Below are positions 1 to 64,000 of a stretch of DNA of 64,000 nt, piece after piece. The notes beneath the pieces are model-generated. The model did no database searches. It saw only the letters and a program-made list of their open reading frames with translations, and was not told the DNA's origin. The DNA is taken from NCBI GenBank assembly GCA_963825055.1, contig CAWGSK010000012.1, forward strand, positions 576,001 to 640,000, read 5' to 3'. Within the stretch, counting starts at the first letter, position 1. Every line of letters starts with the position of its first letter. The DNA is from an uncultured Gemmatimonadales bacterium (lineage in GTDB: Bacteria; Gemmatimonadota; Gemmatimonadetes; Gemmatimonadales; GWC2-71-9). The translations under genes and the position numbers were made by a program.

Positions 1-18
1 GCCCCTGAAGAGCGCCGG

Positions 19-47
19 AATATAGATACCCCACTGCCCCCCTGGAA
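19..47 (-). promoter_or_regulatory. Putative sigma70-type promoter for a gene left of the window
   Basis: Minus strand TTCCAG-N17-TATATT immediately after the stop of the 565-aa gene. Confidence 0.35.
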
Positions 48-52
48 GTCCC

Positions 53-1750
53 CTACTTGCAGTACGCCTTGACCATGGAGTCGGTCCGCTTCACCAGGCT
101 CCGCAGGTAACCCAGGTACTGGTCCACGAGGTCCGGCTTGACAGCCCGGCCCTTCGTGAGCGCGTCGAGTGACTCGTTCACCAGCGACTGTTCCTGCCGT
201 GCCATATCGCACGACTTCGCCTTCTCCGTCTCGGGATCCATCTTCGAGACCTGGATGACCGTCGCGAGCCCGAGGACGTAGTTGGCATTCGGGTAGACCC
301 GCCCCGCGGGATCGGCGAGCTTCAGGGCCTCCCGCGCCAGCATGGCCGCCCCCTCGAGGTCCTGCGGCTCCTGGAGGAGCGGCAGCGCGCCGTTCACCAG
401 GATGATGGCCGCGTTCTCCTTGTCCTGCGGCGTGCCCCGCTGGCCGACGATCTCGAACAGCGGCAGCGCCTCCTTGACCCGCTTGGCGGTCGCCAGGTTC
501 TGCGCCGCGGCCAGCGCCGGTGCGACCGTCGTCGTGTCCATCTGCAGCACGCGCTGGGTGACCACGAGCACGCTGTCCAGCTCGCCCGTCAGCGAGTACG
601 CCGTCAGGAGCTGGCTGTTGAGGTCGACGTTCTGCGGGAACTTCGCGGCACCGGCCCGCGCCCACTTGAGCAGCCGCAGCGTGTCCGGCTGCTGGGCAGC
701 CGTCACGGTGATCTTCATGTAGAAGGTGCTGTCGACCTTGGTCGAGTCGATCTGGTACGCCTGTTCCAGGGCGTCGACCGCGCAGCCGTAGTTGCTCTCG
801 AAGATGCAGACATTGCTGAGCAGGTCGTAGTTGTCCGGATTGTACGGGTCGGCTTCGATCGCCTCCTCCACGGCCGCGCGCGCCGCGTCCGTGCGCCCGG
901 TCTGGATGAAGTACTGGAACGCCTGCTTACGCAGTTCCTCGTTCGTCGGGGCCACCTGGATCATCTTCTGGTACGCCTCGACAACCTTGGCCGTATCGCC
1001 CTTCGCGTCGAACCGCGCGGCGAGCAGGGTCCAGGCCTTCAGGCTGAGCTCGTCACCCTCGACGGTCTTCTGCAGCAGCGCGATCACGGAATCGCCTGAC
1101 GCGTTGTTCTTGATCGCCATCTGAGTCAGGCAGTACCAGGCCAGCCCGTTTTCCGGGTCGGTCTTGAGCGCCTTCTTCGCCGCGTCCGAGGCCTTGTCCG
1201 GCTTCGTGGCGGAGTTGTCGATGCATTCCTTGGCGTCGGACATGGCGTCCAGCGCCGGGTTCAGCGCGTTGGCGGCCTGTTCCCCCAGGGACTGGGGGTT
1301 GGCAGTCGCGCCACTCACCACCACTGTCCGTCCGGCATCATCGTTGAGCCCGGCCAGTCGGGTGGTGAGACGCGTGGCGCCGCTGGTGCGTGCCAGCGTG
1401 GAGGAGACATAGGTCCGGGCCGAGATCGTGCCGGCAAATCTCCGCTGCACGACCGGGCTCAGGATGGCGTCGGGCGGATACCCGAACGTGGCGAGGGCGT
1501 CGTTCATCTGCTCGCGCTTGATCACCTGGAAGTTGCGCCCCCCGATCTTGTCGATCCGCTGCCGCATTGCAGAACCGACCTGCACCGCGGCCAGTGAATC
1601 GCCCGACGCGAAGGCATACGGGTTGGCCACCATGAGCCGCGGGGCGTTATTCACCCGCGTCGTGACCGCCCCCCTCGGAATCTGTGCCATCATGGGACTG
1701 GCGAGGAGCAGCCCCACCGCCGCGAGGACCATCGCACGCGAGTAACGCAT
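53..1750 (-). CDS. Secreted TPR-repeat protein (565 aa)
   Basis: Signal peptide (MRYSRAMVLAAVGLLLASPMMA|Q), GGAGG RBS, helical repeats with TPR-like A..DP.N patterns. Confidence 0.75.
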   Translation of the reverse strand: MRYSRAMVLAAVGLLLASPMMAQIPRGAVTTRVNNAPRLMVANPYAFASGDSLAAVQVGSAMRQRIDKIGGRNFQVIKREQMNDALATFGYPPDAILSPVVQRRFAGTISARTYVSSTLARTSGATRLTTRLAGLNDDAGRTVVVSGATANPQSLGEQAANALNPALDAMSDAKECIDNSATKPDKASDAAKKALKTDPENGLAWYCLTQMAIKNNASGDSVIALLQKTVEGDELSLKAWTLLAARFDAKGDTAKVVEAYQKMIQVAPTNEELRKQAFQYFIQTGRTDAARAAVEEAIEADPYNPDNYDLLSNVCIFESNYGCAVDALEQAYQIDSTKVDSTFYMKITVTAAQQPDTLRLLKWARAGAAKFPQNVDLNSQLLTAYSLTGELDSVLVVTQRVLQMDTTTVAPALAAAQNLATAKRVKEALPLFEIVGQRGTPQDKENAAIILVNGALPLLQEPQDLEGAAMLAREALKLADPAGRVYPNANYVLGLATVIQVSKMDPETEKAKSCDMARQEQSLVNESLDALTKGRAVKPDLVDQYLGYLRSLVKRTDSMVKAYCK

Positions 1751-1810
1751 TCCATTACCTCCAGGAGCGTGAACCGTCCGGCCGGCGCCTGCCGCCGGAC
1801 CCGTCTGACA

Positions 1811-1885
1811 TGGGCGAAGAGGGATTCGAACCCCCGACTTCCTGCGTGTAAGGCAGGCGCTCTGAACCAGCTGAGCTATTCGCCC
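1811..1885 (-). tRNA. tRNA-Val (anticodon TAC), CCA not encoded
   Basis: GGGCGAATAGCTCAGCTGGTTCAGAGCGCCTGCCTTACACGCAGGAAGTCGGGGGTTCGAATCCCTCTTCGCCCA: 7-bp acceptor stem, D-arm, CTTACAC loop, GTTCGAATC T-loop. Confidence 0.97.
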
Positions 1886-1909
1886 CGAGCACCGCTGCCG
1901 AATGTGCCG

Positions 1910-2101
1910 CTAGATCGCAATGCCCAGCGGAAAGAGGACACAATACCCGAGTACCAGTAAGGCAGCCGCAACCGTCGTGCCGCCCCCGGCGAGCAGGACG
2001 TACCCCAGGGCGACGGACGCAACCGCCGCGGCGAGAACCACCAGATTGCGCATGCCGAGTAGGGAACCCGAACCCGGTGCGCTGTCAGAAGATGCGGGCA
2101 T
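1910..2101 (-). CDS. Small two-TM membrane protein (DUF3098-like)
   Basis: 63 aa with two hydrophobic helices; directly downstream of a promoter-like element. Confidence 0.6.
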   Translation of the reverse strand: MPASSDSAPGSGSLLGMRNLVVLAAAVASVALGYVLLAGGGTTVAAALLVLGYCVLFPLGIAI

Positions 2102-2110
2102 AGACCGGGG

Positions 2111-2140
2111 AGATTAACTCCCCCGCCGCTTCCGGGTCAA
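2111..2140 (-). promoter_or_regulatory. Putative sigma70 promoter for the small gene, tRNA-Val and the TPR gene
   Basis: TTGACC-N18-TAATCT ending 9 nt before the ATG at 2101. Confidence 0.55.
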
Positions 2141-2229
2141 GCACCGCCCCTGCACGTCTCCTCATGCTGCCGGAAGTGTCCCCTGACGAGGCCACCCGGG
2201 ACACGTCAGCACCCCCCGCCACGAACGCC

Positions 2230-3240
2230 TCAGGGCCCGGGTGCGGAGGGGCCTCCATCACTATGGCCTCCCGCGCCCGGAAGCGCGGTGGGTTCAGTCA
2301 CACCCTCGGGATCGTCAGGTGGCGGCGCGGGCCAGCCACGGTCCAGGGCGGCGCGCCTCGGCCGGTCCATGCGCCGGCGGTTCCAGGCGAGGAACCCGAG
2401 CGCGACGGCAATGACCCCCCACATCCCACCCGCCGCCAGCCAGATGAAGAAGTTGTACCGGCGCCGGAGCCCGCGATGCCATTCGCTTTCGAACTGACCG
2501 GTCGTGAGCCCGGTGGACGCACGGAGCGCCTGGTCGAAGTCCTCGTCGTTTACCAGGCGCGTCATGAACGGCTCGAGTTGTCCACCGGGAATCCGGCGCT
2601 GGATCTCCAGCACGGCCGACATGGCCAGCGCATAGGCGTCCTCCGCCTCGCTGGAGCGGCCACGCAGCCCGGCATCGAGCGTGCGGAAGTCCGGGAGCCG
2701 CCCGCGAAGAACCGTCCATGACAGGCGAGCCGCATCCAGCCGGTCCCACTCCCCGCTCGCCATGCCCGCATAGCCCTCGTCAAACCAGAGCGGCAGCCGG
2801 ACGTGCACCGCGTCGTGCAGCGCGAGGTGGGCCAGTTCGTGGCGCAGCGTCCTCGGGAGTTCGCCGAGATCGGCACGGAGAAGGATCGTCCGGCTTGAGG
2901 GAAAGGCGAGCGCCGCGCCCCACGATGGCGCCCTGCCCTGCGTGAAACGGCGCATCGCCGTCTCGTCCCGCACCACGACGAGTCGAAGGGGGCCCGGGTC
3001 GCGCCGGCCGAGTCCGGGCCAGTCAGCAGGGCGGTCGGCGATTTCGGCCAGGCCGACCGCAAGGGAGGCCTGCGCCTCCGGGGCTACCACCACCACGTTT
3101 CCCACGCGCACGGACCGGTAGCCCGAGTCGGGCTGCTGCGCCCGGACCGGGACCGTGACCGCGAGGAGAGCCGCGGTCAGGCCGAGCCGGAACGCGGCGG
3201 CTCGCCACCACCGGCGACGAGCTCGAGCATTTCCCGACAC
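2230..3240 (-). CDS. Peptidase MA-like (gluzincin) exported, membrane-anchored protein; start uncertain
   Basis: HELAH zinc motif followed by PLWFDEGYA, signal-like N-terminus, C-terminal TM helix. Confidence 0.7.
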   Translation of the reverse strand: MSGNARARRRWWRAAAFRLGLTAALLAVTVPVRAQQPDSGYRSVRVGNVVVVAPEAQASLAVGLAEIADRPADWPGLGRRDPGPLRLVVVRDETAMRRFTQGRAPSWGAALAFPSSRTILLRADLGELPRTLRHELAHLALHDAVHVRLPLWFDEGYAGMASGEWDRLDAARLSWTVLRGRLPDFRTLDAGLRGRSSEAEDAYALAMSAVLEIQRRIPGGQLEPFMTRLVNDEDFDQALRASTGLTTGQFESEWHRGLRRRYNFFIWLAAGGMWGVIAVALGFLAWNRRRMDRPRRAALDRGWPAPPPDDPEGVTEPTALPGAGGHSDGGPSAPGP

Positions 3241-4046
3241 CGTTTGCCCCACGGGTTGAAGCGGTTGGCCTTGGCGCCGTCCTCCCACGCCCGCCGCGCC
3301 TCGTTCCTCGCGCCGGAGAACCAGCGCGCGCGTCCCAGCTCGTACCACGCTTCCACCAGGTTCGGCCCTATCTCCAGTGTCTTACGGAAGAATGCCTCCG
3401 CATCCTCATACATGTCCCGCTCGAGATAGACCAGGCCGAGGTAGAAATGCGCGTAGAGCATGGCTTTCGGATCGTTGTTGAGCCGGATCGCCTTGGACAG
3501 GTGCTCGATGGCCTCACCAAAGATGCCCTTCTTCAGACAGATGTACCCGACGTTGATCCGGGCCAGCGAATTCTCCGGCTCGCGCATGAGCACGCGGGAG
3601 AAAGTTGACAGAGACTCGTCATATTCCTCGTGCAGCATCTGGGCCCAGCCGAGCAGGCTCTGCGCCTGGGTGTCCTCGGGCGCCAGGTCCAGCGCCTTGC
3701 GCAGCGCGTCGATGGCCCCGACGTGATCCCCGAGCGAGATGAGGCTCCAGCCCTTTTCGACAAACGTCGATGCTCCCAGGTGATCGGCGTGCAGTATCGG
3801 GCGGGCGGCGGCGAACTGGGGGCCCGAAGGCCGGTCGCCCCGGCGCGTCTGCTGCTTGTAGCGGTCCACCAGGGTGCGGATCTCCTCCCGCAGTTCGCCC
3901 AGTTCCTGGAGCGCCGTCTCCACTTCCTTGAAGAAACCGATGATGTCGCGCTTGATGGATTCGAGCGCGGCCGGGTCGGGCTCGGCCCCCAGTCGCCTGT
4001 CGAGTTCGGCGTACCGGGAACGGAACGGCTCGAGTGGGGCGCTCAT
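3177..4046 (-). CDS. TPR protein with N-terminal coiled coil (289 aa)
   Basis: About 5 TPR units (ALDLAPEDTQAQSLLG, AIRLNNDPKAMLYAHFYLG); ATGA overlap with cheW. Confidence 0.8.
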   Translation of the reverse strand: MSAPLEPFRSRYAELDRRLGAEPDPAALESIKRDIIGFFKEVETALQELGELREEIRTLVDRYKQQTRRGDRPSGPQFAAARPILHADHLGASTFVEKGWSLISLGDHVGAIDALRKALDLAPEDTQAQSLLGWAQMLHEEYDESLSTFSRVLMREPENSLARINVGYICLKKGIFGEAIEHLSKAIRLNNDPKAMLYAHFYLGLVYLERDMYEDAEAFFRKTLEIGPNLVEAWYELGRARWFSGARNEARRAWEDGAKANRFNPWGKRCREMLELVAGGGEPPRSGSA

Positions 4047-4540
4047 GAGCGCTTCCGGCTCCCGCGCGCGTCGGCGGCCGCGGTGGCCACCCCGGCCAGG
4101 GCGAGCCGTTCCTTAGAACTGAGCAGCCGTCCGGCGTTCAGCATCAGGATGGTGCGCTCGCCGCGACGGACGATGCCCGAGAGGAACTCGGCGGCGAGCC
4201 CCCGCACGATGGGCGGCGGCGGGGTAATGGTGGTGCTGTCGATCCGGAGAACCTCGATCACCTGGTCCACCAGGACCCCGACCCGGTCATCATCCAGCAG
4301 CAGGATCATGATGCGGACCTCCTCGGTGAGGCCGGCGGGGACCTCCAGGCGCTTGCGCAGGTCCACCACTGGCGCAACGCCATCGCCGTAGCCGACGACA
4401 CCCTCCAGGAAATCCGGCGCATGCGGGACGCGGGACGGACGCTCATAGCGGAGAATCCGCTCGAGCTGGAAAATATCGAGTGCGAATTCCTGGTCACCGA
4501 CCCGGAATACCACAATCTGGATTTCGTCGTCAGTCGGCAC
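4043..4540 (-). CDS. cheW: Chemotaxis coupling protein CheW
   Basis: QIVVFRVGDQEFALDI, VPHAPDFLEGVV, VGVLVDQV; GTG start 6 nt after GGAGG. Confidence 0.9.
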   Translation of the reverse strand: MPTDDEIQIVVFRVGDQEFALDIFQLERILRYERPSRVPHAPDFLEGVVGYGDGVAPVVDLRKRLEVPAGLTEEVRIMILLLDDDRVGVLVDQVIEVLRIDSTTITPPPPIVRGLAAEFLSGIVRRGERTILMLNAGRLLSSKERLALAGVATAAADARGSRKRS

Positions 4541-4979
4541 CACTGGCCTCCACCGGCTGCAACCTGGCCGCGAGCAGTTCGAGATCGAGCACCGGCACGT
4601 AGGCTCCTGCCTGGCCGGCCAGTCCTGCCGCCCACGGCAGCGGGGCGCCCTGTTCCACCGGACGCAGTTCTTCGTGAATGATCGCGACGGCGTCGTCCAC
4701 CTTGAGGCAGAGCACCCGCTCATGCACCCGCATGATCACCCCCATTCCTCCCATCGCCCCGTCTGCATCGTCGTCCCCGGCCGGTCCGAGCAGCCGGGAC
4801 AGGCTGAAGAGCGGGACCAGCCGGTTGCGCGCCGGGACGACCCCGAGCAGCGCCGTCGCGGTCGCCGGCACCGGGAAGTGCTCCGGCACGTCCACTACGG
4901 CTTCGACCGACTCCACCGGGAGCCCGATGCGGCGTCCGCCCGCCACCACGAGCAGGAAGGAGGCGACGCGAGGCGTCAT
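4530..4979 (-). CDS. cheW: Divergent CheW-domain protein
   Basis: [37 protein letters not shown]. Confidence 0.75.
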
Positions 4980-6037
4980 GCGACGGCCCGGTAGAGCAGC
5001 CCCGAGACATGCTCGGCGATGCGGCCGAGGGGCAGGACGACGTTCGCGCCGCCGGCCTGGACCGCGGCATTGGGCATTCCGTAAACCGTAGAAGTCGAGC
5101 GATCCTGCGCCACGCCGTAACCCCCCGCGTCGTGAATAGCGCGCAGGCCCGCCGCGCCGTCCCGCCCGAGTCCGGTCAGGACCACACCGATCGCACGGGG
5201 GCCATAAATCCGGCTGATGCTCTCGAAGAGCGGATCGGCGGCGGGGCGGACGCCCCAGATGGACGGTGACTGGTCGAGTGTAATGACGGGGCCGGCGGGG
5301 CCATCACCCACGCGCATATGATAACCGCCCGGGGCGACATAGGCGGTATCCGCCTGCACCACCGTGCCCTCCGACGCCTCCACGACGGCGAGCGCGCTCT
5401 GCGCGGCGAGGCGCGCGGCCAGGCCGCGGGTGAAATCGGGTGGCATGTGCTGCACGATGAGCACCGCAGCCCCGGTGCCGGTGGGCAGGTGCGGCACGAC
5501 GTCGGCCAGCGCGCGCGGCCCCCCGGTGGAGGCGGCGATGGCGACGGCGCGGGTCGCGGCCCCGATGGAACGCGAGGGCCGGGGAGGCGCCTGTGAGGGT
5601 CGGGCGAGGACCGGAAGCCGGCCGATGTCGGCCGCGCGAGCGGCGTCGAGCGCCTCCAGCAGCCGCGGTGCCAGCGCCCGGATGCCCTCCCGGCTCGGGC
5701 GGTTCTCCTTGGCCACGATCTCCACCGCGCCGAGTTCCAGCGCGCGGATCGCGCCCGCGCTGCCCGACCCGGCGTGGGAGCTGAAGACGACGATAGGGGT
5801 GGGGATCTCCGACATGATGTACCCGATCGCGCCCGCCCCGTCCAGCTGGGGCATCTCCAGATCCATCGTGATGAGGTCGGGGTGGTACTGGTGCACCTTC
5901 TGGAGGCCGTCGATTCCGTTCCGCGCGGTGGCCACGACGGCATACCGGCCGGAGTCATTGATGATCTCCGTGAGCATCTGCCGGATGAGCGCACTGTCAT
6001 CCACGATCAGCACCTTCGGCCGCTCATCAGATGACAT
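4976..6037 (-). CDS. cheB: Chemotaxis methylesterase CheB (receiver + methylesterase)
   Basis: VLIVDDS, TMDLEMP receiver; ASTGGP, VQHMP, TGLGRDG catalytic Ser/His/Asp. Confidence 0.95.
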
Positions 6038-6506
6038 ACTCGCCCTGTGCCACCGTGCGCACGCGGATCTCTCCGGTGTCGACACTGAACCAGAGAGACC
6101 GGCCCGCGTTGCCACCGACGAGCTCACCGGTGATGGGGATCGCGTGCTGGTTCAGCACGCGGCGGACCGAGACCACGTTGCGTTCTCCCATCTGGATGGA
6201 CCCCGGCGCGCTCAGCAGGGCGAAAAGGCCCGCCCCGCCAATCAGCCGGGCAGTAATGCGACCCGCATCGGCGCCCCGGGCCTGCATGGCCACGACCAGC
6301 GCCGGCACGGCGGTCTCCGGGACCTTGGCCGGGTTATCGCTCCGGGCCAGCGTGCGGGACGGCAGCATGATGTGCGCCAGGCCGCCCACCTTGCCCGCGG
6401 GGTCGTAGAGCGCGATCGCCACGCAGCTGCCGAGGCCCAGGGTGACCAGCGTATCCCCCGCGCCCCCGGTGTTCATGTCGGCCACCCGTACCATGATGTC
6501 GCTCAT
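6027..6506 (-). CDS. cheD: Chemoreceptor glutamine deamidase CheD
   Basis: [28 protein letters not shown]. Confidence 0.93.
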
Positions 6507-7318
6507 CCGGCGAGCCGGTAAATGCGTTCACGGACATCCACTATCTCAAAACGTTCACGGATGGGGCCGAGTATGGTTTCCACCTTTCCCAGGACGAGGA
6601 GCCCACCCGGGGCGAGGGCACGGGCGAACCCCTCAAAGATGCGGTCCTGCCCCGCGCGGTCGAAGTAGATGAGCACGTTGCGGCAGATGATCATGTCGTA
6701 GGGCGCCGCAACCGGCGGGTCACGATGCAGGTCGAGCCGGGCGACGCGCACCCGCCGCCGCAGCCGCTCGCTGATCCGGAGCTGCCCGCCATCCGGTTCG
6801 GTGTAGCGCTCGACGAGGGCCGGAGGAGTATCCTTGAAGAGGATCGTGGGATACAGGGCCGCCGCCGCGCGTTCCAGCGAGGCGCGGTCGATGTCAGTTG
6901 CATCCACCGTGACGCCCCCGAGTGCCCCGGGCCGACCGTTGCGTTCCGCGACCTCGGCCACCGCCATGATCAGGGAGTACGGCTCCTCGCCTGAGGCGCA
7001 CCCGGCGCTCCAGAGGCGGATCGGAACCCGCTCGAGCAGGCCGGCGAGCAGGTCGTCGCGGAGCCGGGCCCACAATTCCGGGTTCCGGAAGAAGGTGGTC
7101 ACGTTGATCGTGAGCACGTCGGCCAGCTTCCCGTACTCCGCCGGGTCGCGCTCCAGGACCTTGAGGTAGTCCTCGTAGCTTTCCACACCGTGTGCCCGCA
7201 TCCGGACCGCGATCCGCCGCTGAAGGCAGCGCGGCTTGTAGGACGCCGGGCAGAGCACCCCGTGGTCCGCGATGACTCGCGTGAGCGCCTCGAATCCGGG
7301 ATCCACCGGCGTGCTCAC
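6503..7318 (-). CDS. cheR: Chemotaxis methyltransferase CheR
   Basis: LTINVTTFFRNP, WSAGCASGEEPYS, ATDID, DMIICRNVLIYF; GTG start overlapping the upstream stop. Confidence 0.95.
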   Translation of the reverse strand: MSTPVDPGFEALTRVIADHGVLCPASYKPRCLQRRIAVRMRAHGVESYEDYLKVLERDPAEYGKLADVLTINVTTFFRNPELWARLRDDLLAGLLERVPIRLWSAGCASGEEPYSLIMAVAEVAERNGRPGALGGVTVDATDIDRASLERAAAALYPTILFKDTPPALVERYTEPDGGQLRISERLRRRVRVARLDLHRDPPVAAPYDMIICRNVLIYFDRAGQDRIFEGFARALAPGGLLVLGKVETILGPIRERFEIVDVRERIYRLAG

Positions 7319-8928
7319 TGCCCCGCCCCCAGCGTCTCGAGGTTGGTGCGGGCCAGCTCGTGCCCGGGATTGATCGCCGTCGCCCGCTCCCAGCAATGTC
7401 GCGCCGTGTCGGGGTCACGCTGCCGGTACGCGATATTGCCGAGCTTGAAGTAGAGGTCGTCTCCCAGCTCGGGCGCGAGGCGCGCCGCCCGCTGGTACGC
7501 GTCGCGGGCTTCGTCATACCGTCCCGCGCGGTACAGCAGGTCGCCGAGGTTCTTGGTGATCTGCGGAAGGGTTGGGGCCTCCTCCAGCGCCTCACGGACG
7601 AGCGACTCGGCCTCGCCCACATCGCCCCGCAGCTCCAGCAGGACGGCGAGATTGTTCCGGAGGACCGGGTTCGAGGGCCATGCCGCGATCCCCTCGCGGC
7701 CGACTTCCACCGCCTCGTCCACGTCATCCTGCAGGGCGGCGGACATCATGGCTGCCCAGAACCACAACGGCGATGGTGTCGCGTCCCCCCAGGCCTCGCG
7801 CGCATCGGTGAGCCGGTCCCGGGCCTTCGCGGCATCGTCCCTCCGGAGCGCCAGGATGGCCCAGCCGGTCAGCGCGGCGGGGCCTGCGCCCAGGTCCACG
7901 GCCCTGGCATACGCCCCCTCAGCGTCTTCATCCTGTCCGAGGTGCTCGAGGGCGACACCGAGATTGTGGCACACGTCGGCCCGGTCGCCGCCCAGGTCCC
8001 GGGCGCGGGCGAGGGCGTGCACGGCGTCGCCCCAGCGGGACTCCCGCAGCGCAATCTGGCCGAGCTGCCGGGGCGCGTCAGGATCAGCTGGACGCAGTTC
8101 CTCCACCCGACGGTACTCGCGCTTCGCTTCCTCGAGCATGCCTGTCTTGTAGAAGGCGACTCCCAGGTTCCGGTGCTCCTCCACCCGGACATCCCGCGCC
8201 CGCGGTGCCGCCGTGGCGGTGGTGCCGGTCCGGTGCAGGAAGCCCGCGGTGAGGAGGCCGTAAAGGGCCTGCCCGACCTCGAACTCCACCAGGCCGGCGT
8301 CCTCGATGAGCTGGCGGATGTCACGGGTGCCGTCCAGCAGGGGCAGCAGCCGCTGCTGGTGCGGCGACAGGCTCACGTCGGAACGATCGACGTGGTCGCT
8401 GTCCAGGGTGAAGATGATGTCGAAGCTGGGGATTTTCTTCTCGATAATGCTCCACTCGTCCACCCGCCTGGCACCTTCGAGGAGGAGCGACTCGGGATTG
8501 ATCTGGACGAGGAAGTCCTGCTCGTCGGGCGTGATGCCCGCCTCAAAGTTGAACGTGCCGCTGTTCCAGGTGAACAGATAGTAGACCGCCTCCTCGATCT
8601 GGAGCCGGATATACGACTCCAGGTCGGCCCGTGAGATCGCGCCGTCATCAACCAGGATCTCCCCGAGTTTCCTGCCGCGGTCGGTCGCCTGGCGGGCCAT
8701 CGCCTGCTCCAGTTGCGACTGGCTGATCTGCCCGTTCTTGACGAGGATATCGCCCAGGCGGTCCCGGCGGTTTACGATGGACGCGTAGGTGATCCGGCCA
8801 CGCTCGAAGTAGATGTATCCGAAGTTGTGGCGGTCGGCAACGGCAAGACAGCCGGTCTTCCGTCCGAGCGCGAGCAACTGGAGGACGTCCGGGAGGCTCG
8901 CTTCCTTGAGACTGCCGCGGATCGCCAT
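7315..8928 (-). CDS. DUF4388 (PatA-N/PATAN-like) domain + MshEN-like insert + TPR protein (537 aa)
   Basis: GSLKEASLPDVLQLLALGRKTGCL, W.SGTFNF, LLLEGARRVDEW; RLGDILVKNG repeat; C-terminal TPRs. Confidence 0.85.
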   Translation of the reverse strand: MAIRGSLKEASLPDVLQLLALGRKTGCLAVADRHNFGYIYFERGRITYASIVNRRDRLGDILVKNGQISQSQLEQAMARQATDRGRKLGEILVDDGAISRADLESYIRLQIEEAVYYLFTWNSGTFNFEAGITPDEQDFLVQINPESLLLEGARRVDEWSIIEKKIPSFDIIFTLDSDHVDRSDVSLSPHQQRLLPLLDGTRDIRQLIEDAGLVEFEVGQALYGLLTAGFLHRTGTTATAAPRARDVRVEEHRNLGVAFYKTGMLEEAKREYRRVEELRPADPDAPRQLGQIALRESRWGDAVHALARARDLGGDRADVCHNLGVALEHLGQDEDAEGAYARAVDLGAGPAALTGWAILALRRDDAAKARDRLTDAREAWGDATPSPLWFWAAMMSAALQDDVDEAVEVGREGIAAWPSNPVLRNNLAVLLELRGDVGEAESLVREALEEAPTLPQITKNLGDLLYRAGRYDEARDAYQRAARLAPELGDDLYFKLGNIAYRQRDPDTARHCWERATAINPGHELARTNLETLGAGQ

Positions 8929-10898
8929 CAGGACAGTCCCTCGAGCAGGCGGTCCGCGGGCGTTGGCCAGTCCCAGATCATCTTCTCCCGATTCCGCACG
9001 ACACCGCGCCCGATGACCCCGCTCGTCCGCGAACCATTGCGCCGTGGGGGACGCGGCGCCGCGCCCTCGAGCACGTCGCGGGCGAACCCCGCCGAGAGGG
9101 TGGCGGACTGGGACTCCGCCTTACGGGCCAGGCGCTGGACGATCTCCTGGAGCGCACGCACACTGTCCACTGCGTGGCCCGCGAGGTACTGGACCAGCTC
9201 CGGGTCAGCGGCTTCACCATCGAGCATGTTCCGCACAATGGCCCGCCGGACTTCCGGGCCGGGCACGGGCAGCTCCGCCACGAGGCCACCTTCGAGCCGG
9301 CTGGCGAGGCGCGGGGCGAGACCCTCGAGTTCGCCGGGAGGCCGGTGCGAGGTGAACATCATCTGCCGCCCCTGCTCCTGCAGATGGTTGAACAACCAGA
9401 AGAGTTCCTCCTGGGTACGGTCGGTGCCGGCGAGCAGGTCAATATCGTCCAGGAGGAAGGCCGTGGCTCGGCGGTAGCGTTGCCGCCACCAGTCCACCCG
9501 GTCCTGGTCGATGGCCGCGATGAGTTCTTCCACGAACTCCCGCGCATTGAGGCACGCAACGACCGCATCGGCCTGGGCCGCCAGCAGGTTGCCCACCGCG
9601 TGCAGCAGGTGAGTCTTCCCGGTGCCGGGGGGGCCGACCAGTACCAGCGGGTTGTAGCGCTGGCCGGGGGAGTCAGCCACGGCCAGTGCGGCCCGCACGG
9701 CCACCCGGTTCGTCTCGCCCTCGGCAAAATCCTCCAGCTGCCAGTGGGGGGAGGGCGCCGGCAGCGGGGTAGCTCCTTCCCGCGCCGCGGCGACCAGTTT
9801 CTCGACCTCGGCCACGCGGTCCGGGTCGCGGAAGGCCGGGTCTCCGGCCACGGACGGGTCAATGGCCTCCGCCTCGGCGGCCAGCAATCGCAGCCGCTCG
9901 ATGTCGGTTTCGAACCGCTCGACTTCCTGCTCGACGTCCCGCTCGCCCGGGTCCTCGAACAGGTCGCGGAGCCGCGCCACGCGATAGCCCTCGCCCTCCC
10001 AGCGGGCGATCGCTTCCCCGAGACGCACGCGCCACTGCTCAAGCTGTCGCGCGACCGTGGTCGAGATCTCGCTCAGGAAGGAGCCGAACTCATCGTCCGA
10101 GGACGGCGTGAAGGCCGGCCCGTCTTCCCCGCCCTCCGGCGGCAATGCGTCGGCGTCCGCGGGAGGCTCCACCCCGGCACGATCGGTACGCAGGATCTCG
10201 CGGGCGCGGGCTTCGCCGAGCGGTTCCTGGTTGGCCATCTGCCAGGCGATGAGCCGGTTGAGCGCGCCGAGCAGTTCCCGGATGCTGGCGACGTCGAGCG
10301 TGGCGGCGGCCTCGATGACACCGGGGTCGAACGTGAGCCCGCGGCTCTCGGCGTGCCGGCGCAGGATGGCGACCCGGGTTTCGTAGTCCGGCGCGGCAAT
10401 ATCAATCACCAGTCCCCCGGCGAAGCGGCTGATGAGCCGCTCGTCCAGCGACTCGATTTCCGATGGGGGGCGGTCGCTCGTCAGCACAATCTGGTGGCCG
10501 GCGGTCTGCATGGCATTGACCAGCCGGAGCAGCTCGGCCTGCATCTCGCGACGCCGGGCCAGGAACTGCACGTCGTCGAGCAGGAGCAGGTCGAGTTCCG
10601 CGTAGCGGCGGCGGTAGGCATCGCCCTGCCCGGCCCCGACCGCGGCGTGGAACGCCTCGACGAAGTCATCGAGGGTCTGGTAGGCGATCCCGAGACCGGG
10701 CGCGATCGTCCGGGCGGCCTGCGCGATCGCCATCAGCAGGTGCGTCTTGCCGAGCCCGGGACCGCCATAGATGAAGAGGGGGTTATACACCACGCCGGGA
10801 CTCTCGCTCACCGCACGCGCGGCGGTGGCCGCAAGCCGGTTGGCCGCCCCGACCACGAAGGTCTCGAACCGGAATCGGTGATTCAGCTCGAGTGTCAT
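8928..10898 (-). CDS. Tandem double DnaA/Hda-type AAA+ ATPase lacking DnaA domains I and IV (656 aa)
   Basis: Two modules: FETFVVGAANRLA..YNPLFIYGGPGLGKTHL..LLLDDVQFL..TSDRPP..RLISRF and [49 protein letters not shown]. Confidence 0.9.
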   Translation of the reverse strand: MTLELNHRFRFETFVVGAANRLAATAARAVSESPGVVYNPLFIYGGPGLGKTHLLMAIAQAARTIAPGLGIAYQTLDDFVEAFHAAVGAGQGDAYRRRYAELDLLLLDDVQFLARRREMQAELLRLVNAMQTAGHQIVLTSDRPPSEIESLDERLISRFAGGLVIDIAAPDYETRVAILRRHAESRGLTFDPGVIEAAATLDVASIRELLGALNRLIAWQMANQEPLGEARAREILRTDRAGVEPPADADALPPEGGEDGPAFTPSSDDEFGSFLSEISTTVARQLEQWRVRLGEAIARWEGEGYRVARLRDLFEDPGERDVEQEVERFETDIERLRLLAAEAEAIDPSVAGDPAFRDPDRVAEVEKLVAAAREGATPLPAPSPHWQLEDFAEGETNRVAVRAALAVADSPGQRYNPLVLVGPPGTGKTHLLHAVGNLLAAQADAVVACLNAREFVEELIAAIDQDRVDWWRQRYRRATAFLLDDIDLLAGTDRTQEELFWLFNHLQEQGRQMMFTSHRPPGELEGLAPRLASRLEGGLVAELPVPGPEVRRAIVRNMLDGEAADPELVQYLAGHAVDSVRALQEIVQRLARKAESQSATLSAGFARDVLEGAAPRPPRRNGSRTSGVIGRGVVRNREKMIWDWPTPADRLLEGLS

Positions 10899-11497
10899 CC
10901 GAGGTTCCCCCCGGCGGCAAGCCGCTGGAGCACGCCTTCGGAAATGCCGCGAAGTGTCTCGAAGACGCCTCCGCCGCGGAGCGCGTCGGCCGGGTAGCTC
11001 CGCACGTTGCGGAAGTTGAGGGCGTCATCCATCGCGGCGCGGTCCAGGACCAGGTCGCGCGGCAGGTCCTGCTTGTTGTACTGCAGGACGAGGGGAAAAT
11101 GACGGAGCTCGATGCCCTGCTGCAGCAGGTTGGCCTGCAGGTTCTGGAGGCTCTCCAGATTCTCGTCGAACCGACGGGCCTGACTGTCGGCGACGAAGAC
11201 GACGCCATCCGCGCCCTGAAGGACGAGCTGGCGGGTGGCATTGTAGTACACCTGTCCCGGCACGGTGTAGAGCTGGAATCGCGTGGAAAACCCGGAGATG
11301 GTCCCGAGGTCGAGCGGCAGGAAATCAAAGAAAAGCGTCCGGTCCGCCTGGGTGGCGAGCGACACCATGCGGCCTCGCCGCGCATCCGGCACGCGACCGT
11401 AAATGTACTGCAGGTTCGTGGTCTTCCCGGAGCGGCCCGGGCCGTAGTACACGATCTTGCAGGTGATTTCACGTGCGGTAAAGTTGACCAGCGACAT
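10895..11497 (-). CDS. mglA: MglA-family small Ras-like GTPase
   Basis: CKIVYYGPGRSGKTTNLQYI, DRTLFFDFLPL, LYTVPGQ, GVVFVADSQ, QYNKQDLP; closely matches the Myxococcus MglA pattern. Confidence 0.95.
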   Translation of the reverse strand: MSLVNFTAREITCKIVYYGPGRSGKTTNLQYIYGRVPDARRGRMVSLATQADRTLFFDFLPLDLGTISGFSTRFQLYTVPGQVYYNATRQLVLQGADGVVFVADSQARRFDENLESLQNLQANLLQQGIELRHFPLVLQYNKQDLPRDLVLDRAAMDDALNFRNVRSYPADALRGGGVFETLRGISEGVLQRLAAGGNLG

Positions 11498-11500
11498 CGG

Positions 11501-11962
11501 CTAGCGTCCAAACAGCGAGCGGAGGCTCGCGTTGAGGTCACGTTCAAAGTCGGGCGCCAGGGCGGTCCGGCTGGCCGTCTCCGGCGGCGCGGCGGCCTCG
11601 AGCTGGGTGACCAGGTCGTCGAAAAAGATCTGGACGAGTCCCAGCGACGTCTCGTTGCCATAGACGACGAGCGCGATCCACCCACCCCCCGGCATCTCGA
11701 AGCGCGAGAGGAAATGGCCATGGGTGTGCCCCTGGTGCGCGACGCGCTCGAACGGTGGCCAGTCCATGATCCGCGCGAGTTCCTGGGCGGACGCCACGAT
11801 GCCCGCGCCCAGCGCCGCCGTTGACATCACGTCAATCGCGCGGGTAAACCCATGCTGCGCGATCACCTGGCCCGTCGTCGTCATAAGGAGGGCGACACGC
11901 GCGGAAGACTCCCGCAGGAACGCGTTGAGCGGGCCGGCCACCCAGGGTTCGACCGTGCGCAT
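11501..11962 (-). CDS. mglB: MglB-like roadblock/LC7 protein (putative GAP)
   Basis: ARVALLMTTTGQVIAQHG, AALGAGIVAS, TSLGLV, C-terminal helix DLNASLRSLFG; directly upstream of mglA. Confidence 0.85.
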   Translation of the reverse strand: MRTVEPWVAGPLNAFLRESSARVALLMTTTGQVIAQHGFTRAIDVMSTAALGAGIVASAQELARIMDWPPFERVAHQGHTHGHFLSRFEMPGGGWIALVVYGNETSLGLVQIFFDDLVTQLEAAAPPETASRTALAPDFERDLNASLRSLFGR

Positions 11963-12312
11963 CAGGCCACCCGCTCCGCGGCGCGCGCCATCTCAAGCCT
12001 CACGCGCCCCGCGTTGGCATCCCGCTCACCGATGGCGACAATCACGATTTCCTCTCCCGCCGGCATGACGAACACGGCTCCTCCGGCGGCCTGCAGGTGC
12101 AGGAAGGCCGGTGCTCCGGCCGCCGCCACACGGGCGGCGGCCTCGAGCCGGGCCAGCAGGCTGGCCGCCAGTGCGGCCAGGGCCGGACCGCGGACATCCT
12201 CCATGACCGACTCGGCGATCACGATCCCGTCGCGCCGGCTCACCAGCATGGCGCCCTGGATCCCGCTGAGGCACACCAGCAGCTCGAGGGCTGCCTCGTG
12301 TTCGGCGATCAT
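11962..12312 (-). CDS. Roadblock/LC7 domain protein (116 aa)
   Basis: GIQGAMLVSRRDGIVIAE, ALAALAASL, NAGRVRLEM; ATG at 12312 overlaps the upstream stop. Confidence 0.85.
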   Translation of the reverse strand: MIAEHEAALELLVCLSGIQGAMLVSRRDGIVIAESVMEDVRGPALAALAASLLARLEAAARVAAAGAPAFLHLQAAGGAVFVMPAGEEIVIVAIGERDANAGRVRLEMARAAERVA

Positions 12313-13127
12313 GGGCCCGACTCCAGCCATTCGCGGGCCGCCCGCGCCGCCCGCACCGCCGTCAGGGCTACCCGACCCATCGGTTGCGAGGCCTCGCGTG
12401 CCACAAGGAGGAGCGTGTCTTTCGTGGGGGAGACCAGGACGAAATTGGCCCGCTCCGTCTCCACAGCCAGGCTCTCCCATTCACCGAGCTCGAGCAGGCG
12501 CGCCGCGCGGGATGCCTCCCGCGACACCCCAGCCAGCTCCGCGGAGACCTCGTCACTTACGTCCACCCGCTCCGGAGTGCGCAGCCGGCCGTCAAGCCGC
12601 CGGCCGGCCGCATCCACGAGCAGGAGTCCGCTCGCCCCCCCTGGCAGAGTGGCAAACGCCGGACCGGGCTCCGGCGCCTGAAGCTCATCCGATGGGCCGT
12701 TGACGGGGGTGGTGACCGGAGGGCGAGCCATCGCCGCGCGCACCCGGCGCACGGCGGGCTCCAGCGAGGCATCGTCCGGCAGGGCGGTCCGGGCATACTC
12801 CAGATGCTCGAGTGCGCGGGGGAAGTCCTGCGCCGTGAAGTAGAGGAAGCCGATGCCCTTGTGGGCGCCCGGATGCGCAGGGTCGAGGCGGAGGGTGATG
12901 TCCCACTCGTCGAAGGCCCGCTCGAAGTCGCCCTGGTCGGCGAGGATCCGGGCGTAGAGATCGTGCGCCGCCGGGAGCTCGGCATAGCGACCCAGCCCCT
13001 GCAGGGCAACCTTCGCCGCGGCCTCCAGCCGGCCGTCACGGCGCAGTGCCTCGCCCAGCTCCAGGAAAACCAGGCTGGTCGGGTCGGCGGCCAGTTCCGC
13101 CGTCAGCGCGCGAATGTCGTCAGCCAC
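12309..13127 (-). CDS. TPR + roadblock/LC7 fusion protein
   Basis: N-terminal DPTSLVFLELGEALRRDG TPRs; C-terminal GLLLVDAAG..LELGEWESLAVE..PMGRV roadblock pattern. Confidence 0.75.
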   Translation of the reverse strand: MADDIRALTAELAADPTSLVFLELGEALRRDGRLEAAAKVALQGLGRYAELPAAHDLYARILADQGDFERAFDEWDITLRLDPAHPGAHKGIGFLYFTAQDFPRALEHLEYARTALPDDASLEPAVRRVRAAMARPPVTTPVNGPSDELQAPEPGPAFATLPGGASGLLLVDAAGRRLDGRLRTPERVDVSDEVSAELAGVSREASRAARLLELGEWESLAVETERANFVLVSPTKDTLLLVAREASQPMGRVALTAVRAARAAREWLESGP

Positions 13128-14265
13128 TCAAGCCTCGCAAGACATGCTCCAGAGTCCCGGCCGCGTCACGGGCGGCCCGAACCGATTCGTCGTGTCCCAT
13201 TTCCTCAGGTCCGCGGGCACCAAGCCATTGCTCCCAGTGCTCCCGCGCCAAATGGAACCGTCCCAGTTGTGCCGCGGCGGTTCCCGCGTGGCGGTGTGCC
13301 GCCGCCAGCCCCGGGTCGAGCTGCAGCGCGCGCTCGGATGCACCCAGGGCATCCGCCGAGCGTCCCGCCGCGAGGAGGACCCGGGCCAGCACCAGATGCG
13401 CGAGGGGCTGTTCCGGATGCACGACGGCGGCGTCCCCGGCCGCGACCAGCGCAGCCTCGACCCGCCCGGCGGCAAGGTCGTCCTCCGCGCGTGCGATGGC
13501 CATGGCCAGCCCGCCCTCTCTCCCGATCTCAGCGGCCGGAGGCACCGCCGTGTCCTCAAGGAGGATAATGCCCGCCGTGGCCAGGCCGAAGAGCGTCTTC
13601 GCGACCTCGAACTCGGAGCGGTTGAGCGTGATGGACAGGTCATGGACGTTACGGCTGCCGTCAATGGAGGCGAGCACCTCCCACTCGAACGGCATGAGGT
13701 CCAGCGGCCCCGCGTCGGTTCCCACGGGCGCCAGCCGGGCGACGATGCCCAGATGCGGAATGCGGGTCTCGATGCGTGACCACTCGTCGATCCGCCGGGC
13801 GGCTTCCATCACGAGGGCCTCAGTCGGGATGCGGACGGCCGCTTCCATCGACATGCGGGTGGGATCGCCCTCCTCGAAGGAGAAATATCCCTCCGACCAT
13901 CCGAGGAGCTCGAACACGACCTCCTCGGTCTGCCGTCGGATAATCCGGTCCACCTCGCGGCGGCTGATCGACCCGGCCTCGACCAGGAGATCGCCGAGCC
14001 GGCGCGTGTCGCCGGCCTCCTGCAGGGCGCGCACGCGCGACAGTTCCTCCTCGGACACCTTGCCGGCTTTCAGCAGGAGACCGCCCAGCGGGTGTGGGTT
14101 GGTCCGGATCTCAGCCCCGATCACCGCGCCGCTCTCGAAATACACCGTGCCCGCGTTCTGTCGCAGCGCCGAGCGCACGCGGAGCACACCGGTCTTCCGG
14201 CTCAGGTCGAGGAGCTGGAAGACATCGTGAATGCCCAGCTCGCGGAGGGGGCCCTCGATCGCCAT
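13120..14265 (-). CDS. Second DUF4388 + MshEN-like + TPR protein (381 aa)
   Basis: GPLRELGIHDVFQLLDLSRKTGVL, WSEGYFSF, MEAARRIDEW; paralog of 7315..8928. Confidence 0.85.
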   Translation of the reverse strand: MAIEGPLRELGIHDVFQLLDLSRKTGVLRVRSALRQNAGTVYFESGAVIGAEIRTNPHPLGGLLLKAGKVSEEELSRVRALQEAGDTRRLGDLLVEAGSISRREVDRIIRRQTEEVVFELLGWSEGYFSFEEGDPTRMSMEAAVRIPTEALVMEAARRIDEWSRIETRIPHLGIVARLAPVGTDAGPLDLMPFEWEVLASIDGSRNVHDLSITLNRSEFEVAKTLFGLATAGIILLEDTAVPPAAEIGREGGLAMAIARAEDDLAAGRVEAALVAAGDAAVVHPEQPLAHLVLARVLLAAGRSADALGASERALQLDPGLAAAHRHAGTAAAQLGRFHLAREHWEQWLGARGPEEMGHDESVRAARDAAGTLEHVLRGLSG

Positions 14266-14268
14266 GGG

Positions 14269-16947
14269 TCAGGCCGTCTGGCGTGTGAGGATGTACTGGA
14301 GGTCGCGCGCACTGCGGCTCTCGGCCCGCGCGGCCAGCGCGAAGGATGATTGCGGATGCAGCCGGACCAGCCGCTCCCATGCGCGCACCGCCTCGGGGAA
14401 CCGGCGCAGTCGTGTCAGGCCGACGCCCGCGTAGTAGAGGCCGTCAGCCCGGTCCGGCACGAGGCGAAGCAGGCGCAGGAAGGCCTCGATGCCACGCTCG
14501 GTCCGCCCCGCGTCGAGCAGGGTGCGGCCGAGCAGGGCGAGCGACTCGAGGTCGGACGGGTCACCCTCGAGCGCGCCCACGAGCAGGCGGATGGCCTCGG
14601 CATGTTCGCTGTTACGCCGGAGGAGGTCGGCGAGCGCGTGAATCGCCTCGGCATACGTCGGCAGGAGGTCGAGCGCGTGCTCGTAGGCCATGCGCGCGGC
14701 GATCCAGTTCTCCCGCCGTTCCTCCAGTTCCCCGAGCTCGCGCCAGAGCTGGGCCCGGCCGGTATCGAGCTGCAACGCGCCCTGGCAGGCCTCGACCGCC
14801 GCGTCCACCTCGCCAAGCTGGGCGCAGATCCGGGCCTGGAGCTGCAGCAGGTCGGCACGACCGGGCGCGCGGGCCCGCCCGGCCCGGATCAGATCGAGGG
14901 CCGCAACGGGATCACCGGTGCGGTGCCGGACCGTGGCTGCCGCCAGCAGGCCGTCGACGTTGCCCGGATCCGAGGCGATCAGGGCCTCGGCCAGGGGCGC
15001 CGCCTCCCGGGAGCGGTCCAACGCCACGAGGGAACGCACCTCGCCAAGCAGCGCGTGAGGATCGTCGCCCAGTACCTCGCGCGCCTCGCGGTAGCGTTCG
15101 AGCGCCTCGCCGTGCAGGCCGCGCCGGGCGTACACGTCGGCCAGGAGCAGCCGGGCGGGCGCCTCGGGCGCGCCGCGCGCGATGGCGCGGTCCACCTCCG
15201 CCGCCGCCCGGTCGAGCATCCCCTTGTGCAGGCAGTCGCGCGCCAGGGCAAGCGGGTCCCCCTCGGGCGCGGGACCCGGCTCTCCCGCCCGCGGCGCGAG
15301 GTCGCGGAAGATCTGGTCGAGCAGCCGGGGGTCGAAGCTGAAGGCCTCGCCCACCTCCGCGGCACTTACGTCGCCGGAGATCTCCGGCACGATGGAGATG
15401 GTCGGGTCCTCGTACTGGAGGTCAATTGTCAGCGAGAACTTCTGCGGCACGTAGTACGGCTCCAGCTCGAGGGCGCGCTTGGTCTCCCGCAACGCCCCGT
15501 CGAAGTCGCCGAGTTGGCTCAGGGTGAAGCTCAGGTTGTAATGCGCGGAGGCGTTGTCAGGCGCGCCGTCCACGGCGCGGGCAAAGGCATTGCGTGCGTC
15601 CTCGAAGCGCTTGAGTTCAGTGAGGACGAGGCCGATTCCGTTCCACGCGAGCGGGTGATCGGTGTGATCCTCGAGCACGCGCTGGAACGCCTCAAGCGCG
15701 AGCTGGAGCCGCTGGCGGTGCAGCAGGAGGAGCCCGAGGTTGAGGCGGGCCGTCACGAGATCCGGCGTGCCCCGCAGGGCTTCCTGGAACGCGTCGGCCG
15801 CCACTTCCGTGTCCACGCCGTGCGCGAGCAGGACGCCGAGGTTGTTCCAGGCGAGGGCATACCCGCCGTCGAGATCAATCGCGCGCCGGTACGAGCGGGC
15901 TGCTTCGTCCCGGCGGCCTGCGTGGTGGAGGCAGACTCCCCGCTCGTTCCAGAGCTTGGGCGAATCCTCGAACTCGCGGATCAGTTCCTCGTAGAGGTCC
16001 AGGGCGGCCGAGAGGTCGCGGCGCAGCAGGTGGACCTCGGCGATTGCCTGCATGGCCAGGCGGCGATCCTCCCCGTGTTCCAGGGCGAGGCGATATTCGC
16101 GGAGCGCCTCGGCGTGGTATCCCTTCTGCCGGAACGCGAGACCAAGGTTGTAGTGGGCGAGGGCGCCGCCCTGGCTGATCCCGGGCCGGGTGGGCCCGGC
16201 TGGGCGGGATTCCCCGACGTGCTCCGGTTCGCGCAGTGAAAGGTTGGTGTGCGCGCGGGCGAAGGTCGGGTTCAGGGCGATGGCCTGCTTCGTGGCCGCC
16301 TTCGCCGCCTCGTGCTCACCGAGATCGCCGTACAGGAAGGCCAGGAGGTAATGCGCGTCGGCGTTGTCGGGGTTCAGGCGCAGCGCCGCCTCGAGCGCCG
16401 TGCGGGCGGGATCGTTCAGGCCGCGGTGGTACAGCGCCTCGCCGAGGTAGAACAGGGCAAGCGGGCTGTCGGGGTCGAGCTCGACGGCATGCTGGAAATG
16501 GTCCGTGGCCGCCTCGAGGTCACCGCTGGCCTTCTCGGCGAGGCCGAGCTGGATGAGGGTGGCCGGATCGTCGGGACGATGGCCCAGCAGCAGGGTGAAC
16601 TCGCGGATGGCCTCGGGGTGGTGGCCCAGGGCGCCGTAGATGCGGCCCAGTTCCCAGCGTGCCTCGAGGTCCTCACCCGAGTCCCGAATCCTCTCGCCGA
16701 GCTCGGCGACGCGACGGTCGTAGTAGCCGGTGTTGCGGTAGGCGATCTCCAGATTGGCCTGCGCGACCTGCATGCGGGGGTCGAGTTCCAGCGCGCGGGT
16801 GAACTCGCTGACCGCCTCCGGGACCAGTCCTTTCTGGAAATAGAGGACGCCCAGGTTGTTGTGGGCGCCCGCGTCGGAAGGGTCGATGCGCCCGGCGAAG
16901 GAGCGGAGGACCGCAAGATCGCGCTCCGACAGCACCTGGCCGGCCAT
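14269..16947 (-). CDS. Large cytoplasmic TPR-repeat protein (892 aa)
   Basis: Many canonical TPRs (AHNNLGVLY, AHYNLGLAF, AWNNLGVLL, AWNGIGLVL); no signal peptide. Confidence 0.88.
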   Translation of the reverse strand: MAGQVLSERDLAVLRSFAGRIDPSDAGAHNNLGVLYFQKGLVPEAVSEFTRALELDPRMQVAQANLEIAYRNTGYYDRRVAELGERIRDSGEDLEARWELGRIYGALGHHPEAIREFTLLLGHRPDDPATLIQLGLAEKASGDLEAATDHFQHAVELDPDSPLALFYLGEALYHRGLNDPARTALEAALRLNPDNADAHYLLAFLYGDLGEHEAAKAATKQAIALNPTFARAHTNLSLREPEHVGESRPAGPTRPGISQGGALAHYNLGLAFRQKGYHAEALREYRLALEHGEDRRLAMQAIAEVHLLRRDLSAALDLYEELIREFEDSPKLWNERGVCLHHAGRRDEAARSYRRAIDLDGGYALAWNNLGVLLAHGVDTEVAADAFQEALRGTPDLVTARLNLGLLLLHRQRLQLALEAFQRVLEDHTDHPLAWNGIGLVLTELKRFEDARNAFARAVDGAPDNASAHYNLSFTLSQLGDFDGALRETKRALELEPYYVPQKFSLTIDLQYEDPTISIVPEISGDVSAAEVGEAFSFDPRLLDQIFRDLAPRAGEPGPAPEGDPLALARDCLHKGMLDRAAAEVDRAIARGAPEAPARLLLADVYARRGLHGEALERYREAREVLGDDPHALLGEVRSLVALDRSREAAPLAEALIASDPGNVDGLLAAATVRHRTGDPVAALDLIRAGRARAPGRADLLQLQARICAQLGEVDAAVEACQGALQLDTGRAQLWRELGELEERRENWIAARMAYEHALDLLPTYAEAIHALADLLRRNSEHAEAIRLLVGALEGDPSDLESLALLGRTLLDAGRTERGIEAFLRLLRLVPDRADGLYYAGVGLTRLRRFPEAVRAWERLVRLHPQSSFALAARAESRSARDLQYILTRQTA

Positions 16948-16953
16948 CGGGAT

Positions 16954-17574
16954 TCAGGACAGCCGGATGGCGTCGAAGACGGCCCGGAGCGACGCCACGT
17001 CGGGCATGAGCAGGAAGTGGCCGCGCAGTCCCTCGGCCTCCTTGGCGAACTGGAACTCGGTCTCGAGGCAAAAGACGAACTCGCGCTCGTGGCCGAAGTT
17101 CAGGTAGGCGGACGTCAGCACCGCGCCCAGCAGGTCGATTACGAGGCTCGGGACGCTGGGCAGGAGCATCATCCCCATGAAGTCGCTCAGCGCGTTGAGG
17201 TAGGCGCTGCTGAGAATGTTGCCCGCCTCCTTGAGGCCGGACTGCTCCATGACGCCGAAGTCCGTCGTGGTGGGGATGGGCCGCCGGAGGAGAATGTCAC
17301 AGAGCACCTTCGCGGAGTCTTCCGGGAAGAGAATCATGGTGCGTCCCGTCAGGTCGCCCATCATGTGCATGAGCACGGCCGCGACGACATCATCCGTCTT
17401 GCCCAGCACATTGGCGACTTCCTCGAGCCGCGTGATGTTCACCTCGGGGACACTGATCATGATCTTGTGGCCCGTCATCTGGGACAGGGCGGTAGCCGCA
17501 TGCCCCGCGCCGATGTTGGCCACCTCGCGCAGGGCGTCGAGCTGCAGCGCCTCCAGGTTCCGGATGTCGTCCAT
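16954..17574 (-). CDS. cheC: CheY-P phosphatase CheC
   Basis: Two E..N motifs (DALREVANIG, SGLKEAGNIL), SVP; ATG after GAGGAG. Confidence 0.92.
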   Translation of the reverse strand: MDDIRNLEALQLDALREVANIGAGHAATALSQMTGHKIMISVPEVNITRLEEVANVLGKTDDVVAAVLMHMMGDLTGRTMILFPEDSAKVLCDILLRRPIPTTTDFGVMEQSGLKEAGNILSSAYLNALSDFMGMMLLPSVPSLVIDLLGAVLTSAYLNFGHEREFVFCLETEFQFAKEAEGLRGHFLLMPDVASLRAVFDAIRLS

Positions 17575-17583
17575 ACCCACTCC

Positions 17584-19464
17584 TCAGGTGAGAGCTGCAG
17601 CGTCGAGAATGAGCGCGGGGTGACCATCCCCGAGGATGGTGGCACCGCTGAACACCGGGAGCATGCCCCGGGGCGCATCGAAGGCCTCCACCACGATCTC
17701 GTGCTGGCCCAGAAGCTGGTCCACCACCAGGGCGGCGCGGCGCTCGCCGGCCACGAGGATGATGGTGGGCCGGCGCCCGGTTACCGCCATCGCCGGCGCG
17801 GATATCTCGAGCACGTCGCGCAGGTGGCGCGTGGGGATGACGTCATCCCGGAGCACCAGCGCCTCGCGTCCGCCGAGCGAGGTGACGCGCTCGGGATCGA
17901 ATTGCACCGTCTCCGCCACGTGGGTGAGGGGCACGGCGTACCGCTCCTCGCCCACCCCGGCCAGCAGCACCTTGAGCACGGCCAGGGTGACCGGCAACTG
18001 CATGGTGACCGTCGTGCCCCGCCCGGGATCTGTCCGGAGGCTGACCCGCCCGCCCAGCTGCCGCACGCGGGACAGGACGGCGTCCACCCCCACGCCGCGG
18101 CCGGAGACGTCCGTCACCTGCTCGGCCGTGCTGAACCCGGCGCGCGAGAGGATCCGCAGCAGCTGGTCATCCGGGAGGGTGCGCGCGTCAGGCTCGACCA
18201 GCCCCTCCTTCCGGGCACGCGTGAGGACCCCCTCCCGATCGATCCCCCGGCCATCATCGATCACCCGGATCGCGACGCCCTGACGGTCCCGCGCGGCCGA
18301 CAGCACGATCCGGCCGGCGGCGGGCTTGCCCAGCCGCTCCCGCTCGCGGGCGGGCTCGATGCCGTGGTCCACCGCGTTCCGCAGCAGGTGCAGCAGCGGG
18401 TCGCCGATCTCGTCCAGGATCGCGCGGTCGAGCTCGATATCCCCGCCCTCGATCTGGAACTCCACCCGCTTGCCGAGCTGGCGCGCGAGATCGCGGATAA
18501 TCCTGGGGTAGCGGTCGAACACCTGCCACACCGGAGTCAGTCGCACGGCGATCACTTCGCTCTGGAGCGTGTTCACCAGCCGCGTGATCCTGGCGCTCAC
18601 CGCCTCGAGCTCCGGCGACGCCGAGCCGGTCACGACGTCGGTCAGGCGGCCGCGCGCCACCACCAGCTCACCCATCACGTTCATGAGCGTGTCGAGCCGC
18701 CCGAGGTCCACCCGGATATGCCGGCGGGCGCCGCTGCCGGTCTCGCCGGGCGCGACCTCGGCATGGACAGGCGCCTCACCGATGGCGACCTCGTCGATGT
18801 CACCGGCGGAGCGGATGGCCGCCTCCAGCGCGGCGTCGTCCGCGCTGCCGTCGAAGCGGAACGAGAAGGCGCCATCGAAATCGTCACGCTCGAATGCCGC
18901 GACCGCCGGGCGCACCCCGTCCAGCCGCCCGAGGCCCTCCGCCTTCCGGAGCGCGATCGTCGCGCGGCCGCCGCGCATGATCGCGTCGCGACGGACACGG
19001 ACCCGGACCAGGCGTCCCGCGGCGGGCTCCGCCCTTGACGCGGAAGCCGCGCCGGGCATGGCAATCGGGAACTCGGCCGTGCCCATGCGGGCGGCGGCAG
19101 CATCGAGATCGGAAAGCAGCGACCCGAGATGCGCCCCGGCATCCTCGCCCCTGACGGCGATGTCGATCCCCTGTTCCAGCGCGTCCACCGATCGGAACAG
19201 CAGCTCGAGGACCTCTGGAGAGGCAGGGGTAATCCGCTCGCGCAGCAACGCGAGGAGGTTCTCCGCGCGATGGGCGAGGTCGGTGACGGGCCCGTAGCCC
19301 ATCGTCGCCGCCATGCCCTTGATCGTGTGCATGGCACGGAAGATCCCGCCGACCGGCTCCACCGAAGCCGGGTCGCGCTCCAGCTCCAGCAGGAGCCGGT
19401 TGCACGTCAGGAGATGTTCGCGACTTTCCGCGAGGAACAGCGAGGCGTAGCGGGAGACGTCCAT
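17584..19464 (-). CDS. cheA: Chemotaxis histidine kinase CheA
   Basis: Hpt FRAMHTIKG, P2 domain, HLLRNAVDHG, DDGRGID, GFST, SGRGVG, C-terminal CheW-like P5. Confidence 0.96.
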   Translation of the reverse strand: MDVSRYASLFLAESREHLLTCNRLLLELERDPASVEPVGGIFRAMHTIKGMAATMGYGPVTDLAHRAENLLALLRERITPASPEVLELLFRSVDALEQGIDIAVRGEDAGAHLGSLLSDLDAAAARMGTAEFPIAMPGAASASRAEPAAGRLVRVRVRRDAIMRGGRATIALRKAEGLGRLDGVRPAVAAFERDDFDGAFSFRFDGSADDAALEAAIRSAGDIDEVAIGEAPVHAEVAPGETGSGARRHIRVDLGRLDTLMNVMGELVVARGRLTDVVTGSASPELEAVSARITRLVNTLQSEVIAVRLTPVWQVFDRYPRIIRDLARQLGKRVEFQIEGGDIELDRAILDEIGDPLLHLLRNAVDHGIEPARERERLGKPAAGRIVLSAARDRQGVAIRVIDDGRGIDREGVLTRARKEGLVEPDARTLPDDQLLRILSRAGFSTAEQVTDVSGRGVGVDAVLSRVRQLGGRVSLRTDPGRGTTVTMQLPVTLAVLKVLLAGVGEERYAVPLTHVAETVQFDPERVTSLGGREALVLRDDVIPTRHLRDVLEISAPAMAVTGRRPTIILVAGERRAALVVDQLLGQHEIVVEAFDAPRGMLPVFSGATILGDGHPALILDAAALT

Positions 19465-19468
19465 GGTA

Positions 19469-19831
19469 TCACCCGAGGACGCGCTGCACCGCCTCGAGCA
19501 CCCGGGATGGCTGGAAGGGCTTGACGACGAAATCCTTGGCGCCGGCCTGGATCGCCTCGACCACGAGCGCCTGCTGTCCCATCGCACTGCACATGAGCAC
19601 CTTGGCATCGGGATCCGCCTTGCAGATCTCGCGCACCGCCTCGATCCCGCCCATGTCCGGCATGACGATGTCCATCGTGACGAGGTCGGGCTTCAGCTGG
19701 CCGTACTTCTCGACCGCCTGCCGCCCCGTCTCCGCTTCGCCCACGACATCGAAGCCGGCCTGGGAGAGAATGTCGCTGATCATGGTGCGCATGAAGATCG
19801 CATCATCGCAAACGAGGACGGTCTGAGCCAC
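19469..19831 (-). CDS. cheY: Response regulator CheY
   Basis: VCDDAIFMR, TMDIVMP, MCSAMGQ, FVVKPF; GTG after GGAGG. Confidence 0.93.
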   Translation of the reverse strand: MAQTVLVCDDAIFMRTMISDILSQAGFDVVGEAETGRQAVEKYGQLKPDLVTMDIVMPDMGGIEAVREICKADPDAKVLMCSAMGQQALVVEAIQAGAKDFVVKPFQPSRVLEAVQRVLG

Positions 19832-19914
19832 GCGAACGCCTCCGTGCCTTGTGCCTCGGTGATCCTGCGGCCCAAGCGGGCGGCTCCCGCCGCACTGCCT
19901 GGGAACGACTGCCA

Positions 19915-20355
19915 TCAGCCCCCGAACACGGGAGCCAGTAAGACCTCGGTATCGAGGACGATGAAGACCTCGTCACCGCGCCGACCCACGGCCCCGACGA
20001 GACGTCCGTCCACGCCGGGCAGGTCCTCCCTGGCATCGAGGGCGTCGGCGGAAACCTTCACCAGGTCAGCCACCTCATCCACCAGCAATCCGAGCGGCCG
20101 GCCGGCCACCTCCAGCAGGAGGATGGACGGGTCGTCCGGCGGCGGACCGGCATGGCGACCCAGGACCCGGCGCCCGTCCACGACCGTGACCAGCCGGCCA
20201 CGGACGTTGACCAGGCCTTCGACATTTTCCGGTGCACCGGGAATACGCGCCGCGGCCCCAGCGGGGACAATTTCCCGCACGCTCCGTACCGGTACCGCAC
20301 AGTGCAGGTCCCCGATGCGGAACAGCAGCAGCGACACCTGGGTATGGTCAGCCAT
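19915..20355 (-). CDS. cheW: Chemotaxis coupling protein CheW
   Basis: IPGAPENVEGLVNVRG, LGLLVDEV; ATG overlaps the rluD stop. Confidence 0.9.
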   Translation of the reverse strand: MADHTQVSLLLFRIGDLHCAVPVRSVREIVPAGAAARIPGAPENVEGLVNVRGRLVTVVDGRRVLGRHAGPPPDDPSILLLEVAGRPLGLLVDEVADLVKVSADALDAREDLPGVDGRLVGAVGRRGDEVFIVLDTEVLLAPVFGG

Positions 20356-21388
20356 GTTGTTCCAGGAAACCAAGATACCGCAACGAAAGACGATCAGCAA
20401 CCAGCCCTGTGCCGGCGGCGGCGGCCGCCAGCAAAGGCCGCAGGTCCTGGGGCCATTCGGAAAGAAATTGCAGCGGCGTTCCGCGGGTGGGATGGCGAAA
20501 GGCCAGCGACGCGGCGTGCAAGGCCTGGCGCGGTGCCAGTCGCTCCAGCCGTTCCGCCTCGGGCCTTCCCGGGCCGCTGATCCGGCGGCTGCCGCCACCC
20601 CCATAGACCGGATCGCCCACTACCGGGTGCCCCACATGGGCAAGATGGACCCGGATCTGGTGGGTCCGTCCGCTATGGAGGGTAAGGTGGAGGAGGTCAA
20701 CCACCCCGAATCGCGCGAGCACCCGGGCATCGGTGCGCGCAGCCCGCCCTCCGTCAAGCACCGCCATGCGCTTCCGGTCCCGGGGATGGCGGGCGACGGG
20801 CGCCTCGATCGTGAGCGGGCTGGCATCGAGGTGGCCCCAGGCGAGCGCGGCGTACTGCCGGATGATCCGGCGGGCGGCAAGGGCGGCGCCGAGGCGGCGG
20901 TGGGCCAGGTCGGTCCGGGCGACCACCATCAGCCCGGAGGTGTCCCGATCGAGCCTGTGCACGATCCCGGGCCGCCCGGCCGCGCCTCCGGAAAGGCTCG
21001 TGCCACGCGCCGCCAGTGCGTTGACCAGGGTGTCGTCCCAGTGTCCGGGCGCGGGATGGACCACGAGGCCCGCCGGCTTGTCGATCACCAGCAGGTCCTC
21101 ATCTTCGTAGACGACATCGAGCGGGATGTGGGCGGGGGTAATGTGCCGGACTTCGCGCTCGGCCGGCATCGTCACGGCAATCGTGTCTCCGCGAAGCACG
21201 ACCCGGCTGGCGCGCGCCGGGCTCTCGTTCACCTGGACCAGGCGGTCGGCGATCAGCCTGGCGGCCTGCGTCCGTGAGATCCCGAGCTGGTCGGCGAGAA
21301 AACGGTCGAGGCGTTCCCCGGCGTCGCGCGCCGCGGTGAAGACGGCGCGCGCGCCCTCAGCCGGCGGAAGCGGATTCCGGCTGGGCAC
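20348..21388 (-). CDS. rluD: RluA/RluD-family pseudouridine synthase
   Basis: S4 RLDRFL, KPAGLVVHP, HRLDRDTSG, GRTHQIRVH, GDPVYG. Confidence 0.92.
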   Translation of the reverse strand: MPSRNPLPPAEGARAVFTAARDAGERLDRFLADQLGISRTQAARLIADRLVQVNESPARASRVVLRGDTIAVTMPAEREVRHITPAHIPLDVVYEDEDLLVIDKPAGLVVHPAPGHWDDTLVNALAARGTSLSGGAAGRPGIVHRLDRDTSGLMVVARTDLAHRRLGAALAARRIIRQYAALAWGHLDASPLTIEAPVARHPRDRKRMAVLDGGRAARTDARVLARFGVVDLLHLTLHSGRTHQIRVHLAHVGHPVVGDPVYGGGGSRRISGPGRPEAERLERLAPRQALHAASLAFRHPTRGTPLQFLSEWPQDLRPLLAAAAAGTGLVADRLSLRYLGFLEQHG

Positions 21389-21866
21389 GGCGGGCGTCCT
21401 CCCGCCAGAGCGAGATGGCCAGCGCGATGGCGCCGCAACTGACGGCGACGTCGGCCAGGTTGAAGGTCCACCAGCGGAGGTTGCCGATCCCGAAGTCGAG
21501 GAAGTCCACCACCCCGAAGGGGCTGCGGACGCGGTCGATCAGGTTGCCGATGGCGCCGCCGCAGATGAGCCCCAGGGAGAGCTGCCGGAACCGGTCGCCC
21601 GGTTCGGCCGAGCGCGACATCCGCACCAGCACCACGACGGCCACCACCGCAATGGCGAAGAAAATCCACCGGGAGTAGACACCCAGGTGCAGCCCGAAGG
21701 CTGCCCCCGGGTTGTAGACCAGGCGCAGCTGGAAGAAGTCGCCCAGGACACGCAGGCTGGCCGACCGGAGCAGGGTGGCCTCGGCGAGGAGCTTGCTGGC
21801 CAGGTCGGCCAGCACCACCGCCAGGGCCACGGCCCAGAAGAGCCGCCGGTCAGCGCCGCTTGGCAT
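21357..21866 (-). CDS. lspA: Lipoprotein signal peptidase II
   Basis: NPGAAFG, GGAIGNLIDR, VVDFL, FNLAD. Confidence 0.95.
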   Translation of the reverse strand: MPSGADRRLFWAVALAVVLADLASKLLAEATLLRSASLRVLGDFFQLRLVYNPGAAFGLHLGVYSRWIFFAIAVVAVVVLVRMSRSAEPGDRFRQLSLGLICGGAIGNLIDRVRSPFGVVDFLDFGIGNLRWWTFNLADVAVSCGAIALAISLWREDARRAQPESASAG

Positions 21867-22233
21867 CCTCTTCCGCCTCCTTGCAGGAAATGCAGAGCCG
21901 GGCGTGCGGCAGCGCGTCCAGCCGTTCGAAGTTGATCTCCTGGCCGCACTGATGGCAGAGGCCGAACTTCTCGGGTGCCTGGTACATCCGGCGCAACGCC
22001 TCGTTCACGTGCCAGAGATACCGCCCTTCCTGCGACGCGAAGAGGAACTGTTTCTCCCGCTCCATCGCGTCGGTGCCCTGGTCGGCCATGTGGAACGAAT
22101 AAGACGACAGGTCCCCGTCGGAGGACTGGAGGGTGGCATTGAAGGACTCGTCGTAGTGGCCCAGTTCCTTCATGACCCGGGCACGTTCCTCGAGCAGTCG
22201 CTGCTCGAGGTGGGCGAGCTGTTTCTTGGTCAT
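21850..22233 (-). CDS. TraR/DksA C4 zinc-finger protein
   Basis: HMADQGTD coiled-coil tip; CHQC..RLDALPHARLCISC. Confidence 0.9.
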   Translation of the reverse strand: MTKKQLAHLEQRLLEERARVMKELGHYDESFNATLQSSDGDLSSYSFHMADQGTDAMEREKQFLFASQEGRYLWHVNEALRRMYQAPEKFGLCHQCGQEINFERLDALPHARLCISCKEAEEDAKRR

Positions 22234-22262
22234 TAGCGCTTCCGTCTGTGGGTGACGCCGGC

Positions 22263-25200
22263 CTACGGCCTGCCGTCGTCGATCCGTTGAATTCCGACCT
22301 TCACCGTATGGCCCTCGATGTTGACATCCTGCTCGGCCTCGCCCGGGCTCCCTGCCCCGAAGGTCAGCCGCCGCGCCAGCGTTTCCTGCTGAATGAACGC
22401 CCCGTGGGCCCGCGCCGCCTCCACCACCGGCTCCGGCCCCTCGATGGCGAGCGCGATCCGCGTGGTGTACTCGAGGCCGGCGTCCTTGCGCAGCCGCTGG
22501 ACGTGGTGCACCAGCTCGCGCGCCATGCCCTCCTGCCGGAGCTCGTTGCTGAGCGCGGGGTCCAGCGCTGCCACGAACGGCCCGTCACTCTGGACGACCC
22601 AGTCGCTCGTGACCTCCCGCTCCACGGTCACGTCCTCCGGGAGGAACTCGAGGGCGCCGTCCGCGTGCTCCACCGCGACCGCCTCGCCGCCCTCGAGACG
22701 ACGGAGCTCCGCCGACCCCAGCGCCGACGCCACCTCCGCGACGGCCGGCGTGCGCTTGCCGTACCGCTTCCCCAGGGAGCGGAAGTTCGGTCGCGCCCGC
22801 AGGCGGACCAGGTCGGCGTCGGAATGGACGACTTCCACCGCCTTCACGTTCACTTCCCGGCAGACGAGATCCAGCAGCGCGTCAAAGTCCGGCCCCCGGA
22901 CCTGCTCCGGCACGGCGACCTGCAGGCGCGCCAGGGGCTGCCGGACCCGGAGGTTCACCGACTCCCGGCCTGCGCGCGCCAGCGAAGCGAGCCGCCTGGC
23001 GCCGTCCATCGCGGCATCGAGGGCGGGGTCGCCGCGGTCGCGTGGGACGGGGAAACGCGCGAGGTGCACGCTCTCCCCCGTCAGCGCGCGGTGCATCCAG
23101 TCCGTCAGGAACGGCGCGGCCGGCGCCAGCAGCCGTGCCACGGTCTCCAGTACCTCGCGCAGGGTGGCAACCGCAGCGGCATCGGGCTCGCGATCCGGTG
23201 CCCAGAAGCGCGCGCGGTTGATCCGCACGTACCAGTTCGACACATCCTGGTCCACGAAATCCATGATGGCCCGGACACCGCCCGTGGCGTCGTAGGACCC
23301 CCACGCGTCCCGGACCGCCGTCACGGTCGCGTCGAGCCGGCTCAGGATCCAGCGGTCACTGATCTCCGTCGCACCGCCGGGCACATCGGGGACATCGGCC
23401 GGCGCGTACCGCGCAAAGAACTCGTAGGTATTCCTGAGCCGGTTCAGGAAGCCGCCCACGAATTCCTGGATGCCGGCGGCATCGAACCGCTTGGGCAGCC
23501 AGACCTGGCTCGAGGCCAGGAGATACAGCCGGACCGCGTCCGCACCGAACCGTCCGAGGACGTCCCACGGGTCGACCACGTTGCCGCGGGACTTGGACAT
23601 CTTCTGGCCCTCGGCATCCAGCACCAGGCCGTTCACGATCACGTTGCGGTACGCCGGCTGGTCGAAGGCGCAGGTCGCGATCGCGAGCAGCGAGTAGAAC
23701 CACCCCCGGGTCTGGTCCACGCCCTCGCAGATGAAGTCCGCGGGGAAGTGCCGGGCGAATTCCGTCTCGTGCTCGAACGGGTAGTGCCACTGGCCGTAGG
23801 GCATGCTCCCCGAGTCGAACCAGGTATCGATAACCTCGGGAGTGCGCCGCATGGTGCCGCCGCAGTCGCAGGCCCAGGTGTACCCGTCAATGAACGGCTT
23901 GTGCGGGTCGAAGTCGTCCGGCAGCGCACGGCCCCAGCGCTCCGCCAGCCTGGCGTAGCTGCCGATGACCTCGACATGCTCCGCATCCCGGTCGCACACC
24001 CAGACCGGCAGGGGCGTACCCCAGTAGCGGTCACGCGAGAGGGCCCAGTCCACGTTGTTCTCGAGCCACTCCCCGAAGCGGCCACTCCCCATTTCAGGGG
24101 GATGCCAGTCCACGGCCCGGTTGTGCGCCAGCATCCGGTCCTTCATGGCCGACGTCCGCACGAACCACGAGTCCCTGGCGTAGTAAATCAGCGGGCTGCG
24201 GCAGCGCCAGCAGTGCGGGTAGCTGTGCCGGTGCTCCTGGGCGAGGTGGAACCGGCCGTCGGCCTTGAGCCGGTCGATGATCAGCCGGTTCGTGTCCCGG
24301 TCGGTCACCAGGAGGCCCTCGATCGCGGGCCACCGCGTCCCATGGAAAGTGCCGTCGGCCGCGACCGGACGCGCGAGCGCCAGGCCGTGCTCCTGCCCCG
24401 CGGCGAAATCGTCCGCGCCGAAAGCCGGCGCGAGGTGTACGAGACCGCTCCCGTCTTCCGCGGTCACGAACGCGCCGGGGACTACCTCCGCCGCCTTTCC
24501 CTCGGGCAGGTCGACCACGTCGAGCGGACGGGTGTAGCGCTTCCCGACGAGTGCGCGGCCCGGGAAGGTGGCCGAGGCCCCGATCTCGGCGAACCTCGGG
24601 GCGCCCTTTGCCGCCGAGCTCGGCAGGGCCGCCCGCGCGGTGGCCAGGATGAGCCGCCGCCCGTCGACCTCGTACTCCCCGTATTCCATGTCCGGATGCA
24701 CCGCGACCGCGACGTTCGAGAGCAGGGTCCACGGCGTCGTGGTCCACACCAGGAGCTGCCGGGAGGGATCGTCCTCGAGCGGGAAGGTCACGTACACCGA
24801 GGTCGTCGAGATATCCTCGTAGCCCTGGGCAAGCTCGTGACTGGACAGTACCGTGCCGCAGCGCGGACAGTACGGGAGTACCCGGTGGCCCCGCGTGAGG
24901 AGGTCCCGCTCGAACAGGCGGTGCAGCAGCCACCAGACCGTCTCGACGTAGGAATTCGCATACGTGATGTACGGGTGCCCATAGTCGAGCCAGTACGCGA
25001 TCCGGTCGGACAACTCCTCCCACTCGGACTGGTAGCGGAAGACACTCTCACGGCAGAGGGCATTGAAGCGCTCCACGCCGTAGGCCTCGATATCCTGCTT
25101 GCCCTTCAGCTGGAGCTGTTTCTCGACCTCGATTTCCACCGGCAGGCCGTGTGTGTCCCATCCGGCGATCCGGGTGACCGACTCGCCCTGCATGGCGTGG

Positions 25201-25418
25201 AAACGGCAGACCATGTCCTTGATGGTCCGGGAGAACACGTGGTGGATCCCGGGACGGCCGTTGGCGGTGGGCGGCCCCTCGTAGAACACGAACGGCGGCC
25301 CGTCACGGGTGGCGTCGAGCGTGCGGTGGAAGAGGTCTTCCTCCTTCCAGCGCTCGAGCAGGCTCCGCTCGAAAGCATCGGCCCCGCCCTGGGGCCAGAG
25401 GGGCCAGGCGGTACTCAT
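22263..25418 (-). CDS. ileS: Isoleucyl-tRNA synthetase, type 2
   Basis: FYEGPPTANGRPGIHH, GWDTHGLPVE, WTTTPWTL, SRDRYWGTP, DQTRGWF, KMSKS. Confidence 0.97.
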   Translation of the reverse strand: MSTAWPLWPQGGADAFERSLLERWKEEDLFHRTLDATRDGPPFVFYEGPPTANGRPGIHHVFSRTIKDMVCRFHAMQGESVTRIAGWDTHGLPVEIEVEKQLQLKGKQDIEAYGVERFNALCRESVFRYQSEWEELSDRIAYWLDYGHPYITYANSYVETVWWLLHRLFERDLLTRGHRVLPYCPRCGTVLSSHELAQGYEDISTTSVYVTFPLEDDPSRQLLVWTTTPWTLLSNVAVAVHPDMEYGEYEVDGRRLILATARAALPSSAAKGAPRFAEIGASATFPGRALVGKRYTRPLDVVDLPEGKAAEVVPGAFVTAEDGSGLVHLAPAFGADDFAAGQEHGLALARPVAADGTFHGTRWPAIEGLLVTDRDTNRLIIDRLKADGRFHLAQEHRHSYPHCWRCRSPLIYYARDSWFVRTSAMKDRMLAHNRAVDWHPPEMGSGRFGEWLENNVDWALSRDRYWGTPLPVWVCDRDAEHVEVIGSYARLAERWGRALPDDFDPHKPFIDGYTWACDCGGTMRRTPEVIDTWFDSGSMPYGQWHYPFEHETEFARHFPADFICEGVDQTRGWFYSLLAIATCAFDQPAYRNVIVNGLVLDAEGQKMSKSRGNVVDPWDVLGRFGADAVRLYLLASSQVWLPKRFDAAGIQEFVGGFLNRLRNTYEFFARYAPADVPDVPGGATEISDRWILSRLDATVTAVRDAWGSYDATGGVRAIMDFVDQDVSNWYVRINRARFWAPDREPDAAAVATLREVLETVARLLAPAAPFLTDWMHRALTGESVHLARFPVPRDRGDPALDAAMDGARRLASLARAGRESVNLRVRQPLARLQVAVPEQVRGPDFDALLDLVCREVNVKAVEVVHSDADLVRLRARPNFRSLGKRYGKRTPAVAEVASALGSAELRRLEGGEAVAVEHADGALEFLPEDVTVEREVTSDWVVQSDGPFVAALDPALSNELRQEGMARELVHHVQRLRKDAGLEYTTRIALAIEGPEPVVEAARAHGAFIQQETLARRLTFGAGSPGEAEQDVNIEGHTVKVGIQRIDDGRP

Positions 25419-26245
25419 GCCCCCAGCTCCCCCACCACCGCCCGGACCAGCCGGCGCAGGTGGGGCTCCGCGCCTGCCGCGGCGGCCAGGATCGCCTCCA
25501 GCGAGGCCGGCTCCAGGGCGTCAGGCAGGCACCGGTCTGTGATCACGGTGATGCCCAGCAGCCGCATGCCGGCCTGGACCCCCGCCAGCGCTTCGGGCAC
25601 CACGGACATTCCCACCACGTCCGCGCCGCTCGCGCGGAGCCAGCGGTACTCCGCGCGGGTTTCGAGGCTCGGGCCGAGCACGGCCGCGTAGATCCCCTCC
25701 CGGAGCGTGATGCCGAGGCGCGTGGCGTGTGCGCGCGCCGCGGTCCGAAGCCCGCCATCCCATGCATCGGTGAGGTCGGGAAACCGCTCGCCCAGGACGG
25801 GATCGTGCGCGCCCCCGAGCGGCGTGGTACCCATGAGGTTCAGGTGATCCGCCAGGAGAACAAGATCGCCGGCCTCCCAGAGCGGATGCATCCCGCCGCA
25901 GGCTCCCGTGAGAACCAGCGTGTCCGCGCCCAGCGCGGCGAGGACGCGCACCGGCCAGGTGGAGGTGGCGGCATCCCAGCCCTCATACTGGTGCCCGCGG
26001 CCTTCGAGCACCGCCACCGGGGTCCCGTCGAGTCGTCCGAGCAGGAACCTCCCGGCATGGCCCGCCACCGCGGTGTGGGGAAAGCCCGGGATGGCATCGT
26101 ACGACATGGCGACCACCTCGGTGAGGTCGTCCGCGATACCGCCGAGGCCGGTGCCCAGCACCAGGCCCGCGCGCGGACGCAGGTCGGACTGCGCGCGGAT
26201 TCCGGCCACGGCATCCTGGAGGCGGGCAGCGACGGCAGTGCTCAC
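25415..26245 (-). CDS. Purine-nucleoside phosphorylase (trimeric family)
   Basis: LVLGTGLG, GHAG, EGRGHQYEG, GPSLETRAE, VGMSVVPE; GTG start just after the divIVA stop. Confidence 0.9.
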   Translation of the reverse strand: MSTAVAARLQDAVAGIRAQSDLRPRAGLVLGTGLGGIADDLTEVVAMSYDAIPGFPHTAVAGHAGRFLLGRLDGTPVAVLEGRGHQYEGWDAATSTWPVRVLAALGADTLVLTGACGGMHPLWEAGDLVLLADHLNLMGTTPLGGAHDPVLGERFPDLTDAWDGGLRTAARAHATRLGITLREGIYAAVLGPSLETRAEYRWLRASGADVVGMSVVPEALAGVQAGMRLLGITVITDRCLPDALEPASLEAILAAAAGAEPHLRRLVRAVVGELGA

Positions 26246-26252
26246 GACGGCC

Positions 26253-26768
26253 TCAGGCCCCCTGGCCCCGGAGGATCTCAGTCTGTGCGCCAGCCGACTG
26301 CTGGGCATGTGCCTCGAGCCCCTCGACCTCGCCGAGCTGGCGCTCGAGGAGCGCGCGGAAGTTCGAGAGATAGGAGGCAAAGCGGCGCGCGGCCTGGTCC
26401 ACCCGCTCCCGCACCAGCCGCTCCTCCTGCTGGACCTCGTGCAACTGGCGCAGCGCCTCGCTCTTGGCCTCGCGGATGATGGACTCGGCCTCCCGGTCGG
26501 CGATCTCCTTCACCTCGGCGCGCAGCTGCTGGGCCGCGATGAGGGCGTCGTTCATGGCCCGCTCGCGGTCGCGGAAGGCGCGGAGCTGCTCCTGCATGTT
26601 GCGCAGGCGCTCCTCCCAGTGCGCGCGCTCCCGAAGCAGGCGCTCGATCTCGGCGCTGACCCGCTCCTTGAACTCGTCGACCTGGTGCCGGTTGTAGCCA
26701 CGGACGCCGACCTGGAATTCCTGGGCGCGCACGTCATGTGGTGTGAGATGGAACGCGTCATCCGTCAT
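26253..26768 (-). CDS. divIVA: DivIVA-domain protein
   Basis: LTPHDVRAQEFQVGVRGYNRHQVDEF followed by a long coiled coil. Confidence 0.9.
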   Translation of the reverse strand: MTDDAFHLTPHDVRAQEFQVGVRGYNRHQVDEFKERVSAEIERLLRERAHWEERLRNMQEQLRAFRDRERAMNDALIAAQQLRAEVKEIADREAESIIREAKSEALRQLHEVQQEERLVRERVDQAARRFASYLSNFRALLERQLGEVEGLEAHAQQSAGAQTEILRGQGA

Positions 26769-27447
26769 GCTGGCGTTCTCCGAAAAGCACAGTTCCAAGG
26801 CGGACCAGAGTGGCCCCCTCCTCGACAGCGACCGCAAAGTCGTCGGACATACCCATGGACAGTTCCGGGAGCTGATCCCCCCGGGTGGCGGCCTCGTCCC
26901 GGAGACGGCGCAGCAGCCCGAAGGTCCGGCGCTGTTCCGCCTCGTCCGCGCCGAAAGCGGCCATGGTCATCAGCCCCCTGGCGGAGAGGTGCGCCATCGG
27001 ACGCAGTGCCTCGAGCAGCGCGGGCAGCGCCTCCGGTTCCACCCCACCCTTCTGCGGCTCGCTGGAGCAGTTCACCTGCACCAGCACCTCCTGCCGGCCC
27101 GAGGCCACCCGGCGGTCCAGTTCCAGCGCCAGCTCCAGCCGGTCCAGCGAGTGGATCAGGGAAAAGCGACCCACCACCTGACGCGCCTTCCGGCGCTGCA
27201 GTGTCCCGATCAGGTGCCAGGCGACCGGCAGGCCGGCCAGCTCATCCTGCTTCGCCAGCGCCTCCTGTACGCGGTTCTCCCCGACGTCCTCCAGCCCCGC
27301 CTCCAACGCGGCGCGGACCGCCTCGGGGCCGTGCGTCTTGGTGACGGCCACCACGCGGACGGGGCGGGTCCAGCCACCCCGGGCGCGGCGATCCTCGATC
27401 ACCCCGCGCACATGGGCCAACCGGGCCGGGAGATCGGGGAAATACAT
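26758..27447 (-). CDS. yggS: YggS/PLPBP pyridoxal-phosphate homeostasis protein
   Basis: VAVTKTH, GENRVQE, WHLIGTLQ, LSMGMSDDF, VRLGTVLFG. Confidence 0.95.
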   Translation of the reverse strand: MYFPDLPARLAHVRGVIEDRRARGGWTRPVRVVAVTKTHGPEAVRAALEAGLEDVGENRVQEALAKQDELAGLPVAWHLIGTLQRRKARQVVGRFSLIHSLDRLELALELDRRVASGRQEVLVQVNCSSEPQKGGVEPEALPALLEALRPMAHLSARGLMTMAAFGADEAEQRRTFGLLRRLRDEAATRGDQLPELSMGMSDDFAVAVEEGATLVRLGTVLFGERQHDG

Positions 27448-27455
27448 AGCCTTAC

Positions 27456-27484
27456 AATTTAGCTAAGCCGGGGAGTGAATTGAA
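27456..27484 (-). promoter_or_regulatory. Putative sigma70 promoter of yggS and the downstream gene run
   Basis: TTCAAT-N17-TAAATT in an AT-rich gap, ending 8 nt before the yggS ATG; no SD. Confidence 0.5.
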
Positions 27485-27493
27485 GATGCGGGC

Positions 27494-29873
27494 TCAGGGC
27501 GTGTCGGGGGCCTGGCGGGGGCCGGCGTCTTCCGCCCGCCGGATCAGGGAACGCAGCGCGGGATCGGCGGCAAGGTGGGCAGCGCGCTCGAGGTTCCGCG
27601 TGGCCTCTTCGAGGTTTCCGCGGTCGCCCCAGGCCCAGGCGAGCTGGGTGAACGGGAGGCTCAGGTTCCACGCGATACCTCGGCTCGTGGGATCGAGTTC
27701 GCCGATCTCGCCCTCGAAGATGTGCCCGTAGCGAAACGTCTCCCAGAGCAGGCGCTGCGTGGTCGGGACGTCGAGCAGGACTCCGGCGACCCGCCGCGCG
27801 TCCACGTCGGGGCTGGTGCTGTCAACCACCGCGCCCTGGAGATGGTATCCCAGACCGCGCTGGAGAAGCCAGGGGGCGAGCCCGTGGAAATTCCGGCCGG
27901 TGGTGAGGCTCAGGACGACTGGACGGCGACCGGCGTTCTGTTGCAGGACCTTGATCTCCAGCACCTCGCCCGGATAGATCGGCGTCTCCGCCGGGATCAC
28001 GTAGGTGCCCGCGCCGACCCGGGTGGTCAGGTCGCGGGGGAGCATCGTCGGGGTGATGGCATCGATCTCCCGGTCGGTGAGTGTGTGCAGCGGGAAATCG
28101 GGGGGCACGGGATTCCGCCCCTGCCAGATGGCCGGCGCGGCGGCCTCGTCAAACGGCCGGACAGGATAGTCCCTGAGTTGCTTCATGTACCAGGGCGTGT
28201 TCGCCAGGGCGAGGCAGACGACGGTCACGTCACGCCTGACCCCCGCCACCTCCTGCGCCCACCAGAGCGGGAAGGTGTCGTTGTCCCCGAAGGTGAAGAG
28301 CACACCGTATGGCGGAACGGAATTGAGCACGTCGTAGGCAAAATCGGCGGCGAGGGTGGCGTCGGGCCCCTGCCGCCGGCCCGCCGACCGGAAGTTGAGC
28401 GCGAAGGGGATGAGGGCGAGCCCCAGCACGCCGAACCCCGCCGCCCGCCGCGCGGCCCCACCGCCCAGCAGGCCTCCCGCCCACCGGGCCAGACCCATCC
28501 CCGCCCAGAGCCCCCAGATGATGAAGCTCACCACAAAGAAATAGTCCCGCTCGCGCACCTCGTGATCCGCCCCCGATGGCCACCGGTCGTAGAAGATGCT
28601 GTATCCCGGGCGGAAATTCATGTACAGCACGAGGCCGATGCCCGTGACCAGGAAGATGCCGAAGAGAAGCCAGAAGCCCGCCGGATCCGACCTGCGATGC
28701 AGGAAGAGGCCGGTGATGCCCAGCGATCCCATCGCCATCGTGAAGAGCGTGTGCCAGGGCAGGGTCCCGAACGGCAGGGGCAGGCCTCCCTGCACATCGC
28801 GGGCCCACTGCCAGTCGAAATACTGGATGTAGTTGGCCGTCTGCGCGCCGAGCATGACGAGCGAGCGTCCCGGATTGTCGGGGCCGTGCAGCCGGTTCGG
28901 ATCGTCGAGCGGCGTGCGCACCGGATACTGGGCGCGCCGGATGACGTCGAGCAGCGCGTCGAAGTTGTCGGGCTGGGCCTCATTGATGACGGGATGCTGC
29001 CCCGCCCGGATGTAGAGGTAGCCGTAGGACGTGATGCCGACGCCGGCCACCAGCAGCGCGAGCAGGGCAAATACGGCCGATTGCCTGAGCGCGGCAAACA
29101 CCGCGGCCGCCAGGAAGAGCACTCCCCCGACCACCATGAGCGCGGTGTTCCCGAGCCCGGTTCCGATTACGAGGGCCCAGACCCCCGCGAGCACGGCGAG
29201 CCGGCTCCATTCCCGGCGCGCGATCACGGGATTCCCGGCGGGTTCCTTCCAGAGCGTGACCCCGATGAACAGCATCACGCCCGGGCCCCGCGAGCAGCGA
29301 CAGGAGGTGGTTGCCGATGGACGCGCCGGCGAGATAGACGATCAGGAACAGGATCCGCGCGGAGGCCGGCGTCCCCCGGCGGCGGCGCCAGACGAGGCAG
29401 AGCCACGCCATGGCCGCGGCGACGAACGTGGCGACGGAGTAGACCTCGGTTTCGTTCGAGTTCTGCCACGCCGTAAATGTGAACGCCGCCAGCACGACAG
29501 CCGCCATCGCGCCGCCGGTGCGGACCCATCGCGCCGCCGCGGGTGGCGCCTCGCGGGTGGCGCGGGTGAGGGCCTCGTGTACCACCAGGAACCAGCACCC
29601 CGCAGCTGCCGCGCTGAAGAGCGCCGTGAGCAGGTTCAGGCGCCACGCGAACTCGCCGAACGGGATGATCGAGCCCCAGACGTGCGCCAGCAGGACGAAC
29701 AGCGGCGTCCCCGGTGGATGGGGAATGCCGAGGATTTTCGAGGCCGCGATGAGTTCCCCCGCATCCCAGAACGTGACGGTCGGCGCGAGCGTGAACACGT
29801 AGCCCGCGAGAACCACGAGCCCGCTGGCGAGGGCGCCCTTCCAGGGAATGGGTGTTTCGGCGGCGTCAGTCAT
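27494..29873 (-). pseudogene. DUF2723 (TMEM260-like GT-C glycosyltransferase) gene split by a +1 frameshift near 29280-29289 (pseudogene or sequencing error)
   Basis: N-half MTDAAE..TFWDAGE..GIPHPPGTPL..ETEVY..GNHLLSLLAGP; C-half in another frame (RERDYFF, GDNDTFPLW); removing one base of GGGCCCGGGC joins them. Confidence 0.8.
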
Positions 29874-31065
29874 CGGCGGACGGGTTGGAGGAATCGGCAT
29901 CACGGACGACGGCGGAGGCGAGGGCGAGGGCATCGCGCACGGCGGCGGCATCGTGGACCCGGAAGATGGTCGCGCCCCGCTCCCAGGCCATGGCGCAGGC
30001 AACGGCGGTGACCGGATCGCGCGCCCCGGTTTCCCGCCCGGTGGCCTCGCCCAGGAAGCGCTTCCGGGACGGACCGACGTAGAGCGGTCGTCCGAGGACG
30101 TGCAGCTCCGCGAGCCGGTCGAGCAGCTCCAGGCTCTGGGAGGCCGTCTTGGCGAACCCGAAGCCGGGGTCGAGGACGATCCGGTCCACCTCGATACCCG
30201 CGTGCTCCGCGCGGTCGAGCATTTCCCGGCATTCCTCCAGGATGCCACGGACGGCGTCCACGCCGTAGTCCGTGTCATCGAGCGAGGCCATGCGATCGAC
30301 GGTGCCCCGGCTGTGCATCAGCACGAGCCCCGCGCCGGCCCGCGCGACCGTGCCGCCCATGTCCGGGTCAAGCCGCAGCCCGGAGACATCATTGATGACG
30401 GCCGCGCCCGCGTCCAGCACACGTTCCGCTACTGTGGCTTTCACCGTGTCCACCGCGACGGGGACGCCGGGGTGCTCGCGCACGAGCCGCTCCACGACCG
30501 GCACCACCCGCGACAGTTCCTCCTCGACCGGCACCGGGAGGGCACCGGGCCGGGTGGACTCGCCCCCCACGTCCAGCATCGAGGCGCCGTCGTCGACCAG
30601 CCGCGCCGCGTGAGCGGCGGCGCGTCCGGGGTCCAGATGGAGCCCCCCATCGGAGAAGCTGTCGGGGGTGGCGTTGATGATGCCCGCAATCCGGGGCACA
30701 TCGAGCGACAGGTTCCCTGCGGCGTGACGCCACTGCCGGGGGCGGTCGCCCGGGAGCGCGGCGCCGACCGCGAAGGCCACTTCGGCCAGTTCGGGCGGGA
30801 GCTGCCATGGGCGGCTGAACGCGCCGAAGCGGCTCCGCATCCCCGCCAGGACGACCCAGTCCTCACCCGTCACGAGGTCGATGCCGAGCGACGCCCCCTG
30901 ACGCACGAGGGCCTCGACGCGTTCGGCGTCGAGGCCCGTGACGTGCAGGATGACCGGATCGCAGGCGGCCGCCGTGAGCACAGACCGGTGCGGATCCCAG
31001 CCGTGCCGTTCGAGGGTTTCCCGCACCGCCCGCGGCGAATGCGCCGCGAGTGGAGTGACCCTCAT
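29866..31065 (-). CDS. folP: Dihydropteroate synthase with N-terminal extension
   Basis: INATPDSFSDGG, DVGGESTRPG, INDVSG, LDPGFGFAK, GPSRKRF, RVHD. Confidence 0.95.
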   Translation of the reverse strand: MRVTPLAAHSPRAVRETLERHGWDPHRSVLTAAACDPVILHVTGLDAERVEALVRQGASLGIDLVTGEDWVVLAGMRSRFGAFSRPWQLPPELAEVAFAVGAALPGDRPRQWRHAAGNLSLDVPRIAGIINATPDSFSDGGLHLDPGRAAAHAARLVDDGASMLDVGGESTRPGALPVPVEEELSRVVPVVERLVREHPGVPVAVDTVKATVAERVLDAGAAVINDVSGLRLDPDMGGTVARAGAGLVLMHSRGTVDRMASLDDTDYGVDAVRGILEECREMLDRAEHAGIEVDRIVLDPGFGFAKTASQSLELLDRLAELHVLGRPLYVGPSRKRFLGEATGRETGARDPVTAVACAMAWERGATIFRVHDAAAVRDALALASAVVRDADSSNPSADD

Positions 31066-33050
31066 GCCCCCGACGGCTCGGCGGGCGGTGTCCCGAGGAC
31101 GGGCGGCTTGACCGGCGAAGGCTCGGGCCGTGGACGGCGGGCCGGGGCCGGTTCGGCGGGCAGGTCCGCCGGCGCCGGCCGAGGCGGCAGTTCCCTCTTC
31201 TGGATCAGGAGATCCAGATCCTCGCGGTCGATCGTCTCGCGCTCGAGCAGCGCGTTGGCGATCCGATCCAGCAGTTCCCGATGCTCCACGACAAGCCGGC
31301 GGGCCGTGTCGTAGGCCTCGTCGATCAGCCGCTTGACCTCGTCGTCCACCATCTCGGCCGTGCGCTCCGACGTCTCCCGCCGGGTGGCGAACTCCCGCCC
31401 GAGGAAGATTTCCTGCTCAGGGTCGCCCACCGACATGGCACCGATCCGGTCACTCATCCCGAACTGGGTCACCATGCGGCGCGCCAGACTGGTCGCGCGC
31501 TCGATGTCGTTCCCCGCCCCGGTCGTCACCTTCTCCGGCCCGAATACGATCTCCTCGGCGACGCGGCCACCGAAGAACATCGCCAGGCTGCCGATGAGCC
31601 ATTCCTTCGTGTAGTTGTGCCGGTCCACTTCCGGCAGCGAGGCCGTCAGGCCGAGCGCCCGACCACGCGGAACGATGGTGACCTTGTGGATCGGGTCGCT
31701 GCCCGGCGTCATGAGCGCGACCACGGCGTGGCCGGCCTCATGGAACGCGGTGAGCTTCCGCTCGTCCTCGGTGAGCACCAGGCTCCGCCGCTCGACGCCG
31801 AGCATCACCTTGTCCTTGGCATCCTCGAAGTCCACCATATCCACGAGGGACTTGTTCCGCCGCGCGGCGAGGACCGCGGCCTCGTTCACGAGGTTGGCGA
31901 GGTCCGCGCCGGCGAGGCCCGGTGTCCCCTTGGCCAGCACGTCCAGCCGGACGTCGCTGCCGAGCGGAATCTTGCGGGTGTGCACCCGGAGGATGCCCTC
32001 GCGCCCGCGCACGTCCGGCGCGTCCACCACGATCTGCCGGTCGAACCGGCCCGGACGGAGCAGCGCCGGATCCAGCACGTCGGGCCGGTTGGTCGCCGCG
32101 AGGAGGATGACGCCTTCGTTGGACTCGAAGCCGTCCATCTCCACCAGCAGCTGGTTCAGGGTCTGCTCCCGCTCATCATGCCCCCCGCCGAGCCCCGCGC
32201 CACGGTGGCGTCCCACAGCGTCGATCTCGTCAATGAAGATGATGCACGGCGCGTGTGCCTTGCCCTGTTCGAACAGGTCTCGCACGCGGCTCGCGCCGAC
32301 GCCCACGAACATTTCGACAAAATCCGACCCTGACATCGAGAAGAACGGCCGTCCCGCCTCGCCCGCCACCGCCTTGGCCAGCAGGGTCTTGCCGGTGCCC
32401 GGCGGGCCGACGAGCAGCGCGCCCTTCGGCAGGCGACCGCCGAGGCGGGTAAACCGCTGCGGATCCTTGAGGAACTCGATGATCTCCTGCAACTCGACCT
32501 TCGCCTCGTCCGCGCCGGCCACGTCCGCGAACGTCACCTTGGGAGTGTCTCCCGAGAGCAGCTTCGCCTTGGACTTGCCGAACGAGAACGCGCGGCTGCC
32601 GCCGGCCTGCAGCTGGCGCATCAGGAAGAACCAGAGGCCGAACATCACGATCCAGGGCAGCGCCGCGAGGAGGAACGTCGTGAGCCCGTTCTTCGCCGCC
32701 CTGGCGGAGATGGGTACCCCGGTGTCCTCGATCCGCTTCAGGATCATCTCGCTGTTGCTGATCGGCAGGAGGACGGTGAAGCCGCGCGCCTGCCGTCCCT
32801 CCTGCATGACGGGCGTGCGGAAGTCCCCGTGCAGCTCCTTGCCCTCCACCACCTCGATGTTGGCCACGTTGCCGGCATCGAGCTGCTTCACGAACTCGGT
32901 GTACGTGAACTCCTGGGTCGGGCTGCTCTGCCGGCGCATCAGGTTGAACAGCGTGATGCCCAGCAGCACGACCAGCACCCAGAGGGCGAGGTTCTTGCTG
33001 AGACTTCCCCAGTTGCTCCCCGGCGAGCGGGGCGGTGTGCGTTCTGCCAT
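31062..33050 (-). CDS. ftsH: ATP-dependent zinc metalloprotease FtsH
   Basis: Two TMs, [40 protein letters not shown]. Confidence 0.98.
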
Positions 33051-33605
33051 CTATTCCAGGTCCGCTATGAACGGGAGATGCCGGTAATTCTCCGCGTGAT
33101 CCAAACCGTAGCCCACCAGGAAGGCCGGCGGGGCAAGAAATCCCGTGAACCGCAATTCCACGGGAGGTGCCGCTGCGACCTGCTTGTCCAGCAGGGCGCA
33201 GATCGCCAGACTCCGGGGCTGCCGCTCCGCGAGGAGCGACACCAACCGGTTCATGGTACGTCCACTATCAATAATATCCTCAACCAGCAGGATATGTTTG
33301 CCCTCGAGTTCCGTCTCCGGGTCATACAGCAGCCGGACATCACCGCTTGACACTTTCGCCGGGCCGTACGAACTCGCCACCAGGAAGTCCACCTGGAGCG
33401 GCCGCTCGATCTGGCGCACGAGATCGCTCAGGAAGATGAAGCTCCCCTTCAGCAGCCCCAGGACCAGCAGGTGCCCGTCGGGATACGCGGCCGTGATCTC
33501 GGCGCCCAGTTCCCGCACCCGGCCGGCGATGGTCGCCTCGTCGTAGATGATCGACTTGACGGGCTTGCCTCCCGTCCGCCGCAGCACATCAGCCGAAGCT
33601 GGCAT
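33051..33605 (-). CDS. hpt: Hypoxanthine phosphoribosyltransferase
   Basis: [30 protein letters not shown]. Confidence 0.95.
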
Positions 33606-34914
33606 CGACACGCACGCCCTCCGAACCTGCCTCCGGGACACCTTCCGCGCCGCGCGTCACGCGCGGCAGCCAGACAATCGTTCCTGCCCGTTCCACCACC
33701 GGCCATGCCGGACGGTGACGGCGCGCGACCCGCGCATCCTGGAGACACCGAACGACCAGTCGATGCCCGGCGCCACGCAGCGGTTGCACCCGTTCCCCGG
33801 GAAGCCAGGGGCGCACCGTGAGCGGGCCGGGCGTGAACCAGGCCGTCGCCCCCTCCCGCGCCTGCGTGGCCGGCACCCGTCCGGTCGACCACCGGAACCG
33901 CCACGCCCCCCAGGCCGCCTCCCCCGCGGAATCGTGCAGCGGAAGGATTCCTGCCGGAAGCGGCCGGGCCGCGTCACGCACGAAATGCAGGCGGCCGAAT
34001 GCCAGCTCGGCCCACCATCCGCCACCGAGGTCCGCGCGGCGCCCGCTGCCCGCCTGCCGGGCAAACGCGAACAGGCGGCTCGCGCGCGAGGGGCCCATGA
34101 GCCCGCCCGCGCGGCGCAGCGCCGCCATGAGGACCGCCGCACCCAGCGCCGAATCATAGTCCGCGAACGGGGTCACAGCAACGGACGCGCCATCGATTTC
34201 ACGCCGCCACTCGAGTGACGGGAGACGGTCCAGCGCCGCAGCCCACGCGCCACGCTGCTCCCGTGCCTGCCGCGCGGCCCGCCGCAGGCGGCGGTCCACG
34301 TCCGGAAGTCGCTCCCGGATCAGCGGCAGGATGGCGGTGCGGAGCCAGCTGCGGAGATGCCGCGGATCACGATTGGCCGGATCCTCCACCACTGGCCACC
34401 CCCGCTCCCGCACCCATGCCACGAGCTCCGCGTGGGTCCATGGCAGGAGCGGCCGGACAAGCCATCCCCTGCGCACGGCGATCCCGGCCAGGCCGGCGGG
34501 CCCGCTTCCGGCGAGCAACCGCATGAGGACGGTCTCCGACTGGTCGTCGGCGTGATGCGCGGTGAAGACCAGCGCCGCGCCGGTCTCCTCCCGGAGTGCG
34601 GTGAGCCAGGCATATCGCGCTTCGCGCGCGCGGGTCTCGCCCGCGCCGGCCCCCAGCTCCAGCCGAGTCGTCCGTACCGGGACGTCGAGCCGCTGGCCCA
34701 GCGCGCACACCGCCTCCGCCACCTCTCCGCTGCCCGGCTGTATGCCATGGTCCGCGTGTGCCACGACCAGGTCGAGCCCGTGCGCCTGGCGCGTCTCGAC
34801 CAGCAGGCCCAGGAGGGCGACGGAATCGGCGCCGCCGGACACCGCCACGATCGCGCGCCCCGCCGGCAGTTCGAGCGAGGCCAGATGCCGGGCGAAATCG
34901 GCCTGGAGACTCAC
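33589..34914 (-). CDS. tilS: tRNA(Ile)-lysidine synthetase
   Basis: VAVSGGADS, AREARY, HHADDQSET, RPLL; GTG start overlapping the HD gene stop; tilS-hpt-ftsH order. Confidence 0.93.
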   Translation of the reverse strand: MSLQADFARHLASLELPAGRAIVAVSGGADSVALLGLLVETRQAHGLDLVVAHADHGIQPGSGEVAEAVCALGQRLDVPVRTTRLELGAGAGETRAREARYAWLTALREETGAALVFTAHHADDQSETVLMRLLAGSGPAGLAGIAVRRGWLVRPLLPWTHAELVAWVRERGWPVVEDPANRDPRHLRSWLRTAILPLIRERLPDVDRRLRRAARQAREQRGAWAAALDRLPSLEWRREIDGASVAVTPFADYDSALGAAVLMAALRRAGGLMGPSRASRLFAFARQAGSGRRADLGGGWWAELAFGRLHFVRDAARPLPAGILPLHDSAGEAAWGAWRFRWSTGRVPATQAREGATAWFTPGPLTVRPWLPGERVQPLRGAGHRLVVRCLQDARVARRHRPAWPVVERAGTIVWLPRVTRGAEGVPEAGSEGVRVDASFG

Positions 34915-35561
34915 GGGGTTCCGTCCAGGGCGGCCAGTGCCGCGCGCAGGTTGCGCCGGGCGTTCTCCTCGTAACGGCGCTGGAACCACGTGGTGCGGAA
35001 AAGCGGCTGCCGGGCCAGGAGGGATTCCAGCACCGCCTTTCTTCCCTCCCGGAATTCCCCGCCGGGCATCCATGCGTACTCGCGACGGATGGCGCTGTCG
35101 TATTCGGAGAAGACTGCGGGATCCTCGCCCAGGATGGACAGGTCGATGTCTGTAATCCACGACGCCGCGCCCTCCGCCGGGGGCCGCCCGTGCCCCGTGG
35201 CCCACACCAGCGCCTGCACCCGCTCCACCAGCGGGGACGGCACTCCGTGCGCGCGGAGCAGCGCACCGCCCACGCGGGCGCTTGCTTCCTCGTTGTCGCG
35301 CCGCGCGGGATCGTATACCAGGTCGTGGATCCAGAGTGCGGCTTCCACGGCGTCGCGATCCGGTACCCCCGGCGCGGCATCGAGCAGCGCGAAGCAGCGG
35401 TGAATATGATCGAGGTTGTGGTAGGCGCGGGCCGGCTCGCCGTATCTCGCGGCGATCACCGGCCAGCTGCCCCCGGCACCGCTCCCGATCCGCTCCAGCA
35501 GCGCCCCCCACCGGGCCTCCATGGCCTTGGCGCGGGCGCCGCCCTCCGTCGCGACCATCAT
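34911..35561 (-). CDS. Predicted HD-superfamily metal-dependent phosphohydrolase (COG4339-like)
   Basis: RAYHNLDHI, IHDLVYDP..DNEEASA, DIDLSILG, IRREY. Confidence 0.85.
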   Translation of the reverse strand: MMVATEGGARAKAMEARWGALLERIGSGAGGSWPVIAARYGEPARAYHNLDHIHRCFALLDAAPGVPDRDAVEAALWIHDLVYDPARRDNEEASARVGGALLRAHGVPSPLVERVQALVWATGHGRPPAEGAASWITDIDLSILGEDPAVFSEYDSAIRREYAWMPGGEFREGRKAVLESLLARQPLFRTTWFQRRYEENARRNLRAALAALDGTP

Positions 35562-36598
35562 GCGACGACGAGGCGTGCCACGTGGCGGCGTACCGCGCGC
35601 GCCAGGGTGACGACGGGGGAACTTCCGGTGAAGGCGCCGGCGATCGCATAGAGCGTGCGTGGGGAGAAGTCGGGTTCGTTGCTGATCGCCCAGACGCCCT
35701 CCCAGCCTTCGGGCTGCAGCTTGGACTTGAACCGGTCGAGGCCCTCGAAGTTGTAGAACCGTCTCCCCGCCCGCCGCACCACGCGGAAGGCGGTGCGAAG
35801 CCAGGCCTCCTGGCCCGCGCCCGGGCGCCCGGCGTGGCGGCTGAGCGGAGCCAGCCCCAGCGTCACGTACGCGGCTCCCCCGCGGTTCAGCTGGCGCATG
35901 GCGGCATCAATGAGAAGTTCCGCGGTGCCGTTGGGCGCCGCGCGGCCCCGGACGATCTGCTCCAGCAGCCATCCCCGGCGGGTGGGAATCGGCGAGGCAA
36001 CGAGGAAACCGACCGGGGCGTGCCCGCGCGACGCCACGAACACCCGGCGATCGAAGAGGCAGTCGAGTGTCTCGGGTTCCACCAGGAAATGGAGCGGCGG
36101 GAGCCCCCTTCCCTCGAGCCACTCATCAAGGCAGCCTCGCAGGCCGGGATCCTGTTCCGCCCGGGCCACCGGCCATTCCCGCACCCGTACCTGCTTGTTG
36201 CGCGCCCGGTTGACCTGTGACCTGATGGAGGAACAGCGGCGCACGATCCCGGGCCAGTGCCCCGGGTTCCACCATGGCTGGGCGCCCAGGAGGACGGCCG
36301 CGTGCCCCGTCCGGGCGGTGACATCGAGCAGCCGGCGCTCGGCGCCGAAGTAGCAGACCCGTTCCCCGCACCGTCTGGCATCTTCCTCGAACTCGCGTGC
36401 CACGGCGGGCAGCCGACTCTCGACGCAGACCGGTGCCCCCGCGGCCACACGTACCCCGTGACGGGTCACATGTCCGACGACGGCCTCGCCATCATGGGAA
36501 AACCAGTGGGAGATTCCGGGATTCACAATCTGGTAGGCCGTGGCGTTCCATCCGTAGCACTGGACCAGGGCGCGCACCCGTGACATCTCCGTCTCCAT
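35558..36598 (-). CDS. DUF2156 / lysyl-phosphatidylglycerol synthase C-terminal-like domain protein (tRNA-dependent aminoacyl transferase fold)
   Basis: AGAPVC, RSQVNRARNK, APNGTAELL, VTLGLAPL, YNFEGLDRFKSKL.P. Confidence 0.8.
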   Translation of the reverse strand: METEMSRVRALVQCYGWNATAYQIVNPGISHWFSHDGEAVVGHVTRHGVRVAAGAPVCVESRLPAVAREFEEDARRCGERVCYFGAERRLLDVTARTGHAAVLLGAQPWWNPGHWPGIVRRCSSIRSQVNRARNKQVRVREWPVARAEQDPGLRGCLDEWLEGRGLPPLHFLVEPETLDCLFDRRVFVASRGHAPVGFLVASPIPTRRGWLLEQIVRGRAAPNGTAELLIDAAMRQLNRGGAAYVTLGLAPLSRHAGRPGAGQEAWLRTAFRVVRRAGRRFYNFEGLDRFKSKLQPEGWEGVWAISNEPDFSPRTLYAIAGAFTGSSPVVTLARAVRRHVARLVVA

Positions 36599-36609
36599 GC
36601 GGGGGTGCG

Positions 36610-36894
36610 CTACGACCACGGGGCTTCCCGCCGGCGGTGGCGGAGGAGCATCAGGGCGCTTCCCGCCCAGCCTGCCCAGTTGACCAGGAACAGGATGAGC
36701 GGAGCGTCGGCGGGACGGCCCAGGCCCGCCAGCGAGCTGATTTCGTTGAAGATCAGTGCGGGCAGGAGCCCCCAGGTAAGGGGGATGCGCACCAGCCGTG
36801 GAATGGTCCATGGGAAAACGTATACCAGGGTGGCGAGTCCGGCGAGCAGCCCCGCGCCGCCGATGGCCACGAGGCGCCAGCGGGCGCGCGTCAC
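36610..36894 (-). CDS. Small hypothetical membrane protein; start uncertain
   Basis: About 94 aa with 2-3 hydrophobic segments filling the gap between kamA-like and DUF2156. Confidence 0.5.
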   Translation of the reverse strand: MTRARWRLVAIGGAGLLAGLATLVYVFPWTIPRLVRIPLTWGLLPALIFNEISSLAGLGRPADAPLILFLVNWAGWAGSALMLLRHRRREAPWS

Positions 36895-36928
36895 CCGCGG
36901 CGCCCGGTGCAACGGGCGCCGGCCGCGC

Positions 36929-38275
36929 TCAGGTCGCGGCCAGCGCGGCCTCGTCCTGGAAGAAGAATCGTTCCTCGCCGAGTGCGGGCTCGAGATCGTC
37001 CAGCCAGATGGCCTCCGGGTCATGCCGGGCGAAGAAGGGCCGCAGGGCCCAGTCCGGATTCCGCCCCTGGAGCATGCGCAGCGCGAAGACGCGCTCGCCC
37101 TGCACCTCGGTGACGCCAACCACCTGCACCTTGCCGGGGAACGCGGACATGCTGGGCCCCCGTACGGTCCGCGCCAGGCCGCTCACCTGCTGGTAGGCCT
37201 CCCGGAACAGGCGCCAGGCGCGATCGAGGGAGAGTCCGAAGTAATGCTGCGCGCCGGTGTCCCTGACCACGAACATATAATAGGGCACGCATCCCAGCCG
37301 GACCTGTTCCTTCCACATGCGCGCCCAGAGCGCCGGGTCATCATTGATGTGCGCCAGCAGGGGCGACTGGGTCCGGATGGTGGCGCCGGTACGGCGCACC
37401 GCCGCGATCGCCTCATGGGCAGGGGTGGTGGACAGTTCCCGCGGGTGATTGAAGTGCGCCATGAGGGCGAGGTTGACACCCGCATCGGTCACGCGCGAGA
37501 ACAGGTCCAGGAGCTCGCCGGCATCCGGATCCGTCAGGAACCGGTAGGGCCAGTACGAGAGCGCCTTGCTGCCGATCCGGATCGAGCGCAGGCTCGGGAG
37601 CCTGGCCTCAAGCAGGGCTTCGATGTACGTGGCGAGCGTCTTCGTCCGCATGATCAGCGGGTCGCCCCCGGTGAACAGCACATCCGTGACCTCGGGATGG
37701 CGGCGCAGGTAGTCCACCAGCGCGTCCGTCTCGTTCATCGCGATCTTCAGCTCATCCATCCCGACGAACTGCGGCCACCGGAAGCAGAAGCTGCAGTACG
37801 CGTGACAGGTCTGGCCCTGGCTCGGGAAGAAGAGCACGGTCTCGCGGTACTTGTGCTGCATCCCCTTCAGCGTGTGCCCCCGCAGCGACGGCCGGTTTGC
37901 TTCCAGCTGGCCCGCCGGATGCGGACGCAACTCCAGACGGATGCGATCCGCTTCCTGACGGATGGCCCCCGGGCTCGCGCCGGCGCGCACCAGCCGGGCC
38001 ATGGCGTCGAAGTGGTGCGGCAGGAGCATGTCACGCTGGGGAAAGTTGAGGATGAACATCGGGTCGTCCGGCACCCGGTTCCAGTCGATGAGTTGCTCCA
38101 CGACATAGTTGTTCGTGCGGAAGGGCAGCACTTCACCCACCACGCGTACGGCAAACCGGAGCTCCTCGGGGAGGCCCTGGAACTGCTCGAGCTGGTCGAT
38201 ATTCCTGAGCGTCCACGGCCGGTAGCGCGGCCGCGCCGGGCGCTCAAGTTCCAGGCTGGCTGGGTAGGCGTTCAT
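36929..38275 (-). CDS. KamA-family radical SAM aminomutase (lysine 2,3-aminomutase-like)
   Basis: HKYRETVL, CHAYCSFCFR (CxxxCxxC), LFTGGDPL, HFNHPREL, PYYMF, PGKV. Confidence 0.88.
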   Translation of the reverse strand: MNAYPASLELERPARPRYRPWTLRNIDQLEQFQGLPEELRFAVRVVGEVLPFRTNNYVVEQLIDWNRVPDDPMFILNFPQRDMLLPHHFDAMARLVRAGASPGAIRQEADRIRLELRPHPAGQLEANRPSLRGHTLKGMQHKYRETVLFFPSQGQTCHAYCSFCFRWPQFVGMDELKIAMNETDALVDYLRRHPEVTDVLFTGGDPLIMRTKTLATYIEALLEARLPSLRSIRIGSKALSYWPYRFLTDPDAGELLDLFSRVTDAGVNLALMAHFNHPRELSTTPAHEAIAAVRRTGATIRTQSPLLAHINDDPALWARMWKEQVRLGCVPYYMFVVRDTGAQHYFGLSLDRAWRLFREAYQQVSGLARTVRGPSMSAFPGKVQVVGVTEVQGERVFALRMLQGRNPDWALRPFFARHDPEAIWLDDLEPALGEERFFFQDEAALAAT

Positions 38276-38661
38276 CTCGGCCCCCTGTATGAATTCACGG
38301 ACTGACTCGTGCCCGCCCGGGTTCCGGTCGGACGACGCTGGCGGAAACCCTCATGGAGGGAGCCCAGCGGCACGCCACCGGTTCCGTGACGCGCTGCGGT
38401 CCTGCCGGCAACCCGCGGAGGGGTTCGGCTGGTTCAGTGAACCGGCAGTCGCTGCAGCCGTACGAGATTCCCGGGTCGGATCGTGAGGGACCGGGAGGTT
38501 GGCGCCCGGATACTGACCGACCCCGGGGCGAAGATGGGAAATGTGACGAGGCTACAGCATTCTTAATGTGGGGCGTAAAGCGGGATATGACAAGTGTCAG
38601 GCGGCTATAGCATTGCCATGCAAGATATTACGTGTCTCCATTAAAGTACTTTCAAGGCTTG
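38276..38661 (-). promoter_or_regulatory. 386-nt intergenic region: AT-rich promoter zone plus structured putative leader of the kamA-like gene
   Basis: Longest gap in the window; AT-rich 38550-38660 with palindromes; three nested stem-loops at 38324-38527. Confidence 0.45.
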
Positions 38662-39255
38662 CTAGGTCTGGGAGGGCGAAATCCACTTCGGCTCCCTCGC
38701 CGGCGGTTTCCACGCGGTCATCCGCTGCACCAGGCGTTCCGCGCTGGAGTCGACCAGGACGAGTGCGCGGTGGGCCGGGCGGACGAATCCCTCAACGACG
38801 GCGGTGTCCAGGAACTGAAGCAGCCCGTCGAAGTATCCACCGGCGTTGAGCACCCCGAGCGGACGGGAATGGAGGCCGAGCTGGGCCCAGGTCCAGATCT
38901 CGAACAGCTCCTCCAGCGTGCCAATGCCGCCGGGCAGGGCGATAAAGGCCCGTGCGAGCTCGGCCATCAGGGCCTTCCGTTCGTGCATGGACTCCACCAC
39001 CCGCAGTTCGGTCAGCCCTGGATGCCCGATCTCGCGCTCCATCAAGCCACGCGGGAGGATACCCGTGACGCGTCCGCCCGCCGCAAGCGCCGCATCCGCC
39101 AGCGCACCCATCATGCCGAGCGCCGACCCGCCATAGACAATCCCCACCCCCTGCCCCGCCAGCAACGCACCCATCGCGCGGGCGCTGTCGGCGTACGTGG
39201 CCCGGCGTCCGGCGCTCGAGCCGCAGAACACACAGACGGGATCGATGGCCGCCAT
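38662..39255 (-). CDS. LOG-family nucleotide monophosphate nucleosidase (TIGR00730)
   Basis: CVFCGSS, VYGG, MHERKALM, PGGIGTLEE. Confidence 0.93.
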   Translation of the reverse strand: MAAIDPVCVFCGSSAGRRATYADSARAMGALLAGQGVGIVYGGSALGMMGALADAALAAGGRVTGILPRGLMEREIGHPGLTELRVVESMHERKALMAELARAFIALPGGIGTLEELFEIWTWAQLGLHSRPLGVLNAGGYFDGLLQFLDTAVVEGFVRPAHRALVLVDSSAERLVQRMTAWKPPAREPKWISPSQT

Positions 39256-39722
39256 CAGGCCGACCTGTCCAGCCTGGTCAGCATCCGCAGCACGGCCACG
39301 AGAAGGATGGTGGCACCCGCCGCGAGCAGTACATGCCGCAGGCCGACCGTGATCCCGACGGCGCTGGTGGCCCAGATGGACGCGGCGGTGGTCAGCCCCC
39401 GTACCCGGTCCTCGCTGCGGGAGAGGAAGATCGTACCACCGCCGAGGAAACCGATTCCGGTGGCGACCGCGGCAATTGCCCGGACGGGATCGAACCGGGC
39501 CACGCCGGGGTTGCCGTGAAACTCGAGCATGACGAGTTCCGCCATGATGATGAACATCGCGGAGGCGATTCCCACCACCATGTGAGTCCGGAGCCCCGCA
39601 GATTTCCCCACGGTCTCACGCTCCCACCCGATAATCCCTGCGAGGACACCGGCGATGACGAGCCGGAGCAGCGCGGAAAGGTCGGTCCCGACCATCGAGG
39701 CGTCGAACAGGCGGCTCAGCAT
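39255..39722 (-). CDS. MgtC/SapB family membrane protein
   Basis: IGWERE, AGLRTH, TGIGFLGGG, GLTTAASIW. Confidence 0.9.
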   Translation of the reverse strand: MLSRLFDASMVGTDLSALLRLVIAGVLAGIIGWERETVGKSAGLRTHMVVGIASAMFIIMAELVMLEFHGNPGVARFDPVRAIAAVATGIGFLGGGTIFLSRSEDRVRGLTTAASIWATSAVGITVGLRHVLLAAGATILLVAVLRMLTRLDRSA

Positions 39723-40192
39723 GCTGCCGCCACCGGAAACGTGAGCAGGGGAAGCCAGCGCTCGGTGCCGGCCACCGGGGCCGCGACCTGCCCCTGCGGA
39801 ATGGCGCCCAGCCGCCGGTAGAAGGGTTCAGCGTTGGGATCAGCCTCGATCCGGATCTCCCTGCACGCGAGCCGGCGGGCCTCGTGTACGGCGTCGGCAA
39901 AAAGTGCCCGGCCGACCCCCTGTCCCATGCAGCACGGGTCGACCCAGAAGTGCATCAATTCGCAGGTCGCGCCGCGGGGCTCGATCACGTGGAACCCGGC
40001 GACCTTCCCGTCCTGCTCCGCCACACGCACGGTGCCGCGCTCGATGGTACCCGAATCAATGCTGAGGACCGGCGCCCACTCGTGGAGCCATTCGACAGGA
40101 TAGTCCCAGTGGGCCTTCGAGCGCCGGGAAAGGGCCGTGAGCAGGGCGGCCTCCCCGGTGCGCCCGGGACGGATGTGCAGGGCGGACATCAT
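39716..40192 (-). CDS. GNAT-family N-acetyltransferase
   Basis: RSKAHWDY, FWVDP..MGQGVGRAL, DPNAEPFY. Confidence 0.88.
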   Translation of the reverse strand: MMSALHIRPGRTGEAALLTALSRRSKAHWDYPVEWLHEWAPVLSIDSGTIERGTVRVAEQDGKVAGFHVIEPRGATCELMHFWVDPCCMGQGVGRALFADAVHEARRLACREIRIEADPNAEPFYRRLGAIPQGQVAAPVAGTERWLPLLTFPVAAAC

Positions 40193-42030
40193 GGCTCCGT
40201 CGGTGGAGGTCCCCGCAAAATAGCGCCCCCCGGACGGTGGAAGTGGAGACCCCCGTCCTCCAGGCGCACGGGGGCGGGATCGGTGGAGAAGCCGTCATCT
40301 TCCGTCGTGAAGATCACCTCCCATTTCTTTCCCCCTCCCTTCCCGCCGGCCGGCGGCCACTCGACCCGCCCGGGCCCTTCCAGGCACACCACCACGGCCA
40401 GGGTTGCCCCGTCCTCCCGTGCCTTGCGGGTGAGCCACACGCTGCTGTTGTCCGGGGCCCCCGCATCGAGCAGGCCCGGCTGCAATGACCGCCGGAACCG
40501 CAGGAGGGCCCGGCAGAGCCGAAGCACCTGCGCATGGGCCGGGGCGTCCGGCTCGCTCCAGTCCAGGTGGCTGCGCCTGAATGTGGAGGGGGTCTGGGGA
40601 TCGGGAATCCGGGCGCGGCGCGAAGGATCGGCAAATGCGCGGAAGGCGGCGAACTCGTGGCGGCGCCCCTCGGTGACCAGCCGGCCGAGTGCATCGTTGT
40701 GGTCGGTGAAATACTGGAACGGGGTCGTGGCGGCCCATTCCTGTCCCATGAAGATGAGCGGGGTCTCCGGCACCGTAAGGAGGAGCAGCGTGGCCGCCCG
40801 CCAGGCATCGGCAGGAATTTCCCCGCTGAGTCTGTCCCCCATGGCGCGGTTGCCGACCTGGTCGTGGTTCTGCAGGCACACCACGAACTGCTCGAGCGGG
40901 CGCCCCCCCGGGTCGGTGCCGCGCCGGCGTCCGCTGACGGGCCCGTGCTGCCCCGTAAAGAACCAGCCGCGGCGGATACATTCGGCCAGCTCCGTTGTCG
41001 TCCCGCAGAAGTCCGCGAAATATCCCTCGTCATCCCCCGCGAGGCGCCGCCGGACGATGTGGTGGAAATCGTCCGCCCAGACCCCGTCGAGGCCATAGCC
41101 GTCCCCGGCTGCGGGACGGATCAGCGTCGACAGGTTGCGGTGGTCCTCCGCTATGACCACCACGGGCCGCGGGACTGCCGCCCGGACCCGGCGGGCGACC
41201 TCGGCCACGATGTGCTCACGGCTCTCGTCCACGATAGCGTGCGTGGCGTCGAGTCGCAGGCCGTCCATGTGGTAGTCCCGGATCCAGTGCATCGCGTTAG
41301 CCACGACGAATTCCCGCACGGTGGGGACGCCCCCGTCGAAGTTCACCGCGTCGCCCCATGGCGTGTCGTGGCGGTCCGTGAAGAAATCGGGGCTGTAACT
41401 CGCGAGGTACGCACCATCGGGTCCGAGGTGATTGTAGACCACATCGAGGAACACGGCGATCCCGGCGTGGTGGGCCGCATCCACGAGGGACCGGAGGTCG
41501 TCAGGCGTGCCGTAACAGCGGCAGGGCGCGAACAGCGCGACTCCGTCGTAGCCCCAGTTCCAGCGGCCGGCAAAGTCGGCAACCGGCATGAGTTCCAGCG
41601 CACCGATGCCGAGGTCCCGGAGATAGGGGAGGCGTTCGGCCACGGCGCTGAAGGTGCCGGCCGGCGTAAAGGTGCCGACATGCATTTCATAGAAGGTGAG
41701 GTCCTGGAGCGGAGGCGCCTGCCAACCTGCATCGGCCCACTGATACCGGGCAGGATCCACCACCAGCGAGGGACCGTGGACCCCCTCGGGCTGGAAGCGA
41801 GACGCCGGATCCGGGAGGAGCCGCCCGTCGGGGAGGCGGTAGCGGTAGCGGGCGCCGGCGCCCACCCCCTCCACCTGCCCCTCGAACCAGCCGTGGCCGG
41901 CGGCCTCGAGCTCCGAGACGAAGGGCATCCCGTCCGCAGACTCTCCGTCCACGGCCATGCGTGCGTGTGCCGTGGCCCACACCCGGAACAGAGTTCCCGA
42001 CGAGACCGGAGTCGCGCCGAACTCAGTCAG
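40189..42030 (-). CDS. treZ: Malto-oligosyltrehalose trehalohydrolase (probable CTG start)
   Basis: [60 protein letters not shown] 6 nt after GGGAGG. Confidence 0.92.
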
Positions 42031-44005
42031 CCGGTGCCTCCCCGGCCCGGAAGGCCAGCATTCCGAGGGGCGGCAGGGTGATGTTGATCGACTGGGCCTG
42101 ACCGTGCCACTCGATGGGAGACGTCGAGACGCCGCCGAGGTTCCCCTGCCCACTGCCGCCGTACAGCTCGGCATCGCTGTTCAGGGCTTCGGCCCAGTAG
42201 CCGCCGCGTGGCACGCCGATCCGGTAGTTGGCCCGCAGCACCGGGGTGAAGTTGCAGGCGAAGACCAGCGTGTCGGCGGGATTCTCACCGTGGCGGAGGA
42301 AGGTGAGCGTGCTCTGTTCGGTATCGTTGCAGTCAATCCACTGGAAGCCCGCGGGGTCGGTGTCTTTCTGCCAGAGCGCCGGCTGGGCACGATAGAAGGT
42401 GTTGAGGTCCCGCATCCACCTCTGGAGGCCGGCGTGGGCGGGCGCATCCAGCAGGTGCCAGTCCAGGCTGCTGTCGTGGTTCCATTCCCGCCACTGCCCG
42501 ATCTCCCCGCCCATGAAGAGGAGTTTCTTCCCGGACTGGCCGTACATGTAGCCGAACAGCAGGCGCAGGTTGGCAAACCGCTGCCACTCGTCGCCAGGCA
42601 TCTTGCCGACGAGCGAGCCCTTCCCGTGCACGACCTCGTCGTGGCTCAGGGGAAGGACGAAGTTCTCCGTCCAGGCGTACATGCTCCGGAAGGTGAGTTT
42701 GTTGTGGTGATATTTGCGATGGACCGGGTCCTGGGCGAAGTACTCGAGCGTGTCGTGCATCCAGCCCATGTCCCACTTCATCCCGAAGCCGAGTCCCCCG
42801 ACGTACAGTGGGCGTGAGACCATCGGCCAGGCGGTGGATTCCTCCGCGGTGGTCTGCGTGTCGGGCTGGTGCAGGTAGACCTCGCGGTTGCACTGCCGGA
42901 GGAACTCGAGCGCTTCCAGGTTCTCTCGCCCGCCGTGGATGTTGGGCACCCACTCGCCCTCCTTCCGCGAGTAGTCGAGGTAGATCATGCTGGCGACCGC
43001 GTCCACGCGCAGTCCGTCGGCGTGGAAGACCTCGAGCCAGTACAGCGCATTGCTGAGCAGGAAGCTCCGCACTTCGTGGCGGCCGTAGTTGAAGATGAAG
43101 CTGTTCCAGTCGGGGTGGAAACCCTGCCTCGGGTCCCCGTGCTCATAGAGATGCGTCCCGTCGAAGTACCCCAGCCCGTGTTCGTCCGTGGGGAAATGGG
43201 ACGGGACCCAGTCGAGGATTACGCCGATGCCGTGGCGGTGCAGCTGGTCCACCAGGAACATGAAGTCCTGCGGGCTGCCATACCGCGATGTCGGCGCGTA
43301 GTAGCCCGTCGTCTGGTAGCCCCAGGACCCGTAGAACGGGTGCTCCATGACGGGGAGGAATTCCACGTGGGTGAAGCCCATGTGTTGCAGGTACTCCACC
43401 AGGAGCGGGGCCATCTCGCGGTAGCTCAGGTGCGCGGCGGGATCGCCGGGGCGGCGCCAGCTTCCCAGGTGCATCTCGTAGACGCTCATAGGCGCGTCCA
43501 GGGCGTTTTTCCCCGCCCGGTCGCGCATCCACTCGCTGTCGCCCCAGTCGTACTCGAGGGACCAGACCCTGGAGGCGGTCCGGGGCGCTTCCTCCGCGTA
43601 GGCGGCATAGGGATCAGCCTTGTCGGCCCCGTAGCCACCCGGCGTGTCGATCCGGTACTTGTAGGCCTGGCCCCGGGCCACGCCGGGAATGAAGCCTTCC
43701 CAGATCCCGGACGACCCGCGCCGGCTCAGGTGGTGCCGCCCCGGGTCCCAGTCGTTGAAGTCGCCGACGACGCTGACGGTCCCTGCATTGGGCGCCCAGA
43801 CAGCAAAGCGCACCCCGGGTGTTCCGTCCACCTCCATCAGGTGCGAGCCGAGCCGCTCCCAGAGCCGCAGGTGGTTGCCCTCGTTGAAGAGGTACAGGTC
43901 CTGGTCGGAGATGGCGGACCCTTCCTGCCATACGGGGCCGCGCTCCGGCGGTGCTGCCGGGGCCGTCGGGCGTCGGGCCCGTGGCTTGGATGTCGATTTT
44001 GCCAT
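42023..44005 (-). CDS. glgB: 1,4-alpha-glucan branching enzyme
   Basis: [49 protein letters not shown]. Confidence 0.96.
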
Positions 44006-44042
44006 ACTGCGTCACCTTCCCCGCCCGGGGCGGGCTCCGGCA

Positions 44043-47402
<3,360 letters not shown>

Positions 47403-47416
47403 GCCTCGCCTTTCGT

Positions 47417-49456
47417 CTAGAGGTAGTAGTCGAAGTCCTGCTCCGTCCTGAGACGCCGCCGCACGCGGAAGATGTGCGCGGGCACCGCCGTGGGTTCCAG
47501 CGCGACGTAGTTGACCGGTCCGTGCCAGAGGTAGCGGGCATCGCCCAGCAGGTCGTGGACCTGGTAGGGATGTCCGGTGTCGATCCCCAGGTCATCCAGT
47601 GCCAGGGTGACCCATCCCTGCTGGGCACGGTGCGGATCCAGGTTCACCACCACCAGCATGAGGTTCGTGCCGTCGCCGCTCACCTTGGAGTAGGCGATCA
47701 ATGCCGGATTGTCCACCGGGTGGAAGCGCAGCGAGCCATTGCGATGGAACGCGGCGTTGTCCCGCCGGATCGCGTTCACCCGCGTGATGAAATCGCGCAG
47801 GCTGCCCGGCTGGTCCAGGTCCCACCACCGTACCTGGTACTTCTCGGAATCCAGGTACTCCTCGGTGCCGGGGACTCCCCGGACGTCCACCAGCTCGAAC
47901 GCCGGTCCGTACACGCCGTAGCTGGCGGTGAGCGTGGCGGCGAGCACCAGCCGGGCGCGTGATGCTGCCCGCCCGCCGTTCTGGAGGTACTCGTGCAGGA
48001 TATCCGGGGTGTTCACGAAGAAGTTCGGCCGGAGGTACTCGCTGACCTCCGTCTGCGTGAGCTCGGTCAGGTAGTCCTCGAGCTCCGCCCGGGTGTTCCG
48101 CCAGGTGAAATAGGTATACGACTGCGAGAATCCCACCTTGGCCAGGTATTCCATCACCCGGGGGCGGGTGAACGCCTCGGAAAGGAACACCACGTCGGGG
48201 TGCCGGTTCCGAACTTCGCGGATCATCCATTCCCAGAAGGCAAACGGCTTGGTGTGCGGATTGTCCACGCGAAAGATCCGCACCCCGTGCTCCACCCAGA
48301 ACAGGACCACGTCGCGCAGCGCGGCCCACAGGCCCCGCCAGTCAGGGTTCTCGAAGTGGAGCGGATAGATATCCTGGTATTTCTTGGGCGGGTTCTCCGC
48401 GTACTGGATAGTCCCGTCAGGGCGATGGCGGAACCACTCGGGGTGCTCCCGCACCCAGGGATGGTCCGGGGCAGTCTGGAACGCGATGTCCAGGGCCACC
48501 TCCAGATCGAGCGCGGCGGCGTCACGGACGAACCGGTCGAAGTCCTCCAGCGTGCCGAGCTCGGGGTGGACGGCTGTGTGGCCACCCTCATCGGCCCCGA
48601 TGCCCCAGGGGCTGCCGGGATCGCCGGGGGAGGACACGGGATTGTTGTTGGGCCCCTTGCGGTGGGCCCGTCCGATCGGGTGGACCGGCGGCAGGTAGAC
48701 GACATCAAAGCCCATCGCGGCCACGTAGGAGAGCCGGTCAGCGGCGTCGCGCAGCGTCCCGTGGCGGCCGGGTTCAGGCGAGGCCGAACGCGGGAAGAAC
48801 TCGTACCACGCCCCGACCGCCGCCCGCTCGCGCTCGACCTCCACCCGCAGCGCCTTATCATACCGGGCCGCGCGGGTGCGGTCGGGATGGAGCCGTGCAG
48901 CGGTGGCGACGGCTTCGGCAAGCGCGGCCTTTACCCGCTCATCCTGCGCACCGGATCCGCCGAGCACGCCGGCCGCCTCGCGCAGGTCAGCCGCATCGGG
49001 GCCGGCCGCCCTGTCCGCAGCGGCCCGCAGGAGTTCGGCGCCTTCCAGCAGCTCGCTGGAGACGTCCTGTCCGGCCTCGACTTTCTTGGCCAGCCCGGCG
49101 CGCCACGTCCCAAAGGCGTCGATCCAGCCCTCGACCGTATACTCCCAGAGCCCCAGACGCGGCAGCACGAAGCTCCCGCGCCAGCGATCGTTCCCGAGGG
49201 GTTCCATGGCGGATTCCTGCCATTCCCCCTCCCCTTCCCGCCAGCGCAGCACCGCAGCCACGGCATCGTGGCCTTCGGTGAACACGTCTGCCTCGACCGT
49301 CAGTGCGTCGCGCACGACGCGCTTGACCGGAAAGCGGCCGCAGTCCACCTCCGGACGGACGCCCTCCACCATCACCCGGGTGGGCGGCTGGGCCGGCGCG
49401 GCACGCCCGGCCGTGGCTGCCGACTTGCGGCGCGTCCCTGGCCGGGCATCAGTCAT
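47417..49456 (-). CDS. glgE: Alpha-1,4-glucan:maltose-1-phosphate maltosyltransferase
   Basis: [51 protein letters not shown]. Confidence 0.96.
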
Positions 49457-52400
49457 CGGCTGCCCTCCGGGGACACTGGACTCGAGGGCGTGCGGAACAC
49501 CATGACCGAGCGGCCCCGGACGCGGGCCCGCCCGCCGCGGCGCGCGGAGCGACGCGCCCAGTGGAGGCCGCCCGTGTCCAGAATGCGCTCCCAGGCCCGA
49601 CCCTCGCCGGCCGGCGGGATGCTGAACGTGATGGTCTCGGCGCCTGCGTTGAGCAGGAGCAGGAAGGTGTCATCAGTGATCGGCTCGCCATCGGCATCCG
49701 TCTCCTCGATGCTATCGCCCGCGAGGCGTACCATCAGCGCGCGGGCATAATCGGTGTCCCAGTCCCGGTCGGTCATCTCCCGGCCGTCAGGCTCATACCA
49801 CGTCAGGTCCTGCACGTCGCGGCCGCGAATCCGCCGGCCCTGGAAGAACTGGCGGCGCCGGAACACCGGATGGTCGCGGCGCAGGGAAATCACGTAGCGG
49901 CAGAAGGCGAGGAGGTCCCGGTCGGGCTTGTCGAGGTCCCAGTGGATCCAGCTGAGGGGGTTATCCTGGCAGTACGCGTTGTTGTTGCCGAGCTGGGTCC
50001 GGCCCATTTCGTCGCCGGCCACCAGCATCGGTACCCCCTGACTCAGCAGCAGGGTCGCCAGGAAGTTGCGTTTCTGGCGCTGGCGGAGGGACTGGATGGC
50101 CTGGTCGTCAGTCGGGCCCTCGACGCCGCTGTTCCAGCTCAGGTTATTGGATTCGCCATCGCGGTTCTCCTCGCCGTTGGCTTCATTGTGCTTCTCATTA
50201 TAGGACACCAGGTCCTGCAAGGTGAACCCGTCGTGTGCCGTGACGAAGTTGATACTGGCGTACGGACGGCGCCCGCTGCGGCTGTACAGGTCGCTGCTGC
50301 CGGCGAGCCGGGTGGCGAATTCGGACATCTGGCCGCCGTCGCCGCGCCAGAAGCGACGGACGTTGTCGCGGTATTTCCCGTTCCACTCGGTCCAGAGCAC
50401 GGGAAAGTTCCCGACCTGGTACCCACCCTCGCCAACGTCCCAGGGCTCCGCGATCAGCTTCACCTGGGAGAGGACTGGGTCCTGGTGAATGATATCGAAG
50501 AAGGCGCTCAGCTTGTCGACCGCAAAGAGCTCGCGCGCCAGCGCGCTGGCAAGGTCGAACCGGAAGCCGTCCACCCGCATCTCGAGGACCCAGTACCGCA
50601 GGCTGTCCATGATCAACTGGAGCACGCGCGGGTTCAGCATGTTGAGCGTGTTGCCGGTGCCGGTGAAGTCCTCGTAGAAGCGGGGCTCCCTCGGCGACAG
50701 CCGGTAATAGGCGGCGTTGTCGATCCCGCGTAGCGAGAGCGTGGGCCCCAGGTGGCTTCCCTCCGCGGTATGGTTGTAGACCACGTCGAGAATGACCTCG
50801 ATCCCCGCGGCGTGGTACGCCCGCACCATCGACTTGAATTCGCGGACCGCCTCGCCGGGCGCCGGGTTGGCGGCGTACCGCAGGTCCGGCGCGAAGAAGG
50901 CGAGGGTGTTGTAGCCCCAGTAGTTGGTCAGCCCGTTGTCAACGAGGTGGCGGTCAATCGCGTGATGGTGCACCGGCATGAGCTCGACCGCCGTGACGCC
51001 GAGGCTCCGGACATGGCGGATCACCGGCTCGGACGCGAGGCCGGCGTAGGTTCCGCGCAGCGGTTCCGGCACTTCCGGGTGCAGGCGCGTGAATCCCTTG
51101 ACGTGCAGTTCGTAGATGATCGTCTCGTGCCACGGGGTAGCGGGTGCGCGATCGTCCGCCCAGGTGAACGCGGTGTCGACCACCGCCCCGAGCGGGGCAA
51201 AGGGCGCATTGTCGCGCTCGTCCATGCTGAGATCGGCATCGGGCCCGTTCACCGTGTAGCCGAACATCTCATCCGCCCACGCGAGCGGACGCCCGATCGC
51301 CTTGGCATACGGATCCAGCACGACCTTGTTCGGATTGAACCGGTGGCCATGCCTGGGGTCCCACGGCCCATGGACGCGGTATCCATAGAGCTGGCCCGGG
51401 CGCACCCCGAGGACGCGGCTGTGCCAGACCATGTCCGTCTGCTCCACCAGCGGAACCCGGATGGATTCCCTTTCCGCCCCCGGCCCGTCGAACAGGCACA
51501 GCTCGACCGCCGTGGCGTGCTCCGAAAAAATCGCGAAGTTCACGCCAAGGCCGTCCCAGGTGGCCCCGAGGGGATACGGGGTGCCGGGCTGTGTTCGCAT
51601 CACGGGCAGGGCTCCAGTCGGGTATCGTGGGCCATCGGGCACCACGGCGGTGCCGGCCAGCAGGGGAAACCGGTCCAGCGGCCCGTCGACGGGAAGTCCG
51701 GGACGTTCCCGTCCCTCGACGGGCAGGGGGAGGCCGGCAAAGACGTCCTTCAGCCGCACATCCCGCCAGTCCTGAGGAAGAACGATAGTCGTATCGGCCC
51801 AGAGGCCCGAATCCCAGGGCCAGGCGTCCCCCTGCGCCAAGTGACCGGCCACGAGCCGGGGCACGGCCCCCACCAGGACCCGATCCCCGTGGCGCCGGGC
51901 GAACGCCAGGAGCGAGCGGGACATGGGCCCACGAACCTCGAGGGGCTCCCAGGTGCCCTCCAGGAACAGGCCCGGCATGGCGGAGCGAAGCCGCAGCAGG
52001 ACGGCGTGGACCCACAGCTTGATGCGGCCGTCCAGCCGGTCGCGCCGAAGTCCCTCCAGAAACCGCTCGTCCGTCGCCGCCTCCCGGTCCAGGTGCGAGA
52101 GCAACTCCTGCCGGCGACGGAAGTCCACCGGGCGCCGGTTGTCGGGATCCACGAGCCGGAGGTCCCAGAGCTCGCTGCCCTGGTAACAGTCCGGCACGCC
52201 CGGGGCGAGGTGTCGCAGGGCGACCTGGGACAGGCCGGCCACCATGCCCGCATCGGCCACCCTTCGCTGGAAGGGCACGAAGGACTCGAGGAATCTCCCC
52301 GAGCGGGGCCCGGTGAGACAGGCGCGCACCAGGGCGGTCATGCCGGCCTCATATTCCTGGCCCGGTGAAGCCCAGCTGGTGTGCCGCTTGGCCTCACGCA

Positions 52401-54516
52401 CCACCTTGCGCATGTATTCCTCGAGTCGATCCGCCAGCGCCTCACGCCCTGGCGCATCCATCGGATCCCCCGGCGCGGGCCAGACCCCGGTCAACACCTG
52501 GTAGAAGTGGTACTCATCGTTGCGGTCGGGAAGAAGCAGGCCCTGGCGGCGCGGGGCGCGCACCAGCCGGCTCCACGCGCGGACAGCGGCGCTCCAGGCC
52601 TCCGGCATCTCGGACAGCACGCCGATCCGGACCCGGACGTCTTCGCCGCGTTTCATGTCATGGGTCGCGGTCGCGAGCATGGCGGCGGGCCAGTGCTCCC
52701 GGCGGCGCGCGCACGCCGCGTGGAACTCTCCGGGCGCCATGCTGAAACGGGCGGGCTCGCCACCCACCTCATTGAGCGAGACCAGGAGGTTGTAGCGGTA
52801 GAACGCGGTGTCCTCGATGCCCTTGGCCTGCACCGGTCCGGTGTACTGCTGGAACCGCCGCCGGAAATGGCGGCGCTCACGCGAGAGCGCGGTCGGTGCC
52901 ACTGCCTCGCGCGGCGGCAGCAGTACGCGTTCCAGGAACTGCAGGATGGAGGGCTCCATCGTGGGATTGCGCCGCCGGACCCCGGCGAGCGCGCGCGTGA
53001 CGGTCGCGCGGTCCTCCTCACTCGCCTCACCCCCCGCCACATAGGTCCGGTAGACCGGGAAGCATGCCACGAGCTCCTGCAGCACATCCCGGAGGCTGTT
53101 GAGGGTGAAGTCCCGCGTCCGCCGGTCCATCTCCGAGAGCCGGTTGAGGTCGTGGGCGAGGACATTCAGCTCACTCGCCATGGCATTGGCCATGATGTGC
53201 TTCTTGGCCGCGTACGCGACATCCGCGAAGGGGGCACGTTTCCCGGTGAACTGCCGGCAGATGCGCCAGAGCGGCGTTTCGCCCTCCGGCTCCACCAGGA
53301 CGGCCTGGACGTCGTTCAGGAAGTCGTACCCTGTCGTCCCCGCAACCGGCCACGCCACCGGCAAGGACTCGGCCGGGCCCAGCACCTTCTCGACCACGAT
53401 CCACGGGGCGCCCGATGTCAGGCGCATGGCGCCGCGGGATTCCCTCGACAGGCGATCCAGGTAGCCGGCCGGGTCGTACAGCCCGTCCACGTGGTCCACC
53501 CGGACCCCGGTGACGCCACCCGCCTCCATGAGGTCGAAGAGCCGGCGATGCACCGCATCGAACACGTGCGGTTCCTGCACGCGGAGGCCGCCAAGCTCGT
53601 TGATATCGAAGAAGCGCCGGTAATTGATCTCGTGGCTCGCCGTCCGCCAGTACGCCAGGCGCCAGTGCTGCCGCTGCAGCAGCCCGTGCAGGGCATCGAA
53701 GCTCCCCGGCTCACCCGCCCTGCCGTTCATCGCGGCGACCGCCTGTCTGATGCCGTCCATGAGGACGGGTTCGCGTGACGCCAGCGCGGCGAGACGAAGT
53801 CGCTCCGCTTCCGCCAGGGCCGCGCGGTCCTCCCGCCAGCGTTCTCCCTCCTCACCCCGGTCCGGCAGCGATCCAAGGCGGGCCATGATGCTCCGCAGTT
53901 CCGCCAGTTCCGGTGATCCCGCCCCCCGGACGGGCGCGAGGCGGTCGAGGGCGTGCACCAGGATGATGGGCCATGTGGCCGGGCTGACCGGGAGGTTCAG
54001 CGCGCCGTAGTGCAGCTGGAAGGCGCCGTCGTCGAAGTCGAGACGGAGGCCCCCGTCCTCCAGCACGTCGCCGTACGGCTTGCCGAGTACGGGCAGGAGC
54101 ACCTTCCCCGCGAGTTCGTCCTTGAGCGGATACCAGTCGATATCGAACGCCGAGGCCCATCGCGAAGCCGGCCCGTGCGCAAGCACGTCCCGCCACCACG
54201 TGTTCGCTCCCGGCTCGAGCCCGACATGGTTCGGGACGATGTCCGCGACGAGTCCCATCCCGTGCGACGCGAGCGCAGCCGCGAGCTGGTCGAATCCCTG
54301 ATCGCCCCCGAGCTCCGGATTGATCCGGCCGTGGTCTACCGTATCGTACCCGTGACGGCTGCCCGGGCGGGCCATGAAGAAGGGAGAGGTATAGAGATCG
54401 GTGATGCCGAGGGTGTGCAGATACGGTACGAGGGCCGCAGCTTCCGCGAAGCCAGCGTCCCGGTGGAGCTGCAGGCGGTAGGTGGCGAGAGGAATGCGGG
54501 CGGGGCGGTCAGCCAG
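49453..54516 (-). CDS. Single ORF: malto-oligosyltrehalose synthase TreY (about 54516-51650) fused in frame to glycogen debranching enzyme GlgX (51600-49453); start at CTG 54516 or ATG 54582
   Basis: Tre[54 protein letters not shown]; Glg[44 protein letters not shown]. Confidence 0.88.
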
Positions 54517-54538
54517 GAGGGACTCCTCTGGATTGGTG

Positions 54539-54571
54539 AGTCGGCAGTCGGCAGTCGGCAGTCGGCAGTCG
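54539..54571. repeat. Tandem heptamer repeat (AGTCGGC)x4 + AGTCG
   Basis: Perfect copies read directly upstream of treY. Confidence 0.95.
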
Positions 54572-54708
54572 TCCCTAAACATGATATGTCGTCATCGATC
54601 ATGCTGTGACGAGTGGCACCAGCCCGGCCTGAAGCGCGCCGGCATCGTTCGCGGTGTCATCCGTGCCGCCGTGATTGTCAGTTCCCTCACGGGTGCTGCG
54701 CTTCCGCC

Positions 54709-57285
54709 CTAGTAATCAAAACCGAAGCTCACGTACAGGGCGGTGCGCTCCTCGTTGTTGGCCAGGGAGATGGTGAGGTTGTTCTGGGGATTGATGAACC
54801 CGAGCGACACGCCGCCGCCGAAGGCCGTGTGCCAGGTATCGGACCGCTCGCCATCGGCAAACACGCGCCCGACATCGCCAAAGCCGAACAGCATGAGCCG
54901 GACCGGGAAGATGTACAGTGGTACGCGGCCGACCGGAACGCGGAGCTCGGCGTTGCCGTAGAGTGATCCCTCGCCGGCAAACCGGTCCTGGGCGTAACTC
55001 CGGAGGTTGCCGACCCCGCCGAGGTAGGCCGCATCGTAGAACGGGAACTCCCCCCACACGCGCCGTCCGCCGGCGCGGAGGGCGATGACGGGCGCCATCG
55101 GCACCGGCAGCGCATGGTAAGCCCGCGCCTCAGCGGTCAACGCCCCGTAGGCGGCGTCGAGATCCCAGACGGCGGGATAGTACTCTCCCGTGAAGGCGAG
55201 GACGGTGCCGGAGGCGGCGTAGTGCGGCGACTCGCGGGTATCTCTGCGGGCTCGGAGCTCGACACCGGCCTGGCCGACCGACCCCAGCCCCGCGGCGCCC
55301 AGCATGGCGAGCCGCCCGGCATCATCAGAGACCGTCCCGTAGCGGACGACGGGGCCCACCGAGAACTCCGTCCAGGGCTTCGGATTGTACGCCAGCGCCA
55401 TGTGCAGGCGGTATTCGCCGCGGTCCACGCGCCACTCCGGTCCATCGCCGCCCGCCGTCGCGTTGCCGAAGCCGTAGAAGCGCAGGACACCCAGCTCCGA
55501 CCAGGCACCCTCCATGCGCAGGTGCCAGCCGCTGGACTCCTGGCGCACGTCCCCCTCCAGGTTCACTCCCGATGCGTCATACCCCGCTGCATGCTGGTAA
55601 CGAAGCTCCCAGTCGCTGGAATAGGGACGCTTGCGGAAGCCCCCCTTCTGGTAGCGCGCCCCCAGGGTGTACACGACACCCAGGTCATCCTCGAAGGCCA
55701 GGTTGACCAGCGGTCCAACGTACCCCCCGTGATCTGGTGGAGGAGGGACCAGGGAATCCCGCCCCGGGACGAGCGGCCGGCGGTCGAGCGAATCAGGCGG
55801 ACCGTACTCGATGCCACGGGTGGGACCCTCGTCGTAGAGCCGTATGTATCCCTCCGGCCGCGAGTCCACCAGGTGGTTGTCGCCGTTCCCGCCGATTACA
55901 CGGACCACGATCGGCGAATGCCGGGCACCCGCGATGGTGGCGGAGTCGTCGCCGCCGTGCAGGTAGACCCGGAGCTGAGAAGTCTCTTCCGGGTGGAAGG
56001 TGCGGTGAAACCACCTCCCCACCCCGCTGCTGTCTCGCGCGTCGGCCAGTGACAGCGTCACCGACCCGTCGCCGGCGTATTCCACCCGGGCTCTCTCTGC
56101 CGCGTCGGTGGCATGAATGTCCACCACGCCCGCCAGGGACCGGTAGAATTTTGCGGCAATGTCGGGCAGGCCCGTCCTGCGGGCGCGGAGCTTCCCGGCC
56201 AGCCGGGCGGTGTCGGCCACGGAATAGCTGGGCGGCAGCTGTGCCACCGCCCGGCTGATCACGCGGTCGTCCAGGCGTGCCTGCAGCGCCCGGGCGACAG
56301 AATCGAACACCGGGCGTTCCAGGCCGGAGAGGAGCCGCCGGTCGAGCATGACACTGTTCAGCGTCAGGCCCTTGAGCGAGGGGTACGTGGAGTCGAATGC
56401 GATCAGCTTCGGTACGACGAACCGGCCGACCGAAATCAGGAAGCCGTCGAAATGGACGAAGGCCTGGTCCCGGTCCCGCGGGATGGGAACCCACCGCAGG
56501 TGGTCGCCGGCGGGCCGCCGGATCCATCGCCACTGGTCGGCGTGACGGTCCCAGTCGTTGATCCACATGTCGAACAACCGCGCCATGAGATACGTGCGCG
56601 CGTCCACCTGGTGTTCCGGATCCTCGTTCAGGCGCTCGAACAGCTCCTCGGTCCCCACGATCTTTCGCGCGCCGCGGAAGCCGGGCGTGTCGTCTGGCCC
56701 CTCGTCCGGCCGTTGCTCGATCAGGCCCAGCATGCCGGCGAAGCGCTCCCGGAACTCACCCAGCCGGGGGTCGTCCGGCATCACGCGCAGCCGCGGATTC
56801 ACGTGGGGGATGCCAGTGGCGTCAAGCAGCTCGCCAACCACGAGCCCGCCGAGCGGGTACATCGAGCTCACCTCGTCCTGGAAGAGGCGGTGCACCAGGC
56901 TGCCGCGCAGGTCCGCCGGGACGATGGTGGTCAGGTCCTTGTCCACCGACCGGAACACGAACTCCTGCCCCTCTGCATTCTCGAAATGGAGGGAACTGGT
57001 CTGCATCCCGCCGCCAACCTCGGTGGGAGTGAGGCCGCCGCCAAAGGTGGCGAGGTCGAGCACTGCCACGCGCACCGGCGTGTCCCAGGCGCGCCGATGA
57101 TTGCCGCCGAAGAGGAACCGGTGGAAACCGCCTGCCCGGTACCGGGCCCCGGGCACGATGGTGACGGAATCCGCTCCCGGCGGCGGGGGCTCATGTCCCT
57201 GGAGACGGTCCTGGGCGGCAAGCAGAGCCGGCAGGCACGCCAGTGACGCGGCGAGCAGGGACACAGGCAACGAGGGCACGGTCAT
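54709..57285 (-). CDS. Omp85/BamA-TamA-type outer-membrane barrel protein with N-terminal kinase-like region (858 aa)
   Basis: Signal peptide from ATG 57285 (ATGA overlap); C-terminal amphipathic strands, LRSY..RFAG loop, terminal YVSFGFDY; DWDRH..QW and PRDRDQAF motifs. Confidence 0.8.
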   Translation of the reverse strand: MTVPSLPVSLLAASLACLPALLAAQDRLQGHEPPPPGADSVTIVPGARYRAGGFHRFLFGGNHRRAWDTPVRVAVLDLATFGGGLTPTEVGGGMQTSSLHFENAEGQEFVFRSVDKDLTTIVPADLRGSLVHRLFQDEVSSMYPLGGLVVGELLDATGIPHVNPRLRVMPDDPRLGEFRERFAGMLGLIEQRPDEGPDDTPGFRGARKIVGTEELFERLNEDPEHQVDARTYLMARLFDMWINDWDRHADQWRWIRRPAGDHLRWVPIPRDRDQAFVHFDGFLISVGRFVVPKLIAFDSTYPSLKGLTLNSVMLDRRLLSGLERPVFDSVARALQARLDDRVISRAVAQLPPSYSVADTARLAGKLRARRTGLPDIAAKFYRSLAGVVDIHATDAAERARVEYAGDGSVTLSLADARDSSGVGRWFHRTFHPEETSQLRVYLHGGDDSATIAGARHSPIVVRVIGGNGDNHLVDSRPEGYIRLYDEGPTRGIEYGPPDSLDRRPLVPGRDSLVPPPPDHGGYVGPLVNLAFEDDLGVVYTLGARYQKGGFRKRPYSSDWELRYQHAAGYDASGVNLEGDVRQESSGWHLRMEGAWSELGVLRFYGFGNATAGGDGPEWRVDRGEYRLHMALAYNPKPWTEFSVGPVVRYGTVSDDAGRLAMLGAAGLGSVGQAGVELRARRDTRESPHYAASGTVLAFTGEYYPAVWDLDAAYGALTAEARAYHALPVPMAPVIALRAGGRRVWGEFPFYDAAYLGGVGNLRSYAQDRFAGEGSLYGNAELRVPVGRVPLYIFPVRLMLFGFGDVGRVFADGERSDTWHTAFGGGVSLGFINPQNNLTISLANNEERTALYVSFGFDY

Positions 57286-58436
57286 TCGAGGTAGCTCGAG
57301 AAGGCCTCGGTCCCCCTGCCCTCGGCGTTCACGGTGACCACGCCGAGGCGGACCCGGCCGTCGTGAAAGATGTCGAGCCGCATGAATCCCGACTCGGCCG
57401 CTGCGTATTTCGTGTCCGAGCCATACTGGACCGCGGACACGTGACCGTAGTAGCCGGTGCCGCTCACCAGCAGGTGGCGGGCGTTCGAACCCGCCAGGAC
57501 CTGGAGATCGTGGTCGTGGCCGCTGGCGTAGACCAGCGGTTTGTACTTGTCGAACACCTGCTCGAGCGCGTGCCGCATCTCGCGGTTCGCGGGGCCGGAG
57601 ATGTCCTGCTCGCTGACGCCCCGTTGCCGCGCCATGGGCATGGCCGAGCCGAGGATGGGCAGTGGGATCCAGAGCCACTTCCGGAACCGGCGGAGGGGGA
57701 AGATCTGGTCGGTCAACGGGAAATACCCGCCGTGGGTTCCCCCGCTCTCGAGTGGATGGTGGCCCACGACCACGACGGCGCGATCCCCCGCCCCGGCGAG
57801 ATCGGCCGCGAGTGAGTCCAGCACCTCCTGCGGCTCGTCGGCGCTGCAGGGGTTGGGGAATTCGGGAGAGGGCTTCTGCCACTTGTGCAGCCACCACTGG
57901 GTGTCGAGCAGCACCAGCCTGAGGCGCAGGCGGATATCCACGGCCACGGGCCCGGGACATCCGCTGGAGGGAAGCAACTGGGCCAGGGTGTCACCCGCGA
58001 CCGTGATGATGGAATCCTCGCGGAGGATGGCGTTCCATCCGTCAGCGCCCATGTAGGCCCAGTCGTGATTGCCGGGGATGAAGATCGCAGGTGTCCCGGT
58101 GGTCGTTGCCACCCGCACCTGGCGCAGCAGGCGGCGCTCAGCCTCGTCGCGGTCGAGCGCGTCCGCGGCCGGAATCCCCCGTGGGTACACGTTGTCGCCG
58201 AGGAAGACAATCTCGGCCTTGTCCTTCATGGCGGTGGCCTGGCGGGCCAGTTCCTGAAGGACCGGGTCGTTCTCGGCCGGCGCGCCGGCATCGCCGACCA
58301 GGAAGAGGGTGGTCTCGACCTCGTCGGGCAGCGCGGCCACGACCGGCGGCGTAGCAGCCGGCGGGTGCCCTGCGCATGCCGCCACCGGCAGCAGCAGGAG
58401 GACGGCACCCCACTTCCAGTACTGCCCCATCACCAT
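57282..58436 (-). CDS. Calcineurin-like metallophosphoesterase, probable lipoprotein
   Basis: VGDAG, LGDNVY, PGNHDW, GHHP, SGHDH; lipobox-like VAAC. Confidence 0.9.
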   Translation of the reverse strand: MVMGQYWKWGAVLLLLPVAACAGHPPAATPPVVAALPDEVETTLFLVGDAGAPAENDPVLQELARQATAMKDKAEIVFLGDNVYPRGIPAADALDRDEAERRLLRQVRVATTTGTPAIFIPGNHDWAYMGADGWNAILREDSIITVAGDTLAQLLPSSGCPGPVAVDIRLRLRLVLLDTQWWLHKWQKPSPEFPNPCSADEPQEVLDSLAADLAGAGDRAVVVVGHHPLESGGTHGGYFPLTDQIFPLRRFRKWLWIPLPILGSAMPMARQRGVSEQDISGPANREMRHALEQVFDKYKPLVYASGHDHDLQVLAGSNARHLLVSGTGYYGHVSAVQYGSDTKYAAAESGFMRLDIFHDGRVRLGVVTVNAEGRGTEAFSSYLE

Positions 58437-59374
58437 TCGCGGTAGACCGTCACCATGGCCGGAGTCTTCGTGGCCTCGTCGGAGAGGATGAGGAGGCCAT
58501 CCGGCGTAATGGCGATGCCTTCGGTCTGGCGGTGCTCCTTCGGCAGCTTCCAGACCCGGAGCACCTTTCCCTCGGGCGTCACAATGGCCATCAGTTCGTC
58601 GATGCCGTCCACCATCACGTAGTTGCCCGTCCGGGGGTCCACCTCGATGCCCGACGGATGGAACTCATCGTGATCTTCGCCCTTGAAGGCCGCGAGGGGA
58701 ATGCGCATTCGCGAGAGCCGGCGGCCCACGCCCGCCCCCAGCTGCCACCGGTAGATGACGACGTGACCCTCGAGTTCCTTCCCGTGGGTGTTCTTGCATG
58801 CAAGCAGCAGCGACTCGATGGCGGGCGCGTAGGCCAGTCCCTCCATCTCGCATTCCTTGCCGAGCCGTGTGTCGCGGATGGTGAACGTGACATGCTCGCC
58901 CTCGTCCCCCTCGGACATCTCGTAGAGCTCGGCGTTGCTGGCCAGCAGGTAGACCCGGCCGCGCGCCACCGCGATCCCCTCGAAATCCTCGTGCAGCATG
59001 TGGTTGCCCACCAGGAACTGCTTGAGAACGACGCCCTGGCGATAGTCGATCTCGTAGACAATGCCGCGCTCGTCGTCATGGGTCAGCAGGCGGTCGTCCG
59101 GCGTGAGGGCGAGCCCGCTGATTTCGTTGAGCAGGTCGGGCATCATCCAGCGCGCGATCGGCGCCCCGAGGCCATCGTGCTTCAGTACCCGGGCCGTGTC
59201 TCCCCCGGCGCTGTCACCGGGCGTGGCCGCCTGCCCCGAAAGGCTGTCGAACCGGGTTGCTCTCGCGCTCAGTTCGCCGTGGTTCACCGCGGCCACGGCG
59301 GGTCCCCGCTCGCGGCAGGCACCGGCCAGGAGCGACGGCAGGACCAGAAGCAGTGCGATCCGTCGTTCAGGCAT
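58430..59374 (-). CDS. SdiA-regulated/YjiK-like beta-propeller protein, probable lipoprotein
   Basis: Repeated EISGL, DFEGI, EMEGL, PSGI, TEGI..SDE blades; lipobox-like AGAC. Confidence 0.75.
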   Translation of the reverse strand: MPERRIALLLVLPSLLAGACRERGPAVAAVNHGELSARATRFDSLSGQAATPGDSAGGDTARVLKHDGLGAPIARWMMPDLLNEISGLALTPDDRLLTHDDERGIVYEIDYRQGVVLKQFLVGNHMLHEDFEGIAVARGRVYLLASNAELYEMSEGDEGEHVTFTIRDTRLGKECEMEGLAYAPAIESLLLACKNTHGKELEGHVVIYRWQLGAGVGRRLSRMRIPLAAFKGEDHDEFHPSGIEVDPRTGNYVMVDGIDELMAIVTPEGKVLRVWKLPKEHRQTEGIAITPDGLLILSDEATKTPAMVTVYREW

Positions 59375-60446
59375 GGGCCAGTGCATCGGAGAGGATGACC
59401 TCCGCGTCTTCAACCCGGTTCCCCACTTCGGCCCGGATGGCCGTCAGCACCTCATCCGCCGGGGTCTTCCTGCGGAGCCGGATCAGGTAATACAGTTCCG
59501 AGGGCTTCCCCTCATTGGTGATCACCTCGTCGAGGCGCCATCGCTTGGTCGTGCCGTCCAGGATGTCCTCTGCGCCCTTCTGCACGTCCGCGATGTCCTG
59601 TGTCGTCATCCAGAGCACGGCGTTGTAGCGCGATTTCTTCTTGCCGCTCGAGCCGATGATCTTGCGGAGCCGCTCGAATCGGTCGGCCAGAGCGTTGGCC
59701 TCCTTGCGGGTGAGCGAGAGCACGAGGTCGCGGTCAGGCACGGCCTGGCCGCCGTTCCCCGTGGCGAGGGCCGAAAGGGGCTCGGTCCAGGTCGCGGAGG
59801 GCCGGGGCTCCAGCACGCTCCGGCCAAAGTCCGTCCGCCAGATGGTCAGGAGCGTGAAGTTGAACACCATGGAAAGCAGGAAGCCCACCGTGGGCGCCTG
59901 GACGCCGGCGGAAAGGCCAACGCCGATCGCCAGAAAAATGAAGACCGCGTCCCGCGGGTCCTTGAGCGTGTTCCGAAAGCGCACCCCGGCCACGATGCCT
60001 GCCAGGCTGAAGGCCAGGGCGAGGCTGTTCCGCACGATCAGCACGATTCCCGAAACCACGATGGGCAGGATGATCAGCGTCTGCACGACGGACTGGCTGT
60101 AGCCGCGGACCTTCCAGGCGGACATGTAGACCCAGGCGACCGGCAGCATCAGGAGCAGCGTGCCCAGCATCATCGTGCTGGCCACGATGATGAGGTTCAG
60201 CCGGTCCGGCAGCTCCAGCTGCGGGGACGTGAACGTATCGAGATTGAGTCCGTCCTCCAGCACGCGAGGCGTGCTGGTGAGCTGCTCGAGGCGCTCCCCG
60301 GAGAACATGACCCCGGTTTCCGGGACCAGCATCACGAGGGCCGTCGTAATTCCGACGAGCACCACGTAATAGGCCAGCAGCCGCCGCACGGGCGACTGGG
60401 ATCCTATCGCGGCGAAGTCGATCAGCCTTGTCAGGAAACGCATCAC
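59367..60446 (-). CDS. DUF4956 domain membrane protein
   Basis: NSLALAFSLAGIVAGVRFRNTLKDPRDAVFIFLAIGVG; multiple TMs. Confidence 0.8.
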   Translation of the reverse strand: MMRFLTRLIDFAAIGSQSPVRRLLAYYVVLVGITTALVMLVPETGVMFSGERLEQLTSTPRVLEDGLNLDTFTSPQLELPDRLNLIIVASTMMLGTLLLMLPVAWVYMSAWKVRGYSQSVVQTLIILPIVVSGIVLIVRNSLALAFSLAGIVAGVRFRNTLKDPRDAVFIFLAIGVGLSAGVQAPTVGFLLSMVFNFTLLTIWRTDFGRSVLEPRPSATWTEPLSALATGNGGQAVPDRDLVLSLTRKEANALADRFERLRKIIGSSGKKKSRYNAVLWMTTQDIADVQKGAEDILDGTTKRWRLDEVITNEGKPSELYYLIRLRRKTPADEVLTAIRAEVGNRVEDAEVILSDALAHA

Positions 60447-60585
60447 TGCTCCCTACAGGAACACCCGACATCGGCCGGGCGTTGCAAGTTGTTTCGAGTC
60501 ACCGACTTGGAGAGCGCATCTCAAGTATCTGCACAAACGTAGCAGGGAGATCCTCCGGGGTCTGTGACGCGCCGCACCCGCCGGC

Positions 60586-60852
60586 TCAGTCCCGACCGCG
60601 GCGGCCCCCGGCGGGGGAGATGTCGATCACCACCGCGATGACGAGGATGATGATCTGCATCGGGCCCCACGTTCCGCCGTACCAGTTGTGGACAGCCGTG
60701 TACCACAGGAGAGTGGTGGGCAGGAAGAGGAACCCAAGCACCAGCCAGAGCACGTTGGCGAAGATGCCCTGGAACCAGGAGGTGAACAGCCAGAGCAGGA
60801 CCACAACGACGCGTGGGGCGAGAAGCGCGATCAGGGCGAAGAGGCATGGCAT
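60586..60852 (-). CDS. Small hydrophobic membrane protein (88 aa)
   Basis: GGAGG RBS; MPCLFALIALLAPR..LGFLFLPTTLLWY; three TM segments. Confidence 0.75.
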   Translation of the reverse strand: MPCLFALIALLAPRVVVVLLWLFTSWFQGIFANVLWLVLGFLFLPTTLLWYTAVHNWYGGTWGPMQIIILVIAVVIDISPAGGRRGRD

Positions 60853-61007
60853 GGGACGCGACCTCCGGCAGGGGATGGGAGTCGGCAGGGCTGGTCAGTC
60901 GACCGCCCGGGCGATGGTCGAGAGCAGCGCGTTTTCGGGTTGCCGCGAATCCAGACGGGAACGCTGGACCACCCCATGGAGTCCGGCGCGGTTTCCCATT
61001 GATCCTC

Positions 61008-62378
61008 CTACGGAATCGGCAAACCCGGCGGCGACGGATAGAACGCGAGGCTCTCCGGGAAGCTGAGGTCGGTACTGGCGAACAGGTTTGGGGAAAGCGC
61101 TCCTCCGGATGTGAGCCGGTCGAGTCCGGTGGGCTGTGCCGTGATCCAGAGATTCCCCTGCGCATCGAATGCGGCGTGGTCGCTCTGGGAGGCATGCCCG
61201 GTCGTGTCGAGGCGCTGCGCCGGGGCGAGCCCTTCCTGGCGCCCGCTGAGGGCCTGCTGGGCTGCATCGTACTTCCGGAGCCCCCCGCCAACCACAGTAA
61301 GGTCGCCCGCATTGTCAAACGCGAGGCCCGAAAGGCCGGTGAGCGCGATGCTGCCGGTGTCACCGGCGATCACCAGACGGGAGCCAACGGCCGTGGCGGA
61401 GGCGCCGAGGTCCGCGCTGGCCAGTTCGACGATGGCACGATCCCCCGGGAGGCCCTGCGGATCGTCACCGATGATCCAGAGGTTGCCGGTACCATCGAAC
61501 GCGAGCGCGCGCGGGGCGACGATGTCCGGACCCTGCAGCACGACGGAAGGCGTGCGCGTCCGTGGCGTGCTGCCCGGAGCCACGAGCAATCCTGCGACCT
61601 GGTCCGCGGAGAACATCACGATCGCATCACCGCCGGCGGCGGCGATCCACAGGTTTCCGGAGGCGTCAAAGGCGAGCGCCGCGGGACGGTCAAGCGCCGT
61701 TCCCGTGAGCACGATGACCGGGTCCGGCGTGCCAGAGCTGCCGAGGTCGCCGGGCGCGAACGCGAGCACCCGGCCGGGCGTCCCCTGCCCTACCGGATCC
61801 GCCATCCAGAGGTTGCCCATGTCGTCAAAGGCAAGCCCGGGCCCCGTGGCGCTGTCATCGGTGGCGGCATCGAAATCGAGCACGACATCCGCCGCCGCGG
61901 TGCCACCCGAGGCCAGGCTGGTTGTCGGGAATGCCGCCACCGTCTGTCGTCCGGCGTTCGAGACCCACGCCTTTCCGCTGGCCGGTTGCCGCACGTATCC
62001 CACCGGGATGGTCGCCGTCGACGCGAGGGGGACGCACGCATGCCGCACCGTTCGTGCGCTGGCCCCCCACGCCGTGCCGGTCAGCGCCCCCGCTGCAGCG
62101 GGCTGCACCGTCCGGCGGATGCGAAGTTCGTATTGACCTGCGGGAATCGCGGTGAACGTCTGGGTCGCCGTCACGGTACGCGCGAACCCGGCGGGCCCCG
62201 TCACCCGGACGTCCGCCGTGACACCGGCGGGCATGCTCACCGTCACATCGAGGTTTCCTGTTCCCCCGGTGGCGCACCCGGCCGGTCCCGTGCTGCCTCC
62301 ACCCTGGCTGCCGCAGGCGGCGAGCGCCAGCAGGATGGCGGGAGCCGACCCCAGATGGCGGAGCAGTGGTACGCGCAT
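61008..62378 (-). CDS. Lipoprotein with Ig-like N-domain and NHL-like beta-propeller
   Basis: Lipobox LAAC; about six LAFD..GNLW repeats. Confidence 0.8.
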   Translation of the reverse strand: MRVPLLRHLGSAPAILLALAACGSQGGGSTGPAGCATGGTGNLDVTVSMPAGVTADVRVTGPAGFARTVTATQTFTAIPAGQYELRIRRTVQPAAAGALTGTAWGASARTVRHACVPLASTATIPVGYVRQPASGKAWVSNAGRQTVAAFPTTSLASGGTAAADVVLDFDAATDDSATGPGLAFDDMGNLWMADPVGQGTPGRVLAFAPGDLGSSGTPDPVIVLTGTALDRPAALAFDASGNLWIAAAGGDAIVMFSADQVAGLLVAPGSTPRTRTPSVVLQGPDIVAPRALAFDGTGNLWIIGDDPQGLPGDRAIVELASADLGASATAVGSRLVIAGDTGSIALTGLSGLAFDNAGDLTVVGGGLRKYDAAQQALSGRQEGLAPAQRLDTTGHASQSDHAAFDAQGNLWITAQPTGLDRLTSGGALSPNLFASTDLSFPESLAFYPSPPGLPIP

Positions 62379-62451
62379 GACAGCCTCACGGTAGCGGGGA
62401 AACCTCTGCCTCCATGAAGCGGGCCGCGGCGGTTCCGTGCCGTGACCCGAC

Positions 62452-62793
62452 TCACCTCATGATGACATACAGCAGCAGCCCGGCAACCAGGAGCGCCACC
62501 AGGACGGCGCCGGCCGGGCCACGGACCCACCCGGGCAGGCGCGCCCGGCGGCGGGCTACAAGCGCGCCCTCGGGCGTGAACGTATACACCCGACCGCTCC
62601 CGAACTGCCGGATCCACCCCCGGGCGGCCGTCTCAGCCAGCAGACGGTCCAGGCGGTTGATCTCGCTCCCGAGATAGACCTGGTCGAACACCGGGGTCAG
62701 GTCAACGGCGCGATCCGGTTCGGGACCAGATCCCCGCCGCCGGAGCGTTTCCGTCATGGCGGCGAGCACGTCCTCGGGAGTCTGCACCGCCAC
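62452..62793 (-). CDS. Hypothetical 113-aa protein with C-terminal TM anchor
   Basis: GTG 2 nt after the nhaA stop with GGAGG upstream; hydrophobic C-terminus. Confidence 0.6.
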   Translation of the reverse strand: MAVQTPEDVLAAMTETLRRRGSGPEPDRAVDLTPVFDQVYLGSEINRLDRLLAETAARGWIRQFGSGRVYTFTPEGALVARRRARLPGWVRGPAGAVLVALLVAGLLLYVIMR

Positions 62794-62795
62794 AG

Positions 62796-64000
62796 TTACG
62801 CGCCCTCCACGGCGGCCGGCCCCGTACGCATCCCGTGCAGCAGGATCCACCCCGCGAGCCCGGCAACGAGGGATGCCCCGAGGATGCCGAGCTTGGCGGC
62901 CTGGAGCAGCCCGGCATCCCGGAAGGCCAGACCCGCAATGAACAGGGACATGGTGAACCCGATGCCGGCCAGCGCCGCGACGCCGTACAGGCCCCTCCAG
63001 GTCACCCCCTCCGGAAGCTGCGCCAGCCCCAGCCGCACCGCCAGCCAGCTCAGCAGCGAAATGCCCAGCGGCTTGCCGATCACCAGCCCGGCGGCGACCC
63101 CGAGAACCACCGGGTGGCGGGCGAGCTCCGCGCCTACGCCCCCCAGGGACACGCCCGCGTTGGCCAGCGCGAAGAGCGGCATGATGATGAAGGCGACTAC
63201 CCCATGCAGGCCCTGCTCCAGCCGCGCCAGCGGCGCCTGGGCCTGGTCGGTGAGGTGCTGCAGGTGATGCAGCGCGTACTGATGGTCCTGGTTGGTGAGG
63301 ATGGTGCGGCCTTCGGCGCACGACTGCTCAAATCCGGCGAGCGCCTCGCGCGCGCCGGACAGGAACGAGCGCTCATCAATCCGGGTCCGGGCCGGAATGG
63401 CCATCGCGAGCAGCACCCCGGCGACGGTCGCGTGCACACCCGACGCGAACACCGCCCCCCAGAGGGCAAGACCGATCACCGCATAGGCCCAGGGGCTCCG
63501 GACGCCCACCCGGTTCGCGATGACCGCAAGGCACAGCAGGGCGCCCGCCGCCACCAGTGGTCCGACGACGATGCCACCGGCGTAGAAGAGGGCGATGACG
63601 AGGACGGCGCCGATGTCGTCCACGATGGCCAGGGCCGCGAGGAAGACCCGGAGCCCCGGCGGAATACCGCGACCAAACAGCGCCAGGACCCCGAGCGCAA
63701 AGGCAATGTCGGTCGCCATCGGGATGCCCCACCCCGCCGCGCCAGGACCCCGTGCGTTGATCAGGGCATACAGCGCGGCGGGGACCAGCATGCCTCCCAG
63801 GGCGCCGGCCATGGGCAGGGCGGCACTTCGAAGGGTGGATAACTCGCCCGCCAGCACCTCACGCTTGATCTCGAGCCCGACCAGAAAGAAGAAGACGGCC
63901 ATCAGGCCATCATTGATGAGGTGGTGCAGCGTGGCGCGCACGGCGAACGACCCCGCCCCCACCACAATCTCCGTCTCCCAGAGGTGATGGTAGCTGTCGG
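62796..64000 (-). CDS. nhaA: Na+/H+ antiporter NhaA (5' end outside window)
   Basis: INDGLMAVFFFLVGLEIKRE, GWGIPMATDIAF, LAIVDD, GVHATVAGV, GIGFTMSLFI. Confidence 0.96.
   Translation of the reverse strand, partial: DSYHHLWETEIVVGAGSFAVRATLHHLINDGLMAVFFFLVGLEIKREVLAGELSTLRSAALPMAGALGGMLVPAALYALINARGPGAAGWGIPMATDIAFALGVLALFGRGIPPGLRVFLAALAIVDDIGAVLVIALFYAGGIVVGPLVAAGALLCLAVIANRVGVRSPWAYAVIGLALWGAVFASGVHATVAGVLLAMAIPARTRIDERSFLSGAREALAGFEQSCAEGRTILTNQDHQYALHHLQHLTDQAQAPLARLEQGLHGVVAFIIMPLFALANAGVSLGGVGAELARHPVVLGVAAGLVIGKPLGISLLSWLAVRLGLAQLPEGVTWRGLYGVAALAGIGFTMSLFIAGLAFRDAGLLQAAKLGILGASLVAGLAGWILLHGMRTGPAAVEGA

Follow-up and report, generated by a model that had tools for sequence, protein, structure and literature searches.

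The window, a stretch of 64,000 nt, contains 18 genes that, according to the ORF listing and Pfam, all lie on the minus strand and run from 20355 to 3177 in the order cheW, cheY, cheA, cheC, 892-aa TPR, PATAN a, TPR-roadblock, roadblock, mglB, mglA, tandem ATPase, PATAN b, cheR, cheD, cheB, cheW, cheW and 289-aa TPR. The preliminary description of this DNA had them as co-oriented and mostly overlapping, which is confirmed, with overlaps at 11 of the 17 junctions and the named domains matched by Pfam. Starting from the first cheW, successive junctions measure 83, 4, 3, 6, 3, -8, -4, -1, 3, -4, -1, -4, -4, -11, -4, -14 and -4 nt, lengths that depend on the start codons chosen for the ORFs in the analysis. 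The eight non-Che genes do sit inside the che block as tightly as first described (6 nt or less at each of the nine junctions around them), and the only real gap in the string is the 83 nt between cheW and cheY. The first cheW begins 8 nt inside rluD, overlapping its stop; rluD closes a series of co-oriented housekeeping genes (yggS-divIVA-PNP-ileS-dksA-lspA-rluD). There is no receptor gene within the 18-gene operon, and a promoter and terminator scan of the locus gave nothing exceeding shuffled sequence.

Loci of relatives were chosen by a match to the ATPase or to cheC, so that frequency among loci is not frequency among genomes. The complete string was found in 47 of the 84 loci that were fully visible (bracketed), five or more families of the class keep the nested order, and no rearranged gene order occurs among these 84; apparent swaps were an effect of ordering the ORFs by their stop-to-stop start positions, and they were discarded. 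With such a recurrence over families, the arrangement is not due to chance, and the comparison of gene neighborhoods supports the earlier proposal of a conserved, tight cluster joining Che, MglAB, PATAN/MshEN-TPR and DnaA-clade ATPase components. PATAN b is the only gene found in every one of the 84 loci, followed by the ATPase gene with an AAA+ domain (82), mglA (81), cheA (78) and mglB (75). Among the matches listed for a 150-genome sample of the phylum, with 167 weaker ones below the listing, 91 genomes have both cheC and the DnaA-like ATPase, within 10 kb on one contig in 83 and on separate contigs in the other 8. In a scan of named genomes, the best 80 of 574 loci comprised 79 with Gemmatimonadota-type titles and one titled "bacterium". 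In families f6, f7 and f9 to f12, no such operon was found in the majority of genomes. Four relatives have an ExeA-like ATPase inserted into the operon, closest to the model for the PEP-CTERM/XrtA system ATPase (201 and 184 bits against a cut-off of 324.5), and an extra close paralogue of PATAN b occurs in four genomes, in two of which it is joined to a long protein that contains a CarboxypepD_reg-like domain.

Two separate lineages have lost every che gene but retained the core (loci L027 to L030 and L085), loci L033 and L034 have che without Mgl, and in genus g11 the catalytic Arg and the switch residues of MglA are gone, with CheWYAC still there. These natural deletions show that the system is modular. 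The first description of the machine as "self-contained" is not supported: three receptor genes and another mglBA, linked to dnaX, are located elsewhere in the genome, and each half survives alone in relatives.

The chemosensory part consists of three cheW genes (19915..20355, PF01584; 4530..4979; 4043..4543), a stand-alone receiver cheY (19469..19831), cheA (17584..19464), cheC (16954..17580), cheR (6503..7318), cheD (6027..6506) and cheB (4976..6037), all matched by Pfam. CheY conserves the phospho-Asp, Ser/Thr and Lys and is 77 to 92% identical among relatives. CheA, the single one found in the whole genome, is aligned as Hpt-P2-dimer-HATPase-CheW without a fused receiver. The alignments also show two ExxN motifs in the phosphatase CheC (matched by NCBIfam as well), an invariant catalytic Cys and His in CheD, and a conserved Ser-His-Asp in CheB, which joins a receiver to a methylesterase. 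Receiver domains occur only in cheY and cheB among the operon genes, and catalytic motifs are intact in CheA, CheY, CheC, CheB and CheD, as they are in MglA and the first AAA+ domain. CheA with P2, CheC and CheD are shared with F1-type systems (Thermotoga, halophilic archaea), and the best NCBIfam models are the halophile CheA and CheY (CheY_Halo) and the Thermotoga-type CheC and CheD, all under cut-off; unlike in F1-type systems, most carriers here lack a flagellar target, the operon has no receptor, and a polarity core is nested inside it. Signals would come from the scattered receptors through CheA to CheY-P, with CheC, CheD, CheR and CheB providing adaptation; no target of CheY was identified. 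The three receptor genes lie away from the operon (best PDB match of one receptor, 2ch7). No receptor match was obtained in four of five genomes with none of the che genes left at this locus, nor in one genome without cheW and CheA-P5; genome G093, with a receptor yet without the che genes of the locus, is an exception that counts against the pattern.

The nested genes begin with an 892-aa TPR scaffold (14269..16947), likely an analogue of the MglA effector SgmX. Its N terminus resembles the CheY-binding peptide of FliM, but it was rejected as such a peptide, being kept in the che-less locus L028. A TPR-roadblock protein (12309..13127) and a short roadblock protein (11962..12312), MglC-like by analogy, precede mglB (11501..11962; PDB MglB matches, E of 2e-9; C-terminal helix conserved) and mglA (10895..11497; PDB MglA match, E of 1e-72). 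MglA is of the Group 1 type, with motifs G1 to G4, the intrinsic Arg and Gln, and an adjoining MglB roadblock protein, which is its putative GAP; the catalytic R53 is present in 89 of 94 sequences, Q82 in 92 and the G1 Lys in all 94. This mglA shares 50% identity with its paralogue, the dnaX-linked mglA at another site of the genome, and a second mglBA is found in nearly all relatives. The last gene of the string codes for a 289-aa coiled-coil/TPR protein (3177..4046), which is retained with the core when che is lost and has a rate that covaries with those of the ATPase and PATAN b.

Among the closest known systems is the Frz-MglA/MglB/MglC/RomR-RomX/RomY system of Myxococcus xanthus with SgmX, which has in common a chemosensory kinase, a Group-1-type MglA with catalytic Arg and Gln, MglB alongside other roadblock proteins, a large TPR protein and type IVa pili in the genome. 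In contrast to Frz, CheA has P2 and no receiver here, CheC and CheD are present, and there is a single CheY; Frz has a CheA-receiver fusion, FrzE, and a two-receiver protein, FrzZ. Two PATAN-TPR proteins and the DnaA-derived ATPase are added, and this mglA is a second one beside the dnaX-linked copy. All parts form one string here, whereas in Myxococcus mglA is not near its partners, according to the available part of PMC4316618. In the same source, actinobacterial conservons (CvnA-D) also combine a kinase, a roadblock protein, a winged-helix protein and an MglA-type GTPase in an operon; the kinase here is CheA instead of a membrane kinase, MglA is of the Group 1 type, and the winged helix of PATAN b did not match DUF742. 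Table S2 of that study (Wuichet and Sogaard-Andersen) has a Gemmatimonas aurantiaca row, GAU_1409, given as "PATAN>MglA>-PATAN>", which is the sole prior art found for the locus. The row matches the reduced order in four loci (L021, L041, L096 and L097), the G. aurantiaca side being a table label alone; the gene between mglA and PATAN is unnamed there, che genes appear neither in the supplement searched nor in the main text as available, and DnaA has 0 matches in both. In the literature searched (mostly open access, with supplements covered in part), neither the operon nor the tandem ATPase was described.

Two functionally separate modules might merely be cotranscribed, the core having entered a che operon and the two riding the housekeeping transcript together. 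The position of the cluster directly behind rluD and the independent loss of either half agree with this, as does the rate covariation between Che and Mgl, which shows no excess (mean of 0.035, against 0.13 for the control of rluD with che genes). We consider it unlikely, as the nested order is held in at least five families without rearrangement in the 84 bracketed loci, CheY is extremely conserved without a flagellar target in most carriers, and eight conserved residues of the 892-aa TPR protein (region of about 165 to 235) are lost in both independent che-less lineages. In the proposed chain of signaling, CheY-P would act on the MglA module, made up of the 892-aa TPR protein, PATAN a and the three roadblock proteins, through a putative contact.

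The tandem ATPase (8928..10898) is composed, by Pfam, model, fold search and alignment, of a first domain (D1), a helical linker, a second domain (D2) and a tail. The placement of this protein in the DnaA clade was borne out: both halves have the fold of DnaA domain III (TM of 0.94 to 8bv3) and contain Walker A and B, an arginine finger and sensor II, with sensor I conserved in D1 alone; the five D1 motifs are each present in 81 to 90 of 90 sequences. There was no Pfam match to DnaA domains I and IV, and the model and the PDB alignment stop at domain III. The Hda model TIGR03420 scored 189.5 bits, with both domains summed, below its cut-off of 194.8. It thus differs from DnaA and Hda in having two copies of domain III in one chain, no domain I or IV, and a new linker and tail that are also kept alone as a mini-protein. 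D1 and D2 form separate clades, and the tandem is the product of an old duplication as judged from its sequences. Versions in relatives have two, one or no AAA+ domain, and single-domain forms retain D1, not D2.

A core that sets the pole for asymmetric or budding division, or is linked to replication by an ATPase sensing or binding DNA or DnaA, is a reading that we regard as quite improbable. It draws on the domain III fold with arginine fingers in both halves, on the survival of the core without che, on divIVA about 6 kb upstream in the same co-oriented run, and on the budding seen in Gemmatimonas cells (PMC7844134, in the part available). Several of the positions that contact single-stranded DNA are also kept in D2 (B. 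subtilis numbering: I190 hydrophobic in 79 of 90, R202 in 86 of 90, K222 as K/R in 71 of 90; N187 lost). The roles of N187, I190, R202 and K222 in contacting the DnaA-trio, with I190 essential, are given in the available parts of PMC10721633 and PMC8287927. However, D1 has lost the essential I190 (to His, Gln or Asn) and N187 (to Glu), and it is D1, not D2, that single-domain forms retain, both domains being losable. Moreover, a separate normal dnaA is present in the genome of this domain I- and IV-less ATPase, and the search did not find the operon in most genomes of the six families named above. The cell cycle or replication role suggested at first is weakened by these losses, and a replication role for the ATPase is unlikely.

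Six loci without AAA+ domains keep a mini-gene of 60 to 75 residues ahead of PATAN b, consisting solely of one linker helix and the tail. Its first half corresponds to linker helix A (residues 270 to 287, 10038..10091, motif EFxxFL) and its second half to the C-terminal tail (residues 637 to 656, 8931..8990, motif EKxxWxWP..R..EE), which has low model confidence and likely folds on binding. A profile of the mini-gene matched 1011 proteins of 33 to 128 aa, with both motifs in the best 120 of the 1011, and an Atlas search with the linker alone gave no match. Among the handle loci, 92 of 94 have the tail immediately before PATAN b, as do 79 of 79 named loci (sets that overlap in genomes), and control stretches gave 0 matches. 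The ATPase and PATAN b genes are coupled stop to start and show the strongest rate covariation among 120 pairs (rho of 0.45); an apparent fusion of the two, P0013, was an off-frame artefact. Linker helix and tail, or the mini-peptide, thus likely dock the ATPase onto the neighboring PATAN b. Column covariation (MI-APC) of the peptide with PATAN b and six neighbors was not above the control, with 155 pairs (about 77 effective) being too shallow.

PATAN b (7315..8928) is a PATAN(DUF4388)-winged helix-TPR protein, for which the fold search returned generic TPR proteins alone. The pairing of PATAN and MshEN with TPR in both DUF4388 proteins held for this one, whose helical insert (residues 55 to 107, 8608..8766) scores 55.3 bits with NF053729 against a cut-off of 38; it did not hold for PATAN a (13120..14265), where the MshE-type motif is degenerate and the score is 31.1. 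At least one strict MshE-type motif is present in 73 of 97 PATAN b proteins, and the insert, a predicted c-di-GMP site, is cleanly deleted in one clade that is also without AAA+ domains. Cyanobacterial Tax systems with PatA-type regulators likewise have a chemosensory cluster with PATAN proteins, but here the architecture is PATAN-winged helix-TPR and not PATAN-receiver, CheY is separate, and MglAB and the ATPase are added. Both PilB1 and PilC are binding partners of a PATAN domain that carries a helical insert, according to the available part of bioRxiv 10.1101/2021.06.11.447907.

The genome (87% complete) has type IVa pilus genes, with PilB and PilT over cut-off, PilC under it, and PilM present, as well as a c-di-GMP motif in PilB, 15 pilin motifs and 12 GGDEF matches; flhA was not found. 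Among the matches listed, flhA occurs in 23 of the 91 genomes carrying cheC and the ATPase, and 68 have no match, so the operon does not appear to be flagellar. Complete loci come from flhA-less genomes in 45 of 47 cases, and the locus is reduced in 21 of the 23 genomes with flhA; these counts contain related, non-independent genomes, and a locus without one cheW already classes as "reduced". The TPR protein SgmX, recruited by MglA, activates pili (PMC11580455, available part). Pilus polarity, one of the outputs first proposed, is the most likely reading, with a probability of roughly 0.55 in our estimate: a second polarity module based on MglA, fed by chemosensory signals and c-di-GMP, that decides the site of type IVa pilus assembly. 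Against it, no pilus gene lies in or beside the operon in any examined locus, and the second mglBA could instead run pilus polarity. PilM was matched in 146 of the 151 genomes, also in families without the operon, so co-occurrence with pili does not discriminate. The Che-Mgl rate covariation without excess, the survival of either half alone, the altered MglA of genus g11 and the column covariation at control level also speak against this reading.

The same wiring could instead serve another output, the control of envelope, exopolysaccharide or secretion in a Dif-like role downstream of surface sensing, to which we give little more than a slim chance. The cheW-cheY-cheA-cheC block has the order of M. 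xanthus Dif (F13), in which a receptor gene is followed by these four, although no receptor gene heads the operon here. MshE-type motifs are also found on glycosyltransferases (NF012033), the ATPase inserted in four relatives is nearest, under cut-off, to the PEP-CTERM/XrtA model, and the extra PATAN b paralogues, two of them with the CarboxypepD_reg-like fusion, would fit as well. On the other hand, MglA, MglB, roadblock and TPR proteins are a known polarity kit, the sole tested PATAN partners in the source available are pilus motor parts, and polysaccharide genes are absent from the examined loci.

Under the pilus polarity reading, PATAN b would be the output hub. The analogy to PATAN domains of cyanobacteria would have it contact PilB and PilC, and the MshEN insert would let it read c-di-GMP. 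The DnaA-derived protein would bind PATAN b by a two-part peptide, the linker helix and the C-terminal tail, and the AAA+ domains may add an ATP-dependent oligomerization switch to this contact, a layer that would be dispensable because two, one or no AAA+ domain occur. A more speculative version, which we rate as quite unlikely, has the two DnaA cores forming an ATP-dependent filament that uses the two-part peptide to anchor the c-di-GMP-reading PATAN-TPR hub at one pole. Such a machine would combine phosphorylation, GTP, ATP and c-di-GMP as signals, and the DNA-contacting positions that remain in D2 could couple pole identity, whether for pili or for budding, to chromosome state.

In Myxococcus, the route by which the chemosensory signal reaches the MglA switch is incompletely known and its parts are scattered. 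Here, candidate parts of such a route from Che to MglA are found in one operon across the whole order Gemmatimonadales, and natural deletions dissect it into Che input, Mgl module and ATPase-PATAN-TPR unit. A DnaA-clade ATPase is apparently employed outside replication, and an unnamed family of proteins of about 70 residues marks its likely docking site. We found no paper on motility control in Gemmatimonadota in the mostly open-access literature searched, and the operon provides a first handle on the surface behavior of this phylum.

The 18 co-oriented, mostly overlapping genes with named domains claimed in the preliminary description are real open reading frames with Pfam-supported domains, lying on the minus strand from window position 20355 to 3177. 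They run cheW-cheY-cheA-cheC, eight inner genes, cheR-cheD-cheB-cheW-cheW and a gene for a 289-aa TPR protein (TPR289). The inner genes code for an 892-aa TPR protein, a first DUF4388-TPR protein (PATAN a), a TPR-roadblock protein, a roadblock protein, MglB, MglA, an ATPase with two AAA+ domains of the DnaA domain III type (D1 and D2), and a second DUF4388-TPR protein (PATAN b). Overlaps occur at 11 of the 17 junctions, and each of the nine junctions bounding the inner genes is 6 nt or less; the cheW-cheY gap is 83 nt. The operon starts 8 nt inside rluD, where the co-oriented run yggS-divIVA-PNP-ileS-dksA-lspA-rluD ends; this run includes divIVA (26253-26837) and a dksA/traR zinc-finger gene (21850-22233). 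Downstream (53-3180) lie a peptidase MA-like gene and a gene for a 565-aa TPR protein with a signal-like N terminus, as in most relatives. The window also contains a glycogen/trehalose cluster (40189-54582) made up of genes of the alpha-amylase family, among them glgE and a gene for a 1709-aa fusion.

The arrangement proved to be conserved in Gemmatimonadota, the Atlas label of the relatives, which are mostly Gemmatimonadales by record titles. The matches listed place the operon-type ATPase in at least 97, and the operon-type cheC in at least 98, of 150 further genomes from this phylum; both are found together in 91. In 83 of these 91 the two genes share a contig and lie no more than 10 kb apart, and in the other 8 they are on separate contigs. 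PATAN b was matched in 106 of the 150 genomes (one match weak), and in this sample most genomes of families f6, f7, and f9 to f12 yielded no such cluster. We fetched 99 loci around ATPase or cheC hits, 84 of them with rluD at one end and the downstream TPR or peptidase gene at the other. The full gene order is present in 47 of these 84, and all variants are deletions, with no rearrangement. All 84 contain PATAN b, 82 have an ATPase gene with an AAA+ domain, 81 have mglA, and 78 have cheA. The flagellar gene flhA was matched in 41 of 151 genomes; 23 of the 91 genomes with both ATPase and cheC have it. It was not found in the genome of the window, which is 87% complete with 6% contamination. Genomes without flhA supply 45 of the 47 complete loci, and 21 of the 23 flhA-bearing genomes have a reduced locus, an inverse pattern that we treat as a trend because kin are not independent. 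Steering flagella is plainly not the purpose of the operon.

Natural deletions divide the locus. In genera g15 and g28, which occupy different clades in a tree of the locus genes, the che genes on both sides are gone and the eight inner genes and TPR289 remain; a third che loss is in progress in locus L086. Four of five che-less genomes lack a receptor match and the fifth (G093) has two; genome G039, where cheW and the P5 domain of CheA are missing, has zero receptor matches. Loci L033 and L034 have lost the Mgl module and kept che and PATAN b, and L031 retains ATPase and PATAN b only. In genus g11 (L017, L046, L087-L089), the operon MglA lacks the catalytic Arg and switch residues and is, judging from its sequence, a pseudo-GTPase; mglB is still conserved there, and the 892-aa TPR protein and PATAN a occur as truncated forms. 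When rate covariation was computed for 120 gene pairs over 98 branches of 52 complete loci, ATPase-PATAN b came out as the top pair (0.45), followed by each of these with the nonadjacent TPR289 (0.34 and 0.33), the mean for Che-Mgl pairs being 0.035, under the rluD control. Natural deletions and rate covariation therefore define three units: Che, Mgl, and ATPase-PATAN b-TPR289.

Signaling from Che into the core is indicated indirectly, by gene order, joint inheritance, extreme CheY conservation in the absence of a flagellar target, and the loss, in both che-less lineages, of eight residues of the 892-aa TPR protein. Mere co-transcription of Che and the core appears unlikely.

Other reduced forms were also seen. 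The unrelated loci L042 and L043 keep cheY-cheA-cheC, with a CheA devoid of the CheW-like P5 domain and no cheW, cheR, cheB, or cheD; this CheA may be a receptor-uncoupled kinase. In genus g42 (L021, L041, L096, L097), lspA is duplicated directly upstream of the operon, and mglB, roadblock genes, and cheR were not detectable in the operons. A close paralog of the PATAN b N terminus, found in four genomes (two without che genes), is fused to a protein of ~950 aa with a CarboxypepD_reg-like domain (L107:2716-5577 and L109:6858-9776) and adjoins similar long genes.

The ATPase model (mean pLDDT 84) contains the DnaA domain III fold twice, along with a helical linker and a tail of low confidence, and lacks domains I and IV; compared with B. 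subtilis 8bv3, the domain III fold reaches a TM score of 0.94. In D1, the Walker A and Walker B motifs, both sensors (I and II), and the arginine finger are kept in 81 to 90 of 90 sequences, and D2 keeps the same set save sensor I. By alignment in B. subtilis numbering, with residue roles from PMC10721633 and PMC8287927, the DNA-contact positions N187 and I190 are lost in D1, and I190, R202, and mostly K222 are retained in D2. D1 and D2 form separate clades, the single-domain forms in L039 and L040 clustering with D1, and the operon ATPase belongs to neither DnaA nor Hda; the ordinary dnaA of the genome is a 471-aa frame on contig C20. A core coupled to division or replication seems quite unlikely.

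Both AAA+ domains are absent in six loci, five forming one clade of the tree, which does not include L111. All six have a short gene before PATAN b that holds only linker helix A (ATPase residues 270-287) and the C-terminal tail (residues 637-656), with 60 to 73 codons in five loci and up to 86 in L035, and in five of the six its stop is coupled to the PATAN b start. A profile built from five of these mini-genes matched 1011 database proteins of 33 to 128 aa, possibly including fragments, and both motifs are present in all of the best 120. The tail lies within 150 nt upstream of PATAN b in 92 of 94 loci with L handles (the two misses have a diverged tail by eye) and before PATAN b in 79 of 79 named loci from the best 80 of 574, a set sharing genomes with the former; control stretches gave 0 matches to the tail motif. 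The part of the ATPase gene kept by selection is therefore a two-part peptide, helix A plus tail, to which the ATPase cores are an optional addition. This peptide probably binds PATAN b, as coupling, co-retention, and rate covariation suggest; column covariation between the two was uninformative. In proteins P0141 and P0129 the linker is fused behind an Fe-hydrogenase-like domain, P0141 having the tail as well. There the linker stands in place of the AAA+ domains, and the N-terminal part, with 519 relatives, belongs to a family from Gemmatimonadaceae that matches an Fe-hydrogenase-like C-terminal domain.

In the model of PATAN b (pLDDT 91), a PATAN domain bearing a helical insert is followed by a winged helix and TPRs. 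The insert carries an MshE-type c-di-GMP motif over the cut-off; the clade L033-L037 has cleanly lost it along with the last TPR. The operon's two DUF4388 genes are the only ones found in the genome, which has 12 GGDEF matches, a single cheA, and a single cheC; its three receptor genes lie on contigs other than that of the operon. Another mglBA pair follows dnaX-ybaB-recR (L045:8326-9508, equal to G000:C12:190376-191501), its MglA bearing a ~25-residue insertion near the C terminus; a second mglA match is found in nearly all f1/f2 genomes. Type IVa pilus genes comprise pilB (over the cut-off, with a c-di-GMP motif), pilT, pilC, pilM, and 15 pilin motifs. A second ATPase of the PilB/GspE type (L116:6546-8930; G000:C7, about 118500-120900), which begins with an MshEN domain and ends with a receiver domain, could be a phosphorylation-controlled pilus or secretion motor. 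Two PilT-like matches of equal length and score near pilin motifs (G000:C12:109248-110069 and C24:3311-4132) may reflect duplication or, at 6% contamination, bin contamination.

We propose, with a probability of roughly 0.55, that a second MglA/MglB switch would be biased by receptors, CheA, and CheY-P, and that the TPR and PATAN adaptors of this switch would determine the sites of pilus assembly by PilB/PilC; PATAN b would be a hub that reads c-di-GMP and that the DnaA-derived ATPase holds or gates. The pilus is the most likely output by analogy, from the pilus genes of the genome and from the inverse trend with flagella. Published work reports PATAN interaction with PilB1/PilC (bioRxiv 10.1101/2021.06.11.447907) and the MglA-SgmX link in pilus activation that serves as our analogy (PMC11580455). 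With the exception of an ExeA-like ATPase, no pilus gene adjoins the operon in the examined loci. This ATPase, whose best model is TIGR03015 (below the cut-off), sits as an insertion between cheB and cheW in the loci of four f2 genomes (L019:16898-17719, L023:16899-17717, L091, and L093) and has no match in the remaining sampled genomes at E 1e-60. Matrix or secretion as the output is rather unlikely.

The operon would resemble the Frz-MglA-SgmX circuit in its way of working and differs in having no FrzE-type kinase. A literature search, with most subscription papers out of reach, found no description of the operon. The nearest prior art is a Table S2 row for G. aurantiaca GAU_1409, 'PATAN>MglA>-PATAN>' (PMC4316618), and the searched parts of that text and supplement do not mention che genes or DnaA. 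The operon is real and conserved, and as a system it is apparently undescribed. It would represent chemosensory control of the MglA switch in a new form, adding a new ATPase and mini-protein family.

Follow-up and report, generated by a model that had tools for sequence, protein, structure and literature searches.

This locus raises the question of what a protein made of two DnaA-type ATPase modules does among polarity and chemosensory genes. To our knowledge, the targets of the characterised initiator-clade AAA+ proteins (DnaA, Hda, DnaC and IstB) are DNA itself or the machines that work on it. In the window, that is, the whole 64,000-nucleotide stretch analysed from an uncultured Gemmatimonadales bacterium, the protein (P0001) is encoded by a single 656-aa frame at 8928-10898 on the minus strand, as are all features located below. 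It comprises module 1, a disordered spacer, an acidic helix, a WxxxGY helical domain, module 2 and a putative docking tail. Many Gemmatimonadota carry a P0001-type protein, which is unstudied; in many records its gene bears an automatic dnaA annotation that can mislead origin and replication analyses. An earlier note, written from the sequence, had described two initiator-type AAA+ modules with neither domain I nor domain IV, and this description held. Pfam Bac_DnaA matched two stretches of P0001 (E 2.5e-97), while Bac_DnaA_C and DnaA_N gave no match (Pfam, among 25 of 27 families listed). Domain I is missing, the AAA+ starting at aa 5, and so is the domain IV helix-turn-helix, nothing structured being predicted past aa 611. 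Identity to the canonical DnaA of the host was 42% for module 1 and 35% for module 2 (39% between the modules), and the AAA+ fold matched PDB 8bv3 with a TM of 0.96; the relative position of the two modules was not fixed in the predicted model (pTM 0.49). P0001 is like DnaA domain III (PF00308, TIGR00362; PDB 8bv3, 8btg, 2z4r, 3r8f) in fold, nucleotide motifs, arginine finger and 35-42% identity. Unlike DnaA, it has two core copies, a tail and a repeat domain, lies in a signalling locus, and no longer has N187 in either module or I190/K222/E223 in module 1. We rejected P0001 as a second initiator because it lacks domains I and IV as well as DNA-contact residues, and because the separate canonical dnaA that the note foresaw (471 aa) adjoins dnaN on contig C20, a different contig from that of the P0001 gene. 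An assembly chimera, for which single-domain homologues were to be the sign, was also rejected: one-module forms do exist naturally, but chimerism is not their cause, full-length relatives with two modules are common, and the linker was matched in 274 of the 401 genomes of the phylum Gemmatimonadota.

The most constant feature of the gene proved to be what follows it. The partner gene (DUF4388b, 537 aa; 7315..8928), whose start shares 1 nt with the P0001 stop, an overlap that the note had missed, encodes a PATAN/DUF4388 domain, an MshEN-like insert and TPRs. Its product carries a putative MshEN-like c-di-GMP-binding motif (aa 56-107, 8608..8763; NF053729, 55.3 bits versus a cut-off of 38) and a TPR groove (aa 283-485, 7474..8082) whose position was transferred from the interface predicted for a relative. 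The tail-bearing gene lay directly upstream of such a PATAN-MshEN-TPR partner in 81/81 loci examined, its stop overlapping or abutting the partner start in 58 of the 79 loci scored, and 2 of the 274 linker-positive genomes were without the partner. Weak partner matches were found in G283 and G005. P0324 and P0131, apparent fusions of a P0001-type gene to DUF4388, were left unused as probable frameshift or assembly joins.

This one gene slot occurs in three states, with two, one or no ATPase modules, a series reported here for the first time. Among relatives of P0001, module 2 loses its lid, its Walker motifs or is lost entirely; the single-module forms in f8 and f12 are divergent and show wear; and 15 genomes carry mini-proteins of 60-81 aa that consist only of the acidic helix and the tail. 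The C-terminal tail (aa 636-656; 8931..8993) is present in every form. Since one-module and no-module forms occur naturally, the covalent AAA+ dimer proposed in the note is not essential. The partner changed together with the modules: its insert and last TPRs were retained in 65/65 aligned ATPase-bearing loci, whereas at mini-protein loci the MshEN-like insert was deleted in 14/15 and the last TPRs were lost in all 14 full-length cases. This co-loss represents one or two events, not 15, in an analysis that dropped the three f12 loci, L158 and L163. We predicted the complex for a relative's mini-protein with its own partner, rather than for P0001, using 14 of the 15 mini-protein rows. The tail was placed in the TPR groove with a score of 0.82 (best control 0.03), a contact agreement of at least 94% and a partner pLDDT of 71-72; the mark for this score was reached by 116/157 solved pairs and by 2/215 mismatched pairs. 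This pass may reflect likeness, because complexes of a peptide in a TPR groove are common among solved structures. The acidic helix lay outside the confident interface, conservation of the partner's interface columns was marginally above that of its other TPR columns (0.58 vs 0.53, p 0.065), and in one f8 partner several predicted contact asparagines differ. In relatives the ATPase parts can be lost while the tail, predicted to dock on the partner, is kept; the DnaA core has therefore probably taken on a new role as a switch in cell polarity or motility. The note's suggestion of a DnaA-derived ATPase repurposed as a signalling scaffold is supported. With moderate confidence, we favour P0001 as a tail-tethered ATP switch that would act in polarity or pilus signalling.

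Residues were counted in 166 double-form sequences from six groups, 113 of them close kin, and the ssDNA and base-capture residues scored were N187, I190, R202, K222 and E228 (B. subtilis numbering; from PMC10721633). Module 1 (aa 5-237; 10188..10886) had Walker A in 165, Walker B in 166, sensor I in 166, sensor II in 164 and the finger in 162 of the 166 sequences. N187, I190 and K222 were each present in 1 and E223 in 0, while canonical DnaAs in the comparison set had all four in 140-141/141. By these residues, module 1 has retained its ATP site and lost the DNA contacts of DnaA. Module 2 (aa 386-612; 9063..9743) has kept the arginine finger (163/166) and mostly lost sensor I (35); Walker A was found in 143, sensor II in 128 and N187 in 3. 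The Walker A, Walker B, box VII arginine and sensor II arginine motifs listed in the note were present in both modules of P0001; its SHR did not prove typical of module 2 but peculiar to P0001, the sensor I aspartate being there in 0/113 near relatives. Module 2 also retains I190 (160/166), R202, E223 and E228, a canonical-looking face. In f7, where its Walker A is found in 0/19, the finger, R260, I190, R202, E223 and E228 survive the dead pocket in 19/19, and such DnaA residues serve contacts to protein as well as to DNA (PMC10721633, section 8).

This face favours an alternative that we consider unlikely: a polarity-tethered replication regulator, anchored by the tail, whose module 2 finger face would dock on DnaA-ATP and cap the filament or trigger hydrolysis, as a clamp-less Hda-like protein. 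One tree (25 of 115 rows dropped) joined the P0001 family and same-class DnaA with an SH-aLRT of 96, in line with this idea. Against it, module 1 is an equally good finger acceptor, the 15 genomes with mini-proteins delete both modules yet retain the gene, and the P0001 gene and dnaA occupy different contigs. No DnaA box matched in the 18 kb around the gene, a weak test given that the control near dnaA yielded only 1. For the capping or stimulation of DnaA filaments imagined in the note, the retained face is the positive evidence, and nothing positive was found beyond it. Hda (TIGR03420; PDB 5x06) is likewise a domain-III-only AAA+ protein, and module 2 looks like a donor of an arginine finger in trans; P0001, however, matches Hda far more weakly than DnaA, and its modules are dispensable. 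P0001 was rejected as an Hda because its TIGR03420 score (189.5, two modules summed) fell under the cut-off of 194.8 and the Hda-type beta-clamp-binding motif, searched as a sequence pattern, matched 0/113 sequences.

Upstream, the stop of an mglA-like small GTPase gene (10895..11497) overlaps the P0001 start by 4 nt, as the note had read; we take this GTPase to be MglA from its motifs and its MglB-like neighbour. Beyond it lie three roadblock/LC7 (MglB-like) genes, one with TPRs (11501..13127; profile matches), a second DUF4388-TPR gene (381 aa) with an 892-aa TPR gene (13120..16947; Pfam), and an upstream arm containing cheC, identified by Pfam, and genes that from their translations are presumably cheA, cheY and cheW (16954..20604). 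The downstream arm (2230..7315; Pfam and synteny) holds cheR, cheD, cheB, two presumed cheW genes, a 289-aa TPR gene and a peptidase MA-like gene. The host genome (87% complete) had PilB over its cut-off, 12 GGDEF matches and 3 receptor matches, and no match to flagellin. The coupling to mglA claimed in the note holds for the gene order here and in 44/44 close loci with enough sequence, where mglA is directly upstream; the constant neighbour is nevertheless the PATAN-MshEN-TPR gene.

That P0001 is a direct effector or regulator of MglA, as the start overlap might suggest, appears improbable. All 22 f7 genomes having a P0001-type gene carry an mglA-like gene elsewhere, and 16 of the 18 f6/f7 genomes lacking the former gave no mglA-like match, which makes a genome-level link to MglA plausible; the acidic helix, moreover, is still without an assigned partner. 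Yet 22/22 f7 loci, four g61 loci and G202 have the downstream PATAN-TPR gene but no mglA beside it, and some genomes with an mglA-like gene gave no match to the P0001-type gene or the partner. In Myxococcus, according to PMC11580455, MglA binds the TPR protein SgmX, so the link to MglA may run through a TPR protein. The locus shares MglA, roadblock proteins, long TPR scaffolds and Che genes with the Myxococcus MglA/MglB, SgmX and FrzS polarity module, but such modules, as described in the available parts of PMC11580455 and PMC4316618, have no DnaA-like component. In the latter, PATAN genes adjoin group 1 mglA and 'dnaa' has 0 occurrences in the main text, gene neighbourhoods being listed in table S2, which might include a P0001-type gene. 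Very improbably, the modules are a decaying passenger and helix and tail alone matter: module 2 is eroded or lost repeatedly, both modules are gone in one or two lineages and the f8 and f12 forms are worn, but module 1 retains its catalytic residues in 162-166/166 double forms from six groups, and module loss coincides with partner-domain loss.

In the tail-tethered switch that we favour, P0001 would be an adaptor held by its tail in the TPR groove of the partner translated with it, the contact predicted for the relative. Module 1, to judge by its residues, would bind ATP and form DnaA-like head-to-tail oligomers, no longer on DNA. Module 2 would serve as a built-in activator or cap: its main contribution would be an arginine finger given in trans, in the simplest case to module 1 of its own chain or of an adjacent one. 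Going by the co-loss and by fusions elsewhere, tuning of the ATP cycle probably falls to the c-di-GMP-type motif and the last TPRs of the partner, and the gene context points to the MglA/MglB and Che polarity system controlling type IV pili as the most likely recipient of the output. If true, a DnaA core without DNA contacts, tethered to a polarity scaffold, would mean that a large soil phylum has turned the initiator ATP switch to signalling. Direct tests are offered by the naturally occurring forms with two, one and no modules and by the contact predicted between tail and groove.

The acidic helical linker of about 140 aa described earlier is not plain. A disordered spacer (aa 241-267, 10098..10178; pLDDT <50), variable and poorly aligned, precedes a folded, conserved helical domain (270-373). 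The features mapped there are the acidic amphipathic helix (aa 268-288; 10035..10097), which the ATPase-less mini-proteins retain, and the WxxxGY...DP helical domain (aa 289-375; 9774..10034). The linker alignment was made without L020, L030 and L046 (L020 and L046 contained stops), and seven others were never included. An ESM Atlas search with the linker gave no usable match, and a fold search gave only weak helical matches, the best (Z 5.9, rmsd 5.0, 126 aligned) being in the range of common helical arrangements. P0001 has one copy of the repeat, while archaeal (Thermoplasmata-labelled) proteins have 7-22 copies in tandem, in some cases joined to a DnaA core, DUF835 or zinc ribbons; their domain-IV-less DnaA cores follow the repeats and, unlike those of P0001, retain the ssDNA-contact residues. 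Their N-terminal domain compared with PATAN gave a probability of 1.5% (E 0.035). A single origin with the archaeal cores (p-AU 0.11) or with all signalling-type cores (p-AU 0.31) was not rejected, in tests with 69 of 115 rows dropped. MshEN was also found fused to two domain-IV-less DnaA cores in separate proteins (P0299-P0309). According to PMC11580455, MshE/PilB ATPases with MshEN combine a c-di-GMP-type motif with an oligomeric ATPase; the Gemmatimonadota version would do so in trans and P0299-P0309 by fusion, but P0001 has a DnaA-type ATPase in place of a secretion ATPase, and its c-di-GMP link is putative. Tentatively, the DnaA ATPase core may have been recruited, possibly several times, as an off-DNA signalling switch. 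In Gemmatimonadota a tail would tether it to a c-di-GMP-type PATAN-TPR receptor, with module 2 of P0001 as a built-in arginine-finger activator; another lineage has it fused with MshEN, and in Thermoplasmata archaea it is joined to DUF835, to a pilus-type ATPase or to the helical repeat also present in P0001. If true, these proteins would form a class of ATPases, so far undescribed, that derive from the initiator, are gated by c-di-GMP and control pili or polarity in bacteria as well as archaea. The gene context of the archaeal form was seen on one 2.9-kb contig only, where a hydrolase-like gene adjoins it.

The reading frame at 8928-10898 on the reverse strand encodes a 656-aa protein, and Pfam searches matched Bac_DnaA to it twice and showed neither domain I nor domain IV, in agreement with the earlier note. 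In the AlphaFold2 model (81 alignment rows, mean pLDDT 85.5, pTM 0.49), both modules were complete with their lids, the best structural matches were to DnaA domain III and the C-terminal end was of low confidence. The linker, described previously as helical, formed a helical domain at residues 270-373, whereas residues 241-267 were disordered. As also claimed, the start of the gene overlaps its upstream neighbour, mglA (10895-11497, reverse strand), by 4 nt. A separate canonical dnaA (471 aa) adjoins dnaN on a different contig of the same genome. Downstream, a DUF4388 (PATAN)-TPR gene (7315-8928, reverse strand) overlaps by 1 nt. The protein is neither an initiator nor Hda. The family is real and conserved, and apparently undescribed so far; our literature search, which covered listings, abstract openings and few subscription papers, returned nothing on this protein. 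With moderate confidence, we read it as a DnaA-derived ATP switch carried on a docking tail.

Residue numbers of B. subtilis DnaA were assigned through alignment to 8btg, and the roles of the scored residues were taken from the available text of PMC10721633. Among 166 double-form proteins, 113 of them close kin, module 1 retained the whole nucleotide site (162-166 of 166) and had lost N187, I190, K222 and E223, each found in 0-1 of 166 compared to 140-141 of 141 canonical DnaAs. Module 2 showed an eroded pocket of its own (Walker A in 143/166 and in none of the 19 from family f7, sensor I in 35/166, sensor II in 128/166) and lacked N187, present in three proteins, yet retained the arginine finger (163/166), R260 (164/166), I190 (160/166) and E228 (165/166). 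This combination of a live finger and a dead pocket typifies a trans activator or an end cap. The finger may act on module 1 or on canonical DnaA. An action of the protein on DnaA seems unlikely to us.

Of 45 related loci, 44 carried a Gemmatimonadota label; the exception, L029, was labelled Acidimicrobiia with a full Gemmatimonadota-type cluster in unchanged gene order, and its contig may be mis-binned. Where contigs reached, the order was constant, with mglA upstream (44/44) and the partner downstream (39/39). Across 401 sampled genomes of the phylum, the linker matched in 274 (161/166 in its own family, 0/30 in family f6) and the partner in 295, tallies that include one unpublished genome (G155, used for no other result) and non-independent close kin; only two genomes, both fragmented, presented the linker without the partner. 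A tail-bearing frame lay directly upstream of the partner at 81/81 loci outside family f12 (79 scripted, 2 by eye). The f7 unit consisted of ileS, the gene under study, the partner and a peptidase-like gene at 22/22 loci, with neither mglA nor che genes within the fetched stretches; all 22 genomes carried an mglA-like gene at another locus; of the 18 f6 and f7 genomes without the gene under study, 16 had no mglA match. Thus, the constant association is with the PATAN-TPR protein and MglA is tied more loosely, so that the coupling to mglA proposed earlier held for the close loci but not for f7. A role as a direct MglA effector, for which the former speaks and against which the latter does, is improbable. 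The partial text of PMC4316618 reports group 1 MglA in Gemmatimonadetes with PATAN neighbours, and DnaA is not mentioned in that part. A second mglA paralogue (G000:C12:190833-191501, 50% identical) was present in the own genome. The che cluster (2230-20604) comprised cheA, cheY, three cheW, cheB, cheC, cheD and cheR, with no receptor gene seen in it, and was preceded by genes that we take from their translations to be ileS, a DksA/TraR-like gene and lspA. Its peptidase MA-like gene (2230-3348) accompanied the gene and its partner in the reduced loci of f7 as well.

Genomes with a partner match and no linker match were examined for what filled the slot. In 15 of them, from four genera (g55, g61, g69 and g74), it held a conserved 60-81-aa frame with the acidic helix and tail alone, upstream of the DUF4388-TPR gene (L085-L092, L153-L159). 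These mini-genes are short enough for gene callers to miss, and in genome G112 a short tandem repeat (about 15 bases) separated mini-gene and partner (L089:9988-10092). Intermediate forms comprised one module with linker and tail (f5, two f8, genome G082 and proteins such as P0197, with cluster label Longimicrobium), one module with tail (genome G202 and three f12 genomes, where the neighbour was a TPR-only protein) and a lidless module 2 (f4, f7 and part of f2). The MshEN-like motif of the partner (NF053729, over the cut-off) and its last TPRs were retained at 65/65 aligned ATPase-bearing loci. At mini loci, a clean 53-aa deletion removed the motif in 14/15 and the last TPRs were absent from 14/14 full-length partners. 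In a quick partner tree, 13 mini loci grouped in a single clade with SH-aLRT 100, which branched from within the two-module forms; G112 was placed apart, without strong support. Because this co-loss with the ATPase modules represents one or two events, it is no more than suggestive. That the modules are a passenger, as their absence beside a persisting tail might imply, is very improbable given the retained nucleotide site of module 1 and the accompanying loss in the partner.

The complex was folded for a relative's pair, the mini-protein of genome G182 and its own partner. Scores were 0.82, 0.80 and 0.82 (best control 0.03), with contacts agreeing by at least 94% and a partner pLDDT of 71-72; the score mark was reached by 116/157 solved and 2/215 mismatched pairs, counts that hold roughly for the alignments used here, and resemblance to solved TPR-peptide complexes may have contributed. 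In the predicted interface, the tail of the mini-protein (residues 33-61) lined the TPR groove, with the acidic helix outside. The groove asparagines mapped to N322, N425, N426 and N460 in the window's partner and were largely retained in the TPR-only neighbours of f12; one f8 partner differed, and conservation of the interface was only slightly above the rest (p 0.065). As a prediction, the model supports binding of the tail to the partner's groove.

The architecture, deletion series, co-loss and residue pattern are established at the level of sequence. In the ATP switch that we favour, the tail is predicted to dock in the partner's TPR groove, module 1 would oligomerise in an ATP-dependent manner, module 2 would activate, c-di-GMP may gate the switch and the output may go to MglA and pili. 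The accessible part of PMC11580455 deals with SgmX and with pilus ATPases under c-di-GMP control. The own genome, 87% complete, carried PilB, GGDEF and receptor genes (three receptor matches, on contigs other than the window's), and flagellin had no match at this completeness.

Modules 1 and 2 formed a single clade (96/96), as expected if the pair arose by tandem duplication; the source of this clade differed between trees. The linker profile gave 398 matches among 1.84 billion representatives. In the best 150, seventeen proteins (500-3090 aa) contained tandem copies of the linker domain, with Thermoplasmata labels in the clusters of four, a DnaA core at the end in four (E about 1e-70) and DUF835 at the start in two; the part of PMC5847659 available lists DUF835 as an inactive KaiC-like domain. 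A compositional artefact was ruled out, reversed controls giving at most 6.6 bits per domain versus 23-36. A profile from 85 archaeal repeats found the gene under study as its sole match in the own genome (E 1.3e-14). The WxxxGY...DP repeat, which has no Pfam family, occurred in 7-22 copies in archaeal proteins (P0128, P0147, P0165, P0167, P0207 and others), some of which also carried DUF835, zinc ribbons or a KaiC-like domain.

In eight clusters (P0299-P0304, P0308, P0309; proteins about 1900 aa long), MshEN was fused to two domain-IV-less DnaA cores, in the order MshEN, core, long helical region, second core, the helical region being unrelated to the linker repeat. Similar cores were fused to a type II/IV secretion (pilus-type) ATPase in P0327, from Thermoplasmata, and to DUF835 in others. 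Because these fused cores mostly retained the ssDNA-contact residues, they need not share the mode of action of the protein studied. P0354 and P0410 represented a further family, with a central domain-IV-less core flanked by unannotated domains, and P0421 and P0422 were DnaAs (about 490 aa) that possess both domain I and domain IV and had unusually high scores, as if they contained extra core sequence.
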